Positions 1 to 53,311 of a stretch of 53,311 nucleotides of DNA are shown one piece after another. A program made the translations under genes and the position numbers. This DNA comes from a virus. Its lineage: Duplodnaviria; Caudoviricetes. The notes under the pieces were generated by a model. It had not been told where the DNA came from and made no database searches. It saw only the letters and a program-made list of their open reading frames with translations. Each line of letters opens with the position of its first letter. Positions within the stretch are counted from its first letter, which is position 1. The stretch spans positions 1-53,311 of IMG/VR virus record IMGVR_UViG_3300012853_000040. One strand, given 5' to 3'.

Positions 1-243
1 AAGGTCGACAAGAAGGGCGCAAAACCGCAACCGCCCGCCGCCGAGAACGGCGCCGCCGTCGCGGTCAACAAGATCACCTACGGCAAGGCGACTGTCGCTC
101 TGGCCGGCACCATCATCCCGGCAGGTGTTCTTACCGACACGGAACGAGCGGATCTGTTCGCCCTGGGCGCCCTGCGCGAACCCACCGAGGCGGAACTGGC
201 CGTGGCCGTGGCCCAGGCCGTCGCCGCCGATCCGCTGGGCTGA
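1..243 (+). CDS. 3' part of a small head-region protein ending ...AAVAADPLG*
   Basis: Frame 1 is open from base 1 to TGA 241-243; GC3-rich codons; precedes the head-tail joining genes. Confidence 0.75.
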   Translation, partial: KVDKKGAKPQPPAAENGAAVAVNKITYGKATVALAGTIIPAGVLTDTERADLFALGALREPTEAELAVAVAQAVAADPLG

Positions 244-246
244 TCT

Positions 247-630
247 GTGAGCCGCTTGCGTGAAAACAGGCGGCGTGCGCGCGGGGACCTGCACCGAGAG
301 GCTGCAGTCCCCGCGCTTTACTTCGTCTTGCCGACGACGCGACCGGGCGTGCCGTGCGCTGCCCGTGTCTGGCCGAAGTCCGACAACCAGATGATCGGCG
401 ACTTGCCGGGCCTGCATGGCGCTGAGCGCGCCGAGCCCGAGGACCGTCTACGGTTCGACCTTTCAGATTTCCCGCCGTCCGCCAAGCCGCGCCGCCATGG
501 TGTGGTGTCGGTCGAAGCCGGCGAAGCCTATCGCATTGACCACCTCTATCCCGCGGACTTCGGCTTCCAGACGGCGCGCGTGACGCGACTCTCGGCCGAG
601 GACGCGGTGACGTATCCGGTGCCCGAATGA
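247..630 (+). CDS. Head-tail joining / head-closure protein
   Basis: 127 aa; position before tail completion gene; ATGA overlap with next gene. Confidence 0.6.
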   Translation: MSRLRENRRRARGDLHREAAVPALYFVLPTTRPGVPCAARVWPKSDNQMIGDLPGLHGAERAEPEDRLRFDLSDFPPSAKPRRHGVVSVEAGEAYRIDHLYPADFGFQTARVTRLSAEDAVTYPVPE

Positions 631-1235
631 ACGAGGCCTACGTCGTCGCGGTGGACGGCCTCTCGGCGCTGAGGACTCTCGACGAGATCCCGAACGACGT
701 GAAGCGGGCCGCCCTGCAGGCGATCAACAAGACGGTCACGCGGACCCGCGCCAGCTCGGCGCGCACCATGCGCGAGCAGGTGAACTTTCCGGCGCGCTAC
801 CTGTCCGGGCAGGACGGCCGCCTGGCGATCACGCGCAAGGCGACACAGGACAACCTGGAAGGCGAAATCACGGGGCGATTCCGCGCCACCAGTCTGGCCC
901 GGTTCGTCACGAGCGGCACGGTCGGCCGACGCACGGGCGTCCGTGTCGAGGTGGCGCCGGGGTTCGCCAAGTTCATGCGCCGAGCCTTCCTGATCCGGTT
1001 GCGCGCCGGCAGCGGCGACGTCGACACGAAGTCGAACCTCGGCCTGGCGATGCGCCTGAAGCCGGGAGAGCGCCCTGAGAACAAGAAGAAGATGGTCCAG
1101 ATGAGCAACGGCCTGTGGCTGCTCTACGGCCCGTCCGTATCGCAGGTGTTCAGGACCGTCGCAGACGACGAAGCGCCGGGCGCCGCCGACTATCTGGAGC
1201 AGGAGTTCCTGCGCCTCATGGAACTGGATCGATGA
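627..1235 (+). CDS. Tail completion / minor tail protein (lambda Z-like)
   Basis: Basic 202-aa protein with AINKT..R..(S)AR and LYGPSV.QVF motifs; synteny. Confidence 0.7.
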   Translation: MNEAYVVAVDGLSALRTLDEIPNDVKRAALQAINKTVTRTRASSARTMREQVNFPARYLSGQDGRLAITRKATQDNLEGEITGRFRATSLARFVTSGTVGRRTGVRVEVAPGFAKFMRRAFLIRLRAGSGDVDTKSNLGLAMRLKPGERPENKKKMVQMSNGLWLLYGPSVSQVFRTVADDEAPGAADYLEQEFLRLMELDR

Positions 1236-1792
1236 CCATCTATCCCGACTTGCTGCCGTTCAAGCTGCGGGTTTTGCGGGCGCTGACCGACTCGCTGAAG
1301 CAGATCACGCCGGCCAACGGCTACGTCACCGACATGGCCGACTTCAACGACAACGGCGCCCTCACGGCGCGGGTTTATCGCGGCCGGGCCTGGTTCGGCG
1401 ACGACGATCCGATCCCGATGATCAGCATTCTGGAAGGCGTGCATCCAGCGGATGAGGTCGCCGAACCGCCGGCCGACACCCCCGTGGCCGAGTATGACTG
1501 GCCGATCATGATTCAGGGGTTCGTCGATGACGATCCGCTGAACCCGACCGATCCCGCATACCTGCTGCTGGCCGACGTGCGGAAGCGCTTGGCCTGGGAG
1601 CGGAAGCGCAAGCTGCCGACCGATCCGACTGAAGCTGATCCGCTAGGTTTAGGCCTTGGGAAGAACAGGATCACCAAGCTTTCGTTCGGTGCGGGTGTGG
1701 TCCGGCCGGCGGATGATGTCTCAGCCAGGGCGTATTTCTGGCTGAGCACTACTCTACGCATTGTTGACGATGCTTCAGCAGCGAGTGCGTAA
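1232..1792 (+). CDS. Tail terminator protein
   Basis: ITPANGY..D, VYRGR..FG, P.ISILE motifs; directly upstream of tail tube; start re-called at ATG 1232 (ATGA coupling). Confidence 0.7.
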   Translation: MTIYPDLLPFKLRVLRALTDSLKQITPANGYVTDMADFNDNGALTARVYRGRAWFGDDDPIPMISILEGVHPADEVAEPPADTPVAEYDWPIMIQGFVDDDPLNPTDPAYLLLADVRKRLAWERKRKLPTDPTEADPLGLGLGKNRITKLSFGAGVVRPADDVSARAYFWLSTTLRIVDDASAASA

Positions 1793-1861
1793 CTCTTCAC
1801 CCATCTTTCTTTGAACCCGGTTTCACTATATTGGTGAACCAACCACAACGGAGTGATCCTC

Positions 1862-2635
1862 ATGGGCAATCAAACCCTCGGCCGCGGGAAGGTCTATTTC
1901 TCGCTCTTTGCCCCCGGCGGCGACGGCTTTAACCCGGAAGGGTTCCGCTACCTGGGCAACACGCCCGAGTTCAACCTGACGATCGAGAACGAAACGCTCG
2001 ATCACTTCTCCTCGGACGAAGGTATCCGCGAGAAGGACAAGTCGATCGTCCTGGAGACGACGTCGACCGGCTCGCTGGTCTGCGACGACATCAACCTGGA
2101 AAATCTGGCGCTGTTCTTCTTCGGTTCGACGTCGGTGCTCTCGCAGACCTCGGCGACCGGCACTGTCGAAACCATCGCCGACGTGAAGCCGGGCCTGATG
2201 TATCAGATCGGCCGCACCACGGAGAACCCGACCGGCGTGCGGTCGCTGTCGAACGTCGTCGTCAAGGTCGCGTCGACCACGAAGGCGGCAGGCACCGACT
2301 ACACGGTGGACGTCGAACTGGGCCTGATCACGATCGTCAAGGGCGGCACCATCGCCAGCGGCGACGACATCGAAGTCACCTATGACCGCGCCGCCAAGAA
2401 CCGGACGCAGGTGATCTCGGGCACCGACCAGGTCAAGGGCGCGCTGCTGTACGTCTCGACCAACCCCGAAGGCGACAAGATGGACTACCTGATGTCCTCT
2501 GTCCGCCTGTCCCCGAACGGCGACTTCGCCCTGAAGTCGGACGAGTGGCAGCAACTCCCGCTGAACGTCGAGATCCTGAAGGCTCCGGGCAAGGAGCGGA
2601 TCTACATCGACGGCCGCCCCTTCACCGCGTCGTAA
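1862..2635 (+). CDS. Major tail tube protein
   Basis: LGRGKVYF, RYLGNTPEFNLTIE.E.LDH.SSD.G motifs; GGAG SD at ~1850. Confidence 0.88.
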   Translation: MGNQTLGRGKVYFSLFAPGGDGFNPEGFRYLGNTPEFNLTIENETLDHFSSDEGIREKDKSIVLETTSTGSLVCDDINLENLALFFFGSTSVLSQTSATGTVETIADVKPGLMYQIGRTTENPTGVRSLSNVVVKVASTTKAAGTDYTVDVELGLITIVKGGTIASGDDIEVTYDRAAKNRTQVISGTDQVKGALLYVSTNPEGDKMDYLMSSVRLSPNGDFALKSDEWQQLPLNVEILKAPGKERIYIDGRPFTAS

Positions 2636-2652
2636 CGAGGAAGGGCTGACCA

Positions 2653-3111
2653 ATGGGACCGTTTAATCTGGTCATCCCGACCGAAAAGGTTGAGGTCGCG
2701 GGCGGTGAACCGATCACCGTCCGCGGCCTCTCGCCGAACGACGGGCTGCAGCTTTACTATCGCCACTCCGGGCAACTGTCGGCGCTTTTCGATCAGTTCG
2801 CCGGCAAGGTGAAGTCCAAAGAACCCGTCGCCGAGTCCGACGTGATCCAGGCCGGCGTGACGATGGTGAGCGGTGCGCCGCTGATCATGGCCGAGATCAT
2901 CGCCCTGGCCATCGGCGCCAAGACCGACGACATCGAAGGGTTCGCCGAGATCGTGTCGAAGCTGATCGACTCGCCTGCAGGGTTCCAGATGGACGCCCTG
3001 CAGAAGATCGGGAAGCTGACCTTCTCCTCGGACATGCCGCCGGGAAAGTTCTTCGGCCTCGTGCTGGCGATGGCGCAAAGCGCGACGGCCGCTCTGAACC
3101 AGAAAGCCTGA
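2653..3111 (+). CDS. Tail assembly chaperone (G-like)
   Basis: Between tail tube and tape measure; VRGLS motif; in-frame slippery G GGA AAG at 3042-3048. Confidence 0.85.
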   Translation: MGPFNLVIPTEKVEVAGGEPITVRGLSPNDGLQLYYRHSGQLSALFDQFAGKVKSKEPVAESDVIQAGVTMVSGAPLIMAEIIALAIGAKTDDIEGFAEIVSKLIDSPAGFQMDALQKIGKLTFSSDMPPGKFFGLVLAMAQSATAALNQKA

Positions 3112-3359
3112 AAGCCTGGCTGTGGGACATCCGCCGCCAGGTGAACCTGCTTCTCTCCAGCGGTCACCCCAACGCCGACAACTACCCCATCGGCCGGGTC
3201 TTCGACGAGACCCGGCTGCTGGTGGACCGGCGCAACGGTGAGATGGCGACCCTCGGCGTGCTGATCCAGGCCGCCACGATGACGACCGGCATGGGGGCCA
3301 ACCGGAAGTCAATCGATCACTTCAAGAAGATCATCAAGGGACTGAGCGGAGATACCTAG
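3042..3359 (+). CDS. -1 frameshift extension of tail chaperone (GT-like)
   Basis: -1 frame from GGGAAAG is stop-free and joins ORF 3141-3359. Confidence 0.8.
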   Translation, partial: GKVLRPRAGDGAKRDGRSEPESLKAWLWDIRRQVNLLLSSGHPNADNYPIGRVFDETRLLVDRRNGEMATLGVLIQAATMTTGMGANRKSIDHFKKIIKGLSGDT

Positions 3360-3360
3360 A

Positions 3361-6300
3361 ATGGCCACCAACCGCCGCGACGTCAGCCTCGTAATCCGCG
3401 CCAAGGACGAAGCGGCGAAGGCGTTCGAGTCGGCGGCTCAGGCCCTTCAGAACCTGCTGAGCGTCAACAACGCCGTGGGCGCGTCGGCCACCAAGACGGG
3501 CGATCGGCTTGGTGAACTCGCCGCCCTCGCGCTGACTCTAGACAAGGCCTACGCGAAAATCAGCGGTTCCGCTGACAATGCCGCAGCGGCGTTCGCACGT
3601 CAGCAGGCGTCGATCAATGAATCGAAGTCGCAACTCGCCGCCCTGGAAGGGCAGGCCAGCGCGGCGGCCGCCGCCATCGCCCGGCTGAAATCCGCCGACG
3701 CCATCGTGGATGCCGGCCGAGACCAAAGTGGGCGGATCGCCCAGCTTCAGTTCCTGACCGAGCAGTACGAGCGCCTGCAGGGGCAGCAGAACAAGCTGCG
3801 GACCAGCATCGTCGCCCAAGAAGCGGCTCTGGACGGCCAGCGCAACAGCCTGCAGCAGATCGGTTCGACGGCGCTGGCCGCTGAGGCGGCGCAGGAGCGC
3901 CTGCGTGTCCAGATCGAAAAGGAGACCCGCGCCCTCCAGATCCAGACCGCGGCGGCCGAAAAGAACGCCCGCGTTCTGGCGACGATCGAGCGAGCGACGG
4001 GGGTCACCCGTGATCGTACGGACCTGGACGGGCTGAACCAGCAGATCCAGGCCGAACAGGCGCTGATCGACAAACTGAAGGCCGAACAGGCGGCGCAGCT
4101 CGAACTGCTGCAAATCGAGGAGGCCCGCAAACGCGCGGCCACCTTGCTGCCCGGCTCCGCGAACAGCGGAAAGTCGGCTCGCGATTCCGCGGCTGTGTTC
4201 ATGGAGGAGGATCGCCGCGCCGCCCAGGCGCTGGAAGGTCAACTCAAGGAGACCGCGGCGGCCGAGCGCCAGATGGCCGACGCCACCGATCGCCTGCGGT
4301 CGTCCATCAATCCGATGGCCGCCATCCAGGACCGGTTGAATCAGGAACTCATCGAGGCGGAACGACTGTTCAAGGCCGGGCGCATCTCGGCGCGCGAGTA
4401 CGACGCCGCCGTCAGCCTTCTGAAAAACAACGCCAAGCAGGCCGGTGAGGCGATCAACAACGGCAAGCCGGCGCTGTTCGGCCTCACGCCGTATGCCGTC
4501 ACGAACCTGGGCTATCAGATCAACGACGTCGTGACGCAACTCGCGTCGGGCACGTCGTTGGCCCAGACACTGGCGCAGCAAGGCGGCCAGATCATCCAGA
4601 TCTTCCCGCGTGCCGGCGCGGCCATCATCGCGGCCTTCTCGAACCCCGTGATTCTGGCCACCGTCGCGGCGGTCGGCGCCCTGGTGCTGGGCATCAGGGA
4701 GGCTGCGGACCAGGCCGCCCGGCTGCGCGAGTTCGAGGGCGCGCTGACGGCGAGTGGGACGGCCGCCGCCTACCAGGCTACCGAGTTGGCCGAGGTCGCC
4801 GAGGCGCTGGATCGCTATGGCCTGTCGGCCAAGGAGGCGATCAGCGTCGTCCGCACCTTCGTCAAGGAGGGCATCAACCCGGACCTGTTGATCGAGTTCG
4901 GCCAGGCGGCCCGCGACATGGCCGACGCGCTGGGCGTGGATGTTCCTGACGCGGCCAAGCAACTGGCCGCCGCGTTCACGGGCGGCTACGACGCAATCAA
5001 GCGGCTCCAGGACGTCACTGGCGCCTATACCGAAGATGAACTGGTGCTGATCCGCACCCTGTTCGAGGAAGGTCGCGCCCACGAAGCCCGCGCGCGGGCC
5101 TTCGACATCTACTCGCGTCGCATGGACGAGGGCGCCGCCAAAGCGCGCGGTCCCTGGACTGAGGCGATGCGGTCCGTCGACACGGTGTGGCAGTCGTTCC
5201 TCGACAACCTGGCCCACCTCGCCCCGATCCGCGGCGCTATCCACGCCCTGAATCAGTTGGCCGCGGCGGTCAGCGGGGTCGGAGACGCTGCGAGCAACGG
5301 CGCCCGCATCGACGAGATCAACCGCGAGGTCGCGCGCCTTCAGCAGGGGATCGATCGGCTTAACGCACCCACTGCGAACACCACAGACTGGTTCCGGGAC
5401 AACCAGATCAAGGGCGCCACTGCAGAGATTCAGCGCCTGGTCGCCGAGCGCGAGAAGCTGGTCGAGCAGAACAAGCGGCTGGCCGCGACCGATCCGCTGG
5501 GCGACGGCGGCGCGGCGGCCATCCGCCGGAACGAACGCCTGGCCGAGATCGCCCTGGAGGAGCGCCGGGCGAACCTGGAGAAGCTGACCGGCGAGCAGCG
5601 GGTTGCTGAGGCCGGCCAACTCGCGTTCGAGAAGGAGATGCTGGAGTCCGGCGACCAGGTGCTCGCTCAGGCGGAACGCAACCTGGCGGTGGCACGCGAG
5701 CGGGAGAAGGTCGAACGCGACACGGTCCGCCAGATCCGTGAGCAACGCCAGGAGCAGGAGCGCCAACGCCGCGAGTGGTCGGCCGACATCGCCGACAACG
5801 GGCGTGAGAGTCTGGTGTCGACGGCTCAGCGCTTCTCGGGGATGAACGAGACGTCGAACCGCGGCGACCTGATGTCGTTCTTCCGACAGAACGGCATCGA
5901 CGTCGATCCGAAGATGACCGCCTGGTGTGCGGCCTTCGTCAACGCGGTGCTGGGCACGAACGGTCTGCCGGGCACCGGGTCGCTGATGGCGCGCTCGTTC
6001 CTGAACTACGGGCAGGATGCGACGAACAACCCGCAGAATGGCGACATCGTCGTCCTTCGTCGCGGGGACAACGCCGCCCAGGGGCATGTCGGCTTCTTCC
6101 AAGGCTACGATGAACGGGGGAATGTCCGCGTGCTGGGCGGCAACCAGCGCGATGGCGTCAACACCCAGTCGTTCGGCCGGGATGACGTGCTGGGCATTCG
6201 GCGCGCGCCCTCGACCGGCCAGGTGGCCACCCAGCAGGCCCGCGATCTGGACCAGCTTCTTCAGCGCCAGCAGCAGTTCAACGAGGCGCTGGATCGGCAG

Positions 6301-7440
6301 ATCGAGACGCGGCAGCAGGACACCAACCAGCTTCGAGATCAACTGGGCCTGACCGGCGAGGCGTTGATCGCCAAGCAGCGCGAGCAGGCGATCGACGACG
6401 CCATCCTGAAGGCGAGGCAGGACGCTGGTAAGGCCGGCGTCGATACCGAATCGGCAGGATTCAAGCAGCGGCTCGAACTGATCCGGCAGACCGAGGGGGC
6501 CTACTTCGATCTGTCGAAGGCCCGCGACATCGCGAACGCGCGTCGCGACGGCGCCGAAACGTCGGTCGACGAACTTTCCGCCCAGCGGGACGCCTTGATG
6601 GAGCGCATCCGCTTTTACGAGGAGCAGGGCAACTCGGCCGGGGCCGACCAGGTGCGAGCGCAGCTCGACACGGTCAACACCGCTCTGGATGAGGCGATCA
6701 CCAAGGCGCTGGCCTTCTGGGAGGCCATGGCGGGATCGCCTGAGCAGATGGCCGCCTTGGGCCTGACCGCGCAGCAGATCGACACGATCAAGCTGAAGCT
6801 GGAGGCGTCGCGTCCAGCGGCCGAGAACCTGGGCCGTCAGTTCCTGATGACCGGGCAGCAGATCAACCAGAGCTTCGCCCAAAGCGCAGTCTCCGCATTC
6901 GACCGTCTCGCCCAGGCCGTGGCTCAGGGGCAGAACGTGCTGTCGTCGCTGCGGGACGCCTTCTTGCAGTTCGCCGCAGACTTCCTGCGCCAGATCGCCC
7001 AGATGATCATCCAGCAGGCCATCTTCAACGCGATCGGCGGTTCCACGGCCGGCGGAAGCGGTGGCTTCGGGGGATTCATCTCTGGGCTGTTCGGTGGCAT
7101 GTTCCACGAAGGCGGTGTGGTCGGAGAGGGCGGGACGCCCCGCCTCGTCGATCCGTCGTGGTTCAACAGCGCTCTGCGCTATCACACGGGCGGCGTCGTC
7201 GGTCTGCGGCCGAACGAAATGCCGGCGGTGCTGGAGCGCGGTGAAGAAGTCCTGACGGCCGACGACCCGCGCCACGTCAACAACGGTGGCGCGGGCGGAG
7301 GGGCGACGAACATCCGCAACGTGGTGGTGTTCGACCCGGCAGAGGCGCTGAAGGCGGCGCTGGGCACCAAGGTCGGCGAGAAAGCGTTCTTCACCTTCGT
7401 TCGTGAGAACAAGGGCGCCTTCCAGGCGGCAGTGGGCTGA
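3361..7440 (+). CDS. Tape measure protein with internal NlpC/P60-like (TIGR02594-type) peptidase domain
   Basis: 1359 aa, Ala/Gln-rich coiled coil; NLGYQINDVVTQLASG..QQGGQI lambdoid TMP motif; WCAAFVN..GHVGF..LGGNQ at ~5920-6150; FH.GG..G..P.E.PAVL.RGEEV C-terminus. Confidence 0.93.
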   Translation: MATNRRDVSLVIRAKDEAAKAFESAAQALQNLLSVNNAVGASATKTGDRLGELAALALTLDKAYAKISGSADNAAAAFARQQASINESKSQLAALEGQASAAAAAIARLKSADAIVDAGRDQSGRIAQLQFLTEQYERLQGQQNKLRTSIVAQEAALDGQRNSLQQIGSTALAAEAAQERLRVQIEKETRALQIQTAAAEKNARVLATIERATGVTRDRTDLDGLNQQIQAEQALIDKLKAEQAAQLELLQIEEARKRAATLLPGSANSGKSARDSAAVFMEEDRRAAQALEGQLKETAAAERQMADATDRLRSSINPMAAIQDRLNQELIEAERLFKAGRISAREYDAAVSLLKNNAKQAGEAINNGKPALFGLTPYAVTNLGYQINDVVTQLASGTSLAQTLAQQGGQIIQIFPRAGAAIIAAFSNPVILATVAAVGALVLGIREAADQAARLREFEGALTASGTAAAYQATELAEVAEALDRYGLSAKEAISVVRTFVKEGINPDLLIEFGQAARDMADALGVDVPDAAKQLAAAFTGGYDAIKRLQDVTGAYTEDELVLIRTLFEEGRAHEARARAFDIYSRRMDEGAAKARGPWTEAMRSVDTVWQSFLDNLAHLAPIRGAIHALNQLAAAVSGVGDAASNGARIDEINREVARLQQGIDRLNAPTANTTDWFRDNQIKGATAEIQRLVAEREKLVEQNKRLAATDPLGDGGAAAIRRNERLAEIALEERRANLEKLTGEQRVAEAGQLAFEKEMLESGDQVLAQAERNLAVAREREKVERDTVRQIREQRQEQERQRREWSADIADNGRESLVSTAQRFSGMNETSNRGDLMSFFRQNGIDVDPKMTAWCAAFVNAVLGTNGLPGTGSLMARSFLNYGQDATNNPQNGDIVVLRRGDNAAQGHVGFFQGYDERGNVRVLGGNQRDGVNTQSFGRDDVLGIRRAPSTGQVATQQARDLDQLLQRQQQFNEALDRQIETRQQDTNQLRDQLGLTGEALIAKQREQAIDDAILKARQDAGKAGVDTESAGFKQRLELIRQTEGAYFDLSKARDIANARRDGAETSVDELSAQRDALMERIRFYEEQGNSAGADQVRAQLDTVNTALDEAITKALAFWEAMAGSPEQMAALGLTAQQIDTIKLKLEASRPAAENLGRQFLMTGQQINQSFAQSAVSAFDRLAQAVAQGQNVLSSLRDAFLQFAADFLRQIAQMIIQQAIFNAIGGSTAGGSGGFGGFISGLFGGMFHEGGVVGEGGTPRLVDPSWFNSALRYHTGGVVGLRPNEMPAVLERGEEVLTADDPRHVNNGGAGGGATNIRNVVVFDPAEALKAALGTKVGEKAFFTFVRENKGAFQAAVG

Positions 7441-7443
7441 CGC

Positions 7444-7656
7444 TCACTGCCGCCGCAGGTTCGCCACGGCCTCGGGCGCCCAGCGCTTCGCCCGGCCGCC
7501 GTTCACGCTGACGACGATTTGTCCGTCCCCGTCGATGCGGATGATATCGACGGGGATCTTGCTGAACCGGTTCGCACCGACGCGCTGGCGCTGGTAGAGA
7601 CGGTCGCCGGCCTTGGGGGAAGGGTTGGTCATGATCAGGCCAGGGATAGTTCGCAC
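7444..7656 (-). CDS. Small hypothetical protein (accessory cassette 1)
   Basis: Overlaps the stop of the upstream minus-strand ORF; true start uncertain. Confidence 0.5.
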   Translation of the reverse strand: MRTIPGLIMTNPSPKAGDRLYQRQRVGANRFSKIPVDIIRIDGDGQIVVSVNGGRAKRWAPEAVANLRRQ

Positions 7657-8468
7657 TTGGCGAAGGTCCGGGCGACGCCGTAGTCCATGCGGACCTGGAC
7701 GCTGCCGTCATCGTCGATGAACCGAACGACGCCCTGTTTCGAGGTGTTCTCGTCAGCCTCGTATTCGGGCGTCAGAACTCGGTCGCCCACTCGTAGGGGC
7801 GCCGGATCATGGGCTACGATGTCCTCGGCCCGGATATCTTGGGGAATACCCCAGGAGCCGCCGCCGAGATCAATCGCCACACCGCGCACCAGCACCGTGT
7901 CGCCCGGCTTCACGTCATCCGCGCGCACGGGGCGCAGGTCGCGGGCGATGTCGGCGATGGTGCGGACGGGACGTACCGCCTGGAAGCCCCAGTGCGGGGT
8001 CGAGGCGTAGGCGAAGTCCGTGCCGGCGTAGGTCGTGATGGGGGCTTCCGGGCGGTGCACCAATCGGAGAAGGGGCGTGACCAGCTCTGCGCTCGGGTGC
8101 GCGCTACGCGGAAGACCCAGGCTGTCGGTGAAGGCCGGCGATGGTGCGGAGCGATTGTCCAGAACATAATGTTCACCCATGCGGATCGCGCCGTTCAGCC
8201 CATCCCTGACCCCTTCAAGCACGTCGCCGGGCTGGAAGGTCACCGGGTCTCCGGAGCGTGCGATCAGGGCGTGGTGCGAGGCGGGAGCCCATGTCTTAGT
8301 GCCGTCGCGCCCAACGTAGAAAATCGAGCCACGGGCGGCATGGCGCACGAAACGCTCAATCGTGGTGACAACATCACCGATGTCGCGGACGCCGCTGATC
8401 GGAAGGCGAACCCGCCTCACCACATCCCCGACGCGCGACGCTTCGCCGCTCGCATACATAATGCTCAT
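7635..8468 (-). CDS. Hypothetical protein with repeated KOW/SH3-like modules
   Basis: Repeated (R/K/Q)(V/P)GD.V motifs; GAGG SD upstream. Confidence 0.6.
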   Translation of the reverse strand: MSIMYASGEASRVGDVVRRVRLPISGVRDIGDVVTTIERFVRHAARGSIFYVGRDGTKTWAPASHHALIARSGDPVTFQPGDVLEGVRDGLNGAIRMGEHYVLDNRSAPSPAFTDSLGLPRSAHPSAELVTPLLRLVHRPEAPITTYAGTDFAYASTPHWGFQAVRPVRTIADIARDLRPVRADDVKPGDTVLVRGVAIDLGGGSWGIPQDIRAEDIVAHDPAPLRVGDRVLTPEYEADENTSKQGVVRFIDDDGSVQVRMDYGVARTFAKCELSLA

Positions 8469-8533
8469 CGCAACCTCGTCTCTCTGACAGGCGGTGGAAG
8501 AAGGGGCGGAGCCTAAGCCCCGCCCGCGGTCGG

Positions 8534-9052
8534 TCAGGCTTCGTCTTCGACGACGCCGCCCAGCTTCACGATGTCCGCCTTGATCGAGTCGACCTCAGCC
8601 TGGGCCGCGGCGGCGCAGGTCTTCTGGTGCTCCAGTTCAGCGCGTGCGTCGGTCAGTTGCTGCTCCAGATCCGCGATCTCATACTGGCTGTCTTTGATGT
8701 CGCCCTCGTAACGCCCCACCGAGCCCTGGCGGTCGGTCAGCAGTTTACGGAGCACGGCAACGGCCGGCGTATCGGGTTGCGGCTGCGGTTCGGGGGTCGG
8801 CGCCGGGCGTTCGGGTTCGACGAACATCGGGATAACGGGTGATGCGAAGCGCGCCGACGACCAGGGTTCGCCGAAGTCGAAGGTCGGGAGGTAGTGAATG
8901 CGCGGACGTGCGAACATTTTCCCGTACACGCCGTTGTTCAGGATAGTGTCGCCCAGCTTCTGCTCGAAGGTCTTGCCCGACTGACGGGCAGACGTCGCTG
9001 CCGACTCCGTGCCGCCGCCGAACTTCAGTTCGATCATCACATCTTTGCTCAT
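8534..9052 (-). CDS. Hypothetical protein with C-terminal coiled coil
   Basis: Start re-called at ATG 9052 (AAGGA/GGGA upstream); lies downstream of leftward promoter 9106-9134. Confidence 0.6.
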   Translation of the reverse strand: MSKDVMIELKFGGGTESAATSARQSGKTFEQKLGDTILNNGVYGKMFARPRIHYLPTFDFGEPWSSARFASPVIPMFVEPERPAPTPEPQPQPDTPAVAVLRKLLTDRQGSVGRYEGDIKDSQYEIADLEQQLTDARAELEHQKTCAAAAQAEVDSIKADIVKLGGVVEDEA

Positions 9053-9092
9053 AGTCCCAGTCCTTGGTCTCGCCACACAGTGTGACGTTGTT

Positions 9093-9145
9093 TCAACTGA
9101 ATGTTGATCTAAGGGCGGTCGCTTTCGCTGTCAACCAAATAGTGA
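9093..9145 (-). promoter_or_regulatory. Leftward sigma70-type promoter flanked by two operator motifs
   Basis: Minus strand TTGACA-17 bp-TAGATC; TCAACTGAATGTTGA at 9093-9107 and TCAACCAAATAGTGA at 9131-9145. Confidence 0.7.
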
Positions 9146-9196
9146 TACGACAACCGGCATGGTCTTCAGCATCACCGCACCCCCTGAAGGTTCCCC

Positions 9197-10510
9197 GTGG
9201 TAGACGTCGATGCACGGCTGTGGCCGTTCGCACCCAACTGGCGCCGACCGGTCGATGTCGATCTGGAATATCGCACCGACATCATCGAGTCGCGCAGCGG
9301 TCAGGAGCAGCGCCGCGCCCTGCGCAAGACGCCGCGCCGGCATATCGCTTACGGCGTGATCCTCGATCAGCCTGAGATGCGTGTCTTCCACCAGTTGCTG
9401 ACCAAGTCACAAAGCCAGTCGTGGCTGCTTGCGGACCCCGTGCGCAAAGTGGTCTGCCCGAACGGGGCGTCGGCAGGGTCGAACCAGATCCAGGTAGATG
9501 CCATTCCCGCCTGGCTGAAGGTCGACCAGGGCGTCGTAATCGGCGTCGAGACGCTGGCGGTGGTCCTCGCGATCAACCCCGTCTCTATGATCGTGACGCT
9601 GGACGCGGCGCTGGACGATGCTGTGACGCCCGGCGCGCCGATGCGCCCGGCGCTGCCCGGTCGACTGCTCGGCAATATCACGGCTCGAAATCCATCCAGC
9701 GGGGTGTCCGAGCTAAACCTGAGCTTCACCGCAGATCCGGGCAGCGAAACCGAGGACGCGGCCAGTCCGACAGTCTATATCCACGACGGCCGCGAAGTGC
9801 TGGCGTCTCGACCAAACTGGGGCGAGCCGGTGAGCGACGAGTTCATCTGGCCCGTCGAGCAAATCGACTATGGTTTCGGGCGCGTCGCCACCTTCAATCC
9901 GCTGGAGTTTGGCGCCGCCATTCGGCGTGCCGCGTTCGTGGCGCAGGACGCTGAGGCGGCCGCGGGGCTCCAGCAGTTCTTCGCACGGCGTCGAGGTCAG
10001 GCCGGCGAGTTCCTGATGCCGACGTGGCTGAACGATCTGCCGCCGAAGTTCGACCTGGTGGCCGGCGAGAGCACCATCCGGATCGAGGGGAGGGGGGTGT
10101 TCGAGGCCTATGCTGACGACCTCGTCTACCGGTCGGTGGCGCTGTTGCTGCGCGACGGCCGCCGGATCTTCCGAACCGTCTCCAGCATCCAGAACGTGGA
10201 TGACGACTCGGAGATCAGCTTCACCCAGCCGTGGTTGAGCGACATCCCGGTCGCGGACATCGCGATGGTGTCCTGGTTGCCGGTCGTCCGTTTCGCCTCC
10301 GACCAGCTCACCTTGGAATGGCTGACCAGTGAGGTCGCCCAGACGTCGTTGGCGATGCGAACGCTTAAACATCTGCCGGCCGAGGCGCCAATCCCGGCCT
10401 ACGACGGCGCGGCCCAGTTCATCCTGGAGGTCTGGGGGCAGGGGTCCACCGACATCCTGGATCGACTGAACATCCTGATCAATGTGGACTACCCGGAGAT
10501 CACCGCATGA
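9197..10510 (+). CDS. Distal tail / baseplate-proximal virion protein
   Basis: W.F.PNW...V...LEY.T.I..SRSG.EQR.ALR.TPRR motif; first tail-tip gene after the TMP. Confidence 0.8.
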   Translation: MVDVDARLWPFAPNWRRPVDVDLEYRTDIIESRSGQEQRRALRKTPRRHIAYGVILDQPEMRVFHQLLTKSQSQSWLLADPVRKVVCPNGASAGSNQIQVDAIPAWLKVDQGVVIGVETLAVVLAINPVSMIVTLDAALDDAVTPGAPMRPALPGRLLGNITARNPSSGVSELNLSFTADPGSETEDAASPTVYIHDGREVLASRPNWGEPVSDEFIWPVEQIDYGFGRVATFNPLEFGAAIRRAAFVAQDAEAAAGLQQFFARRRGQAGEFLMPTWLNDLPPKFDLVAGESTIRIEGRGVFEAYADDLVYRSVALLLRDGRRIFRTVSSIQNVDDDSEISFTQPWLSDIPVADIAMVSWLPVVRFASDQLTLEWLTSEVAQTSLAMRTLKHLPAEAPIPAYDGAAQFILEVWGQGSTDILDRLNILINVDYPEITA

Positions 10511-11334
10511 GCTTCGAGGCCTTCGAGACGAGTCGGAGCCGCGGCGCACCGGATACGCTCTACAAGTTCACTTTTCAGAGCAAGATCTTCGCCTATACGG
10601 ACGCGGAACAGCCGATCACATTCGGCGGTGTCGACTACCTGCCGGTTCCTATCAGGCGCGGAAGCCTCAGCAGCTCGGGTACGCTGGACAAGTCGACACT
10701 GACGCTCAACATGCCGCACAACACCGACGTTGTGGAGCTGTTCCGGGTCCACCCGCCTTCTGACATCGTCAACCTCACCATCTTCCAGGGGCACCACGAA
10801 GATCCGGAGAACCAGTTCCTGGCCGTGTGGACGGGGAGGGTGCTCAGTTGCCCGCGCGAAAAGACCGAGGCGTCGGTAGTGTGCGAGCCCGTGTCGACTT
10901 CAATGCGACGCCCAGGGCTGCGGCGTCGGTATCAGTACGGCTGCCCGCACGCGCTGTACGGCCCGCAATGTGGGGTCGATAGAACCGCCTTCACCGTCAC
11001 CGCCCTGGTGACCTCGGCATCCGGCGCCACCATCGACCTGCCGAACGGCTGGAACGGGTCGTTCGACTCGGCCAAGTTCGTGGGCGGCCTGGCCGAGTGG
11101 ACGGTCGATGACGTCACGGAACTGCGCACGATCCTGCGCGTGAATGCAGCCGATCGCAGGATCACTGTATCGGGCCGTGTTTCAGGCCTGGCGTTTGGGC
11201 AGACCGTGAAACTTAGCCTGGGCTGCAATCACCTGATGAGCGGATGCAATGTGTTCGCCAACATCCACAACTTCGGCGGCCAGCCGTGGATTCCCAAGAA
11301 GAATCCTGTCGGATTTGTGAACCAGTACTATTGA
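10507..11334 (+). CDS. Tail tip hub protein (DUF2163 / BR0599-like)
   Basis: CPH.LYG..C and GC.H....C..F.N..NFGG.PWIP Cys cluster. Confidence 0.88.
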   Translation: MSFEAFETSRSRGAPDTLYKFTFQSKIFAYTDAEQPITFGGVDYLPVPIRRGSLSSSGTLDKSTLTLNMPHNTDVVELFRVHPPSDIVNLTIFQGHHEDPENQFLAVWTGRVLSCPREKTEASVVCEPVSTSMRRPGLRRRYQYGCPHALYGPQCGVDRTAFTVTALVTSASGATIDLPNGWNGSFDSAKFVGGLAEWTVDDVTELRTILRVNAADRRITVSGRVSGLAFGQTVKLSLGCNHLMSGCNVFANIHNFGGQPWIPKKNPVGFVNQYY

Positions 11335-11453
11335 CCGGTGGCCTCGCCGCTCTTGGTCTTGACCTGGAATGCCGCACCTGGCTGTCCATCGACGATACGG
11401 AAGTCGAAGAACATGCCCCCGCGATAGCCGCTGGGAACGGTTATGCCGCCCAT
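11328..11453 (-). CDS. Putative 41-aa protein (accessory cassette 2)
   Basis: ATG coupled to the upstream stop (TGATG); MGGITVPSGYRGG...; below ORF-track cutoff. Confidence 0.4.
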   Translation of the reverse strand: MGGITVPSGYRGGMFFDFRIVDGQPGAAFQVKTKSGEATGQ

Positions 11454-12139
11454 CACGCGTCCTCCCCGCTCAGGAGGGCGAAGGCTTCTCGGGCCGCCAA
11501 ACAGTCGGCGAGGGTGAGCAGACGCTTCCCTCCGCGCCCGGTGTAAAGCTCGATTTCCTCGGGAGGCGTGGTGTTGGTGTGCTCACCTTGCGGTCCCCAG
11601 GTCTTGCGTGCCTCAGCGTCAAGGGCGTTGTTGTCGTAGGCGTCGGCGATCCTGACCAGAGGCTTCAAAGCCTCCACCGCGGCAGGGGTGGGGTGGGCGT
11701 AGAGGGGCTGAACGTCAGCAACCCACGACTGATCGTGCTTCGACGAGTCGCGTGGATCGTAGCGGGTCAGGTGCTTGGTTCGGGTGCCGTCGAACTCGAC
11801 ATACCGCCAGTCCCACGCCACCGCCCCGGCTTCCGGATCGGCAGGGGTGGGGTGGGCGACCCCGACCGTCGCGAAGGGGAACGGCCGCCATTCATGGCCG
11901 CACGACTGACACTGGTGCGTCTTATGGCGGCGCGTGGCCCATTCGCCTTCATCGACATGGGGCGTCGAACAGGTCGGACAGAAAATGGTGACTTCTACCG
12001 CCCCGGCTTCCGTCTCCAGCCCATCCGAGCCGGACGCGGGGACGCCCACCGGCACAAGCCGCTTGCTACCCGGCCGGTCAGGGCGCACAGCCTCGCTGGC
12101 CAGGAGATCTGAGATAGATTGGGTAGTGTCGGTGGACAT
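11453..12139 (-). CDS. Mosaic hypothetical protein with Zn-ribbon
   Basis: CPTC..H..H.C..CGHEW; AVAW...PLYAHP module; start re-called at ATG 12139. Confidence 0.6.
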   Translation of the reverse strand: MSTDTTQSISDLLASEAVRPDRPGSKRLVPVGVPASGSDGLETEAGAVEVTIFCPTCSTPHVDEGEWATRRHKTHQCQSCGHEWRPFPFATVGVAHPTPADPEAGAVAWDWRYVEFDGTRTKHLTRYDPRDSSKHDQSWVADVQPLYAHPTPAAVEALKPLVRIADAYDNNALDAEARKTWGPQGEHTNTTPPEEIELYTGRGGKRLLTLADCLAAREAFALLSGEDA

Positions 12140-12167
12140 GGGCTGATCCCGATCGAGTGTCGCGTGC

Positions 12168-12220
12168 TCAACTGATCGTTGACTAACTGTCACCAACTAC
12201 CCGTGTCAACTAAATAGTGA
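12168..12220 (-). promoter_or_regulatory. Leftward promoter flanked by two operator motifs
   Basis: Minus strand TTGACA at 12204-12209 with weak -10; TCAACTGATCGTTGA at 12168-12182 and TCAACTAAATAGTGA at 12206-12220. Confidence 0.6.
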
Positions 12221-12232
12221 TACGACCATGCG

Positions 12233-12463
12233 ATGGTTGCATGGTTCATCCCCTTCCTCGTCGGGCTGGCTCTCAACGTCGTCGCCTATCTGCTGATGCC
12301 GAAGCCGAAGCAGGCGCGGCCCGAGGCGGCCAAGGACATGGACGACCCGACCGCCGAGGCGGGACGTGAAATCCCGGTGCCGTTCGGCGAGCTGACGATC
12401 CGAAGCCCGAACTGCCTGTGGTCCGGCGAGAAGAGTCAGAACCAATACCAGGTGAAGGTCTGA
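12233..12463 (+). CDS. Small tail tip assembly protein
   Basis: PTAEAGREIPVPFG...I.SPN.LW.G motif. Confidence 0.8.
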   Translation: MVAWFIPFLVGLALNVVAYLLMPKPKQARPEAAKDMDDPTAEAGREIPVPFGELTIRSPNCLWSGEKSQNQYQVKV

Positions 12464-12684
12464 TGGTGGACGCGCCTGACGACATGATCGTCCACTACGA
12501 CGACGCGAAGCTGGCGGGCCACTGCCCATCCGGCGTTCGCCGCTGGTTCGAGGCGCACGACCTCGATTTTCGAGACTTCCTCGACAACGGGATCAAGGTC
12601 GGTGAGCTGCGGGGTATCGACGACGCCCTGTGGCAGCGCGTCGTCGACCTGAAGCTGGCACGGGAAGACGCCCGTGGGAGGTAA
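12463..12684 (+). CDS. Small tail assembly protein
   Basis: C..G.R.WF..H.LDF..FL..GI motif; TGATG coupling. Confidence 0.75.
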   Translation: MVDAPDDMIVHYDDAKLAGHCPSGVRRWFEAHDLDFRDFLDNGIKVGELRGIDDALWQRVVDLKLAREDARGR

Positions 12685-15058
12685 GTCCAAGTCCGGCAAG
12701 ATGGACGTCACGGACTACCGGATGTCCTTGCATTACGGCATCTGCGCCGGTCCGATCGACAAACTGCTGGCCATCTACGTCGGCGAGAAGCTGGCCTGGA
12801 GCGGCGACGTTTCAGCCGAGTCGGCCATCGGCATCAATCGGCCGCAACTGTTCGGTGGGATCAAGAAGGAAGGCGGCGTGTCCGGCGTCGCCCACTATCT
12901 GCCCGGCGGCCCGACACAGGTGCTGCCCGAGAACCTGGCGAACAAGTTCGGCCTGACCTCCGCCACCTCTCCAGGGTTCCGTGGCCTGGCGTCGATCTTC
13001 TTCCACGGCGGCGCCTACAACAGCTATTGGGGGTTCGTCGGCACCGGGTTCATGTGGGGGTCCAACAACCCCTATCTGCGCTCCATCTGGATGAAGGTGC
13101 GGCGCAGCCCGAAGGGCTTGGCCAGCCACCTGCGGATGATCGGAAAGGACGCCAACCCGGCGGCCATCATCTATGAGTGCCTGACGAATACCGACTGGGG
13201 CATGGGCGCGTCGCCGGCCTCCATCGACACGGCGTCGTTCCAGGCGGCTGCGCAAATCCTCCTGGATGAAGCGTTCGGGATGTCGCTGATCTGGACGCGC
13301 CAAGCGACCATCGAGTCCTTCGTCACCGAGATCATCGATCACATTCAGGCGACGCTGTTCGTCAACCCGCGCAACGGGTTGCTGACCCTGAAGATGATCC
13401 GTGACGATTACAGCGTGGGCGACCTGCCCGTGCTGGACCCGGACAACTGCGACGTCACGTCGTTCGACCGCAAGGCCTGGGGGGAGACGATCAACGAGAT
13501 CGTCGTCACCTGGACCAATCCCGAGAACGAGCAGGAAGAGACGGTCTCGGCCCAGGATCTGGCCAACATCACCATCCAGGGCGCGGTCATTTCGGACTCG
13601 CGGAACTATTACGGCGTCAGGAGCGCCAACCTGGCCATGCGTCTGGCCATGCGGGACCTGGCGTCGGCGTCGGCGCCACTGGCCAGTTTCGAGATCGAGG
13701 TCGACCGTTCGGCCTGGGATTTCGTGCCGGGCGGATGCGCCGTGCTGAACTACCCCGAATACGGCATCGAAGGCCTGATCCTTAGAATCGGCAAGATCGA
13801 CTACGGCAAGCCTGGTCAGGCGAAAATCAAGGTCAGTGCGATCGAGGACATCTTCTCATTGCCGGCCGCCGCCTACGACGACCGCGACGAGAGCGAGTGG
13901 GAAGATCCGTCGTCGGACCCGGAGGCGATCGACCTGGTGCGCGTCATCACGACGCCGGCCTATTTCACCTCGGGCGTGGTGAGCGCGGCGGATGTCGCGA
14001 CACTGGCCTATCCCGAGGTTCTGTCGGCCATCCTGGCGAGCCAGGCAAATCCCGACATCCTGTCGTACGACGTGGTTCAGCAGACGGTCCTGCCGAACGG
14101 CTCGGTGGTCGGCGACATCGGCAGCACCAAGCCGATCCTCGGCCACTGCTTGCTGACTGACGCGCTTCCGGCCGCGGCGACCTCGATCGTTCCGGAGTTC
14201 TTCGATGTCGTGGGCGGCACCGCGCCTTCGGTGGCGGGCTTCCTGTTCATCGGCGGCACGACCGAGGAGCACCAGGAGATCGCGCTGATCAAGAGCGCCG
14301 ACGAGTCGGGCTGGCTGCTGCTTCGGGGTGTTCTGGACACCGTGCCGCGTAGCTGGCCGGCCGGGACGCCGGTCTGGTTCATCACGCGAGGCACCGACTT
14401 CATCGACACGTCCGAGATCCGATCTGCGAGCGAGACCGTTCGCTACAAGCTGCTGACGCGCACGTCACGAGGGCAGTTGGGCGAGGACGTCGCACCGATC
14501 GTCGGGACGATCCTGAGCGGCCGCCCCCACCTGCCCAACAGGCCTGCCAACGTCAAGGTGGGCGGCCAGATGTTCGGGACACTGGACCTGTCCGTTTCGC
14601 CGCCCAGCACGATCAGCATCACCTGGGCGAACCGAAACCGCCTGCTGGAGGATACGCAGGTCATCGGGTGGTCCGAGGCCGCCATCGTGCCCGAGGTCGG
14701 TCAGACGACGACCGTCTCGGTCTATCGCACGGATGGCACCCTGATCACCACGCACAACGGCATCACCGGCAGTTCGTTCAGCCTGCCGCTGGCGTCATTC
14801 GGCGGCTATGCGGTGGGCGACGTCAAGGTGACCGCGAAGCGCGAGGGCCTGGAGTCGCTTCAGGGCGCCGTCGTGCGCGTCAAGGTGCGCCCCTATGGCT
14901 GGGGCGACAACTGGGGAGAGGACTGGGGTGGGGGCACCGATGGCGGCATCCCGCCGGTCGATCCACCGCCTGGCGGTGGCGGTGAAGACCCCGATCCGGG
15001 TGAAGATTTCCCCGACGTCCCCTGGTGGAAATACAAAGAGCACCCCATCCCCGAGTAA
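12674..15058 (+). CDS. Central tail tip protein
   Basis: MGGKSK start; DANPA.IIYECLTN..WG.G; C-terminal YGWG.NWG..WGGG. Confidence 0.88.
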   Translation: MGGKSKSGKMDVTDYRMSLHYGICAGPIDKLLAIYVGEKLAWSGDVSAESAIGINRPQLFGGIKKEGGVSGVAHYLPGGPTQVLPENLANKFGLTSATSPGFRGLASIFFHGGAYNSYWGFVGTGFMWGSNNPYLRSIWMKVRRSPKGLASHLRMIGKDANPAAIIYECLTNTDWGMGASPASIDTASFQAAAQILLDEAFGMSLIWTRQATIESFVTEIIDHIQATLFVNPRNGLLTLKMIRDDYSVGDLPVLDPDNCDVTSFDRKAWGETINEIVVTWTNPENEQEETVSAQDLANITIQGAVISDSRNYYGVRSANLAMRLAMRDLASASAPLASFEIEVDRSAWDFVPGGCAVLNYPEYGIEGLILRIGKIDYGKPGQAKIKVSAIEDIFSLPAAAYDDRDESEWEDPSSDPEAIDLVRVITTPAYFTSGVVSAADVATLAYPEVLSAILASQANPDILSYDVVQQTVLPNGSVVGDIGSTKPILGHCLLTDALPAAATSIVPEFFDVVGGTAPSVAGFLFIGGTTEEHQEIALIKSADESGWLLLRGVLDTVPRSWPAGTPVWFITRGTDFIDTSEIRSASETVRYKLLTRTSRGQLGEDVAPIVGTILSGRPHLPNRPANVKVGGQMFGTLDLSVSPPSTISITWANRNRLLEDTQVIGWSEAAIVPEVGQTTTVSVYRTDGTLITTHNGITGSSFSLPLASFGGYAVGDVKVTAKREGLESLQGAVVRVKVRPYGWGDNWGEDWGGGTDGGIPPVDPPPGGGGEDPDPGEDFPDVPWWKYKEHPIPE

Positions 15059-15076
15059 TATGACGGAGATACGACT

Positions 15077-15742
15077 TTGACTGCACGAACACTTCCAGGT
15101 CTAGGCCTGACGGGCGACTTCAACTCGGGTGAGGACGGTTGGACCGCTTCAATGAACCTGAACCTGCTGAAGTTGAGCACGGTCGCCCAGCTCGGCGTGA
15201 AATCGCGGGACACGGCGTTGCCCGGCAGTCCGTCCAACGGCGACATCTACATCGTCCCGTCCGGGGGCAACGCGGATAAGGTCGCCGTGCGCGACAACGG
15301 CGCCTGGGTCTATTTCACCCCCGTCGCCGGCTGGCGGGCCTGGGTCATCGACGAAAGCCTGCAGGTCGTCTTCAACGGTACGGCCTGGGTGACCGCACCC
15401 GAGCCGATCGACATTCCTGGGTATTTCTCTGGCGTTCCGACGTCCGAAGAACGGGTCCTGCGTTATGTGTTCACGCGCGCCGTGACCTTCCCCGACAACT
15501 TCGCCGGCTCCCAGGCCAAGGCGCGTGTCGCTGCAACATCCACGACCGTGTTCGACGTGTCGAAGAACACCACGGTCGTCGGGTCCATCACGTTCGCGGC
15601 CGCCGGTACGAACGGTGTCTACGCGACGTCGGGCACCGGCACGGAGTCCTTTGTTGCAGGCGACGTCCTCTCCGTCACGGCGCCGTCCGGGCCGGACGGG
15701 ACCCTGGCCGACATCGCCCTTACGTTGGTCGGATCTCGGTGA
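15077..15742 (+). CDS. DUF2793-like tail-associated protein
   Basis: P.SP..GD.YIV...G......G.W....P..GW.AWV.DE motif. Confidence 0.75.
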   Translation: MTARTLPGLGLTGDFNSGEDGWTASMNLNLLKLSTVAQLGVKSRDTALPGSPSNGDIYIVPSGGNADKVAVRDNGAWVYFTPVAGWRAWVIDESLQVVFNGTAWVTAPEPIDIPGYFSGVPTSEERVLRYVFTRAVTFPDNFAGSQAKARVAATSTTVFDVSKNTTVVGSITFAAAGTNGVYATSGTGTESFVAGDVLSVTAPSGPDGTLADIALTLVGSR

Positions 15743-15746
15743 TCGC

Positions 15747-15768
15747 CCAACCCGCAATAGCGGGTTGG
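15747..15768 (+). terminator. Hairpin after tail tip genes
   Basis: CCAACCCGC-AATA-GCGGGTTGG; no U-tract. Confidence 0.4.
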
Positions 15769-15835
15769 TGAGCGGGTCATCTCGTGCTATGGATCAACCA
15801 AATAGTGATACGTCAACCGTAGCGAGACGCGCATC

Positions 15836-16168
15836 ATGGCTCTGAACACCGACTTTCTCGGCCTCGGCCGCCACGCCGATACCCTCAAGGAGAACTTCGA
15901 GGCGATCGGCGAAATGCTGACCGGGTCAAAGACCCACGATTTCGCCAGCGTCGCGGACGGCGCTAAGGCCAGCACCACGGTCACCGTAACCGGCGCCGCA
16001 CTGGGCGACTTCGTCATCGGCGTCTCGGTCGGCGTGAGCGCCGCGGGCGCCCTGCTGACGGGTTATGTCTCGGCCCCCGACACGGTGACCGTGGACCTGC
16101 ACAACGAGACCGGCGGCGCCGTCGACCTGGCCTCGACCACCCTGCGCGTTCTGGTCCGCAAGGCCTAA
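15836..16168 (+). CDS. Small beta-rich virion protein
   Basis: TVTVTGAALGDFV...YVSA.DTVTV...N.TG.A.DL; operator motif at 15794-15808 upstream. Confidence 0.6.
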   Translation: MALNTDFLGLGRHADTLKENFEAIGEMLTGSKTHDFASVADGAKASTTVTVTGAALGDFVIGVSVGVSAAGALLTGYVSAPDTVTVDLHNETGGAVDLASTTLRVLVRKA

Positions 16169-16174
16169 GACCGC

Positions 16175-16486
16175 ATGATCGCCCGGATCTGGAACGCCCT
16201 GCTGAAGGCCGCACCCTTGCGGCTGTGGGTGCTGTTCGGAGCCGGGCCGATCGTCACCATCGGAACCGCCGTCCTGGTCGGTGTCGTCTGGAAGGGCGAC
16301 ATGACCTCCGCGCCCGTCGAACTCGCTGGCAAGCGCCTCGACTTCATCGGCTGGGCGCTGCTGATCCTCCTCGCCAACTTCAGCGTCATCATCGTCACCC
16401 TGGCGGCCGTGCGCGTGAAGGGCAGCGGTCCGGGAGGCGTAGGTCTTGAGATTGGCGGGGACGGTCACTCCGAGAAGTCCGAATGA
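16175..16486 (+). CDS. Holin-like membrane protein
   Basis: Two hydrophobic segments; immediately upstream of endolysin. Confidence 0.55.
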   Translation: MIARIWNALLKAAPLRLWVLFGAGPIVTIGTAVLVGVVWKGDMTSAPVELAGKRLDFIGWALLILLANFSVIIVTLAAVRVKGSGPGGVGLEIGGDGHSEKSE

Positions 16487-17082
16487 GCATCCCGCTGCCC
16501 GCCAACTACGCCTGGCTGAACACGATCGGCCTGCTGCCCCGCACCATCAGCGAGGCGCTGAAGGAATACGGCGTCAAGGAGGTCGCGGGCGCGGCCAACA
16601 GCCCGGTCATCATGGGCTGGGCCAAGGAGGTCGGGCGCGAGAAGATCGGCTACACCTATACCGGCGACGCGGTGCCGTGGTGCGGCCTGCTGGCCGGGGT
16701 CATCGCCATGCGGGCCGGCAAGACCATTCCGACCGGGCCGCTGTATGCGCTGAACTGGTCGGGCTTCGGAGAGGCCGTCGCGATCCGCAAGGGCCTGAGC
16801 GTCAACAATCCCCTCGTCTTCATGCCGGGCAAGGTGGCGTCGCTGGGCGACGTGCTGGTCTTCCGGCGCGACGGCGGGGGCCACGTCGGCTTCTACATCG
16901 GCGAAGACGACAACTATTACTGTGTCCTGGGTGGCAATCAGTCTGACTCGGTCAGCTTCACCTGGATCGCGAAGTCCCGCTGCGTGGCCGTCCGGCGGCC
17001 CGCCTACACCAACCCACCAGCGTCAGTGCGGCCGTATCGACTGTCGCGCAGCGGGGCGCCTGTCTCCACCAACGAGGCCTGA
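16483..17082 (+). CDS. Endolysin, NlpC/P60/CHAP-like (TIGR02594-type) peptidase
   Basis: D.VPWCG, GD.LVF.R.GGGHVGFY, LGGNQ motifs. Confidence 0.85.
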   Translation: MSIPLPANYAWLNTIGLLPRTISEALKEYGVKEVAGAANSPVIMGWAKEVGREKIGYTYTGDAVPWCGLLAGVIAMRAGKTIPTGPLYALNWSGFGEAVAIRKGLSVNNPLVFMPGKVASLGDVLVFRRDGGGHVGFYIGEDDNYYCVLGGNQSDSVSFTWIAKSRCVAVRRPAYTNPPASVRPYRLSRSGAPVSTNEA

Positions 17083-17086
17083 CGAC

Positions 17087-17179
17087 ATGGACCGCCACCT
17101 CATCGCGGATCTGGTTGCCGCAGCCGGCAGCCTGGGGGCGCTGTTGGCGCTCTACATCATCGCCCTGCGGTGGTTCTGA
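17087..17179 (+). CDS. 30-aa single-TM peptide in lysis cassette
   Basis: MDRHLIADLVAAAGSLGALLALYIIALRWF; GAGG upstream; TGATG coupling to spanin. Confidence 0.5.
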   Translation: MDRHLIADLVAAAGSLGALLALYIIALRWF

Positions 17180-17607
17180 TGCTGGGCGAACTCCGCACCC
17201 AGGGATGGAAGGCCACTGCGATCGGCGCCGCAGCGCTGGCTCTGGCGCTGGGCGTCACGGCCGGCGTGCAGACGGCCCGCCTGAATAGCGCCGAGGCCCG
17301 CGCCGACAAGCTGCATGACGCCATCTGGGCGCCGTTGATCGGTTATGAGGCCCGGCTGGGAATGTGTCAGGGCAATGAGATCCGGCTGGAAGCCACCCTC
17401 GGCCGGCAGAACCACGCCGTGGACGCGCTGAAGCGCGAAAGCGACGCCCGCATCGCCGCGGCCGAGTCCGCCGTCGCGGCGGCCCAACGCCAGGCGGCCG
17501 AGGCGCGAGTTCGGGCCGACCGACTGGCCAGCGCCACCATCACCGGAGCCACCCTCTGCGAGCGCGTCCAGGACGTGGATCGCCTCGTCCTGGAGATCTT
17601 GCGTTGA
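17179..17607 (+). CDS. Inner-membrane spanin (Rz-like)
   Basis: N-terminal TM followed by Ala-rich coiled coil. Confidence 0.75.
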   Translation: MLGELRTQGWKATAIGAAALALALGVTAGVQTARLNSAEARADKLHDAIWAPLIGYEARLGMCQGNEIRLEATLGRQNHAVDALKRESDARIAAAESAVAAAQRQAAEARVRADRLASATITGATLCERVQDVDRLVLEILR

Positions 17608-17882
17608 TCCGACCGATCGCCGTGTCCGCCATGGTCCTGCTGGCGTCCGCCTGCAACACGACCGCCCCCGCGGTCGAGATCCGCACCGTCGAGGTGAAGG
17701 TGCCCGTCGCGACGCCGTGCGTCCCCAAGACGGTGGTCGGGCGGCCGGACTACCAGGTCACCCGAGAGACGCTGCAGGCGGCGCCCGGTGCCGATGAGCG
17801 CTATCGCCAGGCGGTGGTCGGGATGCTGGAGCGCGATGCGCGCCTGGCCGTGGTCGAACCCGTGCTGGAGGGTTGCCGATGA
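17604..17882 (+). CDS. Outer-membrane spanin lipoprotein (Rz1-like)
   Basis: Lipobox LASAC; V.VPV..PC motif; C-terminal GCR. Confidence 0.8.
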   Translation: MIRPIAVSAMVLLASACNTTAPAVEIRTVEVKVPVATPCVPKTVVGRPDYQVTRETLQAAPGADERYRQAVVGMLERDARLAVVEPVLEGCR

Positions 17883-18205
17883 ATCCCGCCGAATGGAGCT
17901 GGGTGTTCCCGGCCGCCGCCTTGGCCCTGACGGCGTCGGGCGTCTACGGCGGCTGGGCTGTCGGACGGTACAAGGGCGAAAGCGCCCACGCCATGGCCAA
18001 GGCCGCCCAGGAGCGCGCCGACGCCGCACATGCCGCGCTCGCCGCCTACAAGACCGAGGTCGTCGCCCACTTCGCCACGATCGAAATGCTGCAGAAGTCC
18101 GAGGACCGCGTCGCCGAAGCCATCAATCGCCTAGCTGACCGGCTCGATCGCTTCTTCGAGAACTCGTCGCGCCCCGCGCCTCGCACGCGCGCCACCAAAA
18201 CGTGA
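17879..18205 (+). CDS. Single-TM plus coiled-coil lysis-region protein
   Basis: N-terminal hydrophobic helix, helical body and basic tail. Confidence 0.55.
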   Translation: MNPAEWSWVFPAAALALTASGVYGGWAVGRYKGESAHAMAKAAQERADAAHAALAAYKTEVVAHFATIEMLQKSEDRVAEAINRLADRLDRFFENSSRPAPRTRATKT

Positions 18206-18206
18206 G

Positions 18207-19850
18207 TTGATGGCCCTGACGTTCGTGCCCCCGGACGACCTGAAGCCCAGCACAGACGCCCGTATCGCGGCCGTCTACAACGACATCGCTCTCTACCCCG
18301 ACATTCCGGCCGTTGCTCGGGCCGTGGGCCTGTCGCCGGGCTCGCTACGGAATCGCGTCGGTGCGATCCGGAAGGCCGGCGAGTTGTCGCTGATCGACCG
18401 ATATGCCCTACGCTATACGAAGGTGGGGCATTCCAACGATGCCGGTCCGGTGCGACGCTATCTGCTGACGGCGGCCCAGGACGATACGGACGTCCACAAG
18501 CCCTTCTGGGACAACCTGCTGGCCTATGCCGCCCACCTCGGCGCCGAGGTTCTGGTCGGACCGTTCACCTACAACAAGGCGGTGTTCAGCGACCACGAGA
18601 CGCGCAACGGCTGCTTCCGCCCGGAGGTCGAGCCTTACCTGCGCTGGGACCAGGTCGACCTCGGACCTCTGTTGTTCTGCGCCGAGATGAACACGCTGCC
18701 GACAGCGACCCACCCGCTGTCGAGCCTTGAGCCCTACACAGGCCAGAAATGGGGTGTGTTCCCGCACGCCAAGATCCAGCTCGTGAGCGTGCCCACGACA
18801 GTCGGCAAGCCCGCCAAGCAGATCATGACGACAGGCTGCTGCACCGTGGCCAACTACATCGAGAAGAAGGCCGGCCTCAAAGCGCGCTTTCACCACTGCA
18901 TCGGCGCGACCCTGGTCGAGATCGACGCGAGCGGCCGCCTGTGGTGTCGCCAGATCAACGCGGCCGGCGACGGGTCATTCTACGACCTGGACACCTTGGT
19001 CGACGCCGGCCAGGTCACCCACGGACACAGGGCCGAGGCGATCACCTGGGGCGACATCCACCGCGAGAAGCTGGACCCGGATGTGGCGGACGGCGGCTGG
19101 GGTTTCGATGTCGAGACCGACACTTGCACTCCGCGGCCCGACTCCATGATCGACGCGTTGCGGCCGCGCTATCAGTTCTTCCACGACATCCTGGACTTCG
19201 AGGCCCGCAACCATCACCGCATCCGGGATCACCGGTTCCGATTCCAGATGATCCGAAACGGCACGGATCTGGTGGAAGATGGCATCGCTTCAGTCGCAGC
19301 TTTCCTGTGGGCGACCGAGCGCGATTTCTGCCAGTCGGTCATCATCTACTCGAACCATGACGACGCGCTCGGCCGCTGGTTGGACACCGCCGACTATCGT
19401 GAGGACGCTGCGAACGCGCTCTACTTCCTGCGGCTGCAGTCCGCCCGGTATGAGGCCATGGAGCGCGGCGAGAAGAGGTTCAACGTCTTCCGGCACGCGC
19501 TGGCGCAAGTACACCCGCGCAAACTGGCCGGCATCGAGTTCATCGATGACGACCAGAGCTTCGTCATCTGCCAGGCGTCGGGCGGCATCGAGTGCGCCCT
19601 TCATGGCCACCTCGGTATCAACGGCGCCCGCGGCAATGCGGTGCAGTTCACCAAGACGGCCATGAAGATCAACAAGGGGCACGACCACAGCCCGTCGATC
19701 CATGCCGGCGTATACACGTCCGGCCTCTCGGGTCTGCTTGACCAGGGCTATAACAAAGGTCTGTCCGGCTGGGCTCACACGCACATCCTGACCTACTCCA
19801 ACGGCAAGCGCACGTTGGTGACCATGGTCGACGGCCGCTGGCGTGCCTAA
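18207..19850 (+). CDS. Calcineurin-like metallophosphoesterase with N-terminal HTH
   Basis: GDIH, HD, SNHD, HGH, GHDH motifs; VARAVGLSPGSLRNR HTH. Confidence 0.7.
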   Translation: MMALTFVPPDDLKPSTDARIAAVYNDIALYPDIPAVARAVGLSPGSLRNRVGAIRKAGELSLIDRYALRYTKVGHSNDAGPVRRYLLTAAQDDTDVHKPFWDNLLAYAAHLGAEVLVGPFTYNKAVFSDHETRNGCFRPEVEPYLRWDQVDLGPLLFCAEMNTLPTATHPLSSLEPYTGQKWGVFPHAKIQLVSVPTTVGKPAKQIMTTGCCTVANYIEKKAGLKARFHHCIGATLVEIDASGRLWCRQINAAGDGSFYDLDTLVDAGQVTHGHRAEAITWGDIHREKLDPDVADGGWGFDVETDTCTPRPDSMIDALRPRYQFFHDILDFEARNHHRIRDHRFRFQMIRNGTDLVEDGIASVAAFLWATERDFCQSVIIYSNHDDALGRWLDTADYREDAANALYFLRLQSARYEAMERGEKRFNVFRHALAQVHPRKLAGIEFIDDDQSFVICQASGGIECALHGHLGINGARGNAVQFTKTAMKINKGHDHSPSIHAGVYTSGLSGLLDQGYNKGLSGWAHTHILTYSNGKRTLVTMVDGRWRA

Positions 19851-20143
19851 AGGCCGATCAGCTCGATGCCGATGCGGTTGCAGAAGCCGATCTCGACCCC
19901 GCCATACACCCCCTCGGACGTGATGCCGCGCATGACGGCGCCGTAGAGCGTCGGATTGCGGGTTTCGCGCATGTGGGCGAGCAGGGCGTCCGCGTATGCG
20001 CGCCCTCTGGCGCACTGCACCTCATATTCTCCGGTGCGGTCCGGCGCCCAGAACGAGGTTGTCGCACCATCGCGATGAACGAAGGGCAGCGGGTGGGCCG
20101 GCTCGATGACCGAGGCGGGTGCGGCGGTGATGACGTCTTGCAT
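19847..20143 (-). CDS. Hypothetical protein
   Basis: 98 aa; GGGGA SD; AT-rich upstream intergenic region. Confidence 0.6.
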   Translation of the reverse strand: MQDVITAAPASVIEPAHPLPFVHRDGATTSFWAPDRTGEYEVQCARGRAYADALLAHMRETRNPTLYGAVMRGITSEGVYGGVEIGFCNRIGIELIGL

Positions 20144-20233
20144 GGTGAAAATCCCCCGTGGGTTGTTTCAACTTGCTACAACACCACATTCAACAAAGCA
20201 ATGACAAAAATCCTGCTTCGAGTTGACTTTCAA

Positions 20234-20929
20234 TCAGGCCAGCGCGGCCTCGAAGGGGTCGGCGGCGGCAGGGCGCACGGCGCCCAAAATCTCAGCAAGA
20301 GGATCACTTTGTGCGAACTTGTCAACCTGATTGCCCCAGGCGTTCCAACCTGGCCGTTGAGTGCGCGCGAACAGTTCAACATAGGGGCCGGCCGCAAGGC
20401 GCTCTATCCGCTCATAGCGCTCGTCCGGTTTGCGGCTGTGCTCGCGCTTCGGCGCGTAGATGATGCGGTCGACGTCGCCCGTCATTTGCCCCCACTCGGT
20501 CTCGATGAGCTGGCGCACCCCGGCGTCGAGGCGGCTGGGCTTACCCCGGCTGAACAGCAGCGAGTACTCGACCTGCTTGCGAACCCACTTGCCCATGCTG
20601 ATCGGGCGCACGGCCGGATCATGTTTGCCGGTCTTCACCCAGACGAAGCCGTCGCTCTTGAAGGTGAAGCCCCAGTGCCGGCCGAGTTCGATCGCCTGGT
20701 CGAGGTGGCTGCCGATCACCCACATATTCAGCAGGCAGTCCTTGGCGGCGAGATCCGCCACCGGCAGCGCCTTCATTTCGTCGAGCGACATTACAGGATA
20801 GGGCGCCTCGGCCGTGCGGTGCGGCGCTGACGCCTTGCCGGCGAAGCTGGTCCACGCCCAGGCGGGATCTGCTTCGATGAAGCCGTAGCCGTTCCGCTGC
20901 AACCCTTGGAAAGGGCCGTCCGGGATCAT
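20234..20929 (-). CDS. MT-A70 family N6-adenine methyltransferase
   Basis: ADPAW (DPPW-like), YP.M, F.W.K, REHSRKP, ELFAR, GW..WGNQ. Confidence 0.92.
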   Translation of the reverse strand: MIPDGPFQGLQRNGYGFIEADPAWAWTSFAGKASAPHRTAEAPYPVMSLDEMKALPVADLAAKDCLLNMWVIGSHLDQAIELGRHWGFTFKSDGFVWVKTGKHDPAVRPISMGKWVRKQVEYSLLFSRGKPSRLDAGVRQLIETEWGQMTGDVDRIIYAPKREHSRKPDERYERIERLAAGPYVELFARTQRPGWNAWGNQVDKFAQSDPLAEILGAVRPAAADPFEAALA

Positions 20930-21189
20930 CCGAGAACCCCGGCCATGGGGTCTTGATCGAGATCGGCCGCGGGGCGCGCCTCGACCTTCGGACGGCCGAT
21001 CTGACGCTTGACGTTCTGCCTGCGGAATCGCTCAACCTCGGCGTTCCAGAACGTCTGCGCCTTGTCGCGCGCCTCGGCCTCGCTGGCGCCGGGGACCAGC
21101 ACAGGCAGAAACTTCCCATCGGTTACGATGCGCGCCAGCCATGCGGAGGCGGGCGGGGCGTCGCTGCTGTACCAGACGCAGATCTTCAT
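20926..21189 (-). CDS. Hypothetical protein, C-terminus DPMAGVLG
   Basis: ATGA-coupled at both ends. Confidence 0.7.
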   Translation of the reverse strand: MKICVWYSSDAPPASAWLARIVTDGKFLPVLVPGASEAEARDKAQTFWNAEVERFRRQNVKRQIGRPKVEARPAADLDQDPMAGVLG

Positions 21190-21539
21190 CCGAACATATC
21201 CGCAAAGGGGTCGACGGAGACGGCGGCTATGGCCTGCTCCAGAGGGGTGGGCGGCAGCGACGGGGCGGCGTCAAGCGCGGCGCCGGCCGCCTTCGCCTCG
21301 TCCACGCCTGCGTTGTGCGGCGTCATGGGGCCGCGCCGCATCGTGTAGGGCACGAGGACATTCCAGATGGCGTCGATCGGATCGTCATGGATCTCGACCG
21401 TCCAGCCGCCGCTGCGGGTGTTCTCGATTGACGCCTGGAAGCGGCCGTCTTTCGTCGGGAAAACGTGCAGTCGCAGCGTTCGGTCAACCCCGAGACGGTG
21501 ACGCACGAAGTCTTCGATGGTGCGAAGGGCGGGCGTCAC
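21186..21539 (-). CDS. Hypothetical protein, C-terminus DPFADMFG
   Basis: Coupled overlaps at both ends. Confidence 0.7.
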   Translation of the reverse strand: MTPALRTIEDFVRHRLGVDRTLRLHVFPTKDGRFQASIENTRSGGWTVEIHDDPIDAIWNVLVPYTMRRGPMTPHNAGVDEAKAAGAALDAAPSLPPTPLEQAIAAVSVDPFADMFG

Positions 21540-21676
21540 AGGGTAAGTTCCGTGCGGCCGCGCTGGACGGCCTGCGTCAGGTCCAGCAGGGCGTTTACGG
21601 TGGTCGTGCGGATCAGCCGATCGCCCTCCCAGACCTCAAGCCGCGTCCCGTTGATCCTGAAGCGCAGGGTGACCAT
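21536..21676 (-). CDS. Putative 46-aa protein
   Basis: MVTLRFRINGTRLEVWEGD...; fills the gap with coupled start and stop. Confidence 0.55.
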   Translation of the reverse strand: MVTLRFRINGTRLEVWEGDRLIRTTTVNALLDLTQAVQRGRTELTL

Positions 21677-22035
21677 CAGATCATGCCCAGCGCCGACAGA
21701 TACAGGTCCAGGATGGCTTCTTCTTCCTGGCGCTTGGCCTTGTCCTGTTTGCGCAGGCGGATGACCTTGCGCAGGATCTTGACGTCATACCCTTCGCCCT
21801 TGGCCTCGGCGTAGACCTCCTTCATGTCGACCATGACGGCCTGCTTGTCCTCTTCGAGGCGTTCAAGGCGATCGATGATCGTGGTGAGGCGACCCTGCGC
21901 CGAGGCGGTCAGGACGTCGGGGCTTGCGTCGAATGAGGCGTCGTCGGCCATGTCGGTTCTCGCGTTGGGTTTGCCGGGATCGCCGGGGCCGCGCGGGCTC
22001 CCGTCGCCGAGTTGGTCATCAAAGGGATCAGCCAT
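21676..22035 (-). CDS. gapR: GapR (DUF2312) nucleoid protein with 28-aa N-terminal extension
   Basis: AQG.L..II.R.ERLEE.K...KEVYAEAKG.G.DVK.LRK..R.RKQD..KRQEE.AILDLYLSA.G matches Caulobacter GapR as I recall it. Confidence 0.92.
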   Translation of the reverse strand: MADPFDDQLGDGSPRGPGDPGKPNARTDMADDASFDASPDVLTASAQGRLTTIIDRLERLEEDKQAVMVDMKEVYAEAKGEGYDVKILRKVIRLRKQDKAKRQEEEAILDLYLSALGMI

Positions 22036-22132
22036 GCAGATAGACCTCGTTGCTGAAGCTGTGCTCAGGCCAGAAAATCGCGAAAAGGACGGCGGCCGGA
22101 GCGAAAGCGATGACAGCGCTGATGGTGAACAT
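22028..22132 (-). CDS. Putative 34-aa membrane peptide
   Basis: MFTISAVIAFAPAAVLFAIFW...; AGGA SD upstream. Confidence 0.4.
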   Translation of the reverse strand: MFTISAVIAFAPAAVLFAIFWPEHSFSNEVYLHG

Positions 22133-22195
22133 GGGCTGTGGTCCTGCGTGTTGCAGAGTCACCATAAAGTTGAACCACAGCCCATGCAAGGGTGA

Positions 22196-24178
22196 TTATC
22201 GGACCGGGCAGGCGCCGGTCGCGCAACCGCCGCCGTCCTCGACGTCACCCGCGCCATCGGTGTCCAAGTTCACCGGCAGCAGTGTGGCAGCGTAGGCGTC
22301 GAACACCTCCTGGGTGACGACCTCCTGGGGCAGGTAGAGGTAGCCGAGGTCGGCGGCTGTCTTGGTCGGGTCGTTCCGATACATGAACGAGACGCCGACG
22401 TAGTGTTCCCAGTTCTGGATCAGCCAGTCGATGATGGCCGGGACCTCGTCGGGCGAGTAGGACACCGTGATCGAGCAGTTGTGATCGACGTAGTTGTCCA
22501 TCCAGAGCTTGTAGCGCTCCAACTGCGAGACGGCGGATTCCAGATTAACATGCTTGCCGTCGACCACGTCGAACTCGACGTTCTCATAGGCGACCGGGAA
22601 GGTGACCAGGACCGCCGTGTTGTCGGTCGGGTTGTCGAATACCCGATAGCCGGCGTCGCGCAGCTTCTGGACGACCGGGTCGAACTTCGAGAAGTTGACG
22701 TTGTTGAAGATGTAGCGGCCGAGCGGCTTATGGATGCCCTCGGTGGTGTCCATGATCTTCGATAGGGTGCCGGACGGCTTGATCGTGGTCGTCGCCTTCG
22801 GCCGCGGCAAGCCCAGCTCGTCGGCCATGTCGTTGGAACCCTGACGCGCCCATTGCGCCAGCTCCTGAATGCGACGCTCGTCCTGATGGTAATCCCAGCC
22901 GACGATGCCGGTGCAGCCGGCGCCGCACAGGCGCAGGAAGTTGTTCAGTTCGTGCCAGGAGGCCTGCAGCACCTCGTCGCGCAGGTCGACGCAGGTCTGG
23001 CGGTAGTTGGCGCGAGCCGCTGTTTCCATGGCCCGCAGCAGGCCGTCGAAGTCGCCGTTGAACTTGGCCAAGTCCACCTCGATCAGGTTGCAGAACGACT
23101 TGTCGCCCAGCAGGATCTCGGCGCACGGATTGCAGCCCTTGAACCACGGCGCCCGCTTGGCGGCGGCCTGGGCGTTGATGAAGCCCGGCTCGGAGCCGCC
23201 AGCCCGCTCCATGATCTGGAAGACGTAGGCCAGTTCGTATTTCGACGGCCGGGTGTAGAACATCAGCGAGTTGTTGGACTGCTGGCGCTGGGGATTGCCC
23301 TCTGGGCGGTTCTCCTGAGCCTCCCACCAGTTGCGCTTGGCGACGGCGAAGGCCTCGGCCTCGGGGTCCGCCCAGGGCACCAGCGCGATCTCGGCGGAGC
23401 GACGCGACGACAGAGTCGTGCCGAGGTGGTTCAGGATGTCCAGGATGTCGATGCGCGTCAGCAGTTCACCCGCGCGCTCATTCATGATCCGGGCGATGCG
23501 CTCCAGCGCGTGGGCGAACGGCTCCCAGCCGCTGCTGATCCAGCCGTAGCCCTTCAGGCGTTGGCCGGCCGGGCGGATCTCGCTGTAGTCGAGAACCAGA
23601 GTGTGGGCCGTGGTCTTGTTGGCCATGACCTTCGCCGCCGCCTTCGCCCAGGCCATGGCGCTGTCGCCGACGCGGATGGTCCAGACGCCGTTCTCCACGG
23701 TCTCGACGTTGGTTTCGCATCCGCCCTTGTCGGTGCGCGTGCTGCCGACGACCTTGATTTCCTTGGGCGTGGTGAAGCCGTTCAGAATGCCGGGGATCGG
23801 CTCGAAGCCGACGCCGCAGCCCTGCAGCAGCAGCCAGAAGGCGTCGGCCACGTCGCTGACCGTCTGGACGCGCAGGAAGCTGCAGTTGAACTGGCTGGCC
23901 TCGCGCGTCTTGGCGATAGTCGTGCCGCCAAGCCACAGGGTGCGGCCAGAGGTGGTGACCTTGCGCGCCAACATCAGCGCGCGGAGTTCGTCGAGTTCGC
24001 GTTCCTGAGAGGAGGACAGGGTGTCGTGCTGCGCGCGCTCCCAAAGCCAGCGCTGGTGACCGATGACCCGGTCGACGGTCTGCTCCCAGGTCTCGAAGAT
24101 GGTGCCGTCGTCGTTCAGGGGACGGTTGTAGGTGCGCCGGGCGATGACCTCGGCGCGGGTGGAGAAGGTCGGAGTCAC
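22196..24178 (-). CDS. nrdJ: Class II (B12-dependent) ribonucleotide reductase, monomeric type
   Basis: FNCSF, NPCAEI, TIKPSGT, C-terminal CATGACPVR; no beta-subunit gene nearby. Confidence 0.92.
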   Translation of the reverse strand: MTPTFSTRAEVIARRTYNRPLNDDGTIFETWEQTVDRVIGHQRWLWERAQHDTLSSSQERELDELRALMLARKVTTSGRTLWLGGTTIAKTREASQFNCSFLRVQTVSDVADAFWLLLQGCGVGFEPIPGILNGFTTPKEIKVVGSTRTDKGGCETNVETVENGVWTIRVGDSAMAWAKAAAKVMANKTTAHTLVLDYSEIRPAGQRLKGYGWISSGWEPFAHALERIARIMNERAGELLTRIDILDILNHLGTTLSSRRSAEIALVPWADPEAEAFAVAKRNWWEAQENRPEGNPQRQQSNNSLMFYTRPSKYELAYVFQIMERAGGSEPGFINAQAAAKRAPWFKGCNPCAEILLGDKSFCNLIEVDLAKFNGDFDGLLRAMETAARANYRQTCVDLRDEVLQASWHELNNFLRLCGAGCTGIVGWDYHQDERRIQELAQWARQGSNDMADELGLPRPKATTTIKPSGTLSKIMDTTEGIHKPLGRYIFNNVNFSKFDPVVQKLRDAGYRVFDNPTDNTAVLVTFPVAYENVEFDVVDGKHVNLESAVSQLERYKLWMDNYVDHNCSITVSYSPDEVPAIIDWLIQNWEHYVGVSFMYRNDPTKTAADLGYLYLPQEVVTQEVFDAYAATLLPVNLDTDGAGDVEDGGGCATGACPVR

Positions 24179-24228
24179 GGGTGCTGGTCCCCAGGTTGGA
24201 GGTGATTGGTCACGAAAATGGTGAAACG

Positions 24229-24849
24229 TCAGGCGTAGCCGATCGGGCGCATGGCTTCAAGGGCCATGATCTCGTCGATCTCGGCGTAGAGATGGTCGAG
24301 CGACCCGTCGTTGTGGATGACGTAGTTCGGTGCCAGACGGTCGGTGCGCTCGCTGTCGTGGACGCCCCACATGATCCGGAACCAGCGATACAGCAGCCGG
24401 CCGAACGCGCCCCATTTGTAGGCGATCGGATGCGTGCCGCGGCGCCGGATGAGGATGGTGAAGCCGGTGTTGAACTGGACGGCCATCTCCTCGTTCGGGA
24501 AACGCACGCTGTCGTTCATCACCCGGTCAAACGGACGCACGCCACGGCGCCAGGTGCGAGCCCAGATATCCGGATGCACCTGCTCGCGGCCCCAGCCGGT
24601 GCCCAGGCTGATCTGCAGTTCGCGCGATGTGCGGCCGATCTCGGGGATCAGCGACTCCTTTAGGTCGCCGGTCAGGTAGCGCGGGATCATGTCCTCGGGC
24701 ACCTGGTTGGCGCGCAGCAGGACGGCCAACATCTCGCGCAGGGGCTCAGCGATGTGCTGGCGCCGGACGCCGTACTTCGCCTCGATGTAGTTGGCGGCGG
24801 TGGTTTTCCCCGACTGGGCGTAGCCGGACAGGCCGATGGCGATGGTCAT
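24229..24849 (-). CDS. Deoxynucleoside monophosphate kinase
   Basis: IGLSG.AQSGKT P-loop; R.LQ..LGT.WGR; D.VRF.NE; H.SE. Confidence 0.88.
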   Translation of the reverse strand: MTIAIGLSGYAQSGKTTAANYIEAKYGVRRQHIAEPLREMLAVLLRANQVPEDMIPRYLTGDLKESLIPEIGRTSRELQISLGTGWGREQVHPDIWARTWRRGVRPFDRVMNDSVRFPNEEMAVQFNTGFTILIRRRGTHPIAYKWGAFGRLLYRWFRIMWGVHDSERTDRLAPNYVIHNDGSLDHLYAEIDEIMALEAMRPIGYA

Positions 24850-25538
24850 TGCGAGGTCTCCGACCCGGCTTCATGGAACGGCGCAAGAGGGTCGGGCTTT
24901 GCCTCGGGCCACCATAGGCCTGACGCACAGCGAGGTGAGTGGCCGACGACGACCATGCTCTGCGAGTTCACGTCCCATTCCAGGTACTCGACTTCCCCGG
25001 CGCCGTAGGAACGCAAGAAATCGTGCGCGGCCTTCAGCGCGCGACCCCGCGTGTCGTAGTTGCTCTCATCCTGTAGCGTATAGGCGCGCTCGGCGGCCTT
25101 GACCTTCTGATCGAACACCGCTTCGGGCCAGTCGTAATAGTCGCCGTACTGACGATGCTGGACGCGAATGGAGACAGGGGAGTCGCCCGCGTCGATGTGG
25201 ATGTCCCAGCGGTCGTCGCGGACGCCGCACGTTGACTTGCACAGGTCTAGGCGGTGGTAGGGCGGCGCATTGACCCTCTGGACCGAGCCAACGATACCGC
25301 GCCCGGTCGCAACCGCGTTCGCGCGCCAGATCTGCTCCTGCAGGTCGGGAAAATGCGCCAGCAGGGCGTCACGAACATTGGCGTTTCCGCGATGCTCATC
25401 GACCACGTCGCGGACGGCCGAGTAGAGCATCGTCATGCCCGTCTGCTGCAGCGACGCCGGGCGCGATTCATGCTCGGCGTGCCAAATGGCCAGTTGGGCG
25501 AGCAGTTCGCCGGGGGTGTTGGGCGCCGTGGTGGTCAT
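24846..25538 (-). CDS. Hypothetical protein
   Basis: ORF 24846-25586; start uncertain (MTTT at 25538 used). Confidence 0.55.
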   Translation of the reverse strand: MTTTAPNTPGELLAQLAIWHAEHESRPASLQQTGMTMLYSAVRDVVDEHRGNANVRDALLAHFPDLQEQIWRANAVATGRGIVGSVQRVNAPPYHRLDLCKSTCGVRDDRWDIHIDAGDSPVSIRVQHRQYGDYYDWPEAVFDQKVKAAERAYTLQDESNYDTRGRALKAAHDFLRSYGAGEVEYLEWDVNSQSMVVVGHSPRCASGLWWPEAKPDPLAPFHEAGSETSQ

Positions 25539-25613
25539 GTTTCGGATTTCCAGATTCGTTGCAGAGGTCGCAGCCTTCGGGTCCATCGCCGCGGGTGACG
25601 CAGATGCAGGTCA

Positions 25614-26141
25614 TCAGTCGCAACCCCGACCGACGACGTTCTCGCCGTTGCTGGTGTCGACGAAGTCTTCCCAGAACCGCCAGCCCTTCGGACACCAGAA
25701 GCCCCAGCGCCGAACGCGGGGGCCAGTGATGAACAAGGTCCAGACGGGCTGCTCGCGCCCGGCGGGCGTCTTCAGCAAGGCCACCCGGTGCGCGGCCTTC
25801 GCGCCGCGGAGCACCACGGCGCCCTCTCGACGGCGAATCCGGGTGTGCAGGTGCGGGTGGCGAAGGACGTAGGTCCGATCGAAACGGTCGGTGTCGTGCT
25901 CGCCCGGCACTGCCTCGTCGTACTCGCCGACCAGCAGCCAGGACAAGTTGACCCAGGGGTGGTCGTGCAGCGCGCGGTCGTCGTCGGAGCGCAGGAAGTT
26001 GTGCAGGTAGATGTTGAAGAACCGGTTGCGCGGGATCAGATGCCAACGCAGCAGATAGGGGTTGTCCGATCCGCCAATGATGACGTCGGGATTCCTGGTC
26101 GGCAGCAGCCAGTGTCGGACGCGATGGGTGAAGGTCGTCAT
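25614..26141 (-). CDS. Phage cupin-like protein
   Basis: PYL.RW.L.PRN..FN.YLH.F.RSD.DR.LHDHPW...Y.E...H.V; WTLFITG...R.WGF. Confidence 0.75.
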   Translation of the reverse strand: MTTFTHRVRHWLLPTRNPDVIIGGSDNPYLLRWHLIPRNRFFNIYLHNFLRSDDDRALHDHPWVNLSWLLVGEYDEAVPGEHDTDRFDRTYVLRHPHLHTRIRRREGAVVLRGAKAAHRVALLKTPAGREQPVWTLFITGPRVRRWGFWCPKGWRFWEDFVDTSNGENVVGRGCD

Positions 26142-26617
26142 CCCAGCACCCCCGCCATCGGGTCCTCGACCACAGGCGCCAGCAGCGCAGCCCGGCGCTC
26201 CTGCAGCCGCGCGACCATGCCGTCCAGAACGTCGGGATCGGATATGTCCTCCAGGTCAGCGGCGGCGCAGATCGCCGCCTCGGCACTGACGACCGTGCCG
26301 GCGGTGCGTTGCGAGCGAGCGCACGCAGGGCAGGCGTCGGGAGACGGCGGGGGATTGCCGACGTGGGCCGTGGCGGGAAGACCAAGATGGTGGAGCATCG
26401 AGTCCACCGCGTCATCGTCGTCGGGGATCTCGACATAGCGCTGCACCGTGACGGGCGGAGCATCGCCCGGTCGCACGTCGAAGGTGTTGAGAAAGGCGAG
26501 CAGGCCGGGCTTGTCGGTTGGGACCTCGAACTGCTCGAAGTCCTTGCCGCCCTGGGCCTGGCGCGCGTCAGATTGGGTGCTGGTCCAGATCCGACCCAGG
26601 GAGCGGTAGAGTTTCAT
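26138..26617 (-). CDS. Hypothetical protein, C-terminus DPMAGVLG
   Basis: W..TQ.DA..EVPTDKPGLL.FLN; CPAC; coupled at both ends. Confidence 0.7.
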   Translation of the reverse strand: MKLYRSLGRIWTSTQSDARQAQGGKDFEQFEVPTDKPGLLAFLNTFDVRPGDAPPVTVQRYVEIPDDDDAVDSMLHHLGLPATAHVGNPPPSPDACPACARSQRTAGTVVSAEAAICAAADLEDISDPDVLDGMVARLQERRAALLAPVVEDPMAGVLG

Positions 26618-26892
26618 CAGGCTGCCTCGTAATCGGGGTCGGCGTGCGGTTGCCAGCCGTCGTCTGCGGCGTCATCGAACTCGCGATCCAGCACCGCATC
26701 GGCGCCGCGACCGTAGGGGAAGCGGATCAGCGGGGTGTAGCCGGCGGCGCGGGCGTCCTCGTCTCGCGGCCTGTCGGCGGTGGCGAGGCACTGCAGGCCG
26801 CAGACCGGCGGCTCGGGGTCACCGATGTCCCACTGCGTGGCGCAGGGGCCGCAGACCATCTGGTCGTTCTGGCGGCGGGCGGCGCAAGTCAT
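26617..26892 (-). CDS. Small Cys-rich protein
   Basis: Start re-called at ATG 26892; C......DQM.C..C..QWD..D...P.C. Confidence 0.6.
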   Translation of the reverse strand: MTCAARRQNDQMVCGPCATQWDIGDPEPPVCGLQCLATADRPRDEDARAAGYTPLIRFPYGRGADAVLDREFDDAADDGWQPHADPDYEAA

Positions 26893-27209
26893 CGGATGCC
26901 CAGCGCCCCGCGGATCTCGGCAGCCCGCTTCTCGTAACCGATCTCGCCGGCTGTCTGGGCCATCGTGTAGGCCCGCGCGATAAAGTCTACGCAGGCCAGC
27001 GCCGAGACGTGGCCGTCCACGCGCAAGATGCTGGACTCCGACCACAGGGCATCACCGTCCAGGGCGCGGACAAGGGTGTGTCCTCTCTCGCCGACGTCGT
27101 GGGAGGGGCACCATAGGACGCTGAAGCGCCGGCCGCTGTACGTCGCTATGAAGCGACGATAGCCGGGGCGGTCGTCGGCGACTTCTTCGATTTCGGGACG
27201 AGGGCTCAC
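26889..27209 (-). CDS. Hypothetical protein
   Basis: GTG 27209 with GGAGGT SD, coupled to the thyA stop. Confidence 0.6.
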   Translation of the reverse strand: MSPRPEIEEVADDRPGYRRFIATYSGRRFSVLWCPSHDVGERGHTLVRALDGDALWSESSILRVDGHVSALACVDFIARAYTMAQTAGEIGYEKRAAEIRGALGIR

Positions 27210-28096
27210 GCCGACACCTCCGCCGCGATGTGCGGCCACGGCTCGTAGCCCTCGATCCACATGTCGCCGAGCGACCAGTGGTCCATGTCCCGGTGTTTCC
27301 CCGAGAGGGTCAGCGTCGGGAGCGGGCGCGGATCGCGCAGCACCTGCTGTTCCGCCTGGGTGACGTGGTTGCCGTACAGGTGGGCGTCGCCGATGCTGTG
27401 AACGAACTCGCCGGGCTGCCGGCCGAGGACATGCGCGAACATCGACAGCAGCAGGGCGTAGGAGGCGATGTTGAACGGCACCCCCAGGAAGGCGTCTCCG
27501 CTGCGCTGGTGCATGAACAGGTTCAGCCGCTCGTCGGCGCCGACGTAGAACTGGATCGCGATGCCGTGGCAGGGCGGCAGGGCCATGTCAGGCAGGTCAG
27601 CGGGGTTCCACAAAGTCATGACGTGGCGGCGACCGTAAGGGTCCGAGCCGAGCGACTGCAGGACGCTGTCGACCTGGTCGACAGGATAGGAGATGACGGC
27701 GGGAGTCTCGCCACCTTCGTCGTTCGGGAAAGACGACGGAATAGGCTGACCGGACCACGCCCGCATCTGCTTGCCGTAGATCGGTCCCAGGTCGCCCGTC
27801 TTCGGATCGGCCCATTCGTCCCAGATGGTGATGCCCTGCTCCTGCAACGGTCGGACGTTCGTGCTGCCGGAGAGGAACCACAGCAGCTCGCCCGCGATCA
27901 CGCGGAGCGGCAGGCGCTTGGTTGTCAGCAGCGGGAATCCGTGCGCCAGGTCGAAGCGCATCTGCCGGCCGAACAGCGACCGGGTGGCCGTGTCGTTCCG
28001 GGTTTCCCTGACTGGGGCGCGCAGCAGATCCCGCAGCAGGTCGAGATACTGCTGCTCAGGGTGGCGCGACAGAGCGGGGTGGCGGTGCAGGCTCAT
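27206..28096 (-). CDS. thyA: Thymidylate synthase
   Basis: FPLLTTK, ELLWFL.G.TN, IWDEWA, LPPCH, QRSGD.FLGVPFN, GDAHLY.NH; start re-called at ATG 28096. Confidence 0.95.
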   Translation of the reverse strand: MSLHRHPALSRHPEQQYLDLLRDLLRAPVRETRNDTATRSLFGRQMRFDLAHGFPLLTTKRLPLRVIAGELLWFLSGSTNVRPLQEQGITIWDEWADPKTGDLGPIYGKQMRAWSGQPIPSSFPNDEGGETPAVISYPVDQVDSVLQSLGSDPYGRRHVMTLWNPADLPDMALPPCHGIAIQFYVGADERLNLFMHQRSGDAFLGVPFNIASYALLLSMFAHVLGRQPGEFVHSIGDAHLYGNHVTQAEQQVLRDPRPLPTLTLSGKHRDMDHWSLGDMWIEGYEPWPHIAAEVSA

Positions 28097-28281
28097 CGAA
28101 CCACCTCCGCGCCGCCGTAAAGCGCCACGATGATCAGCAGCGCCTCGGCGCCGAGCAGCAGGAGCGTGGGGCCGGCGTTGAAGGTGCGCGACGGGACGCG
28201 GCGGCCGTTCTGCACGGCGGCCAGGATGGCGGCGCTGATCAGCATGGTAGCCAGCAGCCCTTTGGCGATGGTGGCGATCAT
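28093..28281 (-). CDS. Small two-TM membrane protein
   Basis: Two hydrophobic segments; ATGA-coupled. Confidence 0.65.
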   Translation of the reverse strand: MIATIAKGLLATMLISAAILAAVQNGRRVPSRTFNAGPTLLLLGAEALLIIVALYGGAEVVR

Positions 28282-28553
28282 CGGGCCACCTCCACCGTCT
28301 GGATTTCCTCGGGGGCCTGGCGGGTGCAGCCCTTGCCGCAGGGCTCGCTGTCACTCTGTGACACGGAGGCGCGAGGGCAGGTGGTGAGGTAGCGGGCCTT
28401 CCCGGCGTCGTGGAACCGGTAGACCTTGCAGCCGTCGATCGTCAGCAGGTGCGCGATCGGGATGTTCGGATTGTCGGTCGACTGGGTGCTGACCGGCTCG
28501 GCCGTGCAGGACGCCAGGGCGATGGCGATGGCGACGATGAGGGTGCGGATCAT
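28278..28553 (-). CDS. Small lipoprotein (DUF4884-like)
   Basis: Lipobox LASC; L.T.DGC.VYRF.D motif; start at ATG 28553. Confidence 0.7.
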   Translation of the reverse strand: MIRTLIVAIAIALASCTAEPVSTQSTDNPNIPIAHLLTIDGCKVYRFHDAGKARYLTTCPRASVSQSDSEPCGKGCTRQAPEEIQTVEVAR

Positions 28554-28894
28554 GCCGACGCCTCCAGCCACAGCGCGCGGTCGGCCCACGTCGCCATGCG
28601 GGAATGCAGCATGTCCCGCTCCTGGACGCTCAGGCGGCGAGCCGCGTACTCGGAGAGGAACGTCACCCGCGCGGCGGTGCGGCCGGCGATGTAGGCTTCA
28701 CCGCGGCCCGGCCAGTAGACGGACAGATGGACGTGGCCTCGAACCTGCTTCAGCAGCTTGGCGCCCTGATAGCCATCGGCGACGACCAGGATCTCGGGGA
28801 GCAGCGCGTATTCGGGGGTCAGGCGAACCGGCTTGTTGAGGCCCAGGAGGCGGGCGAGCGCCGAGGTGGCCGAGAGGAACAGCTTGCGGATCAT
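28550..28894 (-). CDS. Hypothetical protein
   Basis: ATGA-coupled at both ends. Confidence 0.6.
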   Translation of the reverse strand: MIRKLFLSATSALARLLGLNKPVRLTPEYALLPEILVVADGYQGAKLLKQVRGHVHLSVYWPGRGEAYIAGRTAARVTFLSEYAARRLSVQERDMLHSRMATWADRALWLEASA

Positions 28895-29478
28895 CTCGCG
28901 GGCTCCGCAACCACACCGCTAAGCGGGTCCGGCTTCTGGAACGGAACGAATCTCCACCCCTCGTACTTCCGGGTCAGGCGGGCGAACCGATGCACCGATG
29001 CCGCTAGGCCACGCTCACAGCGCTCCAGGCACAGGCGGAACACCTTGTCGCGCTTGTCCGCCTCATAGTCCGGCGAGCGGTACAGGGTCGTTCCGTCGAA
29101 ACTGATCCGACAGATGCCGTAGTCGAACCGGTGGGTGATCACCGAGCACTCGAAGTTGACCATGATGATCTGCACGGGCTCGGTGATGCCGTCGAAGTCG
29201 ATCTCGAAATGGCCGACCACGTCGTTGCCGTCGCCGACCGGGTACATCTTGTCCGGATCGATCTCGTCGCAGTCGAGGTCAGCGTCTTCGATCAGGCGCT
29301 GACGAAGATGGTAGAGATCACTGGAGCTGGTGCCGAAGACGAAGATGTCGATGTCGCCGACCGGGCGATCGTTATCCAGATCACGCAGGCAGCCGCCGCC
29401 GATCACGGCTTCAGTAGCGAACTGCTGCACGGTGGCGAGGGCCGCTTTCCAGTTGAGGGGGATGTTCACGACAAGCAC
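28891..29478 (-). CDS. Nucleotidyltransferase (CCA/poly(A) polymerase head-like)
   Basis: GGG.LRD.....P..DIDIF and FD..IC motifs; start may be GTG 29469. Confidence 0.8.
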   Translation of the reverse strand: MLVVNIPLNWKAALATVQQFATEAVIGGGCLRDLDNDRPVGDIDIFVFGTSSSDLYHLRQRLIEDADLDCDEIDPDKMYPVGDGNDVVGHFEIDFDGITEPVQIIMVNFECSVITHRFDYGICRISFDGTTLYRSPDYEADKRDKVFRLCLERCERGLAASVHRFARLTRKYEGWRFVPFQKPDPLSGVVAEPAR

Positions 29479-29633
29479 CCCATCGACCAGGTAAAGGCGA
29501 CAACCGAGGCGCCGAAGATGATGGACTCGCTCCGGTAGAGCGGGACACCACGGGTGAGGCTCATCGCGATCCCCGGCGCCTTCCAGGCCATGCCGAACAG
29601 CGACGCCAGCTTGATGATCAAGGTGATGTCCAT
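29466..29633 (-). CDS. Putative 55-aa membrane protein
   Basis: MDITLIIKLASLFGMAW...; fills the gap between coupled genes. Confidence 0.5.
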   Translation of the reverse strand: MDITLIIKLASLFGMAWKAPGIAMSLTRGVPLYRSESIIFGASVVAFTWSMGCLS

Positions 29634-29636
29634 TGG

Positions 29637-30266
29637 TCAGAACGCCTTGCCGCCGGCCTGCTGCCGGTTCGCGATCTGGTGGTCGTCACGGGTCGCGTTG
29701 TAGGCGCGCTTCTGGGCGATGACGTCCAGCAGATCGATGTCGTGGATGCGGGCAATCGCGAAGGCCTGGCGGACGCCGTTGGCCATGTTGCAGACGTACT
29801 GCTCGACCCGACCCTTGCGGTAATCCTCCATGGCGGAGGAGGTCAGCCTGACGAGCAGCATCAACTGCCCCTCGTGGGTGCGACAGCGCATCCGGGCATC
29901 GGTGAACGGCGGGGCCGCCTCAAAGACCGGCATCGTCGCGCCCAGCGACACCTCGGCGCCGATCTGGTCGAGTTGCCGGATCACGAAGTCGGCCAGCTCC
30001 ACGTCGAACATGGGCAGGTGGGGCAGCTTGTCGTCAGGGCGGCCGCCGTAGTCGAGGCCTTCAGCCGCCTCCGCCAGCTCGCTGACGGCCAGCATCAGCA
30101 TCTCGGGGCGGTTGCGCGTCGCGAGGATGGACTCGCCGGTCTTCAGGTTGGTCCACCAGCCGGCGACCAGGTTGCTGGCGTGGATCTCTGTGCAGAGCGA
30201 GGCGAGCATCGGCTTGGCCATGCCACCCAGGTCTTGGCGGTCGTCGATGTTGGTGTTGTCTGTCAT
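29637..30266 (-). CDS. MazG-like NTP pyrophosphohydrolase
   Basis: LML.VSEL.EA.EG, DDKLPH, VELAD..IR..D, K..YN..R.DH, GGKAF. Confidence 0.8.
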   Translation of the reverse strand: MTDNTNIDDRQDLGGMAKPMLASLCTEIHASNLVAGWWTNLKTGESILATRNRPEMLMLAVSELAEAAEGLDYGGRPDDKLPHLPMFDVELADFVIRQLDQIGAEVSLGATMPVFEAAPPFTDARMRCRTHEGQLMLLVRLTSSAMEDYRKGRVEQYVCNMANGVRQAFAIARIHDIDLLDVIAQKRAYNATRDDHQIANRQQAGGKAF

Positions 30267-30291
30267 GACGCGATCGGTCCCTGTCGCGGTT

Positions 30292-30347
30292 TCAACTCGA
30301 TGGTGAAACGCTACTTGGCGACTCGCTCACAGTCAACACGATGTTGA
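30292..30347 (-). promoter_or_regulatory. Leftward promoter of nucleotide-metabolism operon with two operators
   Basis: TTGACT-17 bp-TAGCGT; operators at 30292-30306 and 30333-30347. Confidence 0.72.
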
Positions 30348-30360
30348 AATAAAATCCGCC

Positions 30361-30470
30361 CTCCGATTTCCCTAACGGGGTGTGCTGGAGATTTCCCCGA
30401 GTGGGGTGAGCCTCCGATTTCCCTGAGCGGGGGTGTGCCGGCGTCCGATTTCCCCGAGTGGGGTGAGCCT
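30361..30470. repeat. Four tandem GATTTCCC..GGGGTG units
   Basis: GATTTCCC at 30365, 30390, 30416, 30447; exact 24-mer at 30390-30413 and 30447-30470. Confidence 0.85.
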
Positions 30471-30611
30471 GGCGGCGATCACCATCGGGTTGACATATCC
30501 CGCGCACCGTGATGCTGTGCGGGTTCTTGAACGCCTGCCGTGTCCAGTCGCACCCCGTCGCCGGAGAGTCCGCCATGAAGCGCTAAGTCCCCGCCTTTCA
30601 TCCCGTCATGC

Positions 30612-30645
30612 GAACGGCCGCCCCTGGATCAAAGGGCGGCCGTTT
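30612..30645. terminator. Hairpin terminator
   Basis: AACGGCCGCCC...GGGCGGCCGTT followed by TT. Confidence 0.55.
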
Positions 30646-30706
30646 TCGTGTCAGGGGAGGGGTGGGCGGCGGATGCGCAAGCGCTCGCATATGGGGGATT
30701 AGGGGC

Positions 30707-30788
30707 GGCCGGGCGCATGGTCAGCACCGGGCCGAAACCCAAGCGGGGCGGGCGTTTGGGGGTGGCCGGGCGCATGGTCAGCACCGGG
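30707..30788. repeat. 25-bp direct repeat x2 with 32-bp spacer
   Basis: GGCCGGGCGCATGGTCAGCACCGGG at 30707-30731 and 30764-30788. Confidence 0.85.
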
Positions 30789-30846
30789 GGCGGAAGCGGA
30801 ATCGCGCGCCAGGGTGACGACGGGCGCAAGGGTGGCCGGACAAACG

Positions 30847-30875
30847 AAAACCCCGCCAGCTCGCGCCAGCGGGGC
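30847..30875 (-). terminator. Intrinsic terminator of early leftward operon
   Basis: CCCCGC stem with T-tract on the minus strand. Confidence 0.65.
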
Positions 30876-30900
30876 TAAGGATTGAACGGGCGGCCAGGGG

Positions 30901-31065
30901 TCACGTCGGCCAGGGGTAAAGCAGAATGGCCCAAAGGATGACCGGTAGGGGCCAAAACCACCGGATCCGACGACTGAGACGGGCGCGGGCTTGGCGGACC
31001 TGTTCGGGCGTGGTCATCACCATGCAGATGATCAGGCATGACCCGACAAGTATTAGGCCGGTCAT
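30901..31065 (-). CDS. Small two-TM protein
   Basis: MTGLILVGSCLIICMV...FWPLPVILWAILL; ATGA coupling. Confidence 0.55.
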   Translation of the reverse strand: MTGLILVGSCLIICMVMTTPEQVRQARARLSRRIRWFWPLPVILWAILLYPWPT

Positions 31066-31274
31066 TGCAGCTCGCCGTCGTTCATCATCCGCGCAACCTC
31101 CCATGCGTTCGCCAGCCGGGCGGCCGCGACGTCGGCGTCGCTGAAAACGGGCGCCGTCTGGCCAAGTGCGCGGATCAGCTCCGGTTCATCCGTCCAGGTC
31201 AGAATCTCCGCGACGGTCGATTCATCCATCGTCAGGGCGCGGCGCGCAAGGTCCAGGGTTTGGGGCTCAGCCAT
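31062..31274 (-). CDS. Hypothetical protein
   Basis: 70 aa; GGAG SD. Confidence 0.6.
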   Translation of the reverse strand: MAEPQTLDLARRALTMDESTVAEILTWTDEPELIRALGQTAPVFSDADVAAARLANAWEVARMMNDGELQ

Positions 31275-31665
31275 GGGCGGGCCGCTCCGCTAGGGCTTCA
31301 TCCAGGGTCAAGCCGCGAGCCTTGGCGTCCGCCGCCTCCGCGACGTCGATAGCCTCCGCTTCAGTGGCGGCGTCACCCTCGCAGACGGCGAACCCTTCAC
31401 CTTGGACGCGTGAAACGGTCCAGCGGGGGAATGACGGCGAGCCGGACGGGTAAACGTGGAAGCCGCGCGAGCGGAGGGCGGCGAGGCGGGCGGCGGTGTC
31501 CAGGGGTTCAGGGGCGGCGAGGCCCGGCGGCATGGTCGCCGCGTGATGCGATTCCAGGTCGCCCGCCATCTCGCGAAGGGTGCGGGCGGCTGACAGAAAG
31601 GCCCCGTCATCGGCGTAGGTTTTCGCCAACGACACGCCGCGCCGAATCTTGGCGTGAATGTTCAT
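31267..31665 (-). CDS. Hypothetical early protein
   Basis: 132 aa; GGAGTCAC SD. Confidence 0.65.
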   Translation of the reverse strand: MNIHAKIRRGVSLAKTYADDGAFLSAARTLREMAGDLESHHAATMPPGLAAPEPLDTAARLAALRSRGFHVYPSGSPSFPRWTVSRVQGEGFAVCEGDAATEAEAIDVAEAADAKARGLTLDEALAERPAHG

Positions 31666-31760
31666 CAGGTGACTCCGTGCGCCCGGCTCATTCAGCCAAG
31701 GGTTAGGGCGCGTTCGCCTTGGGACGCGGCCGGGTGACCGCGTTTCGCCGTGGCGGGGCG

Positions 31761-32186
31761 TTATGCGAAGCGGATCAGGCCGTCGTCGCCTAGCTGGACG
31801 GTCAGGGGCGGGAAGTTGATGAGGCCGCCGACATAGTGGCCCTCTTGTCGCAGCCGCCAGAACACAGCGCCCGCATCCTCTGCGTCATCGCTATCGAGGC
31901 GACGCCTTGCCGCCTCACAATCCGTGATGATCCGCGCGAGGGTTTCCGGGGCGAGGTCGGAGAAGCCCGCCTCCCGGCATACGCCGCCCCGGCCATGCGG
32001 GAGGTCAAACCGGTCCGAAGTGTCAAGCGACCCGTTGGGCTCATTCTCGGCAAACAGCGCCTCGATATACCCTTGTGTGAAGGGCGAGAGGTCGCCCCAT
32101 TGAGTCGCCATCCCGTGCGTGAATCCGCGCGAGGTGTCCGGTGTCGGGGTGACTTCGCCGGACGTGTCGAGTTTGAAGGCGTTCAT
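31761..32186 (-). CDS. Early protein, paralog of 32224-32793
   Basis: DLSPFTQGYIEA.F..N, AGFSDLA.E.LA..I.DC; start re-called at ATG 32186. Confidence 0.7.
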   Translation of the reverse strand: MNAFKLDTSGEVTPTPDTSRGFTHGMATQWGDLSPFTQGYIEALFAENEPNGSLDTSDRFDLPHGRGGVCREAGFSDLAPETLARIITDCEAARRRLDSDDAEDAGAVFWRLRQEGHYVGGLINFPPLTVQLGDDGLIRFA

Positions 32187-32223
32187 AGCGTGAATCCTAA
32201 CTAGAAGGTTATGTGGCCGGGCG

Positions 32224-32793
32224 TCAGTCGAAGTGAACGCGACCGGTTTCCGGGTCGAAATAGGCGTTGACTTCGGAGTAGCGCGCGGCGTCGCTAAGTT
32301 CCTCGCCGACGTCATCGAGTCCACGGTCCCAAAACCCGACGCCGTGACCGTTGCGCGTGTACCAATAATCACGCCCGGCGGCCTCCGCATCATAGTCCCA
32401 GGCGGAGCGATGACTGTCGGGCAAGGTTCCGTCGCCGATGACGCGCGCGGGGAAACTGTGACCATAGGCAGTCGCGAGCGCGTCCGCGTTGTCGCGCTGG
32501 AAGGCGGCGCAATCGGCGATCATGGAAGCGAGGGACTCGTGCGCGAGGTCGCTAAATCCCGCGTCACCCGGCAACGTCCCGTCGCTCTGGCCTTCAGCAA
32601 GGTCCGACTCCCATTGTTTGGGGTCCGCCTCAATCGCGGCTTTGTCCCAAGCGGGGCTGTTTTCGGTGAAAAAGGCTGCCTCGATATATCCTTGGGTGAA
32701 GGGGTCCAGGTCGCTGAATCGGACGGGCGTTCCGGTGTCGGGGTTGGCGGGGTTCGGGACGGTCCCATGGGTGTAAAGCTGAAACTCAGGCAT
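32224..32793 (-). CDS. Acidic early protein, paralog of 31761-32186
   Basis: DLDPFTQGYIEA.F..N, AGFSDLA; AG.D.W.TRNGHG.GFWDR; start at ATG 32793. Confidence 0.72.
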   Translation of the reverse strand: MPEFQLYTHGTVPNPANPDTGTPVRFSDLDPFTQGYIEAAFFTENSPAWDKAAIEADPKQWESDLAEGQSDGTLPGDAGFSDLAHESLASMIADCAAFQRDNADALATAYGHSFPARVIGDGTLPDSHRSAWDYDAEAAGRDYWYTRNGHGVGFWDRGLDDVGEELSDAARYSEVNAYFDPETGRVHFD

Positions 32794-32835
32794 AGGGTGA
32801 CTCCTCAATAGAATGGTGAAATGACGGGCGCGGCT

Positions 32836-33288
32836 TTACAGGTCGACGCCAAGCGACGACGCAACGTCGCTAAGCAGGTATTCGACGGCGAACCGGATTC
32901 CGAAGGCGGCGGCCTCCGCTTCCTTCGCCCGTGCGTCGCCGTTCTCGCCCGTGTAGTCCGCCCATGTCTGACGGCGGGCCGTGGCGGCGATTATCAAGGT
33001 GGGCGTATAGTTGCCGTCACGATCAAGTGTCAGCGACGTGCTCTCGCTCCAGCCGACATTTTCAAGATAGTCCAGCACGGCGGCGCGCACGTCGCCGCGA
33101 TAGCGGTTAAACAGGTCCAGCACGTCTTTCGTGTAAATCAGGTCATTCCACCATCCGGTGTCAGTCCCGTTCGCGGCGTCGCGAAAAGCGGAGGCCGTGG
33201 ACTCGGCCGTCCGGCGCTTGCGCGGATAGGCATATTCGGTTGCGGAGGCGAGAACCGTCCGGCGAATGTAAGCTTTCAAGCGCTGCAT
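32836..33288 (-). CDS. Hypothetical early protein
   Basis: 150 aa; GAGGATTC SD. Confidence 0.65.
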   Translation of the reverse strand: MQRLKAYIRRTVLASATEYAYPRKRRTAESTASAFRDAANGTDTGWWNDLIYTKDVLDLFNRYRGDVRAAVLDYLENVGWSESTSLTLDRDGNYTPTLIIAATARRQTWADYTGENGDARAKEAEAAAFGIRFAVEYLLSDVASSLGVDL

Positions 33289-33323
33289 ATTGTTGAATCC
33301 TCACTAGAAAGGTGATGATGAAG

Positions 33324-33425
33324 TCAGCCGTGTAGGACGGCGCCTAAGCAAATCATGAAGGCGCAAAGGCCAGCGGCGGCCACGGCGGCGGCGGCTATTT
33401 CCAGAGTCAAGCGGAGCGCGCGCAT
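33324..33425 (-). CDS. Putative 33-aa membrane peptide
   Basis: MRALRLTLEIAAAAVAAAGLCAFMICLG...; TAATG coupling. Confidence 0.45.
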   Translation of the reverse strand: MRALRLTLEIAAAAVAAAGLCAFMICLGAVLHG

Positions 33426-34165
33426 TAGGCGATGACCTTTGATCCGGCGGCGCCGTTGAACGCGGCGGCGAGTCGGGCCTCGCCAGGCCAGAAAATCAGG
33501 CCGTCCGCGTCGCCGCTGGCCAGCTCAGCCCGCTTTGCACGGGCGGACCGGACCTCATCTAGCAGCGCCTCGACCTTGTCGCGGATGACACCGCAAAGCG
33601 TGGCGGACCCCCTGGCGCTTTTGCGGTCGCGGAGGATCGCCAAGGCGTCGCGGCGGGCCTTTGCAGCCTCATCGCCAAGCTCAGACCATCGCCGTCCCGC
33701 TTCAGATGCGGTCTGATACTCCCGCTCCGTCTCCGCGATACCCTCAGCGCACGAGTCGGCGGCATAGGCGGCGCCCGTCTCATCGCTATAGATGCGCGTG
33801 GTTTCTATTTCGGACGCCATGGATTCGCCCATGCTCCACCCCGCCAAGAAACCGCGTCCCTTGGGAAGCCGCATCACGACGCCGCGTATCTTGTCGCCGT
33901 CGCCGTGCGGGTCTGCCCACCATCCCATGTGGTCGATACGGGCGCCGGTCTCATCCGCCCATTGCCAGCGAAGGCCGGGCGCGAAGTCCGAGTCCAGATA
34001 GAAGCCCGCGCGGCCCGCGTTCGGGGCGGGCGCATGGGTATAGGGGCCGCACAACGACGGCCCGGAGGCGCGACGTTTGGCGAGGCGGGACGCGGGCGAT
34101 CCGCTAGGAAGCATGGCCGCTGCTTTTGGCCAGGTGAACCCGGCGAAGGTGAAGGGCTGTTGCAT
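33425..34165 (-). CDS. Hypothetical early protein
   Basis: 246 aa; first gene behind repeated promoter copy 1. Confidence 0.7.
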   Translation of the reverse strand: MQQPFTFAGFTWPKAAAMLPSGSPASRLAKRRASGPSLCGPYTHAPAPNAGRAGFYLDSDFAPGLRWQWADETGARIDHMGWWADPHGDGDKIRGVVMRLPKGRGFLAGWSMGESMASEIETTRIYSDETGAAYAADSCAEGIAETEREYQTASEAGRRWSELGDEAAKARRDALAILRDRKSARGSATLCGVIRDKVEALLDEVRSARAKRAELASGDADGLIFWPGEARLAAAFNGAAGSKVIA

Positions 34166-34173
34166 CTGGATGA

Positions 34174-34244
34174 CTCCGTTTCAGTCCGAAAAACTTAGGC
34201 GCGCTAAGGTGACGTGTCAACAATATAGTGAAACCTAGTCAACA
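34174..34244 (-). promoter_or_regulatory. Early promoter, 71-bp repeat copy 1
   Basis: TTGACA-17 bp-TAAGTT; operator at 34217-34231; one mismatch to 35253-35323. Confidence 0.85.
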
Positions 34245-34270
34245 AGACGGCGCGCGAGCTGGCGGCAGGG

Positions 34271-34531
34271 TTAATCGACGCGTTCCGGCTCCGCACCGTC
34301 CGGAACGCCCGCAAGCGTCATGGCTGGCGACAAGCTGACTTTCGGCAGTCGCGGATCATCGAAAGCGAGGCCGGAGACGGGCGGCCCCTCAACCGTCGCG
34401 ACGCTATCGGGCAGGACTAGGGCGACCTGAAACAGTTCGGCCGTGGTCATGTCTAGCGCCGCGTCCGCGCTTTCGGCGCGAATGTATGCGGTCGCGTGAA
34501 TGGTGACGGGAACGGCGAAAACCTTAGTCAT
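34271..34531 (-). CDS. Hypothetical early protein
   Basis: 86 aa; GGAGTC SD. Confidence 0.65.
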   Translation of the reverse strand: MTKVFAVPVTIHATAYIRAESADAALDMTTAELFQVALVLPDSVATVEGPPVSGLAFDDPRLPKVSLSPAMTLAGVPDGAEPERVD

Positions 34532-34560
34532 GGTGGACTCCAGGTGGAAGGGTTGAGCGG

Positions 34561-34776
34561 TCAGCCTAGAACGGCCGCCATAGGATCGGGCGGCGTCACG
34601 GCTTCAGCGACGCGGCGGCGGTCGCGGGCCTGACCGCTGACGCATTGACGACAAGCGCCGGTTGACGTGTACCGCTCGCCCGCCGGATGGCCGAACTTGC
34701 ACGGCGTGGCGGAGATGAAGAACCGCGCGCCAGCGTTGCGGGCGTCCAGGCGGGCGGGGTCGAGCTGGCGCGCCAC
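34561..34776 (-). CDS. Small Zn-finger protein, C-terminus DPMAAVLG
   Basis: PCK.GH...RY.STG.C..C. Confidence 0.7.
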   Translation of the reverse strand: MARQLDPARLDARNAGARFFISATPCKFGHPAGERYTSTGACRQCVSGQARDRRRVAEAVTPPDPMAAVLG

Positions 34777-34779
34777 GGG

Positions 34780-35244
34780 TCAGGCGTCCGCGCGGATGGC
34801 CAAGACGTCAACATAGGCGCCGCCGCCCTCGCGCATAATCCGCGTGGCAACGTCCTTCCAGGTTGTCGCCGTGGCCGGGGCGGGCGGCGACCCGTTCGGC
34901 CATTCATCTAGGACGGCGTTGCACAAGTCAGCGGCGGTCGCGTCGGCGCCAGACTCGCTAAGCGCTACCCGGACAACGCGGCCGGGCGTCTCGAACGACT
35001 CGGCGGTGACGATCCAGGCGACGGTAGCGGATCGCGCGACGATGGAATCATAGGGGAAGGCCGGATCGGGCGAGCGCTGATCGCATTCCATGCAATCCAG
35101 TTCGCGCCCGCCGTCGTCGTCGCGGGCTTGTAGCGTCCAGCCGTCCGCGTCGGGCGTCCAGCGCGCATCAACGGTGACGTAAAGGCCGCTCTTTGAGCCG
35201 TCGTTTCCGCAATGTGGGCAGACGGGTTTAGCCGGTTCGGTCAT
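34780..35244 (-). CDS. Zn-ribbon early protein
   Basis: CPHC...CMEC; first gene behind promoter copy 2. Confidence 0.65.
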   Translation of the reverse strand: MTEPAKPVCPHCGNDGSKSGLYVTVDARWTPDADGWTLQARDDDGGRELDCMECDQRSPDPAFPYDSIVARSATVAWIVTAESFETPGRVVRVALSESGADATAADLCNAVLDEWPNGSPPAPATATTWKDVATRIMREGGGAYVDVLAIRADA

Positions 35245-35252
35245 GGGTGGTG

Positions 35253-35323
35253 CTCCGTTTCAGTCCGAAAAACTTAGGCGCGCTAAGGTGACGTGTCAAC
35301 AACATAGTGAAACCTAGTCAACA
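35253..35323 (-). promoter_or_regulatory. Early promoter, 71-bp repeat copy 2
   Basis: Same as copy 1; operator at 35296-35310. Confidence 0.85.
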
Positions 35324-35346
35324 GGGCGGCCGGGCCGCGGCCCGGC

Positions 35347-35739
35347 TTAGCGAGGGGCGGAGTAGGGGCCTTCAGCGTCGAAGCTGGCGCCCTCGCGCTT
35401 CATGCTAGCCGGGGTGCGAAGCGTGGCGTTCTGATTATCCAGGACCCACCAGGTCCCGCGCTCATCACGGGCGAACAGCACGGCGTGACGAATGCCGCGC
35501 CAATCGAAACCCAGAACGACTCGAAGGTCGCGCGGATCATGGCCCAAGGCGAGCAAGGCGGCGCGCTTAGTCAGGGCGAAATCCTCGCAGTCGCCGAACT
35601 TGCCGCCCGTGGTCCAGACGTCCCGTCCGGCCGGGTCAGGGCGATAGGACATCGAGCTGTTAACGCCAGCCTGAACGGCTTCCAGGTCAGCAAGGGGGCC
35701 GCCTAGCAGGGCGGCGGCGAGGGCGAGAGCTGCGAGCAT
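35347..35739 (-). CDS. Exported transglutaminase-like cysteine protease (BTLCP / C93, LapG-like)
   Basis: Signal-like N-terminus; VN....Y..D....D.W, GDCEDFA..K, HAVL, VLDN triad. Confidence 0.85.
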   Translation of the reverse strand: MLAALALAAALLGGPLADLEAVQAGVNSSMSYRPDPAGRDVWTTGGKFGDCEDFALTKRAALLALGHDPRDLRVVLGFDWRGIRHAVLFARDERGTWWVLDNQNATLRTPASMKREGASFDAEGPYSAPR

Positions 35740-35779
35740 GTGGTGACTCCGTGGTTGCGTGACCGTTGTTTCATGAATG

Positions 35780-36140
35780 ACTTAGGCAATCAACCTAATA
35801 GTGACTGCCGCGCAACAGATAGGCCGTGAAACACTTAGGCGTGGCGCCCGTGAAACACTTAGGCACGCGTGCCTAAGAGATTGGCGAGCTGTTGCCTAAG
35901 TTAATCAGCGCGCCAGGGCGTCACCTAAACCCCATTGAATACAGTTGCCTAAGTGATTGCGGGTCCCTCTTCGGTGGGGCCTGGGAGGGCGGGGGGCGCT
36001 GAGCCCCGGTGTTTCACCCGGTTCAAAATAGCCCAGGGTGCATATTAACTTAGGCAACGACCCCCATCTCGACCCTGGTAGGGTGGAACAGTGGAACGAG
36101 CGGTCCGAAAGCTCGTTCCGGGGTCACATTCACTTAGGCA
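35780..36140. repeat. CTTAGGC/GCCTAAG heptamer cluster around cos candidate
   Basis: Copies near 35781, 35834, 35858, 35870, 35894, 35947, 36049, 36133 in both orientations. Confidence 0.8.
35961..36004 (+). other. Candidate cos site (12-nt GGGGCGCTGAGC at 35993-36004, with upstream cosQ-like GGGTCCC)
   Basis: 10/12 match to the Chi cohesive end GGTGCGCAGAGC as I recall it; same position beside the primase gene. Confidence 0.65.
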
Positions 36141-36392
36141 ACTGTATATTCACAACTTTTAGGGTGCCTGGAACAGTGGAACAGTGGAACGAGCTTTTTC
36201 TAGGAGTTGTCAAAGATAGAAGGGGGATTCCTAAGCCTTTCGGCAGCCCGTGGTAGGCTCAGGAGGGCGTGACGCGCGAGAGTCTATAGGGAAATGCTCG
36301 TTCCACCGTTCCGCTGTTCCACTTGGCCCGCAAACCCGCATGAAACCTGGGTCCGACCCCGGAACGAGAAGTGGAACGAGAAGTGGAACGAG
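36083..36392. repeat. GTGGAAC(A/GAG) iteron-like repeats, putative replication origin
   Basis: About 12 GGAAC cores in direct and inverted clusters downstream of primase. Confidence 0.7.
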
Positions 36393-36463
36393 CGCGGGAT
36401 TCCGCGAAAACGCCCGAAAAGGCGCCAAAACGGGGAAGTTTTTCGGAGGTTTGTTTTGGGGTG

Positions 36464-36502
36464 ATTCCAGGGCGATTAAGCGATTCTTAATCGCCCTGGA
36501 AT
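36464..36502. promoter_or_regulatory. Perfect 17-bp inverted repeat containing TTAA-N7-TTAA and GANTC
   Basis: ATTCCAGGGCGATTAAG-CGATT-CTTAATCGCCCTGGAAT. Confidence 0.7.
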
Positions 36503-36507
36503 GTTGC

Positions 36508-39090
36508 CTATTCGAGGTCGTTGAGACCCATGCGGGCCAGCTTGCCGACCTCGCCGCCGCGGTAGAACACGCGCTGCTTGCCGTAGCCCTTGAAGCGATG
36601 CTGGGAGCCGTCGCCGCCCCAGCCCGGCACGCGGAGCATGGCGCGATTGACCATCGCCTGCTCCTGGGTCTTGAAGGCCCGCGGATCGCCGTTGAGGCAT
36701 TCCACCCAGATCTGGGCCGTGCAGGTCTCGTTGCGAACTTCGCCCTCACCCTCGTCGTCGAGGCCGCCATTGCTGACCGGGCGTTCGAGCCATTCTGCGA
36801 TGCGGCCGGCGAGGACGTCGTCGGCATTTTCGACGCGCCGCGACTCCTGCAGCCGTGCGGCATAGAGACGGGCGTCCGGATCGGTCAGATAGAGCGGCAG
36901 GGTGCCGTGGGCCTTCTCGGCGCGCATCTGACGATAGAGGGCGGTCGCCTCGGCCCACAACTGATCGACGGACTGCTCCAGGGCGTCCGTGTCGATTTCC
37001 TCGTCTTCGCCGAGGCGACACTGGACCGGCCAGAAGCGGCGTCCGCCCGTGTCGTCCTTCAGGTATTCCCGATCGTTGGTCGACCCGATGAAGATGCACT
37101 GCCGCGGAAACTCGCCGGCCCGGCGGGCGTAGGCCAGGCGGGCGCGATCCTTCTGGCGGCTGATGAACGCCTTGATGGCGCGCACGTCAGCGCGGCTGAA
37201 GCCGGTCAGCTCGGGGATCTCCATGATCCAGGCGCCCTGCATCAGTTCGATCATCTGCTTGGTGTCGCTGAACTCGCCGTCGAGTTCAGCGAACCAGCGA
37301 CGCCCGAGCACCGAGATGAAGGTGGACTTCCGCTTGCCCTGCAGGCCTTCCAGGATCGTCGCGAAGTCGAACTTGTGACCGGGCTCGAAGATCCGCGTCA
37401 CGGCGGCAACCATCATCAGGCGCGCGACGGTGCGGTGATAGATGTCGTCCGGCGCGCGCAGATAGTTGACGTACAGCGCCTCCACGCGAGGCACGCCGTC
37501 CCACTTCAGACCGGTCAGATATTCGCGCACCGGGTGGAACGCATTGCGATTGGCCGCGAGGACCACGGCAGCTTTGAGGTCCCGGTCTGAGACCTTCAGG
37601 CCATAGCCACCCTGACTTTGCGGCGCCTCCAGGATCGAGCGGATCGCGAAGTCGCGGTCATCCGACCACAGTTCGCCGTTCAGGGTGTCCTTCACGTCCC
37701 AGACGCGACCTTCGAGCTGGCGCGCCATCTTCACGGCGTTGCGGCGCCGGTTCTTCTGGCGCCCCGGCAAAGTGCGCTGGACCGTCTCCTGGGTGAACTC
37801 GTTGAGTTGCGGGAGCCCGACGATCCGCGGATCGTTGCAGATGATCAGCTCGACGTTGTGCAGCGTCGGCTTGGGGACTGATTTTTCTTCGGACAGGTCC
37901 AGCAGCGACAACCAGTCGCCGGCCGCGGGGTGCGCGGAAATCTTGGCGCCGTCGCCGCCGCCCGTGAACTCGTCGAGGTCATCGATCGCCGCGGGAGCAG
38001 GGGAGGGCTTGCCCCCCAGCACGTCCGCCAGCGGGTCGTCGACATCGGCCTGGGTCTGCGATTCCTCCAGGTCCAGCGTGTCGTCCTCGTCTTCCTCCTC
38101 GAAGCGGTTTCGCATGTCGGCGATGCGGGCCTGCTGCGCCCACTGGCGAATGGTCGCCATCGTGACCGGCTGACCCCGATACTTGCCGAAGGAGCGCCAT
38201 TTGATGCGCCGCATCTCGCGAAGTTGGCTGTCGCCCGTGAACTTCTTCGAGCGCTTGGTGTGCTGAATCCAGAGATCCAGCCCCTCCGCCGATCCGCCGA
38301 ACTGGTGGTGCAGCGCCTGGCCAAGCCGAACCCAGTCGTCATAGTGGAGATCGCTGATCTGGATCAGATCCAGCTCGCGTTCCAACTGCCCAGGCTTGAA
38401 GTCCAGCGGCTCACGCGCCTCGAAGGCGTAGGTCGAGGTCTCCGCAGCGCCTAGCGCTTCGATAACGGCTGAGGCGATGGTTGGCGCGATGCCCAGATCC
38501 AGCATCTGCAGATCGAAGGTGCGCTCCCAAACGTAGGGTCGCCCGGTGTCGGGGTGGATGCTGGGCGGCATGGCCACCTGCTTTCCCGTGCCGAACAGTT
38601 CGATTTCCCAGTCGTAGGACCATTTCTCCCGGACCTCGCCCGTGTCGTGGTCCACGACTTCACGGCGGTGTTTACCCTCTGACGTCAGCAGCAGCTTGCT
38701 GGAGAACGCCTTGTCCGAGATGAAATAGAGGTGCCGCGACTCGCCGCCGGAGCCAGAGGCCACGCGGGGCAGCGTATCGAGCCCGATGGTGGGGAGCAGG
38801 GCGCGGAGCGCGTCCCAGGCTTCATCGGCCAGTTCGGCAATGCGGATGTCGGCGTCCAGAACGTGGACGTAGCCGGCGGGCGTCAGCGATGGTTCGCCTA
38901 GCCGGAGGCCGAGGTTGTTGCCGGGTCGGTGGCTGCGCTGCAGTTCGTCTAGCGAGGCGACGGGCTTGTCTTGCCAGCCCTTGCCGATCGGCCGCTTCTC
39001 CCGTGGATGCAGCCAGTGGAGCGCAAACCCGGCTTCGCGCAGCGGCGCGATCGCGGACAAGACGCTCCCGTCGTGTTGGTCAGTGGTCAT
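36508..39090 (-). CDS. Primase-helicase (Prim-Pol + PriCT-2 + VirE/VapE ATPase)
   Basis: N.G.R.G, D.D, H.YF, V.MPPSIHP.TG..Y.W; YDDW..LG.ALH; G.QG..KST, EI.EL, GSTN..EYL.D.TG.RRF. Confidence 0.92.
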   Translation of the reverse strand: MTTDQHDGSVLSAIAPLREAGFALHWLHPREKRPIGKGWQDKPVASLDELQRSHRPGNNLGLRLGEPSLTPAGYVHVLDADIRIAELADEAWDALRALLPTIGLDTLPRVASGSGGESRHLYFISDKAFSSKLLLTSEGKHRREVVDHDTGEVREKWSYDWEIELFGTGKQVAMPPSIHPDTGRPYVWERTFDLQMLDLGIAPTIASAVIEALGAAETSTYAFEAREPLDFKPGQLERELDLIQISDLHYDDWVRLGQALHHQFGGSAEGLDLWIQHTKRSKKFTGDSQLREMRRIKWRSFGKYRGQPVTMATIRQWAQQARIADMRNRFEEEDEDDTLDLEESQTQADVDDPLADVLGGKPSPAPAAIDDLDEFTGGGDGAKISAHPAAGDWLSLLDLSEEKSVPKPTLHNVELIICNDPRIVGLPQLNEFTQETVQRTLPGRQKNRRRNAVKMARQLEGRVWDVKDTLNGELWSDDRDFAIRSILEAPQSQGGYGLKVSDRDLKAAVVLAANRNAFHPVREYLTGLKWDGVPRVEALYVNYLRAPDDIYHRTVARLMMVAAVTRIFEPGHKFDFATILEGLQGKRKSTFISVLGRRWFAELDGEFSDTKQMIELMQGAWIMEIPELTGFSRADVRAIKAFISRQKDRARLAYARRAGEFPRQCIFIGSTNDREYLKDDTGGRRFWPVQCRLGEDEEIDTDALEQSVDQLWAEATALYRQMRAEKAHGTLPLYLTDPDARLYAARLQESRRVENADDVLAGRIAEWLERPVSNGGLDDEGEGEVRNETCTAQIWVECLNGDPRAFKTQEQAMVNRAMLRVPGWGGDGSQHRFKGYGKQRVFYRGGEVGKLARMGLNDLE

Positions 39091-39129
39091 TCAAACGCCC
39101 TAGGAACGGCCCCTGTGGGGGCGTCGATG

Positions 39130-39459
39130 TCAGGCGCCGATGCCGTTGCCGTAGACGAACGGGTCGAAATCTCGAATGGAGGGAGGGGTGCGGCCGAGCG
39201 CGTCGAGAACCTTTACGTTCTCCTCGCTGTTGGCCAGCTTCAGCAGAAGGCCCGCCTTTTCGCCGCTCAGGCGGCTCTTACGCAGCCATCGATAGACACC
39301 TTCGTGGCTCATTCCGGTGGCCTTGCGCAGCTTTGGCACGCTCAGAACCGGGGTGTCGCTGAAGGGGTTCAGCACGAAGATCGGCAGCACTTGCACCAGC
39401 GTCTTGTAGAGCGGGCCGGTGGTGAAGTTCTCGGCGGGGGCCGTGGCGGCAGTAGACAT
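39130..39459 (-). CDS. Small HTH (Cro-like) regulator
   Basis: LRKATGMSHEGVYRWL; start re-called at ATG 39459; upstream of primase as in Chi-like phages. Confidence 0.7.
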   Translation of the reverse strand: MSTAATAPAENFTTGPLYKTLVQVLPIFVLNPFSDTPVLSVPKLRKATGMSHEGVYRWLRKSRLSGEKAGLLLKLANSEENVKVLDALGRTPPSIRDFDPFVYGNGIGA

Positions 39460-39517
39460 GCGGGTGCGACGCTCCGGGACAGTGTGGGGGAGACCGTATC
39501 TCGTGTCCGGGGCGAAA

Positions 39518-39580
39518 TCAACAGGGTGGTGAGGATAAATCACTAAGGGGTTGAAACGGGATTTGAGGTGTGCGTAGATA
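39518..39580. promoter_or_regulatory. Divergent promoter region with two operators
   Basis: Operators at 39518-39532 and 39540-39554; rightward TTGAAA-18 bp-TAGATA. Confidence 0.65.
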
Positions 39581-39633
39581 GTCGGGACACGCCGCCCCGG
39601 CCGTCGACATCCATTGAACCAGGGACCACCCCC

Positions 39634-40233
39634 ATGAGTCTTGAAGCCGCCCTCGCAGCGCACGCTGAAGTGATTGCCGCCAACACCGCCGAAACCCGAC
39701 GCAACAACGACTTTCTGGAACGCGTGATCGCCGGCCAGGCCGCCGCCCTCGAAAAGATCGAGACGCCGAAGGCCCCGCGCACGACCAAAAAGGCCGACGC
39801 GCCTGCACCGGCCTCCGACGCCCCCTCTACGGCTCCGGCCGCTGAAGCGCCTGCGTCGGCTCCGACCCCCGAAGCCGCGTCGTCAGCAGCGACCGAGGTC
39901 AGCGACGCCGACGTGCGTAATGCGGCCGTCGCCTGGATGGCGAAGGTTGATCCGGCGGGTGAAGCCGACCCGAGCAAGAAGGACATGGCCAAGCGCACCG
40001 AATGCGCCGCCTTCCTGGGCGACATCCTGAACTGGATGGGATTCCCGGCCGGCGCGAAGATCACCGGCCCGGACGCCACCCTGTCGGCGGAGCAGCGCCA
40101 GCAGGCGGTCTTCTTCATCAACCGCCGCGCTGCCGGGCTGACTGTCGACTTCAGCGCCGACTACGACTTCGACGGCGACCCCGCCCAGGGCGCTGCAGCG
40201 GCTCCGGCCGCGGTGGTCGATCCTCTGGGCTGA
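39634..40233 (+). CDS. Hypothetical replication-module protein, C-terminus VVDPLG
   Basis: MSLEAAL start; Ala/Pro linker; acidic tail. Confidence 0.75.
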   Translation: MSLEAALAAHAEVIAANTAETRRNNDFLERVIAGQAAALEKIETPKAPRTTKKADAPAPASDAPSTAPAAEAPASAPTPEAASSAATEVSDADVRNAAVAWMAKVDPAGEADPSKKDMAKRTECAAFLGDILNWMGFPAGAKITGPDATLSAEQRQQAVFFINRRAAGLTVDFSADYDFDGDPAQGAAAAPAAVVDPLG

Positions 40234-40239
40234 TCGGAA

Positions 40240-40460
40240 TCCGCTCCGCTGTCAACGCGGCAACACCCCACTCAAGAACGGCCCTGATTTTCCGCGTTTC
40301 TGGGGCCGGGGAACGAAGTCCCAGGCGAGCTTGTGTCGGGTGGTGGAGCGGACCCTGGCCCTTCGGGGCCGGGGCTTTCCGGCGAGGTGTGGCGCGGTCA
40401 GCCGGTCATAGCCCTCAGCGTCAGGTCACCCCCGCCCCACGCTGAGCGGTCGCCACATCT
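40240..40460 (+). ncRNA. Candidate structured RNA(s) and terminator
   Basis: Long-range stems 40240-49/40343-52 and 40385-94/40451-60 with nested hairpins; UUCG-loop hairpin at 40353-40374. Confidence 0.4.
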
Positions 40461-40498
40461 CCCCCGAGAGCCTTTCTCGATTACTAGGGACCAAAACT

Positions 40499-40921
40499 AT
40501 GCAACGTGACAACCTCATCGCCGCAGCAGCGGCCCTCGCGATGACCGGCGGTGGTCATCTGACGCCTCGTCAAATCGGCGACGGAACCAAACGCCGTCGC
40601 GCCCGTGAGGCGGATCGCACCGCGCAACTAGCGATCCGCCACAAAGATCATGTCGACGATTTCACTCGTCAGCAGGAGCGTCGTTTCGACCTGAAGACCC
40701 GCAAACACACAGCGTCGGTCGACCGCAGAGCCGAGGTCAACAATCGCGTACCCAACAGGCCGGATATGACCGTGGTGCGGGCGAACAAAGACCGCGGCGT
40801 CACGGAGCCTCGCGGACTTGGTTGGGTGGGTCACTTGCACAGCGTCGCTCGGGCGGCTGTCGCTATGGCGGCCATTTCCGAGGTCGTCCGCAAGCCGCGC
40901 GCTAAGAAAGTGGCCGCCTAA
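40499..40921 (+). CDS. Basic hypothetical protein
   Basis: 140 aa; AGGGA SD; ends KKVAA. Confidence 0.6.
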   Translation: MQRDNLIAAAAALAMTGGGHLTPRQIGDGTKRRRAREADRTAQLAIRHKDHVDDFTRQQERRFDLKTRKHTASVDRRAEVNNRVPNRPDMTVVRANKDRGVTEPRGLGWVGHLHSVARAAVAMAAISEVVRKPRAKKVAA

Positions 40922-40924
40922 CCC

Positions 40925-41113
40925 ATGGAACCCGCCGCCGATCCCGTCTGGACATCCGACGTGCCCGCCCTCGCCACCGCGATGGAGGAACTGTCACCGG
41001 CCGAACGGGATCGGCGCATCGCCTTAGCAGGCGAGAAGATCGTGGACCTTCGGATGCCGCTGCTGCGTGAGCAACGCATCAACGCCGCGAAACGAAGCCT
41101 GGGAATCGCATGA
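40925..41113 (+). CDS. Small hypothetical protein
   Basis: 62 aa; ATGA-coupled to the next gene. Confidence 0.55.
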   Translation: MEPAADPVWTSDVPALATAMEELSPAERDRRIALAGEKIVDLRMPLLREQRINAAKRSLGIA

Positions 41114-42339
41114 CGGACGTTGAACGGCTAGATGACGACCTGGCGCACGCGCCGCTCGGCCCTTCGGCCGCAGAAGGTTGGGCCACCTGCTCCGACTATG
41201 TCAACGCGAACGCCGGCCTGCCGGATGAACCGACCTTCCCGGCCGCGGAGGGGACGGCTGCCCACGCCATTTCGGATCTGTGCTTGACGCTGGGATTCGA
41301 CGCCGCGGATTTCATCGGCACGACGACCAAGATCCTGGAGTGGGAGTTCACCTGGACCGCCGAGGACGCAGCCCTTCTGCAGCGCGGCATCGATCGTGTG
41401 CGAGCGTTGGGCGGCCAGTTCTACGGAGAGCGCCGGGTCGACATCGCCCACTGGACGATTCCCGGCCAGTTCGGAACGCTGGACCGCGCGGTGCTCGTTC
41501 TGATCGACGGCGTCTGGTGGATTTTCATCATCGACCTGAAGTGGGGCCGCTGGCCCGTGTATCCGGTCGACAACAAGCAGCTCGTCCTTTACGCGCTTGG
41601 CTTCTGGAACGACATCGCGCGTCACATCGTCGGCGAGGCGCCGGTTCGTTTCCACCTGGAGATCGATCAGCCGCGCTCAGCCGGCGGCGGCGGGGTCTGG
41701 CAGACGAGTCTCGATACGTTGCTGCGTGCCGGCGACTGGCTGCGCGAGCGCGCGACGGAAACCCAGGTCCCCTATCCCGAGCGCACGGCCTCGGAGAAGG
41801 GTTGCGCCTTCTGCCGTCGCAAACTGCTGAAGAACGGCGGCTGTTCGACCTATGACACCTTCAATCGTCTGCTGATCGGCGCCAAGTTCGACGAGGAGCC
41901 CGAGGTCACGGCGCTGGTCCCACAGGCAGCGCTGACGCCGGAACAGCGCGCGTTCGTCCTGTCGCACAAGAAGATGATCAGCACCTGGCTGGAGCAACTT
42001 GAGGCCCAGGAGCTTGAAGATTTCCTCGCCGGCCGCCCGACGCCAGGCCGCAAGGCGGTGGTGGATACCCAAAAGGGAACCCGCGCCAAATGGAAGAACG
42101 AGAAGGAGGCTGAGGCCGCCCTGGTGCCGCTTATCGGCGAGAAGAGTTTCACCAAGAAGTTGATAACGCCCGCGCAGGCGCGTAAGCAGATCTCCAAGGA
42201 GGACTTCGCCAAAATCGCTTCGGTCATCAATCCGGGCGAGAGCGGCAAGTCGATGGTCCCCCTTGAAGATGCACGGTCGGCGATCGCCGTCGTGCTTTTC
42301 GATGAAGAAGACGTAGAAGTCGGAGAAGACGAGAAGTGA
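41110..42339 (+). CDS. Cas4-like PD-(D/E)XK exonuclease (DUF2800)
   Basis: HA.L.PS.A..W..C, A.EGT.AH, FGT.D, DLK.G, N.QL.LYALG, C.FC. Confidence 0.88.
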   Translation: MTDVERLDDDLAHAPLGPSAAEGWATCSDYVNANAGLPDEPTFPAAEGTAAHAISDLCLTLGFDAADFIGTTTKILEWEFTWTAEDAALLQRGIDRVRALGGQFYGERRVDIAHWTIPGQFGTLDRAVLVLIDGVWWIFIIDLKWGRWPVYPVDNKQLVLYALGFWNDIARHIVGEAPVRFHLEIDQPRSAGGGGVWQTSLDTLLRAGDWLRERATETQVPYPERTASEKGCAFCRRKLLKNGGCSTYDTFNRLLIGAKFDEEPEVTALVPQAALTPEQRAFVLSHKKMISTWLEQLEAQELEDFLAGRPTPGRKAVVDTQKGTRAKWKNEKEAEAALVPLIGEKSFTKKLITPAQARKQISKEDFAKIASVINPGESGKSMVPLEDARSAIAVVLFDEEDVEVGEDEK

Positions 42340-43151
42340 GCACCAAACAACCCCTCCCGCCGTTCGAGATGACCCAGAACGGCAAGAACATCGAAATCAA
42401 GCTGCGGCGTGTCCCGCTGTCCTTCGCGGACGTGTGGGAAGCGGCCGAGAGCGAGGACGAGAACGGCAACAAGACCGGTCGCTTCAGTGTCTCCACCAGC
42501 GTGCTGCTGGCGAAGGACACCGAGCGCGGCAAGGCTCAGATCGGGGCCGTCCGTGAAGCCATGAAGATGGCCCGTACTGCTGAGTGGGGCGACGACGCGC
42601 CTGTCATCGGCGCGGACCGTCTGGCGCTGCAGGATGGCGAACCCATCGACCCGAACACGGCCGATCCGGACGTTCCGGGCAGCGGCGAACGCAAGGCCCG
42701 CTGGGACGGCTACGCCGGCATGATGTATGTGTCGGCCAAGCGTTACCTGAAGGCCAAGAACGCCGAGGACGCGGCGAAGGAACTGCGGGAGAAGCACCCT
42801 GTGCAGATCCTGGGTCCGCGCAAGACGGCCGTCGTCGATGGCAAGCCGGCCTTCCCGATCCTGAAGGAGTCGGACGACCTGATCTACAGCGGCGCGGTCT
42901 GCGATGTGATCATCCAGATCTATCCCTACAACGGCACCGGCAAGGGTTCGAACGGCAAGAACCTGCCCCACCGGATCAACGCCAGTCTGGAGGCGATCAA
43001 GTTCGTCGAGCACGGCACCCGCCTCGGCGGCGGCAAGCGCATCGACGCGCAGTCGGCCTTCGACGAGGAAGACGAGGACGATTACGACACCGACAGCGAG
43101 TCCGAGGCTTCGCCTTCGACCGGCGCCGTCATCGACGATCCCCTCGGCTGA
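42336..43151 (+). CDS. ssDNA-binding protein (DUF2815), C-terminus DDPLG
   Basis: V.LSF..VW, L.DG, YSG..C..I...Y, L..I.F...G..LGG; acidic tail. Confidence 0.85.
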   Translation: MSTKQPLPPFEMTQNGKNIEIKLRRVPLSFADVWEAAESEDENGNKTGRFSVSTSVLLAKDTERGKAQIGAVREAMKMARTAEWGDDAPVIGADRLALQDGEPIDPNTADPDVPGSGERKARWDGYAGMMYVSAKRYLKAKNAEDAAKELREKHPVQILGPRKTAVVDGKPAFPILKESDDLIYSGAVCDVIIQIYPYNGTGKGSNGKNLPHRINASLEAIKFVEHGTRLGGGKRIDAQSAFDEEDEDDYDTDSESEASPSTGAVIDDPLG

Positions 43152-43214
43152 CCCGTGGTCCCCGGCCGTCTTCGTGCGGCCGGGGCATCACCATTTTGTT
43201 GAAAGTTCAATGGA

Positions 43215-45107
43215 ATGCTGACCTTCGGATCGGTCTGCAGCGGGATTGAAGCGGCCTCCGTCGCCTGGGAGCCGCTGGGATGGCGGGCCGTGTGGCTGTC
43301 AGAGATCGACAAGGCCGCCAGCAAAGTCCTCGCCTACCGCTTCCCGAACGTGCCGAACCATGGCGACATGCTGAAGCTGGCCGCGAAGGTGCGTGCCCGT
43401 GAGATACCGGCGCCCGACATCCTGGTCGGCGGCACACCGTGCCAGTCGTTCTCCGTGGCCGGGATGCGCCGCGGTCTGGGCGACCCGCGTGGCCAACTGA
43501 CCATTGCCTTCATCGACCTCGCCAACGCCATCGACGAGATCCGCGCTGCGGACGGCCTGCCGCCGGTCATCATCATTTGGGAGAACGTCCCCGGTGTCCT
43601 CACCCATCCAGACAACCCCTTCGGCTGCTTCCTTGCTGGCATTGCCGGCGAAGACGATGCAGTCGAGCCGGCAGGGAAGAAATGGACGAACGCTGGTTGT
43701 GTGTTTGGACCCCAAAGGCCAGTCGCGTGGCGGATCCTCGACGCCCAATATTTCGGATTGGCCCAACGACGCCGTCGTGTGTTCGTTGTCGCAAGTGCTC
43801 GTGAGGGGTTCGATCCCGCAGCAATACTTCTTGAGTTCGACGGCGTGCGCCGGGATTCTCCGCCGAGCCGAGACGCGGGGGAAGGCGTTGCCGGAACCGT
43901 TGATGCGCGCACTACAGGCGGTGGCTTACCTGGCTCAGACGGACCCTGCGGCGCGCACGACGTGCCCGCTATACGAGGTCACGCTGACGGACTCGGACAT
44001 CGCAGGCTTGGAGGAGCTGTTCCAGGACCCGATGGACTCGGTGATGGGGTAGATCTTCAGAATATCGCTCTGAGTGGTGATGCGGTGGGTACCATCGACA
44101 CCGGCATGGCGCGCGGGAATCGGGGTTACGGGGTGCTTGATCGCGCGCCCGTCCCACCAGGTGGGGACGGGCGCGCCGTATCGCAGACGCTCGATGCCGT
44201 ACTGCACAAGGGTCAGACGATGCCCGAGAAGAACCGCTTCCCGGCGGTACTTCAACCGGTCATCGAATCTGAGCTCTATTCCATCATGCCGATGAACAGC
44301 GGCAAGGACTACAAGGCCCGCAAGGTGGAGGTCACGCAGCCGCTCATGGGCGCAGGCCCAGTGGGCGGGAACCAGGGCGGCGACTACATCGTCCAGCCTC
44401 TCGACGTGTTGCCGTTCGACACCACCCAGATCACCAGCCCCGGCAACTTCAGCAGCCCGAACTATGGCGATCCTTCGCATCCGCTCGCGGCCGGAGCCCA
44501 CCCGCCCTCGGTTGTCTACTCCGTCGCCCTGCGCGGCCGGGAGGGCGGCGGTACGGCCGAACTCGGTGACGATCTCGCCGGATGCCTGCGCGCGTCGTCA
44601 GGCGGCGGTGACAAGCCGCATGTCCTGACACCGACAATCGCCTTCCAGGAGCGTGGGCGATCCGAAGGACGCAGTCTCGAAATCAATGGAGACCTCTCCT
44701 ACGCGCTGACGGCCCCATCCGGTGGCGGACGCGGGCAGGAGCGCAACATCCTCGACGGTGTCACCATGGCCGTCCGCCGCCTTATGCCCGTCGAATGCGA
44801 ACGCCTGCAGGGGTTCCCGGATAACTGGACGGCCGTTCCGGTCAAGAAGGTCGCCAGCAACAAGATGCGGCCGGGCAACAGCTACGCCGAGATCAACGCC
44901 GAGATTTGGCAATTGGCCGCTGATGGCCCCCGCTACAAACAGTGCGGGAACAGCATGGCGACCAAGGTTATGCGTTGGATCGGCAGCCGGGTCGCCTGGC
45001 ACCTCTCCACCCGGCTGCCGGGCCACAATGGCGGCCCGCCCCTCGACGACTTCGATCTGATGCTGGGCCTGGGCGTTCCCGATCCCATGGACGCGGTGAT
45101 CGGATGA
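43215..45107 (+). CDS. C5-cytosine DNA methyltransferase with long multi-TRD variable region
   Basis: SVCSGIEA, GGTPCQSFS, ENV, QRRRRVF, RRL.P.ECERLQGFPD, GNS motifs. Confidence 0.93.
   Translation: MLTFGSVCSGIEAASVAWEPLGWRAVWLSEIDKAASKVLAYRFPNVPNHGDMLKLAAKVRAREIPAPDILVGGTPCQSFSVAGMRRGLGDPRGQLTIAFIDLANAIDEIRAADGLPPVIIIWENVPGVLTHPDNPFGCFLAGIAGEDDAVEPAGKKWTNAGCVFGPQRPVAWRILDAQYFGLAQRRRRVFVVASAREGFDPAAILLEFDGVRRDSPPSRDAGEGVAGTVDARTTGGGLPGSDGPCGAHDVPAIRGHADGLGHRRLGGAVPGPDGLGDGVDLQNIALSGDAVGTIDTGMARGNRGYGVLDRAPVPPGGDGRAVSQTLDAVLHKGQTMPEKNRFPAVLQPVIESELYSIMPMNSGKDYKARKVEVTQPLMGAGPVGGNQGGDYIVQPLDVLPFDTTQITSPGNFSSPNYGDPSHPLAAGAHPPSVVYSVALRGREGGGTAELGDDLAGCLRASSGGGDKPHVLTPTIAFQERGRSEGRSLEINGDLSYALTAPSGGGRGQERNILDGVTMAVRRLMPVECERLQGFPDNWTAVPVKKVASNKMRPGNSYAEINAEIWQLAADGPRYKQCGNSMATKVMRWIGSRVAWHLSTRLPGHNGGPPLDDFDLMLGLGVPDPMDAVIG
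43504..44052 (+). CDS. Nested +1-frame protein inside the methylase (beta-subunit-like), C-terminus DPMDSVMG
   Basis: SLSQVL..IPQQYFLS..ACAGILRRAE.RGK.LP block; carries the phage-wide C-terminal tag; start uncertain. Confidence 0.65.
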   Translation: MPSSTSPTPSTRSALRTACRRSSSFGRTSPVSSPIQTTPSAASLLALPAKTMQSSRQGRNGRTLVVCLDPKGQSRGGSSTPNISDWPNDAVVCSLSQVLVRGSIPQQYFLSSTACAGILRRAETRGKALPEPLMRALQAVAYLAQTDPAARTTCPLYEVTLTDSDIAGLEELFQDPMDSVMG

Positions 45108-47149
45108 CCGGCAAGCCAACCGTCATCTGCGACACGGAGTGTTACCCCAACTTCTGGTCCATCGGCTTCAAGCGCATCAGCGACGGGAAGCTAGTGATCC
45201 TGGAGCACTCGCACCGCAAGTCGCTCGACGTCGATCGCCTGGCGTCGATCATGTCGACGCACGAGATCGTCACCTACAACGGCATGAACTACGACATGCC
45301 GATGATCCGGCTTGCAGCCGATGGCGCCAGCAACGCGCGCCTGAAGCAGGCCAACGACCAGATCATCATGGGCGGCCTCAAATACTGGGAGGTCGAAAAC
45401 GCGCTGGGCATCCGCATCCCACGCGAGTGGACGCACATCGATCTGATCGAGCCCCAGCCGAACGCCTGGGCAAGCCTGAAGACGCTGCAGGGGCGCCTGC
45501 ACGGCAAGAAGATGCAGGATCTGCCCTACAGCCCGGACACGGCGCTGACCGAGGAGCAGATGGATCTCGTCCTCGCCTATATGGCCAACGACTTGGACGC
45601 GACCCACAACCTCTATGACGCCCTGGCCGAGCCGATGGCCCTGCGCGCGGCGCTCAGTGACGACTACCGGACCAACTTCCGCTCCAAGTCGGACTCGCAG
45701 ATCGGCGAGGGCATCATCCGCAAGCGGGTCGAGCAGATCACGGGTCAGAAGGTCGAGAAGGCCAGCCTGCCGGCGGGGTGGAGCTTTCCCTTCAAGGCGC
45801 CGGAGTATCTGCGCTTCGAGCGGCCCGAACTGGCGGAGGTGCTGGAGCGGCTGAAGACCTCAACCTTCTACGTCCAGAACAACGGCAAGGTCGACCTGCC
45901 GGTGTGGCTGGAGAACAAGCAGATCAGCATTGGCGAGTCGACCTACGCCATGGGGATCGGCGGCCTGCATTCGACCGAGGCTAACCGCGCGGTCCATTCG
46001 GATGACGACTACCAGCTCGTCGACTTCGACGTGGCGTCCTACTACCCGAACATCATTCTCGGCTCGGGCCTGTACCCGACCGCGATCGGCCGCGTCTTCC
46101 TGGACGTGTACCAGGGCATCGTGGATGAGCGCGTCGCCGCCAAGCGTCAGATGCAGCGCTGCGACGACGACCTGAAGGTACTCCGATCCGAGAAAGCAGA
46201 TTCCGACGAAGCCAAGGATCAGATCAAGAAGCGCTACAAGGCCCTCGACGAGGAAAAGGAGCGCGCAAAGACGAAGGCCGAAGGCCTGAAGATCTCGGCC
46301 AACGGCGTCTACGGCAAGTTGGGCAGTCCGTGGTCGATCCTCTACGCTCCGCACCTGATGGTCGCCGTCACCCTGACCGGCCAGCTTGCCCTGCTGATGC
46401 TGATCGAGTGGGCCGAGGCGATGGGCATCTCGGTCGTCTCGGGCAACACGGACGGCGTGGTGTTCAAGGTCCCGCGCCACATGATGGGTCCGATCGAGAA
46501 GACCCGCGTCACCGCCGGGCCGGTCAAGGACTTGATCGAGCGCTGGGAGGCCGCGACCGGCTTTACCATGGAGGGCGTGCCCTACCGTTCGATCTACAAC
46601 CAGTCGGTCAACAGCTACATCGCCGTCAAGGAAGACGGGAAGGCCAAGCAGAAGGGTCCCGGCTGGACGGGTCGTCACGACGGCGACATGCGGACCCAGC
46701 TCATGAAGAACCCGCAGATGGAGATCCTGCGCGTCGCGGTGGCCGCCCTGCTGACCAAGGGCACGCCGATCGAGGACACGATCAACGCCGCGACGGACAT
46801 TCGTGACTTCGTCACCGTGGTCAACGTGAAGGGCGGCGGCACCTGGCGCGGCGACTATCTGGGCAAGGTGGTGCGCTACTACTGGTCCCAGGACGGCGAG
46901 GAGATCCTGTACAAGACGGCGGACCCGCGCACCGGCAACTTTAAGAAGGTGTCGAAGACGGACGGCTGTCGGCCGCTGATGGAACTGCCGGAGGACAACG
47001 TCATCCCGGCGAATCTGGACCGCGAGCGCTACATCGAGGCGGCCAAGGAGGTGCTGATGGACATCGGCGCCGAGAACCGGCCGCCGCCGGTCCGGCCGAT
47101 CCGGGTGTACCGCTACAACGCCATCGCGTGGTTCGCCCTGGCTGCCTGA
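45104..47149 (+). CDS. Family B DNA polymerase with 3'-5' exonuclease
   Basis: D.E, YNG..YD, Y..ND exo motifs; DV.SYYP, K...NG.YGK, NTDG pol motifs; start re-called at ATG 45104. Confidence 0.92.
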   Translation: MTGKPTVICDTECYPNFWSIGFKRISDGKLVILEHSHRKSLDVDRLASIMSTHEIVTYNGMNYDMPMIRLAADGASNARLKQANDQIIMGGLKYWEVENALGIRIPREWTHIDLIEPQPNAWASLKTLQGRLHGKKMQDLPYSPDTALTEEQMDLVLAYMANDLDATHNLYDALAEPMALRAALSDDYRTNFRSKSDSQIGEGIIRKRVEQITGQKVEKASLPAGWSFPFKAPEYLRFERPELAEVLERLKTSTFYVQNNGKVDLPVWLENKQISIGESTYAMGIGGLHSTEANRAVHSDDDYQLVDFDVASYYPNIILGSGLYPTAIGRVFLDVYQGIVDERVAAKRQMQRCDDDLKVLRSEKADSDEAKDQIKKRYKALDEEKERAKTKAEGLKISANGVYGKLGSPWSILYAPHLMVAVTLTGQLALLMLIEWAEAMGISVVSGNTDGVVFKVPRHMMGPIEKTRVTAGPVKDLIERWEAATGFTMEGVPYRSIYNQSVNSYIAVKEDGKAKQKGPGWTGRHDGDMRTQLMKNPQMEILRVAVAALLTKGTPIEDTINAATDIRDFVTVVNVKGGGTWRGDYLGKVVRYYWSQDGEEILYKTADPRTGNFKKVSKTDGCRPLMELPEDNVIPANLDRERYIEAAKEVLMDIGAENRPPPVRPIRVYRYNAIAWFALAA

Positions 47150-48714
47150 TGCTGACCCCGCACCAGGCCCTGCTGCTCTCCATCGCGACGCTGCAGCCCG
47201 GCATCATGCACAGCATCGTGCCAATCCGGCCCGAGATGCTGAACGCCGTCGTTCTGCGCGACTATCAGCTCGACCTGCTGCGGCGCGCCGCGGCGGCGTT
47301 CATGCAGGGCTATCGACGCGTCCTGATCGTGCTGCCGACCGGCGGCGGCAAGACAGTGCTGGCGGGCCAGGCGCTGAAGTGCGCGCAGAACCTCGACATG
47401 CTCGGCTGGTTCCTGGTCCATCGGAAGGAACTGATCGACCAGACCAGCAAATCCTTCCTCAAGATGGGTCTGCCGCACGGCTTCATCGCCTCCGGCCGCG
47501 ACATGGATCTGTCGGCGTCGACCATGCTGACCGGCGTCCAGACCCTGGTGAATCGGCTGGACGTCGTCCTCCCGCCGAACCTGATGATCGTGGATGAGGC
47601 GCACCACGCCGCCGCAGCCACCTGGGAGCGCGTCTTCGCCGCCAACCCGGACACCTTCGTCTTAGGCCTCACGGCGACGCCCGAGCGCCTGGACGGGAAG
47701 GGGCTCGACAGCCAGTTCGACGTGATGATCGTCGGCCCGTCGCCGGCCGAACTGATCGCCCGAGGCTTCCTCAGCCCGTTCGACTATTACGCCCCGAGCC
47801 TGCCCGACATGAGCGGTGTCCGCACCGAGCAGCAGGCCGAAGCGGTCATGGACCAGCCCGACCTGATCGGGGACATGGTCGAGCACTATCTGCGCCTGGC
47901 CAAGGGGGAGCCGGGACTCGTGTTCGCCCACTCGATCGAGCACAGCAAGCATCTGATCGACGCCTTCGCGGCCGAGGGCGTCCGCGCCGCCCACATGGAC
48001 GGCGACATGAGCGACAAGGAGCGTGAGCGCGTAGACGCCATGCTCCGCAACCGCGACATCGACCTGATGAGCAGCGTCCAGCTCGTCGGCGAGGGTTACG
48101 ACGTGCCGGAGGTGCGCTACTGCGGCATCGGCCGGCGCACCCAGTCGCTGGGGTGGTTCAAGCAGATGACGGGCCGGGTGATGCGGCCGGTCTATCTCAG
48201 CGGCGCCGACCTCTCAACGGACGGCGCGCGCCGACTGGCGATCGAGCGCGGGCCGAAGCCGCAGGCCATCATCGCCGACCACGCCTCGAACGTCTTCACC
48301 CACGGCTTCCCGGATGACGACGTCGAGTGGTCGCTGCTCGGCCGCGAGGGGCGCCCGAAGACCGGGGTCAACGACGACGCGGACCCGGTGCGCCAGTGCA
48401 TGGCGTGCTATCGGGCCTACCCGTCGCGCCTGAAGGCCTGCCCCGGCTGCGGCGCCACCCAGGCCACCTCACCTCGGCTGATCAAGGAGAAGGCCGGCGA
48501 ACTGGTGCGCCTGGAGCGCGAAGCGCTGAAGGCCAAGGCGGCTGAGGAGAAGAAGGCCGCGCAGCGCAAGCGCGAGGCTGAGGAGAAGGCCTGCAAAAGC
48601 TACGCCGACTTCCACGCCCTGGCCGTGGCGCGCGATTACGACGAGCCTCGGAAGTGGGCGAACATGAAGATCAGCTTGAAGAACAACTATAGCAAGAGGT
48701 TCCGCGGTGGCTAA
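47149..48714 (+). CDS. SF2 (DEAH) helicase with C-terminal Zn-finger
   Basis: LRDYQ, PTGGGKT, DEAHH, TATP.R.D, EG.D.P, QM.GR..R; C..C...CP.CG. Confidence 0.93.
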   Translation: MLTPHQALLLSIATLQPGIMHSIVPIRPEMLNAVVLRDYQLDLLRRAAAAFMQGYRRVLIVLPTGGGKTVLAGQALKCAQNLDMLGWFLVHRKELIDQTSKSFLKMGLPHGFIASGRDMDLSASTMLTGVQTLVNRLDVVLPPNLMIVDEAHHAAAATWERVFAANPDTFVLGLTATPERLDGKGLDSQFDVMIVGPSPAELIARGFLSPFDYYAPSLPDMSGVRTEQQAEAVMDQPDLIGDMVEHYLRLAKGEPGLVFAHSIEHSKHLIDAFAAEGVRAAHMDGDMSDKERERVDAMLRNRDIDLMSSVQLVGEGYDVPEVRYCGIGRRTQSLGWFKQMTGRVMRPVYLSGADLSTDGARRLAIERGPKPQAIIADHASNVFTHGFPDDDVEWSLLGREGRPKTGVNDDADPVRQCMACYRAYPSRLKACPGCGATQATSPRLIKEKAGELVRLEREALKAKAAEEKKAAQRKREAEEKACKSYADFHALAVARDYDEPRKWANMKISLKNNYSKRFRGG

Positions 48715-49135
48715 GTCCGGTCGATCCGAGAAGGCGATCCTGAACGACACCCTAGTGTCGGTGACAGCGGCGCCCGAAACCATGGCTTGGAGGAACAATA
48801 CAGGGCAGGCTTGGGCCGGGCAGCGAATCAGAATGCGACCGGGGGCGAAAATCACTGTCGACGGCCAAGTTTATACTGCGGCGCCGAACACCGTCCTGAT
48901 GCTGCAGGCCCAGCCGATCACCTTCGGCCTTCCTGGCTCGGGTGACATTCTGGGCGCGTCGGCCGGCAGACCTCTGATGATCGAGGTCAAGGATGCGACA
49001 GGTCGTCAGAGCGAACAGCAAAAGGCCTGTCAGCGAGCTTGGGAGGCGGCCGGCGGAGTCTACCTCCTTGTCAGGGACGCTGAGGACGCCAGACGCCAGG
49101 TCGAAGCGCTGAATCCGCTCAACGTCATCGGTTGA
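48707..49135 (+). CDS. VRR-NUC nuclease, C-terminus NPLNVIG
   Basis: WRNNTG, G..G.GDI.G, IEVK...GR....Q. Confidence 0.88.
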   Translation: MAKSGRSEKAILNDTLVSVTAAPETMAWRNNTGQAWAGQRIRMRPGAKITVDGQVYTAAPNTVLMLQAQPITFGLPGSGDILGASAGRPLMIEVKDATGRQSEQQKACQRAWEAAGGVYLLVRDAEDARRQVEALNPLNVIG

Positions 49136-49142
49136 AACTTTG

Positions 49143-49198
49143 TCAACACTGGCTTGACAGTATGGTTTACGCTGGGCTATCGTTCAACAGTTAGTTGA
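49143..49198 (+). promoter_or_regulatory. Repressor promoter with two operators
   Basis: TTGACA-18 bp-TATCGT; TCAACACTGGCTTGA at 49143-49157 and TCAACAGTTAGTTGA at 49184-49198. Confidence 0.72.
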
Positions 49199-49230
49199 CC
49201 CAGTGTCACTATCCCAAGGGGAGCATTCCA

Positions 49231-49971
49231 GTGTCTGTCGCCACTATAAATCGCCAGCAGAAGGCCCATCTCGTCATCAAACCGGTCGAGGCGGACGCCC
49301 CTGGCAAAGTCATTCGTGAGCCCGAGTTCGCCAAGCGATTGGGTCAGGCCTGCGAGGGTCACGCCACCATTCCACCGCTTCACAGCGGGCGCCTGACGTG
49401 GGTCAAGCGGGAGATGGAGCGCCGATTCGCAACCGAGATCAGCGTCGAGACGGTACGGAAGTGGTTCAGCGGGGAAGCGAAGCCGCGCCACGACAAGCTG
49501 GTGAGCCTGGCGCAGCTTCTTGAGGTCGATGTCGGCTGGTTGTCGCTGGGCCTTGATCCTACGCTGCAGCCGCGTGAGCGCAAGCTGCGCAACGCCATGG
49601 CGGACGGCGCCGTAAACGTCGTCGCCGGCCTGATCCAGATGGACGGCGGCTATCCCGCGTTTCCCGAGCCGGCTGACCAGGTGGCTTTGGATAACCACGT
49701 CGATCTGCACGCGATCATCAAGGGCGCGAAATACGACCTCCACATCAGCTTGGGCGAGCGCGACGGCGTGAGGATGCGGTTCAGCGTGCCGAGCACCTAT
49801 GAGGCTGTCGTCGTCCTGGGCGTTATCAAATGCGGCTTTGCAGTGGAGATCTTCGAGATCCCCGCCGAGGTGATCGCCGCCGGCACACGGAACGGCGGAT
49901 CGATCGATGTAGATGTTGCCGAAGTTGATTGCAGGCTCCGTAAAGTCGAATCGTTCGAGGGCCGGCTGTAG
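49231..49971 (+). CDS. XRE-type HTH repressor without S24 peptidase domain
   Basis: F..RL..AC, S.ETVRKWF.G.A.PR..K...LA..L.V...WL..G; GTG start with GGGGAG SD. Confidence 0.8.
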   Translation: MSVATINRQQKAHLVIKPVEADAPGKVIREPEFAKRLGQACEGHATIPPLHSGRLTWVKREMERRFATEISVETVRKWFSGEAKPRHDKLVSLAQLLEVDVGWLSLGLDPTLQPRERKLRNAMADGAVNVVAGLIQMDGGYPAFPEPADQVALDNHVDLHAIIKGAKYDLHISLGERDGVRMRFSVPSTYEAVVVLGVIKCGFAVEIFEIPAEVIAAGTRNGGSIDVDVAEVDCRLRKVESFEGRL

Positions 49972-50057
49972 CGCCACAGAGTCACCATCAGGTTGATTTT
50001 GAGGGTGTGAGATGATACCGCTCTCCGGATGCCTTGTGCTCCCGGAGACGATTCCGC

Positions 50058-51869
50058 ATGACCACGTCCGCCGAGTTTCAGACGCGGATCGATAAATCCG
50101 TCACCAACATGAACCGCCTCGACGCGATCGTGAATGGTGACGTCGACACGGTCGTCATGACGGACGGGGGCCTCGTCCCCTCCTTCGCCAAACTGGCCGC
50201 CGAGTTTACCGGGTGGTCGCCCGTGCTGGCGGTCGTCGCGGATGGAAATCGCAGGGTGCTTCGTGTCGCAGACTGGACGCTGGTCTCGGACAACGCCTCG
50301 ACGAAACCGCCTTCGGGCCAGTATCTCGGGCCGGCCGGCTTCGTAGAAACCGCTGCCGCCGCGACTGACTTCCGCGGCATGATCGGCCTGACGGGCGCCA
50401 AGGGCGATCCCGGCGGCAATGTCATGTCGGTTGGCCTGTTTTCGGACCTGCCGGGCATGTCTATCCCGGCCGGCACGGATCGCGTCGAGACGACCGGATG
50501 GGGATTGAAGGGGCGTGGCAAGGGCGCCTACATCGACGCGACAGGGGAGACGCTGGACCCGGCAGGGGAGGGGATCTGGTGGGCGACAACCGCCAATGCC
50601 CGAAAGTTCAAGCTGGCGACGACCTCGCCCGACGTTGAGCAGTTCGGCGCCGATCCGACTGGGACCCTGGACAGCACGGCCGCGTTCAATGCCGCAAAGG
50701 TGTTCGGCGCCCCCGTCCTGTTCATGCAGGGTCGTGAGTATCGGATCTCCCATTGGGACCTGGACCAGAACATTGAGGTGATCGGCGGCGGTCGCTGGAG
50801 CACCAAGCTGCGTATCCAGGGCGTCGGCACGTACGACACCATCAAATACGGCCTGCTTGCGCGCGGCCGGCCGGCTTCGGGCCTCAGCGCCATGGTCACC
50901 CTGCGTGGTTTCCAGGTGGTGTTCGAGAGCGGCGATCCCGATCAGGATGGTCTGCTGATCACCAGGAAGCTCTACACCTCGGACCTGTTCATCAACGGTG
51001 CGCCGCGGGACGGCGTCGTGTTCCGCAGCCTGAACATGAGCACCGAAGCCCCGTACTTCTGTCGCCTGGTCACCACCTGGTCGAAAAACAGCGGGCGCGA
51101 CGGGTGCCGTCTGACGAACAACTGCAACGCCAACACGTTCGAAGACTGCCAGTTCGACAGCAATGGCGCCCATGGCTACAACGAAGTGCTGGTCGACAAT
51201 GGGCAGCCGACTGGCGTGTATAGCAACCGTCTGACCGGCGGGCAGGCATCGTACAACCAGCTTCACGGGATCTTCAAACAGGCCGGCGCGCACCTGGAGG
51301 TGTTCGGCACCTATGCCGAGTTCAACTCTGCCGTTGACGGCGGCAATCCGAAGACTGGCGCTTACAAGAACCTCCAGCTCGGCACCAATGCGACCCGCTG
51401 CTTCATCGTTCTCGGCGAGCAGGGGACGGATATCGACCTGGACCAAACGGTTGGCCTGAACACCAACACCAGCAACTTCGTGTCGATCGGTGGCCAGGTG
51501 TTGACCCCGAACGCCAGGATGCGCCTGGGCTATCCAGGTGTCGGGACGGGGCGCGAGATCGTGTTCGAGGGCGCCGGAGGATGCACGCACCAGATCGTGT
51601 TCCGAGAAGGCGCGACCGACATCTTCCGAATCCGATACAACGGCACGCCGAGCGCGCCTGATAACGAACTCGTCTTCGAGGCCTACTTCAACAACACCGA
51701 ATGGCGAGAGGTGCTGAAGTTCACCAACAACGGACGTCTGTCGTTCTTCGGTGGGCCAACCGCAGCCAAGCCGACTGTAACGGGGTCGCGAGGCGGCAAC
51801 GCGGCCTTGGGCTCACTCTTGACCGGCCTGGCGGCGCTTGGCCTGATAGACAATCAGAGCACGACCTAA
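50058..51869 (+). CDS. Tail spike / fibre with beta-helix (pectate-lyase-like) domain
   Basis: FGADPTG..DSTAAF.AA; Asn/Gly-rich beta-helix repeats; C-terminal VTGSRGGNAAL.SLL..LA.LGLI; start at ATG 50058. Confidence 0.8.
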   Translation: MTTSAEFQTRIDKSVTNMNRLDAIVNGDVDTVVMTDGGLVPSFAKLAAEFTGWSPVLAVVADGNRRVLRVADWTLVSDNASTKPPSGQYLGPAGFVETAAAATDFRGMIGLTGAKGDPGGNVMSVGLFSDLPGMSIPAGTDRVETTGWGLKGRGKGAYIDATGETLDPAGEGIWWATTANARKFKLATTSPDVEQFGADPTGTLDSTAAFNAAKVFGAPVLFMQGREYRISHWDLDQNIEVIGGGRWSTKLRIQGVGTYDTIKYGLLARGRPASGLSAMVTLRGFQVVFESGDPDQDGLLITRKLYTSDLFINGAPRDGVVFRSLNMSTEAPYFCRLVTTWSKNSGRDGCRLTNNCNANTFEDCQFDSNGAHGYNEVLVDNGQPTGVYSNRLTGGQASYNQLHGIFKQAGAHLEVFGTYAEFNSAVDGGNPKTGAYKNLQLGTNATRCFIVLGEQGTDIDLDQTVGLNTNTSNFVSIGGQVLTPNARMRLGYPGVGTGREIVFEGAGGCTHQIVFREGATDIFRIRYNGTPSAPDNELVFEAYFNNTEWREVLKFTNNGRLSFFGGPTAAKPTVTGSRGGNAALGSLLTGLAALGLIDNQSTT

Positions 51870-52054
51870 GCCGCAGCTCGCAGCTTGCGCTCCTGCCAAT
51901 CTGCCACTTCAGTGCTCGGCCAGAACGTACAGCGGCCGTCTTTGCGTCCCTCCGGGAACCGCCCTTTGGCGATCCGGCGATAGAGCGTCGCACGCGACCA
52001 CCCGGTGCATTTCAGCACTTGTGGGAGGCGAAGGAACTCTTGGGGACCGCTCAC
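51866..52054 (-). CDS. AlpA-family excisionase
   Basis: FLRL.QV...TG.SRATLYR....G.FP...W...EV..W. Confidence 0.88.
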   Translation of the reverse strand: MSGPQEFLRLPQVLKCTGWSRATLYRRIAKGRFPEGRKDGRCTFWPSTEVADWQERKLRAAA

Positions 52055-52120
52055 GAAGGGCTCGCTGCTGAGACGTTATGAGACCTCTTCAATAATCAAC
52101 CAAATGGTGAACATCAAGCA

Positions 52121-53311
52121 CTATTTCAGTGAGCGCAGGCTGTCGAGCTTGTCAGCCCAGGCCTGCATCATGCGGATGCGATCCGGCAGATACTCAGCCG
52201 CATTGTAGACCCGACGCACGCTGTTTCCCTCGACGTGGGCGAGCTGGCGTTCGACCCAGTCCCCGTTCCAGCCCATCTCGTTGAGCAGGGTCGACGCCGT
52301 GCGGCGCAGCCCGTGGGCGGTTACCTCCTCCTTGGAATACCCCATGCGGCGGAAGGCGGCGTTCAAGGTGTTCTCGCTCATCGGGCGCTCGGGCGTCCGG
52401 AGGGAGGCGAATAGGTATCTGCTGCGGACCCCGAGCGCTTTCAGATCCTCCAGGATGGCGACGGTCTGGGTGGCCAGCGGGACCAGATGGTCGAGTTTCA
52501 TCTTCATCTTCGGCCCTGGGATGCGCCACAGGGCGGCCTCCAGGTCGAACTCCGGCCACTCAGCCATACGCAGTTCGACCGGTCGCACGAAGACCAGGGG
52601 CGCCAACTTTAGGGCCGCCGCGACCTGGCGCTCGCCTCTGTAGTTGTCGATCGAACGCAACAGTCCACCTACGGCGCGGGGCTCGAACAGAGCGGCGTGG
52701 TGGGTCGTTTCCGGCGCCGAGAGCGCCCCTTTCAGGTCGGCCGCCGGGTCACGTTCGGCCCGGCCGGTAGCGACAGCGTAGCGGAAGATGCGGCTCAGCG
52801 TGCTGCGGAGACGGGTGGCCGTTTCTTTCAAGCCGCGGGCTTCCACCTTCCGCAGGATAGACAGCAGTTGGGGTGCGGTGATTCCGCCGATCGGATCGCC
52901 GCCGATATCGGGATAGACGAACGTGAGTTGCCAGCGCGCCTTGGAGACGGTGGCTTCGTTCCGACCTTCGCCGATCAGCTTTTTATCGATCCATTCCTCG
53001 GCCACCGCCCTGAAGGTGTTTTCGGCCGCGACCTGGGCGACGGCGCGCTCGCGCTTCTTCTCTAGGGCGGGGTTTTTGCCGGCCGCCAGCAGCCGGCGAG
53101 CCTCGGCGCGCTTCTCTCGCGCGTCGGCCAATGATATGGTCGGATAGACCCCGAAGGCGAGCGTCCCGCGCTTGTCCAAGTGCCGATAGTCGAGGCGCCA
53201 GTATCGTCCGCCGTCCGGTTTGACGAGCAGATACAGACCTTCACCATCGGTCAACTTGTAGGGTTTTTCGCGCCCCTTGGCGTTGCGCACTGCGACATCG
53301 GACAACGGCAT
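52121..53311 (-). CDS. int: P4-type tyrosine integrase
   Basis: KPYKL.DG.GLYL.V arm domain; R (FVRP), HGLR, LAH, Y catalytic residues. Confidence 0.96.
   Translation of the reverse strand: MPLSDVAVRNAKGREKPYKLTDGEGLYLLVKPDGGRYWRLDYRHLDKRGTLAFGVYPTISLADAREKRAEARRLLAAGKNPALEKKRERAVAQVAAENTFRAVAEEWIDKKLIGEGRNEATVSKARWQLTFVYPDIGGDPIGGITAPQLLSILRKVEARGLKETATRLRSTLSRIFRYAVATGRAERDPAADLKGALSAPETTHHAALFEPRAVGGLLRSIDNYRGERQVAAALKLAPLVFVRPVELRMAEWPEFDLEAALWRIPGPKMKMKLDHLVPLATQTVAILEDLKALGVRSRYLFASLRTPERPMSENTLNAAFRRMGYSKEEVTAHGLRRTASTLLNEMGWNGDWVERQLAHVEGNSVRRVYNAAEYLPDRIRMMQAWADKLDSLRSLK

What the first reader, a model, noticed from the sequence alone, without database searches (positions are those of the whole stretch)
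1..49135. A phage-wide peptide tag (DP-[LMF]-x-x-hydrophobic-hydrophobic-G* or DPLG*) on about a dozen unrelated proteins
Seen: C-termini AADPLG* (1-243), DPMAGVLG* (20926-21189), DPFADMFG* (21186-21539), DPMAGVLG* (26138-26617), DPMAAVLG* (34561-34776), VVDPLG* (39634-40233), IDDPLG* (SSB), DPMDAVIG* (C5 methylase) and DPMDSVMG* (nested ORF). Variants are NPLNVIG* (VRR-NUC) and the doubled DPLAEILG...DPFEAALA* (MT-A70). The motif also occurs at the GapR N-terminus (DPFDDQLG) and in the primase linker (DPLADVLG). The two DPMAGVLG copies use different codons (gac ccc atg gcc ggg gtt ctc gga vs gac ccg atg gcg ggg gtg ctg gga), so conservation is on the peptide and not on a DNA repeat. The tags usually follow disordered Ala/Pro/acidic linkers and are enriched on DNA-acting proteins. 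They are absent from the ends of tail and lysis proteins. Inference: a short linear docking motif (DP N-cap plus amphipathic turn) that addresses many phage proteins to one hub. The hub could be a replisome or replication compartment (an SSB-tail-like system), a protease or adaptor, or capsid co-packaging machinery. I know of no description of such a system.
Basis: partly seen in the sequence, partly recalled or inferred. Interest (0 to 1): 0.88.

Follow-up and report, generated by a model that had tools for sequence, protein, structure and literature searches.

The report
Shared docking peptide on many phage proteins
About a dozen unrelated proteins of this integrated phage, and of a whole lineage of related phages, carry the same tiny acidic-hydrophobic peptide ending in glycine, which is also the tip of the phage's own single-strand-DNA-binding protein and most likely plugs them all into one still unidentified partner.

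Summary
In the window, 8 of 69 called ORFs end in DP[LMF]xx[VIM][LIMF]G* or DPLG* (about 0.003 expected). A nested ORF, the MT-A70 and VRR-NUC variants, and internal or N-terminal copies add to this.

It is a peptide, not a DNA repeat. The core is Phi-x-x-Phi-Phi-G. It sits on N-termini, C-termini or linkers.

In 18 related genomes, 58 of 1478 proteins end exactly in the core; 1.9 are expected. Recurrent carriers are the portal, small terminase, PrimPol-helicase, methylases, integrase and VRR-NUC.

The short form is the conserved tip of the acidic tail of a T7-gp2.5/Enc34-type SSB.

Tags of unrelated proteins change in concert within each genome (0 of 2000 permutations). A second protein copies the SSB tip in 8 of 10 genomes. 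This points to one co-evolving receptor.

The host genome of a related prophage has the motif only inside the prophage (5 of 5 hits).

The receptor is not identified. A T7-like replisome site is my first guess. Rivals are a sliding clamp and head-assembly docking. I found no published description.

The parts
1..243 (+). 3' part of a small ORF that follows the major capsid gene in relatives; ends AADPLG* (tip at 229-240).
   Evidence: The orthologue in G001 ends EDPIG* and the one in L026 ends DDNPLG*.
20234..20929 (-). MT-A70 adenine methylase with two copies: DPLAEILG (20282-20305) and the terminal variant DPFEAALA* (20237-20260).
   Evidence: Pfam PF05063, E 6e-28; motif positions. The orthologue in L025 ends DPLEAVLG*.
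20926..21189 (-). 87-aa protein of unknown function ending DPMAGVLG* (20929-20952).
   Evidence: No Pfam or PHROG family.
21186..21539 (-). 117-aa protein of unknown function ending DPFADMFG* (21189-21212).
   Evidence: No family found.
21676..22035 (-). GapR-like DNA-binding protein with an N-terminal extension carrying DPFDDQLG (residues 3-10; 22006-22029).
   Evidence: PF10073 on residues 46-117; motif. Orthologues in G001 and L025 (about 90 aa) lack the extension.
26138..26617 (-). 159-aa protein of unknown function ending DPMAGVLG* (26141-26164).
   Evidence: The G001 orthologue (54% identity) ends DPMGDILG*.
28891..29478 (-). Nucleotidyltransferase-like protein with the variant DPLSGVV (28909-28929), five residues before its end.
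   Evidence: phrog_1614. This is a weak, variant member.
34561..34776 (-). 71-aa protein (phrog_1081) ending DPMAAVLG* (34564-34587).
   Evidence: The G001 relative (1143-1559) ends DPLANVLG*; the Sphingomonas prophage relative has no tag.
36508..39090 (-). PrimPol / PriCT-2 / VapE primase-helicase with an acidic stretch and DPLADVLG in the interdomain linker (38014-38037).
   Evidence: Pfam. The motif is invariant against G001. Linker copies occur in 7 of 16 family members, and other members have C-terminal variants.
39634..40233 (+). Protein of unknown function ('family 33'): coiled-coil N-terminus, Pro/Ala-rich linker, small C-terminal domain, and a tip VVDPLG* (40219-40230).
   Evidence: Its tip equals the SSB tip of the same genome in 8 of 10 genomes. 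No Pfam, PHROG or PDB relative.
42336..43151 (+). Enc34 / T7-gp2.5-type SSB with an acidic disordered tail ending IDDPLG* (43137-43148).
   Evidence: PF10991. AF2 model: core pLDDT above 90, tail pLDDT 42-64. Of 69 homologues, 43 end in hydrophobic residue + Gly and 15 end in DPLG (my count from the listing).
43215..45107 (+). C5 cytosine methylase with a double tag: DDFDLMLG (45045-45068) and the terminal DPMDAVIG* (45081-45104).
   Evidence: PF00145. Frame 0 is homologous to the Serratia phage Smarc1 Dcm. Tags.
43504..44052 (+). Overlapping +1-frame ORF inside the methylase gene, ending DPMDSVMG* (44026-44049).
   Evidence: The GC3 signal switches to this frame at about 43750-44125. The frame is conserved in Serratia phage Smarc1 and in the Sphingomonas prophage, where it ends EEIEDLLG*. 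177 database proteins match it.
48707..49135 (+). VRR-NUC-like endonuclease / Holliday-junction-resolvase homologue ending in the variant NPLNVIG* (49112-49132).
   Evidence: phrog_93 and phrog_5702; no Pfam hit at E up to 0.1. The G001 orthologue ends ISSVLG*; the Sphingomonas prophage orthologue has the motif at its N-terminus, SQFDDILG.

Best explanation
The tags are a portable short linear motif. The core is hydrophobic-x-x-hydrophobic-hydrophobic-Gly, preceded by acidic residues or Pro. In this phage it reads DP-[LMF]-x-x-[VIM]-[LIMF]-G, with a short form DPLG. The motif sits on disordered N-terminal or C-terminal extensions or on interdomain linkers.

It belongs to a lineage of temperate siphoviruses of sphingomonad-type Alphaproteobacteria. 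These phages combine a lambda-type portal and terminase with an Enc34/T7-gp2.5-type replication module.

The short form is the tip of the acidic tail of the phage's own SSB. The longer form has been added to other proteins: the primase-helicase, two DNA methylases (and an overlapping-frame product), a resolvase-like nuclease, GapR, several small proteins and, in relatives, the integrase, portal and small terminase.

Inferred mechanism: the peptide forms a one-turn amphipathic helix with an acidic lead-in. It docks all carriers, weakly and exchangeably, onto one common receptor that co-evolves with the phage.

My preferred reading is the T7 logic writ large. In T7, the SSB tail and the helicase-primase tail share a site on the replisome. 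Here the site would be the phage DNA polymerase or the SSB's own OB cleft, and the same site would recruit DNA-modifying, recombination, integration and packaging proteins to replicating phage DNA.

Shown: the existence, enrichment, portability and concerted evolution of the motif, and its identity with the SSB tip. Inferred: binding itself. Unknown: the receptor.
For: Enrichment: 8 of 69 called ORFs in the window are tagged, against about 0.003 expected. In 18 related genomes, 58 of 1478 proteins end exactly in the core; 1.9 are expected, 500 tail shuffles give a mean of 1.35 and a maximum of 6, and offsets 1-20 from the end hold 0-6 each.

Peptide-level selection: synonymous sites and flanks differ between copies.

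Portability: the motif moves between termini and is gained or lost among orthologues of the integrase, VRR-NUC, GapR and PrimPol.

SSB link: the SSB is PF10991, the T7 gp2.5 fold type (PMC5686142 passages). 43 of 69 homologues end in a hydrophobic residue + Gly. Some end in hybrids such as DPMDDPLG*.

The PrimPol linker repeats the SSB-tail layout: an acidic run, a spacer, then DDPL...G.

One receptor: non-homologous tags agree at positions 4-5 in 137 of 380 within-genome pairs (36%), against 639 of 4823 between-genome pairs (13%); 0 of 2000 label permutations reach this.

Vertically inherited carriers follow the genome flavour: portal 6 of 11, MT-A70 5 of 6, family 43 7 of 8, with chance at or below 0.24.

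The SSB tip equals the family-33 tip in 8 of 10 genomes.

Phage-specific: the strict pattern gives 6 hits in the 53-kb window and 0 in the roughly 4-Mb S. hankookensis record. All 5 of 5 FDDxLG hits in that genome lie inside its prophage.

T7 precedent: gp2.5 ends DEDGDF* and gp4A ends NDTDF*. That both tails bind the T7 polymerase is partly stated in the Enc34 paper and otherwise recalled.
Against: No binding was shown and no receptor was identified.

The motif on the portal and small terminase (12 of 17 and 7 of 17 genomes) does not fit a purely replisomal receptor.

Three genomes whose SSB has a basic tail without a tip (G055, G056, G067) still carry the motif on the portal and terminase. 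The SSB tip is therefore not required for the system.

AF2 monomer models did not dock the SSB tail or the portal leader back onto their own bodies. The tail has pLDDT 42-64. The leader forms a helix at residues 6-10 at pLDDT about 54.

Within-genome similarity could partly reflect copying of tags between genes of one genome rather than co-evolution.

Gene calls, start codons and family clustering are my own and crude.

The 18 genomes are a selected subset: 15 of 27 long contigs, from 79 loci.
Confidence: 0.6

Rival explanations
1. The motif is a sliding-clamp-binding peptide. All carriers ride the host beta clamp on newly replicated phage DNA. This would parallel T4, where polymerase and late-transcription proteins share a C-terminal clamp-binding tail and packaging is coupled to that machinery.
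For: The last six residues of T4 gp43 (LDFLFG*) fit the core exactly, and gp55 carries SLDFLY near its end. That these bind the gp45 clamp is recalled knowledge.

Clamp-binding motifs lie in C-terminal tails, in a disordered N-terminus (Hda) or in internal loops (review PMC11139829, passages). The distribution here is the same.

The carriers are typical clamp clients: methylases, resolvase, integrase, primase-helicase.

Double tags would suit a dimeric clamp.

The host DinB ends QLDLL*, not far from the prophage's QFDDLLG.

T4 terminase is linked to gp55 and, genetically, to gp32 (PMC3012670 passages).
Against: The canonical motif is Q-Phi-x-[LM]-[FL]. The tags lack the Gln in register and have a different hydrophobic spacing.

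The phage DNA polymerase family carries no tag in 14 genomes.

No DnaN or gp45 family was found in the window or in 5 complete relatives. The gp45 model had no positive control.

Host proteins do not use the motif.

The segments I recall as corresponding to the E. coli pocket are invariant or nearly so in 28 Sphingomonadales DnaN sequences (the mapping is from memory), yet the tag flavour differs between phages and shifts in concert.

The short DPLG tip cannot fill a clamp pocket.
Confidence: 0.15
2. The motif is a head-assembly address. It would be a docking peptide for the procapsid initiator (S49 protease/scaffold or portal), as on the cleaved leader of lambda portal gpB. On other proteins it would serve for encapsidation, like the T4 capsid targeting sequence, or for processing by the prohead protease.
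For: 67 of 120 closest lambda-family portal homologues have the core within their first 30 residues, as do 12 of 17 portals in the genome set.

The lambda gpB leader is MKTPTIPTLLGPDG..., and its 22 N-terminal residues are removed (PMC3224144 table).

The small ORF after the capsid gene carries the tip.

The T4 internal proteins share only a capsid targeting sequence (PMC3012670 passage).

The minimal systems (G055, G056, G067) have the motif mainly on the portal and terminase.
Against: The small terminase is not a capsid component. Encapsidating an SSB and an 860-aa primase-helicase in a 53-72 kb siphovirus head is implausible.

Most tags here are C-terminal with nothing downstream to cleave.

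The SSB-family-wide tip points to a replication role.

The window itself lacks the head module, so nothing could be checked in it.
Confidence: 0.12
3. The motif is a degron or adaptor-binding tag. It would deliver the carriers to a host or phage protease (ClpXP, Lon and the like) for timed turnover.
For: The location is terminal and exposed. The tag is portable. Regulators such as the integrase carry it in some genomes. The window encodes a transglutaminase-like cysteine peptidase (PF06035).
Against: Stoichiometric, abundant proteins carry the motif: SSB, portal, small terminase.

Internal linker copies and double copies exist.

The flavour is genome-specific although host proteases are conserved.

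The peptidase has no match (E <= 1e-5) among my G001 gene calls.

The motif resembles no ClpX or Lon recognition class that I can recall.
Confidence: 0.05

Closest known systems
T7 replisome acidic tails (gp2.5 SSB and gp4 helicase-primase)
   Same: The SSB fold type is the same (PF10991, Enc34 ORF6; and PMC5686142). Both have an acidic disordered tail with a short hydrophobic tip. In both, a second replisome protein (the primase-helicase) carries a like peptide. The T7 tails end DEDGDF* and NDTDF*.
   Different: The tip ends in Gly, not Phe. A defined 6-8-residue helical core exists. Up to 13 carriers occur per genome, including methylases, integrase, portal and terminase. The motif also sits at N-termini and in linkers. 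The receptor is unknown. That the T7 tails share sites on gp5 is recalled.
T4 gp45 clamp-binding C-terminal tails (gp43, gp55, gp33)
   Same: Unrelated proteins of one phage share a terminal acidic-hydrophobic peptide. gp43 ends LDFLFG*, which fits the core. The T4 system links replication, transcription and packaging.
   Different: No phage clamp was found. The polymerase is untagged here. That these T4 tails bind the clamp is recalled, not tested.
Bacterial beta-clamp-binding motif and the SSB-Ct hub (DDDIPF)
   Same: These are hub-and-peptide systems whose peptides lie in disordered termini or loops. The composition is acidic plus hydrophobic.
   Different: There is no Gln in register and the spacing differs. 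In the SSB-Ct system one tail meets many pockets; here many tails presumably meet one pocket. The host uses the canonical QLDLL* on DinB. The DDDIPF sequence is recalled.
T4 capsid targeting sequence and the lambda gpB portal leader
   Same: A short shared peptide addresses unrelated proteins to the assembling head. The lambda leader contains IPTLLG.
   Different: The T4 sequence is N-terminal and is cleaved off (recalled). Here most tags are C-terminal and sit on replication proteins. The function of the lambda leader is not known to me.

Membership tests
Bacterial beta-clamp-binding motif (Q-Phi-x-[LM]-[FL] or Q-Phi-x-[LM]-x-[FL]) | Gln at position 1, in register with the hydrophobic residues. 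| tested here: not met
   0 of 8 strict motifs in the window have Q at the position before the first hydrophobic residue; Pro holds it. In the Sphingomonas prophage 2 of 5 FDDxLG copies start with Q, but the spacing is Q-Phi-x-x-Phi-Phi. Consensus taken from PMC11139829.
Bacterial beta-clamp-binding motif (Q-Phi-x-[LM]-[FL] or Q-Phi-x-[LM]-x-[FL]) | Location in a disordered terminus or loop. | tested here: met
   The tags lie at exact C-termini, in N-terminal extensions and in linkers. The SSB tail and portal leader have low pLDDT.
Bacterial beta-clamp-binding motif (Q-Phi-x-[LM]-[FL] or Q-Phi-x-[LM]-x-[FL]) | Binds the hydrophobic pocket of DnaN. | not testable with these tools
   This needs a binding assay or a structure.
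T4-type clamp-binding tails | A phage-encoded sliding clamp is present. | tested here: not met
   PF00712 and PF09116 gave 0 matches at E up to 1 in the window and in 5 complete relatives. The PF09116 search had no positive control, and distant clamps could be missed.
T4-type clamp-binding tails | The replicative polymerase carries the tail. | tested here: not met
   The polymerase family is present in 14 genomes and none is tagged. The window's polymerase ends WFALAA*.
T7 gp2.5-type SSB with a partner-binding acidic tail | gp2.5 / Enc34-type OB fold. | tested here: met
   PF10991, E 2e-15. AF2 core pLDDT above 90.
T7 gp2.5-type SSB with a partner-binding acidic tail | Acidic disordered C-terminal tail. 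| tested here: met
   The tail reads FDEEDEDDYDTDSESE...IDDPLG, with pLDDT 42-64.
T7 gp2.5-type SSB with a partner-binding acidic tail | C-terminal aromatic residue (Phe). | tested here: not met
   The tail ends in Leu-Gly. 43 of 69 homologues end in hydrophobic residue + Gly. Some relatives end in FG.
T7 gp2.5-type SSB with a partner-binding acidic tail | The tail binds the phage polymerase and helicase. | not tested
   No polymerase-tail test was run.
T4 capsid targeting sequence | N-terminal, on encapsidated proteins, removed by the prohead protease. | tested here: not met
   Most window tags are C-terminal, on replication and modification proteins. Encapsidation and cleavage are not testable here.

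The most novel reading that the evidence does not exclude
A phage-encoded 'address code'. One co-evolving receptor reads a 6-8-residue peptide. Through it, the receptor gathers the SSB, primase-helicase, methylases, resolvase, integrase, GapR, portal and terminase of a temperate phage into a single replication-modification-packaging factory. New clients join simply by acquiring the peptide at either end. Each phage lineage keeps its own flavour, which would insulate co-infecting relatives from one another.
Probability: 0.35. Interest if true: 0.85.

Novelty: new variant of a known kind. Interest (0 to 1): 0.74.

Why it matters
Shared docking peptides are known in phage replisomes for two or three proteins (T7, T4).

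Here the same peptide marks up to 13 proteins per genome, spanning replication, DNA modification, recombination, integration and packaging. It moves freely between termini. It drifts in concert within each genome.

If one receptor reads it, three things follow. It would be a compact, transplantable recruitment system in bacteria. It would give a way to assign 'unknown' small phage proteins to a pathway by their tag alone. It would be a natural case of a co-evolving motif-receptor code that could enforce incompatibility between related phages.

The hypothesis is directly testable with peptide pull-downs.

Tried and rejected
DNA repeat or translational-coupling artefact: rejected. Only 3 of the 8 C-terminally tagged called ORFs overlap the next start as ATGA. 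Codons and flanks differ between copies.

Close annotated relatives: megablast against the phage collection found only a 215-bp methylase match.

IMG/VR scan for DPMxxVLG+TGA: 8 stretches matched. In 7 the motif-bearing ORF had low GC3 (0.42-0.56, chance-like), and in L007 no such ORF was found. A wider pattern found G001, L018, L025 and L026.

SSB core as a receptor in cis: the AF2 model leaves the tail undocked. Portal body as a receptor in cis: the leader forms a short low-confidence helix and is not docked. Neither result excludes binding in trans.

Complex prediction: the chains were S. hankookensis DnaN (28-row alignment), the prophage SSB core (69 rows), and the last 43 residues of the prophage methylase as partner. 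The verdict was 'no answer', with score 0.00 against a mark of 0.32. This is no evidence either way. The phage polymerase, terminase, nuclease and protease were not tested because only one job was allowed.

Phylogenetic profile of tag-rich against tag-poor genomes: it picked families 26, 33 and 39. Families 33 and 39 are themselves carriers. Family 26 has only a weak QslA-like lead (0.83). The profile is confounded by relatedness, so no receptor emerged.

BTLCP peptidase as the reader of the tag: it has no match (E <= 1e-5) among my G001 gene calls.

Literature: the searches found no description of this motif. Supplements were not consulted. PMC2538852 is not held.

Rows dropped:
- 2 of 30 DnaN loci were not parsed by my start-finding pattern.
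- 9 of 120 portal homologues were left out of alignment A5 (truncated N-termini or duplicates).

Full report
WHAT THE WINDOW IS. The window is a whole IMG/VR provirus record of 53,311 bp and 65% G+C, estimated 80% complete.

It encodes tail genes on the left (about 250-19,850, + strand). A leftward early block follows:
- MT-A70 methylase
- GapR (PF10073)
- class II ribonucleotide reductase
- a dNMP-kinase-like protein
- thymidylate synthase
- a MazG-like pyrophosphatase
- a nucleotidyltransferase-like protein
- many small ORFs

Next comes a PrimPol/PriCT-2/VapE primase-helicase. A rightward replication block then holds a DUF2800 nuclease, an Enc34-type SSB, a C5 methylase, a DNA polymerase, an SNF2-type helicase and a VRR-NUC-like nuclease. 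A tyrosine integrase lies at the right end. The head module is missing.

CHECK OF THE OBSERVATION.

Among my 69 called ORFs, 5 end in DP[LMF]xx[VIM][LIMF]G and 3 end in DP[LI]G. Composition predicts 0.0001 and 0.003. Of the 696 remaining ORFs of 40 aa or more, one has a tag: the nested ORF.

All 8 strict 8-mers found in six-frame translation lie in frames with coding-type GC3. Copies differ at synonymous sites and in their flanks, so the peptide is what is conserved.

THE MOTIF IS SHARED BY A PHAGE LINEAGE. The closest relative is G001 (71.5 kb, CheckV 100%). It has 5 long and 3 short tags among 81 called ORFs, plus one on an uncalled ORF.

Orthologues keep, lose or gain the tag independently of the fold:
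- The integrase is tagged in G001 (DPLAAVLG*) but not in the window.
- The window's GapR has a tagged N-terminal extension that relatives lack.

The S. hankookensis prophage carries the flavour [EQ]FDD[IL]LG. It sits on these proteins:
- the portal (N-terminus)
- the small terminase (N-terminus)
- VRR-NUC (N-terminus; the tag is C-terminal in the window)
- the PrimPol linker, at the same place as in the window
- a methylase, twice
- two further proteins

DP is therefore a local flavour. The core is Phi-x-x-Phi-Phi-G with an acidic lead-in.

THE 18-GENOME SET. A portal-based search found 79 viral loci. Of 27 long contigs, 25 also encode the DUF2815 SSB, including 19 of 19 that are at least 90% complete. 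I fetched 15 of them in full.

In the 18-genome set, 58 of 1478 proteins end exactly in the core. The expectation is 1.9. In 500 shuffles of the last 30 residues the mean is 1.35 and the maximum 6. Offsets 1-20 from the C-terminus hold 0-6 each.

Recurrent carriers are:
- portal, N-terminal: 12 of 17 genomes
- small terminase, N-terminal: 7 of 17
- integrase: 5 of 12
- C5 methylase: 5 of 6
- MT-A70: 3 terminal and 3 near-terminal, of 10
- a 134-aa family: 5 of 7
- VRR-NUC: 1 C-terminal and 3 N-terminal, of 8
- PrimPol: linker copy in 7 of 16, with C-terminal variants in others

Among the 120 best portal homologues in the large protein database, 67 have the core within their first 30 residues.

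The 20 residues upstream of C-terminal tags are richer in Pro (8.4% against 5.4%) and Asp (10.3% against 6.7%). Their net charge is -1.5, against -0.1 for untagged proteins.

LINK TO THE SSB TAIL. The SSB belongs to PF10991, whose founding member, Enc34 ORF6, has the T7 gp2.5 fold and an acidic unstructured C-terminus (PMC5686142 passages). The AF2 model has a confident core and a disordered tail.

Of 69 homologues, 43 end in a hydrophobic residue + Gly, and 15 end in DPLG (my count). Some SSBs end in hybrids of the two forms, such as DPMDDPLG* and DPLDMLG*.

The PrimPol linker repeats the tail's layout: an acidic run, a spacer, then DDPL...G.

An unrelated protein, family 33 (window 39634-40233), ends in the same last four residues as the SSB of its own genome in 8 of 10 genomes. 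The shared tips are DPLG, DEFG, DDFG, FNIG, FDIG and DLGL.

EVIDENCE FOR ONE CO-EVOLVING RECEPTOR. Each genome has its own flavour...MLG in G045...LLG in G047...LIG in G048, G049 and G053, and ...[VI]LG in the window, G001, G066 and the Sphingomonas prophage.

Tags on non-homologous proteins agree at positions 4-5 in 137 of 380 within-genome pairs. Between genomes the figure is 639 of 4823. None of 2000 label permutations reaches the observed value.

Carriers that are inherited vertically follow the flavour of their genome.

The motif is not a host habit. The strict pattern gives 6 hits in the window and none in the S. hankookensis record. All 5 FDDxLG hits in that genome lie inside the prophage.

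WHAT THE RECEPTOR MIGHT BE. It is not established.

The T7 analogy favours the phage polymerase or the SSB cleft. In T7, gp2.5 and gp4A both end in acidic tails with a terminal Phe. However, carriage of the motif by the portal and terminase does not fit a purely replisomal site.

A sliding clamp would unify replication and packaging, as it does in T4. T4 gp43 ends LDFLFG*, which fits the core, and T4 terminase is linked to gp55 and gp32. Several points argue against a clamp here:
- No phage clamp was detected.
- The polymerase is untagged.
- The host's own motif is the canonical QLDLL*.
- The DnaN segments that I take, from memory of the E. coli pocket, to line the binding pocket are invariant or nearly so across 28 Sphingomonadales, although tag flavours differ.

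A head-assembly address is suggested by the near-universal portal leader and by lambda gpB, whose cleaved 22-residue leader contains IPTLLG.

The single complex prediction allowed gave no verdict. AF2 monomer models showed no cis docking.

THE NESTED ORF. Frame 0 of the C5 methylase gene is homologous along its length to the Serratia phage Smarc1 enzyme.

The +1 frame is also conserved in that phage and in the Sphingomonas prophage. There it ends in that phage's own flavour, EEIEDLLG*. It is also represented by 177 database proteins. Some of these carry PF00145 on one or the other side.

GC3 switches to the +1 frame over about 43,750-44,125. This looks like a conserved overprinted gene or alternative product. 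In the window both products end in the tag, which supports the view that the tag is functional.

VERDICT. The 'docking motif to one hub' reading is supported by comparative evidence but is unproven, and the hub is unknown. The closest precedents are the T7 acidic tails and the T4 clamp-binding tails. The scale, the positional freedom, the inclusion of packaging, modification and integration proteins, and the genome-specific flavour are new to my knowledge. My literature searches found no description.

Noticed in passing
window 43504-44052 (+1 frame inside 43215-45107): A conserved overlapping reading frame lies inside the C5 methylase gene. The same +1 frame (SIPxxYFLSSTACxGILRRAxxRGKxLP) is open and conserved in Serratia phage Smarc1 and in the S. 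hankookensis prophage, and matches 177 database proteins. In some of these it is fused in frame to the N-terminal half of a C5 methylase, in others to the C-terminal half. The 215 bp at 43679-43893 are 81-85% identical to Vibrio and Serratia phage DNA, perhaps because of the double coding.
   Followed up: partly
17 related genomes (large terminase family; the window lacks this gene): All 17 large terminases end in a conserved amphipathic helix, roughly [ST]-L-x-x-L-[GA]-x-x-L-[GA]*. This resembles the lambda gpA C-terminus (...TLADYARALSGEDE*). It does not follow the genome's tag flavour, so it is probably a separate portal-binding element.
   Followed up: partly
L061 (phage lambda) genes B, FII, nu1: The cleaved lambda portal leader contains IPTLLG. 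gpFII starts ADFDNLFD, like the portal leaders DFDFLFDD of some sphingomonad phages. Nu1 has LADIFG inside what I take to be its helix-turn-helix region (recalled, not tested).
   Followed up: no
window 39634-40233 and its relatives (family 33): A protein of unknown function: coiled-coil N-terminus, basic and Pro/Ala-rich linker, and a conserved ...DFSADYDFDGDP... domain. Its extreme tip copies the SSB tip of the same genome in 8 of 10 genomes. It is the first gene of the rightward replication operon.
   Followed up: partly
genomes G055, G056, G067 (SSB family): Three relatives have SSBs with arginine-rich basic C-terminal tails (...RRRRD*, ...RRRGR*, ...RSRDDD*) instead of acidic tails. These genomes carry the motif almost only on the portal, small terminase and PrimPol.
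   Followed up: no
window 22196-30266 (- strand): A nucleotide-metabolism cluster: class II RNR; a thymidylate synthase whose Pfam match begins only at residue 101 of 382; a dNMP-kinase-like protein; a MazG-like pyrophosphatase; a nucleotidyltransferase-like protein; and a 'cysteine dioxygenase' PHROG. It may point to a modified base.
   Followed up: no
window 35347-35739 (-): A 130-aa homologue of bacterial transglutaminase-like cysteine proteinases (PF06035, E 1e-16). It has no match (E <= 1e-5) among my G001 gene calls.
   Followed up: no
window 19847-20143 (-): A small conserved protein (family 26). It is present in 8 of 9 tag-rich genomes and in 0 of 4 tag-poor genomes. Its only lead is a weak language-model similarity (0.83) to the LasR antiactivator QslA.
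   Followed up: partly
G001 42255-42878 (L005:2255-2878): A YpsA/SLOG (DprA-like) family protein lies between the terminase and portal genes. It ends in the tag in G001 and in L026.
   Followed up: no

Follow-up and report, generated by a model that had tools for sequence, protein, structure and literature searches.

Organization of the methyltransferase locus

The 53,311-nucleotide stretch of tailed-phage DNA analyzed here (hereafter the window) contains a provirus gene for a C5 DNA methyltransferase, within which lies a second long open reading frame (ORF) on the same strand. The host protein matches the PF00145 profile with an E-value of 1.6e-38 (133 bits; cut-off 22) and the NCBIfam profile TIGR00675 with 121 bits (cut-off 100.65). 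Its motif I reads FGSVCSGIE and its motif IV GGTPCQ, and the remaining landmarks of the gene are:

43215..45107, + strand: C5 DNA methyltransferase gene of the orphan phage type, 630 aa, recognized by profile and motifs
43581-43595, + strand: motif VI, ENVPG, residues 123-127
43764-43778, + strand: motif VIII, QRRRR, residues 184-188
44772-44822, + strand: motif IX, VRRLMPVECERLQGFPD, residues 520-536
44946-44954, + strand: motif X, GNS, residues 578-580
45081..45107, + strand: C-terminal house tag DPMDAVIG of the methyltransferase, with stop

An alignment of 40 sequences has invariant columns at P75 C76 Q77, E123 N124 V125, Q184 R185 R186 R188, R521..G533 and G578 N579 S580, and motifs IV (PCQ), VI (ENV), VIII (QxRxR), IX and X are united in a single host chain; the placement of motif IX in the main chain by an earlier sequence-only note on this DNA is thereby upheld. 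As residues 210-503 fall below a pLDDT of 50 in an AlphaFold model of the host chain, the model is uninformative on any special disorder of the co-encoded linker.

The nested frame is displaced by one nucleotide from the main frame ((43504-43215) mod 3 = 1) and overlaps the region of host motifs VI-VIII. Its features are:

43504..44052, + strand: nested ORF in its longest possible form, 182 codons from a TTG start to a TAG stop, encoding a conserved small protein
43672..43914, + strand: conserved core, nested residues 57-137, QG.NGRTLVVC.DPK.QS.G...PNISEWPNDAAVCSLSQVLE..SIPQ.YFLS..ACAGILRRAEKRGK.LP..L..AL
43837..43941, + strand: predicted helical hairpin, helices 112-125 and 131-146, pLDDT above 90
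43942..44025, + strand: lineage-specific C-terminal extension, ..QTDPAARTTCPL.., common to the closest relatives (P0002, P0003, P0005, P0107 and L010)
44026..44052, + strand: C-terminal house tag DPMDSVMG of the nested protein, with stop

The two ORFs thus agree with the earlier description of a 182-codon +1 frame over motifs VI-VIII, with a tag at the end of both products; the nested frame reads ...NISDWPNDAVVCSLSQVLVRGSIPQQYFLSSTACAGILRRAETRGKALPEPLMRALQAVA...DPMDSVMG*. In an alignment of 60 sequences its core has 11 invariant and 29 nearly invariant columns, and the invariant residues are all present in the window. The nested frame stays unbroken for 182 codons in surroundings of 65% GC, with a third-position GC of 0.8-0.9. 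In 90-nucleotide windows from 43935 to 44069 third-position GC is 0.90 for the +1 phase and 0.33-0.47 for the main phase, which stands at 0.8-0.9 in the rest of the gene; this substantiates the GC-rich +1 codons reported near the end of the ORF, with the caveat that a minus-strand ORF (43935..44501) has the same third-position phase as the +1 frame. The main frame under the hairpin is a weakly conserved linker. The earlier characterization of the main frame as off-frame filler does not apply to the overlap as a whole, for the host protein is conserved against relative L010 up to about residue 255.

Contigs from four public sequencing runs, two of which may be the source of the window, are identical to it over the parts that they cover and have no indels; hence, the sequence is not the product of an assembly slip. 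No RNA run is listed as containing the stretch. A scan for promoters returned 0 sites and one for terminators a single terminator-like match, which is within expectation.

Conservation of the nested frame among phages

A tblastn search with the C-terminal part of the nested protein matched 136 phage records at E<=0.01, and in P1, NV1.1.1, CobraSix, CP-T1, Javan105, Chantilly, CRP-821 and Omega the match lies +1 to the annotated methylase frame. Among 80 viral loci picked by the methylase N-terminus alone, the +1 frame is open over 133-218 codons in all 78 complete ones; the interruption in homologues that the earlier note had envisaged as a counter-indication did not appear. The strict motif YFLS..AC.GIL occurs in 73 of these 80 loci and never in another frame; among the seven that lack it, two are cut by the end of the locus and five have variant motifs. 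A larger set of 169 loci contains the motif in 153, +1 to motif VIII in 142 of these, the other 11 being cases where the search pattern missed motif VIII. At the level of genomes, a relative is encoded in 511 of 600 candidate stretches, and among the best 80 stretches the motif lies +1 to motif VIII in 69.

In phage P1, the +1 frame of dmt has a single long open stretch, which is the nested ORF (codons 98 to 262, 163 codons), while the next largest gap between stops elsewhere in that frame is 60 codons. This ORF, at about 66728..67201 of NC_005856.1 with its start ATG at 66728, is unannotated, and so are its counterparts in further proteobacterial phages and in phages of Mycobacterium, Streptococcus and Akkermansia. 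The frame is also open where GC content is low, namely in P1 (53% GC in the region) and in a Streptococcus phage whose +1 frame is rich in stops outside the ORF. Across the very distant phages examined, the ORF was never found apart from a C5 methylase. A search of the main texts of open-access papers and bioRxiv preprints turned up no published description of it.

We also considered whether the long database proteins among the best 150 (22 of them), in which the nested segment continues through the TRD to motifs IX-X, represent a natural split "beta subunit" architecture, and rejected this idea: viral contigs provide only two cases in 153 (L090 and L096), both with a junction that looks like an indel at or near a G run. 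We read the long joined proteins as frameshift derivatives favored by gene callers.

Purifying selection on the nested frame

Selection was studied in 52 non-redundant sequences filtered at 90% nucleotide identity. At identical host residues, the median share of identical codons rises from 0.36 (residues 1-96) to 0.62 (residues 104-172) and 0.87 (residues 173-236), with Mann-Whitney P-values of 2.5e-13 and 1.8e-21 for the latter two, calculated with kinship among the sequences ignored. This synonymous-site constraint across homologues, which had been proposed as a check on the nested product, sets in with the nested ORF itself, at its conserved ATG over host residue 104. Past motif VIII the nested frame is better conserved than the host frame: across host residues 211-240, identity is 0.85 vs 0.67, 0.54 vs 0.23 and 0.38 vs 0.16 in three comparisons. 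The nucleotide diversity at the three host codon positions, which is 0.24/0.16/0.61 upstream, becomes 0.32/0.18/0.22 over residues 196-222 and 0.62/0.52/0.40 over residues 223-236; at residues 196-222, the most variable position is thus the third position of the nested codons. By these comparisons, purifying selection is acting on the nested frame. The open frame in all complete loci, the host synonymous constraint and the switch of codon phase past motif VIII together speak for the earlier suggestion of dual-coding DNA with a real nested product.

The start codon

The nested ATG is kept in 51 of the 52 non-redundant sequences, the window being the sole exception. It lies 17 codons ahead of the +1 reading of motif VI and is formed from a T-ending Asn or Asp codon of the host frame (AAT or GAT) followed by G, for which the baseline share of T-ending codons is 0.44 (n=344). 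Upstream of this ATG, pairing with the anti-SD sequence modestly exceeds that at control ATGs (median -3.7 vs -2.6). The window has the following instead:

43525..43527, + strand: ACG at the family ATG position, host codon AAC, no SD
43594..43596, + strand: candidate start GTG in the nested frame, giving 152 aa; anti-SD pairing of -7.3 kcal/mol, the strongest of all candidates
43657..43659, + strand: candidate start ATG in the nested frame, giving 131 aa; weak SD pairing (-2.1)

The GTG is preceded by GGGAGA (43579-43584), derived from host codons TGG GAG AAC. The TTG at 43504 lacks an SD (pairing -1.5) and is common to L010 and L017. Translation in the window could begin at TTG 43504, GTG 43594 or ATG 43657. 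A second common ATG (S-M-P-N-I-S, over GAT GCC of the host LDAQ) was rejected as a conserved start, its presence in 18 of the 52 sequences being at the codon-usage baseline.

A C-terminal tag common to host and nested products

Of the 23 nucleotides in the stretches coding for the two tags (44026-44048 and 45081-45103), 19 are identical. Ten ORFs of the provirus end in the house tag, among them those for the methylase, the nested protein, a Gp2.5-like ssDNA-binding protein in which the tag sits after an acidic stretch, a second methylase and several small proteins. The pattern DP[LMF]..[VMILA][LIMFA][GA] plus stop, written after examples had been seen, occurs 7 times, always at the end of a long ORF, against a shuffle mean of 0.01, and DPLG plus stop occurs 3 times against 0.09 expected. 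The host and nested ends also resemble each other within each lineage: DPMDAVIG and DPMDSVMG in the window, EFDALLAA and EFDNLLMS in L010, FSDLLG and FGDLLG in L174, IEDMFD and LEAMFG in L173, and FDEVLG and IEDLLG in L172. Judged from these sequences, the tag co-varies between the host and nested products in the window and in four relatives, and we concur with the earlier view that it provides independent evidence for the nested product. It would appear that both the methylase and the nested protein of the provirus lineage acquired the house tag DP....[LIM]G-COOH, which presumably steers all its carriers to one common partner, be it a docking site or a protease.

The nested protein and its predicted association with the methylase

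Predicted alone, the nested protein has a mean pLDDT of 64 and is confident over about 40 residues; its hairpin is basic and helix-turn-helix-like. Neither the protein nor its 60-sequence profile found a meaningful relative in Pfam, NCBIfam or PDB. PHROG returned a marginal match to phrog_31473 (E 0.0013) and the ESM Atlas solely unnamed "hypothetical protein" clusters. The likeness that the earlier note had seen to the segment following motif VIII in single-chain methylases was not borne out, in that PF00145 matched 0 of the 60 nested sequences at E<=10, PDB offered no relevant match, and hhalign of the nested against the host profile gave a probability of 0.1%, that is, no relation. The idea of the nested segment as a displaced copy of a methylase element likewise finds no support in the hhalign result.

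The heterodimer prediction that had been suggested for the nested protein and the methylase scored 0.87 (0.87, 0.89 and 0.84 in three runs) against 0.08 for the best of three controls, although the predicted interface involves host residues encoded by the same nucleotides, such that covariation from co-encoding may inflate the score in a manner to which the controls are blind. Calibration at such a score gives 58/80 solved complexes and 2/110 mismatched pairs, and is rough here, where our own alignments were used. The partners have a pLDDT of at least 58 and the runs share at least 59% of contacts. The best pairs, e.g. host 163 with nested 65, lie on the co-encoding diagonal, where nested residue k shares nucleotides with host residues k+96 and k+97. 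The predicted contacts involve the edge strand before motif VII, the segment following motif VIII and motif IX.

Within the family, the nested ORF would be translated independently from its internal ATG into a protein of about 125-180 aa. Its N-terminal half appears Ser/Thr/Pro-rich and mostly unstructured, to be followed by a short strand (..TLVVC..), the conserved SEWPNDAAVCSLSQVLE..IPQ.YFLS stretch and the basic helical hairpin (ACAGILRRAEKRGK.LP..L..AL). We infer that the ORF is translated, that its product binds the methylase and that the tag directs its carriers to a common partner.

Weighing the explanations

It is very probable, on the comparative evidence, that the +1 ORF is a real protein-coding nested gene across the family: the frame, its motif and its tag recur in relatives and the synonymous sites of the host frame are constrained, which places the ORF beyond chance. 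An open +1 frame could be imagined as a passive consequence of a host protein being conserved in GC-rich DNA, where long spurious ORFs do occur and where the +1 reading of conserved motifs is conserved by necessity (e.g. ENVPG giving G[KR]TSP), or as a by-product of the minus-strand ORF 43935..44501 with its matching third-position phase. This reading, to which we grant almost no credence, is already contradicted by the sequence comparisons: the frame is open in P1 and the Streptococcus phage despite their low GC, the peak of variability shifts to the third position of the nested codons, the start codon is kept beyond the codon-usage baseline, and the tag pattern occurs 7 times against 0.01 expected. 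Moreover, an unselected frame cannot surpass a selected one in conservation, as the nested frame does at residues 211-240. It is also very improbable that ribosomal frameshifting or transcriptional slippage leads from the methylase frame into the nested one, which would yield a truncated isoform with motifs I-VI and the nested C-terminal part. A C5 methylase without motif VIII is inactive, so that such a product could not be an active methylase. The window indeed lacks the conserved ATG, the Faecalibacterium phage Toutatis has motifs IV-VI in frame with the nested segment and motif VIII at -1, with the switch at a G run, and in the database protein P0232 a single frame runs from motifs I-VI through the nested segment to motifs IX-X. 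However, such joined frames are confined to L090 and L096 among the 153 viral loci and look like G-run indels, the constraint begins at the conserved ATG rather than at a downstream shift site, the ATG itself is kept far above its 0.44 baseline, and an unsystematic look noticed no conserved slippery heptamer.

That the nested gene is decaying in the window, with the open frame and tag as recent remnants, would account for the change of ATG to ACG in this one sequence of 52 and for the lack of an SD at TTG 43504. We regard this as improbable, and consider it likely that the gene is still functional there: the 182 codons are unbroken in GC-rich DNA with a high nested GC3, the invariant residues are retained, both the lineage-specific extension and the house tag survive unbroken, with the tag matching that of the host, TTG 43504 recurs in L010 and L017, SD pairing at GTG 43594 is the best among the candidates, and the contigs of the four runs agree. 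More weight, while still unlikely, attaches to the possibility that the nested protein is real but independent of the methylase, using the methylase gene simply as coding space (overprinting), for example as a small DNA-binding regulator or an anti-defense or replication accessory protein. The host enzyme with its full set of ten motifs, the helix-turn-helix-like hairpin with no similarity to any methylase part, the tag on non-methylase proteins such as the Gp2.5-like SSB, and the potential co-encoding bias of the binding prediction are all consistent with such independence. Conversely, the ORF always accompanies a methylase, +1 to motif VIII in 142 of 153 loci, the complex prediction passes its controls (0.87 vs 0.08), and the tag co-varies with that of the host methylase in 5/5 lineages that have the extension.

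With some reserve, we favor the explanation that this is an ancient overlapping gene lodged in the N-terminal catalytic domain of a family of phage and prophage C5 methylases, and that its product most likely serves the methylase as a small partner or subunit. Taken by itself, the model-based claim that the nested protein is a partner of the methylase is an even proposition. Still more tentative, and rather doubtful as a whole, is a fuller scenario in which the nested protein acts as a subunit, obligatory or regulatory, that augments the edge strand of the methylase fold and contacts motif IX, lineage-specific tags held in common with the SSB couple the methylase to a hub (the replisome or a protease), and the "single-chain" methylases would really be two-chain enzymes in phages of Proteobacteria, Actinobacteria, Firmicutes and Verrucomicrobia. 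The host chain already has all the canonical motifs, including IX and X, with no obvious gap, which speaks against a subunit role.

Relation to known systems and implications

The precedent invoked for this arrangement is genuine: the beta chain of the C5 methyltransferase M.EcoHK31I is read from a different frame within the gene for alpha, and the products are proposed to assemble (PMC2836561). Both cases involve a methylase gene containing a second complete ORF in an alternative frame. The beta chain of M.EcoHK31I carries the motif IX that alpha lacks and both chains are needed for activity, whereas the host chain here keeps motifs IX and X, and the nested product, encoded over motifs VI-VIII, has no canonical motif. 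Further, M.EcoHK31I is one enzyme, while the ORF described here has been conserved in phages from several bacterial phyla. In phage lambda, the i-spanin gene Rz contains the o-spanin gene Rz1 entirely within its +1 frame, their products are subunits of one complex, and constrained stretches of one frame meet relaxed stretches of the other (PMC5295617). Host residues 211-240 show the same frame complementarity in the present family, though the proteins are unrelated, function in lysis in one case and DNA modification in the other, and bind only as a prediction in ours. A role of the nested protein as a methylase subunit would parallel the logic of Rz1 in Rz and of the M.EcoHK31I beta chain. M.AquI is reportedly a naturally split C5 methyltransferase, and M.HhaI and M.SssI are said to have been split artificially. 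These share with the present family the separability of catalytic and target-recognition parts, as illustrated by mycobacteriophage Omega, where the host frame is divided into gp127 and gp128; in contrast, the host chain of the window is continuous and the nested protein would be an extra chain rather than a piece of the canonical fold.

Should the nested protein be produced, annotation will have overlooked a gene in hundreds of phage and prophage genomes, that of the model phage P1 among them. The pair would then rank among the long same-strand overlaps with the widest conservation known from tailed phages, and would be the second natural instance, next to M.EcoHK31I, of a cytosine methylase gene with two encoded chains. 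Recoded or codon-optimized methylase constructs would silently destroy the second gene, which bears on the annotation, cloning and assay of orphan methylases, as well as on selection estimates for methylase genes. Changing the nested ATG to ACG is silent in dmt, and the nested gene is thus directly testable in P1 by its standard genetics.

The shared tag would bear, in addition, on the targeting or timing of anti-restriction methylation. The acidic C-terminal tail of T7 gp2.5 mediates replisome contacts, and the house tag likewise ends the Gp2.5-like protein of the provirus after an acidic stretch, but its sequence is different and it is common to at least ten proteins, including two methylases. 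The house tag may equally well act as a degron. A second tag-like stretch, DDFDLMLG, lies just upstream of the methyltransferase tag.

A probable gene embedded in the C5 methylase

We consider it highly probable that a real, old gene lies embedded in this family of C5 methylases, read in the +1 frame of its host. In the window, a 53,311-base provirus record from IMG/VR with a completeness estimate of 80%, the methylase gene is part of a replication module, and the nested ORF found in the ORF listing overlaps its motifs VI and VIII:

41110..42339, exonuclease
42336..43151, Gp2.5-like ssDNA-binding/annealing protein
43215..45107 (+), C5 DNA cytosine methyltransferase (host), 630 aa (PF00145, E 1.6e-38; TIGR00675; phrog_116)
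43504 (TTG) to TAG 44050-44052 (+), nested +1-frame ORF, 182 codons
43581-43595 (+), motif VI ENVPG, host frame
43764-43778 (+), motif VIII QRRRR, host frame
45104..47149, DNA polymerase
47128..48714, helicase

The methylase stop overlaps the polymerase start ATG at 45104-45107 (ATGA), the Gp2.5-like and exonuclease genes overlap in the same manner at 42336-42339, and these overlapping replication genes are tightly coupled. Re-checking the ORFs upheld the strings and coordinates of the earlier note, as well as the matching ends that it reported, DPMDSVMG (nested) and DPMDAVIG (host), whose coding stretches are identical at 19 of 23 nucleotides. Soil-metagenome contigs from four public runs, two of which may be the source of the window, match it over the methylase gene without indels. 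Between ~43755 and 44150 third-position GC is 0.76-0.90 in the +1 phase versus 0.33-0.67 in the main phase. A minus-strand ORF of 188 codons (43935-44501) has the same third-position phase as the nested frame, and may explain the GC-rich +1 phase beyond the nested stop, from 44052 to ~44160.

Conservation in phages and prophages

The final 92 residues of the nested protein, used as a tblastn query, matched 136 phage records, at up to 74% identity over ~50 residues. Nine annotated phages were fetched for a frame check, and in eight the matching stretch is offset +1 from the methylase frame as annotated, with the nested ORF itself absent from the annotation of all eight: P1, Sinorhizobium phage NV1.1.1, Enterobacter phage CobraSix, Vibrio phage CP-T1, Streptococcus phage Javan105, Akkermansia phage Chantilly, Roseobacter phage CRP-821 and Mycobacterium phage Omega. 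The +1 frame of P1 dmt has a stop every few dozen codons except across codons 98-262, its only long open stretch, which is the nested ORF (NC_005856.1 66728..67201, positions 1283-1756 of our P1 locus L001; 157 aa, ATG start, GGAG upstream, unannotated).

To avoid selecting on the tested feature, we picked 80 viral loci solely by methylase residues 1-190. The +1 frame is open for 133-218 codons in all 78 complete loci, the reverse of the interruption in homologues that would have spoken against the gene, even as the host ORF ranges from 377 to 852 aa. The strict pattern YFLS..AC.GIL occurs in 73 of the 80 and never in any other frame; of the remaining seven, two are truncated where the locus ends and five carry variant motifs. 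Among 169 loci in total, 153 bear the nested motif, which lies +1 to motif VIII in 142, the motif VIII pattern used having given no match in the other 11. Bacterial genomes encode a relative in 511 of 600 candidate stretches; the best 80 fall in prophage-like places in Sphingomonas, Pseudomonas, Burkholderiaceae, Enterobacterales, Magnetospirillum and Aeromonas, as well as in a few MAGs of other phyla, and 69 of them place the motif +1 to motif VIII.

Several layouts vary on this theme. In Omega (L004 1517-2821) a stop splits the host frame into gp127 (motifs I-VIII) and gp128 (TRD, motifs IX and X), and the nested ORF is kept despite the split. In the ninth phage, Faecalibacterium phage Toutatis (L006 FP_Toutatis, ~1575-3000), the motif keeps its +1 offset from motif VIII, but motifs IV-VI lie in the nested frame, with the switch at a G run; motif VIII, the TRD and motifs IX-X are at -1 relative to the nested segment, and the long frame continues into a new motif I (GSLFDGIGGFPL). 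This layout suggests that Firmicutes phages may carry tandem or permuted methylase units. In two IMG/VR contigs (L090 and L096) the nested frame continues into the TRD and motifs IX-X, the host frame ends early, and the junctions are at or near G runs; joins of this type account for the long 'beta-like' database proteins (P0110, P0116, P0118, P0127 and others).

Selection on the nested frame

In 52 sequences filtered to <90% nucleotide identity, we took sequence pairs with the same host amino acid and measured the share in which the codon, too, is the same (median per region). This share is 0.36 at host residues 1-96 (92 columns), starts rising where the nested ORF begins, and reaches 0.62 at residues 104-172 (66 columns; Mann-Whitney p 2.5e-13) and 0.87 at residues 173-236 (64 columns; p 1.8e-21); as these p-values ignore shared ancestry, the evidence lies in the effect sizes. 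The synonymous-site constraint that the earlier note proposed looking for is thus present. Nested-frame identity rises from 0.25-0.42 upstream to 0.6-0.85 in the core, and at host residues 211-240 exceeds that of the host frame, which argues against a by-product frame, since such a frame cannot exceed host identity. Pairwise nucleotide diversity by host codon position shows a normal pattern upstream (0.24/0.16/0.61), and becomes 0.32/0.18/0.22 at residues 196-222 and 0.62/0.52/0.40 at residues 223-236, as would be expected were the nested frame read there. Together, these comparisons indicate purifying selection on the nested frame.

The proposal that the main frame is off-frame filler here does not hold everywhere: it is conserved to ~residue 255 against the closest relative (L010), and hence ~43735-43980 is truly dual-coding. 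The most constrained stretches of the two frames mostly alternate. In this the pair resembles the embedded gene Rz1 in Rz, whose strongly constrained stretches are described as largely alternating between the overlapping frames (PMC5295617).

The predicted nested protein and its start

In an alignment of 60 nested proteins, 11 columns are invariant and 29 nearly so, clustering at residues 57-137. The AlphaFold model (mean pLDDT 64) is confident only at ~residues 105-146, where 112-125 and 131-146 each form a helix; at 52-56 and 64-68 it has weak strands. We recovered no relative in Pfam, NCBIfam or PDB, and no relation between the nested and host methylase profiles; the supposed likeness to the part that follows motif VIII in single-chain methylases drew no support from these searches. 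Protein databases contain it as 105 short predicted proteins, with 2,129 cluster representatives at E<=0.001 and unnamed, mostly viral ESM Atlas clusters of 138, 72 and 63 members. Its database relatives are almost all unnamed, the few names being 'hypothetical protein' or 'uncharacterised', with the sole exception of P0091 (74 aa), labelled precorrin-3B methylase. Open-access papers and bioRxiv yielded no description of the ORF in their main texts.

An ATG stands 17 codons before the +1 reading of ENVPG in 51 of the 52 non-redundant sequences, formed by a T-ending host Asn/Asp codon and the G of the next Ala codon; the baseline T-ending share of Asn/Asp codons at residues 1-96 is 0.44 (n=344). 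A GGAG-like stretch is frequent 7-9 nt before this ATG, and anti-SD pairing there modestly exceeds that at 724 control ATGs (median -3.7 vs -2.6 kcal/mol). A second frequent ATG downstream was rejected as a selected start, its frequency being at the codon-usage baseline. The window is the sole exception, with ACG at 43525-43527, and has three candidate starts:

43504 (+), TTG, common to the relatives L010 and L017, no SD
43594 (+), GTG, GGGAGA upstream, best pairing of all candidates (-7.3)
43657 (+), ATG

The choice among these is the main weakness for the window, not for the family.

Predicted binding to the methylase

We predicted the heterodimer, as the earlier note had proposed, giving the host chain a 40-row alignment and the nested chain its 60-row one. 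The complex scored 0.87 (runs 0.87, 0.89, 0.84) against 0.08 for the best control, with partner pLDDT of at least 58 and runs agreeing in at least 59% of contacts; 58 of 80 solved complexes attain the mark used, as do 2 of 110 mismatched pairs, a calibration that is only rough with own alignments. On the nested side the predicted interface takes in residues 35-140, and on the host side residues 140-219 plus 517-531, 554, 588 and 600 (motif IX/X area). At its core, nested 63-68 runs antiparallel to host 157-165, the strand immediately before motif VII (E160-164 in the host-alone model).

The mechanism we prefer, to which we give an even chance, is that the nested product works with the methylase; the main rival is a nested protein with a function independent of it. 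The predicted binding supports the former, with a caveat: nested residue k shares bases with host residues k+96 and k+97, the best predicted pairs lie on that diagonal, and, if alignment rows were paired, shared-nucleotide covariation could mimic contacts in a way to which the controls are blind. We therefore count the model as support rather than demonstration. In its proposed way of working, the pair is comparable to Rz1 in Rz and to the beta chain within alpha of M.EcoHK31I. M.EcoHK31I, cited earlier as precedent, is similar in layout, a second chain (beta) being encoded within the methylase (alpha) gene, but our nested protein is not of that type because the small chain has no missing motif IX to supply.

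The C-terminal tag

Six-frame translation of the window shows the pattern DP[LMF]..[VMILA][LIMFA][GA] plus stop seven times, always ending long ORFs, against a mean of 0.01 over 200 shuffles, and DPLG plus stop three times against 0.09 expected; the pattern was composed after examples had been seen, and the excess is nonetheless very large. The tag is found on both the host methylase and the nested ORF, as well as on a second DNA methylase (20234..20929, phrog_359), on the Gp2.5-like protein and on several small proteins of uncharacterised function. Besides host and nested, eight ORFs end in DP....[LIM]G or DPLG before the stop, including the phrog_359 methylase and the Gp2.5-like SSB:

20234-20260, 20926-20952, 21186-21212, 26138-26164, 34561-34587 (-)
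229-243, 40219-40233, 43137-43151 (+)

Internal tag-like copies occur at 20282-20305 (-) and 38014-38037 (-).

In relatives with a nested C-terminal extension, the host and nested ends are alike within an element and different between elements.

Paired C-terminal ends (host; nested) in the window and relative loci
Window: DPMDAVIG; DPMDSVMG
L010: EFDALLAA; EFDNLLMS
L174: FSDLLG; FGDLLG
L173: IEDMFD; LEAMFG
L172: FDEVLG; IEDLLG

In the databases, proteins closely related to the nested one terminate in ..DLMDLLG, ..EAMLG and ..VTLLG. Such variation would be expected of a short terminal peptide co-evolving with one element-specific partner. The earlier note's use of the tag as independent evidence gains from this co-variation, which is good evidence that the nested stop ends a real protein. 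The partner may be a replisome component, an idea drawn by analogy with the gp2.5 tail, or a protease or adaptor. Many host methylases among the relative loci (L171-L250, L010-L089) end in ..AA (e.g. ..REAA, ..KAA, ..VAA), and many Pseudomonas-prophage nested products in ..TAA; as terminal Ala-Ala is typical of ClpXP-type degrons, proteolytic control of the host and nested products is conceivable.
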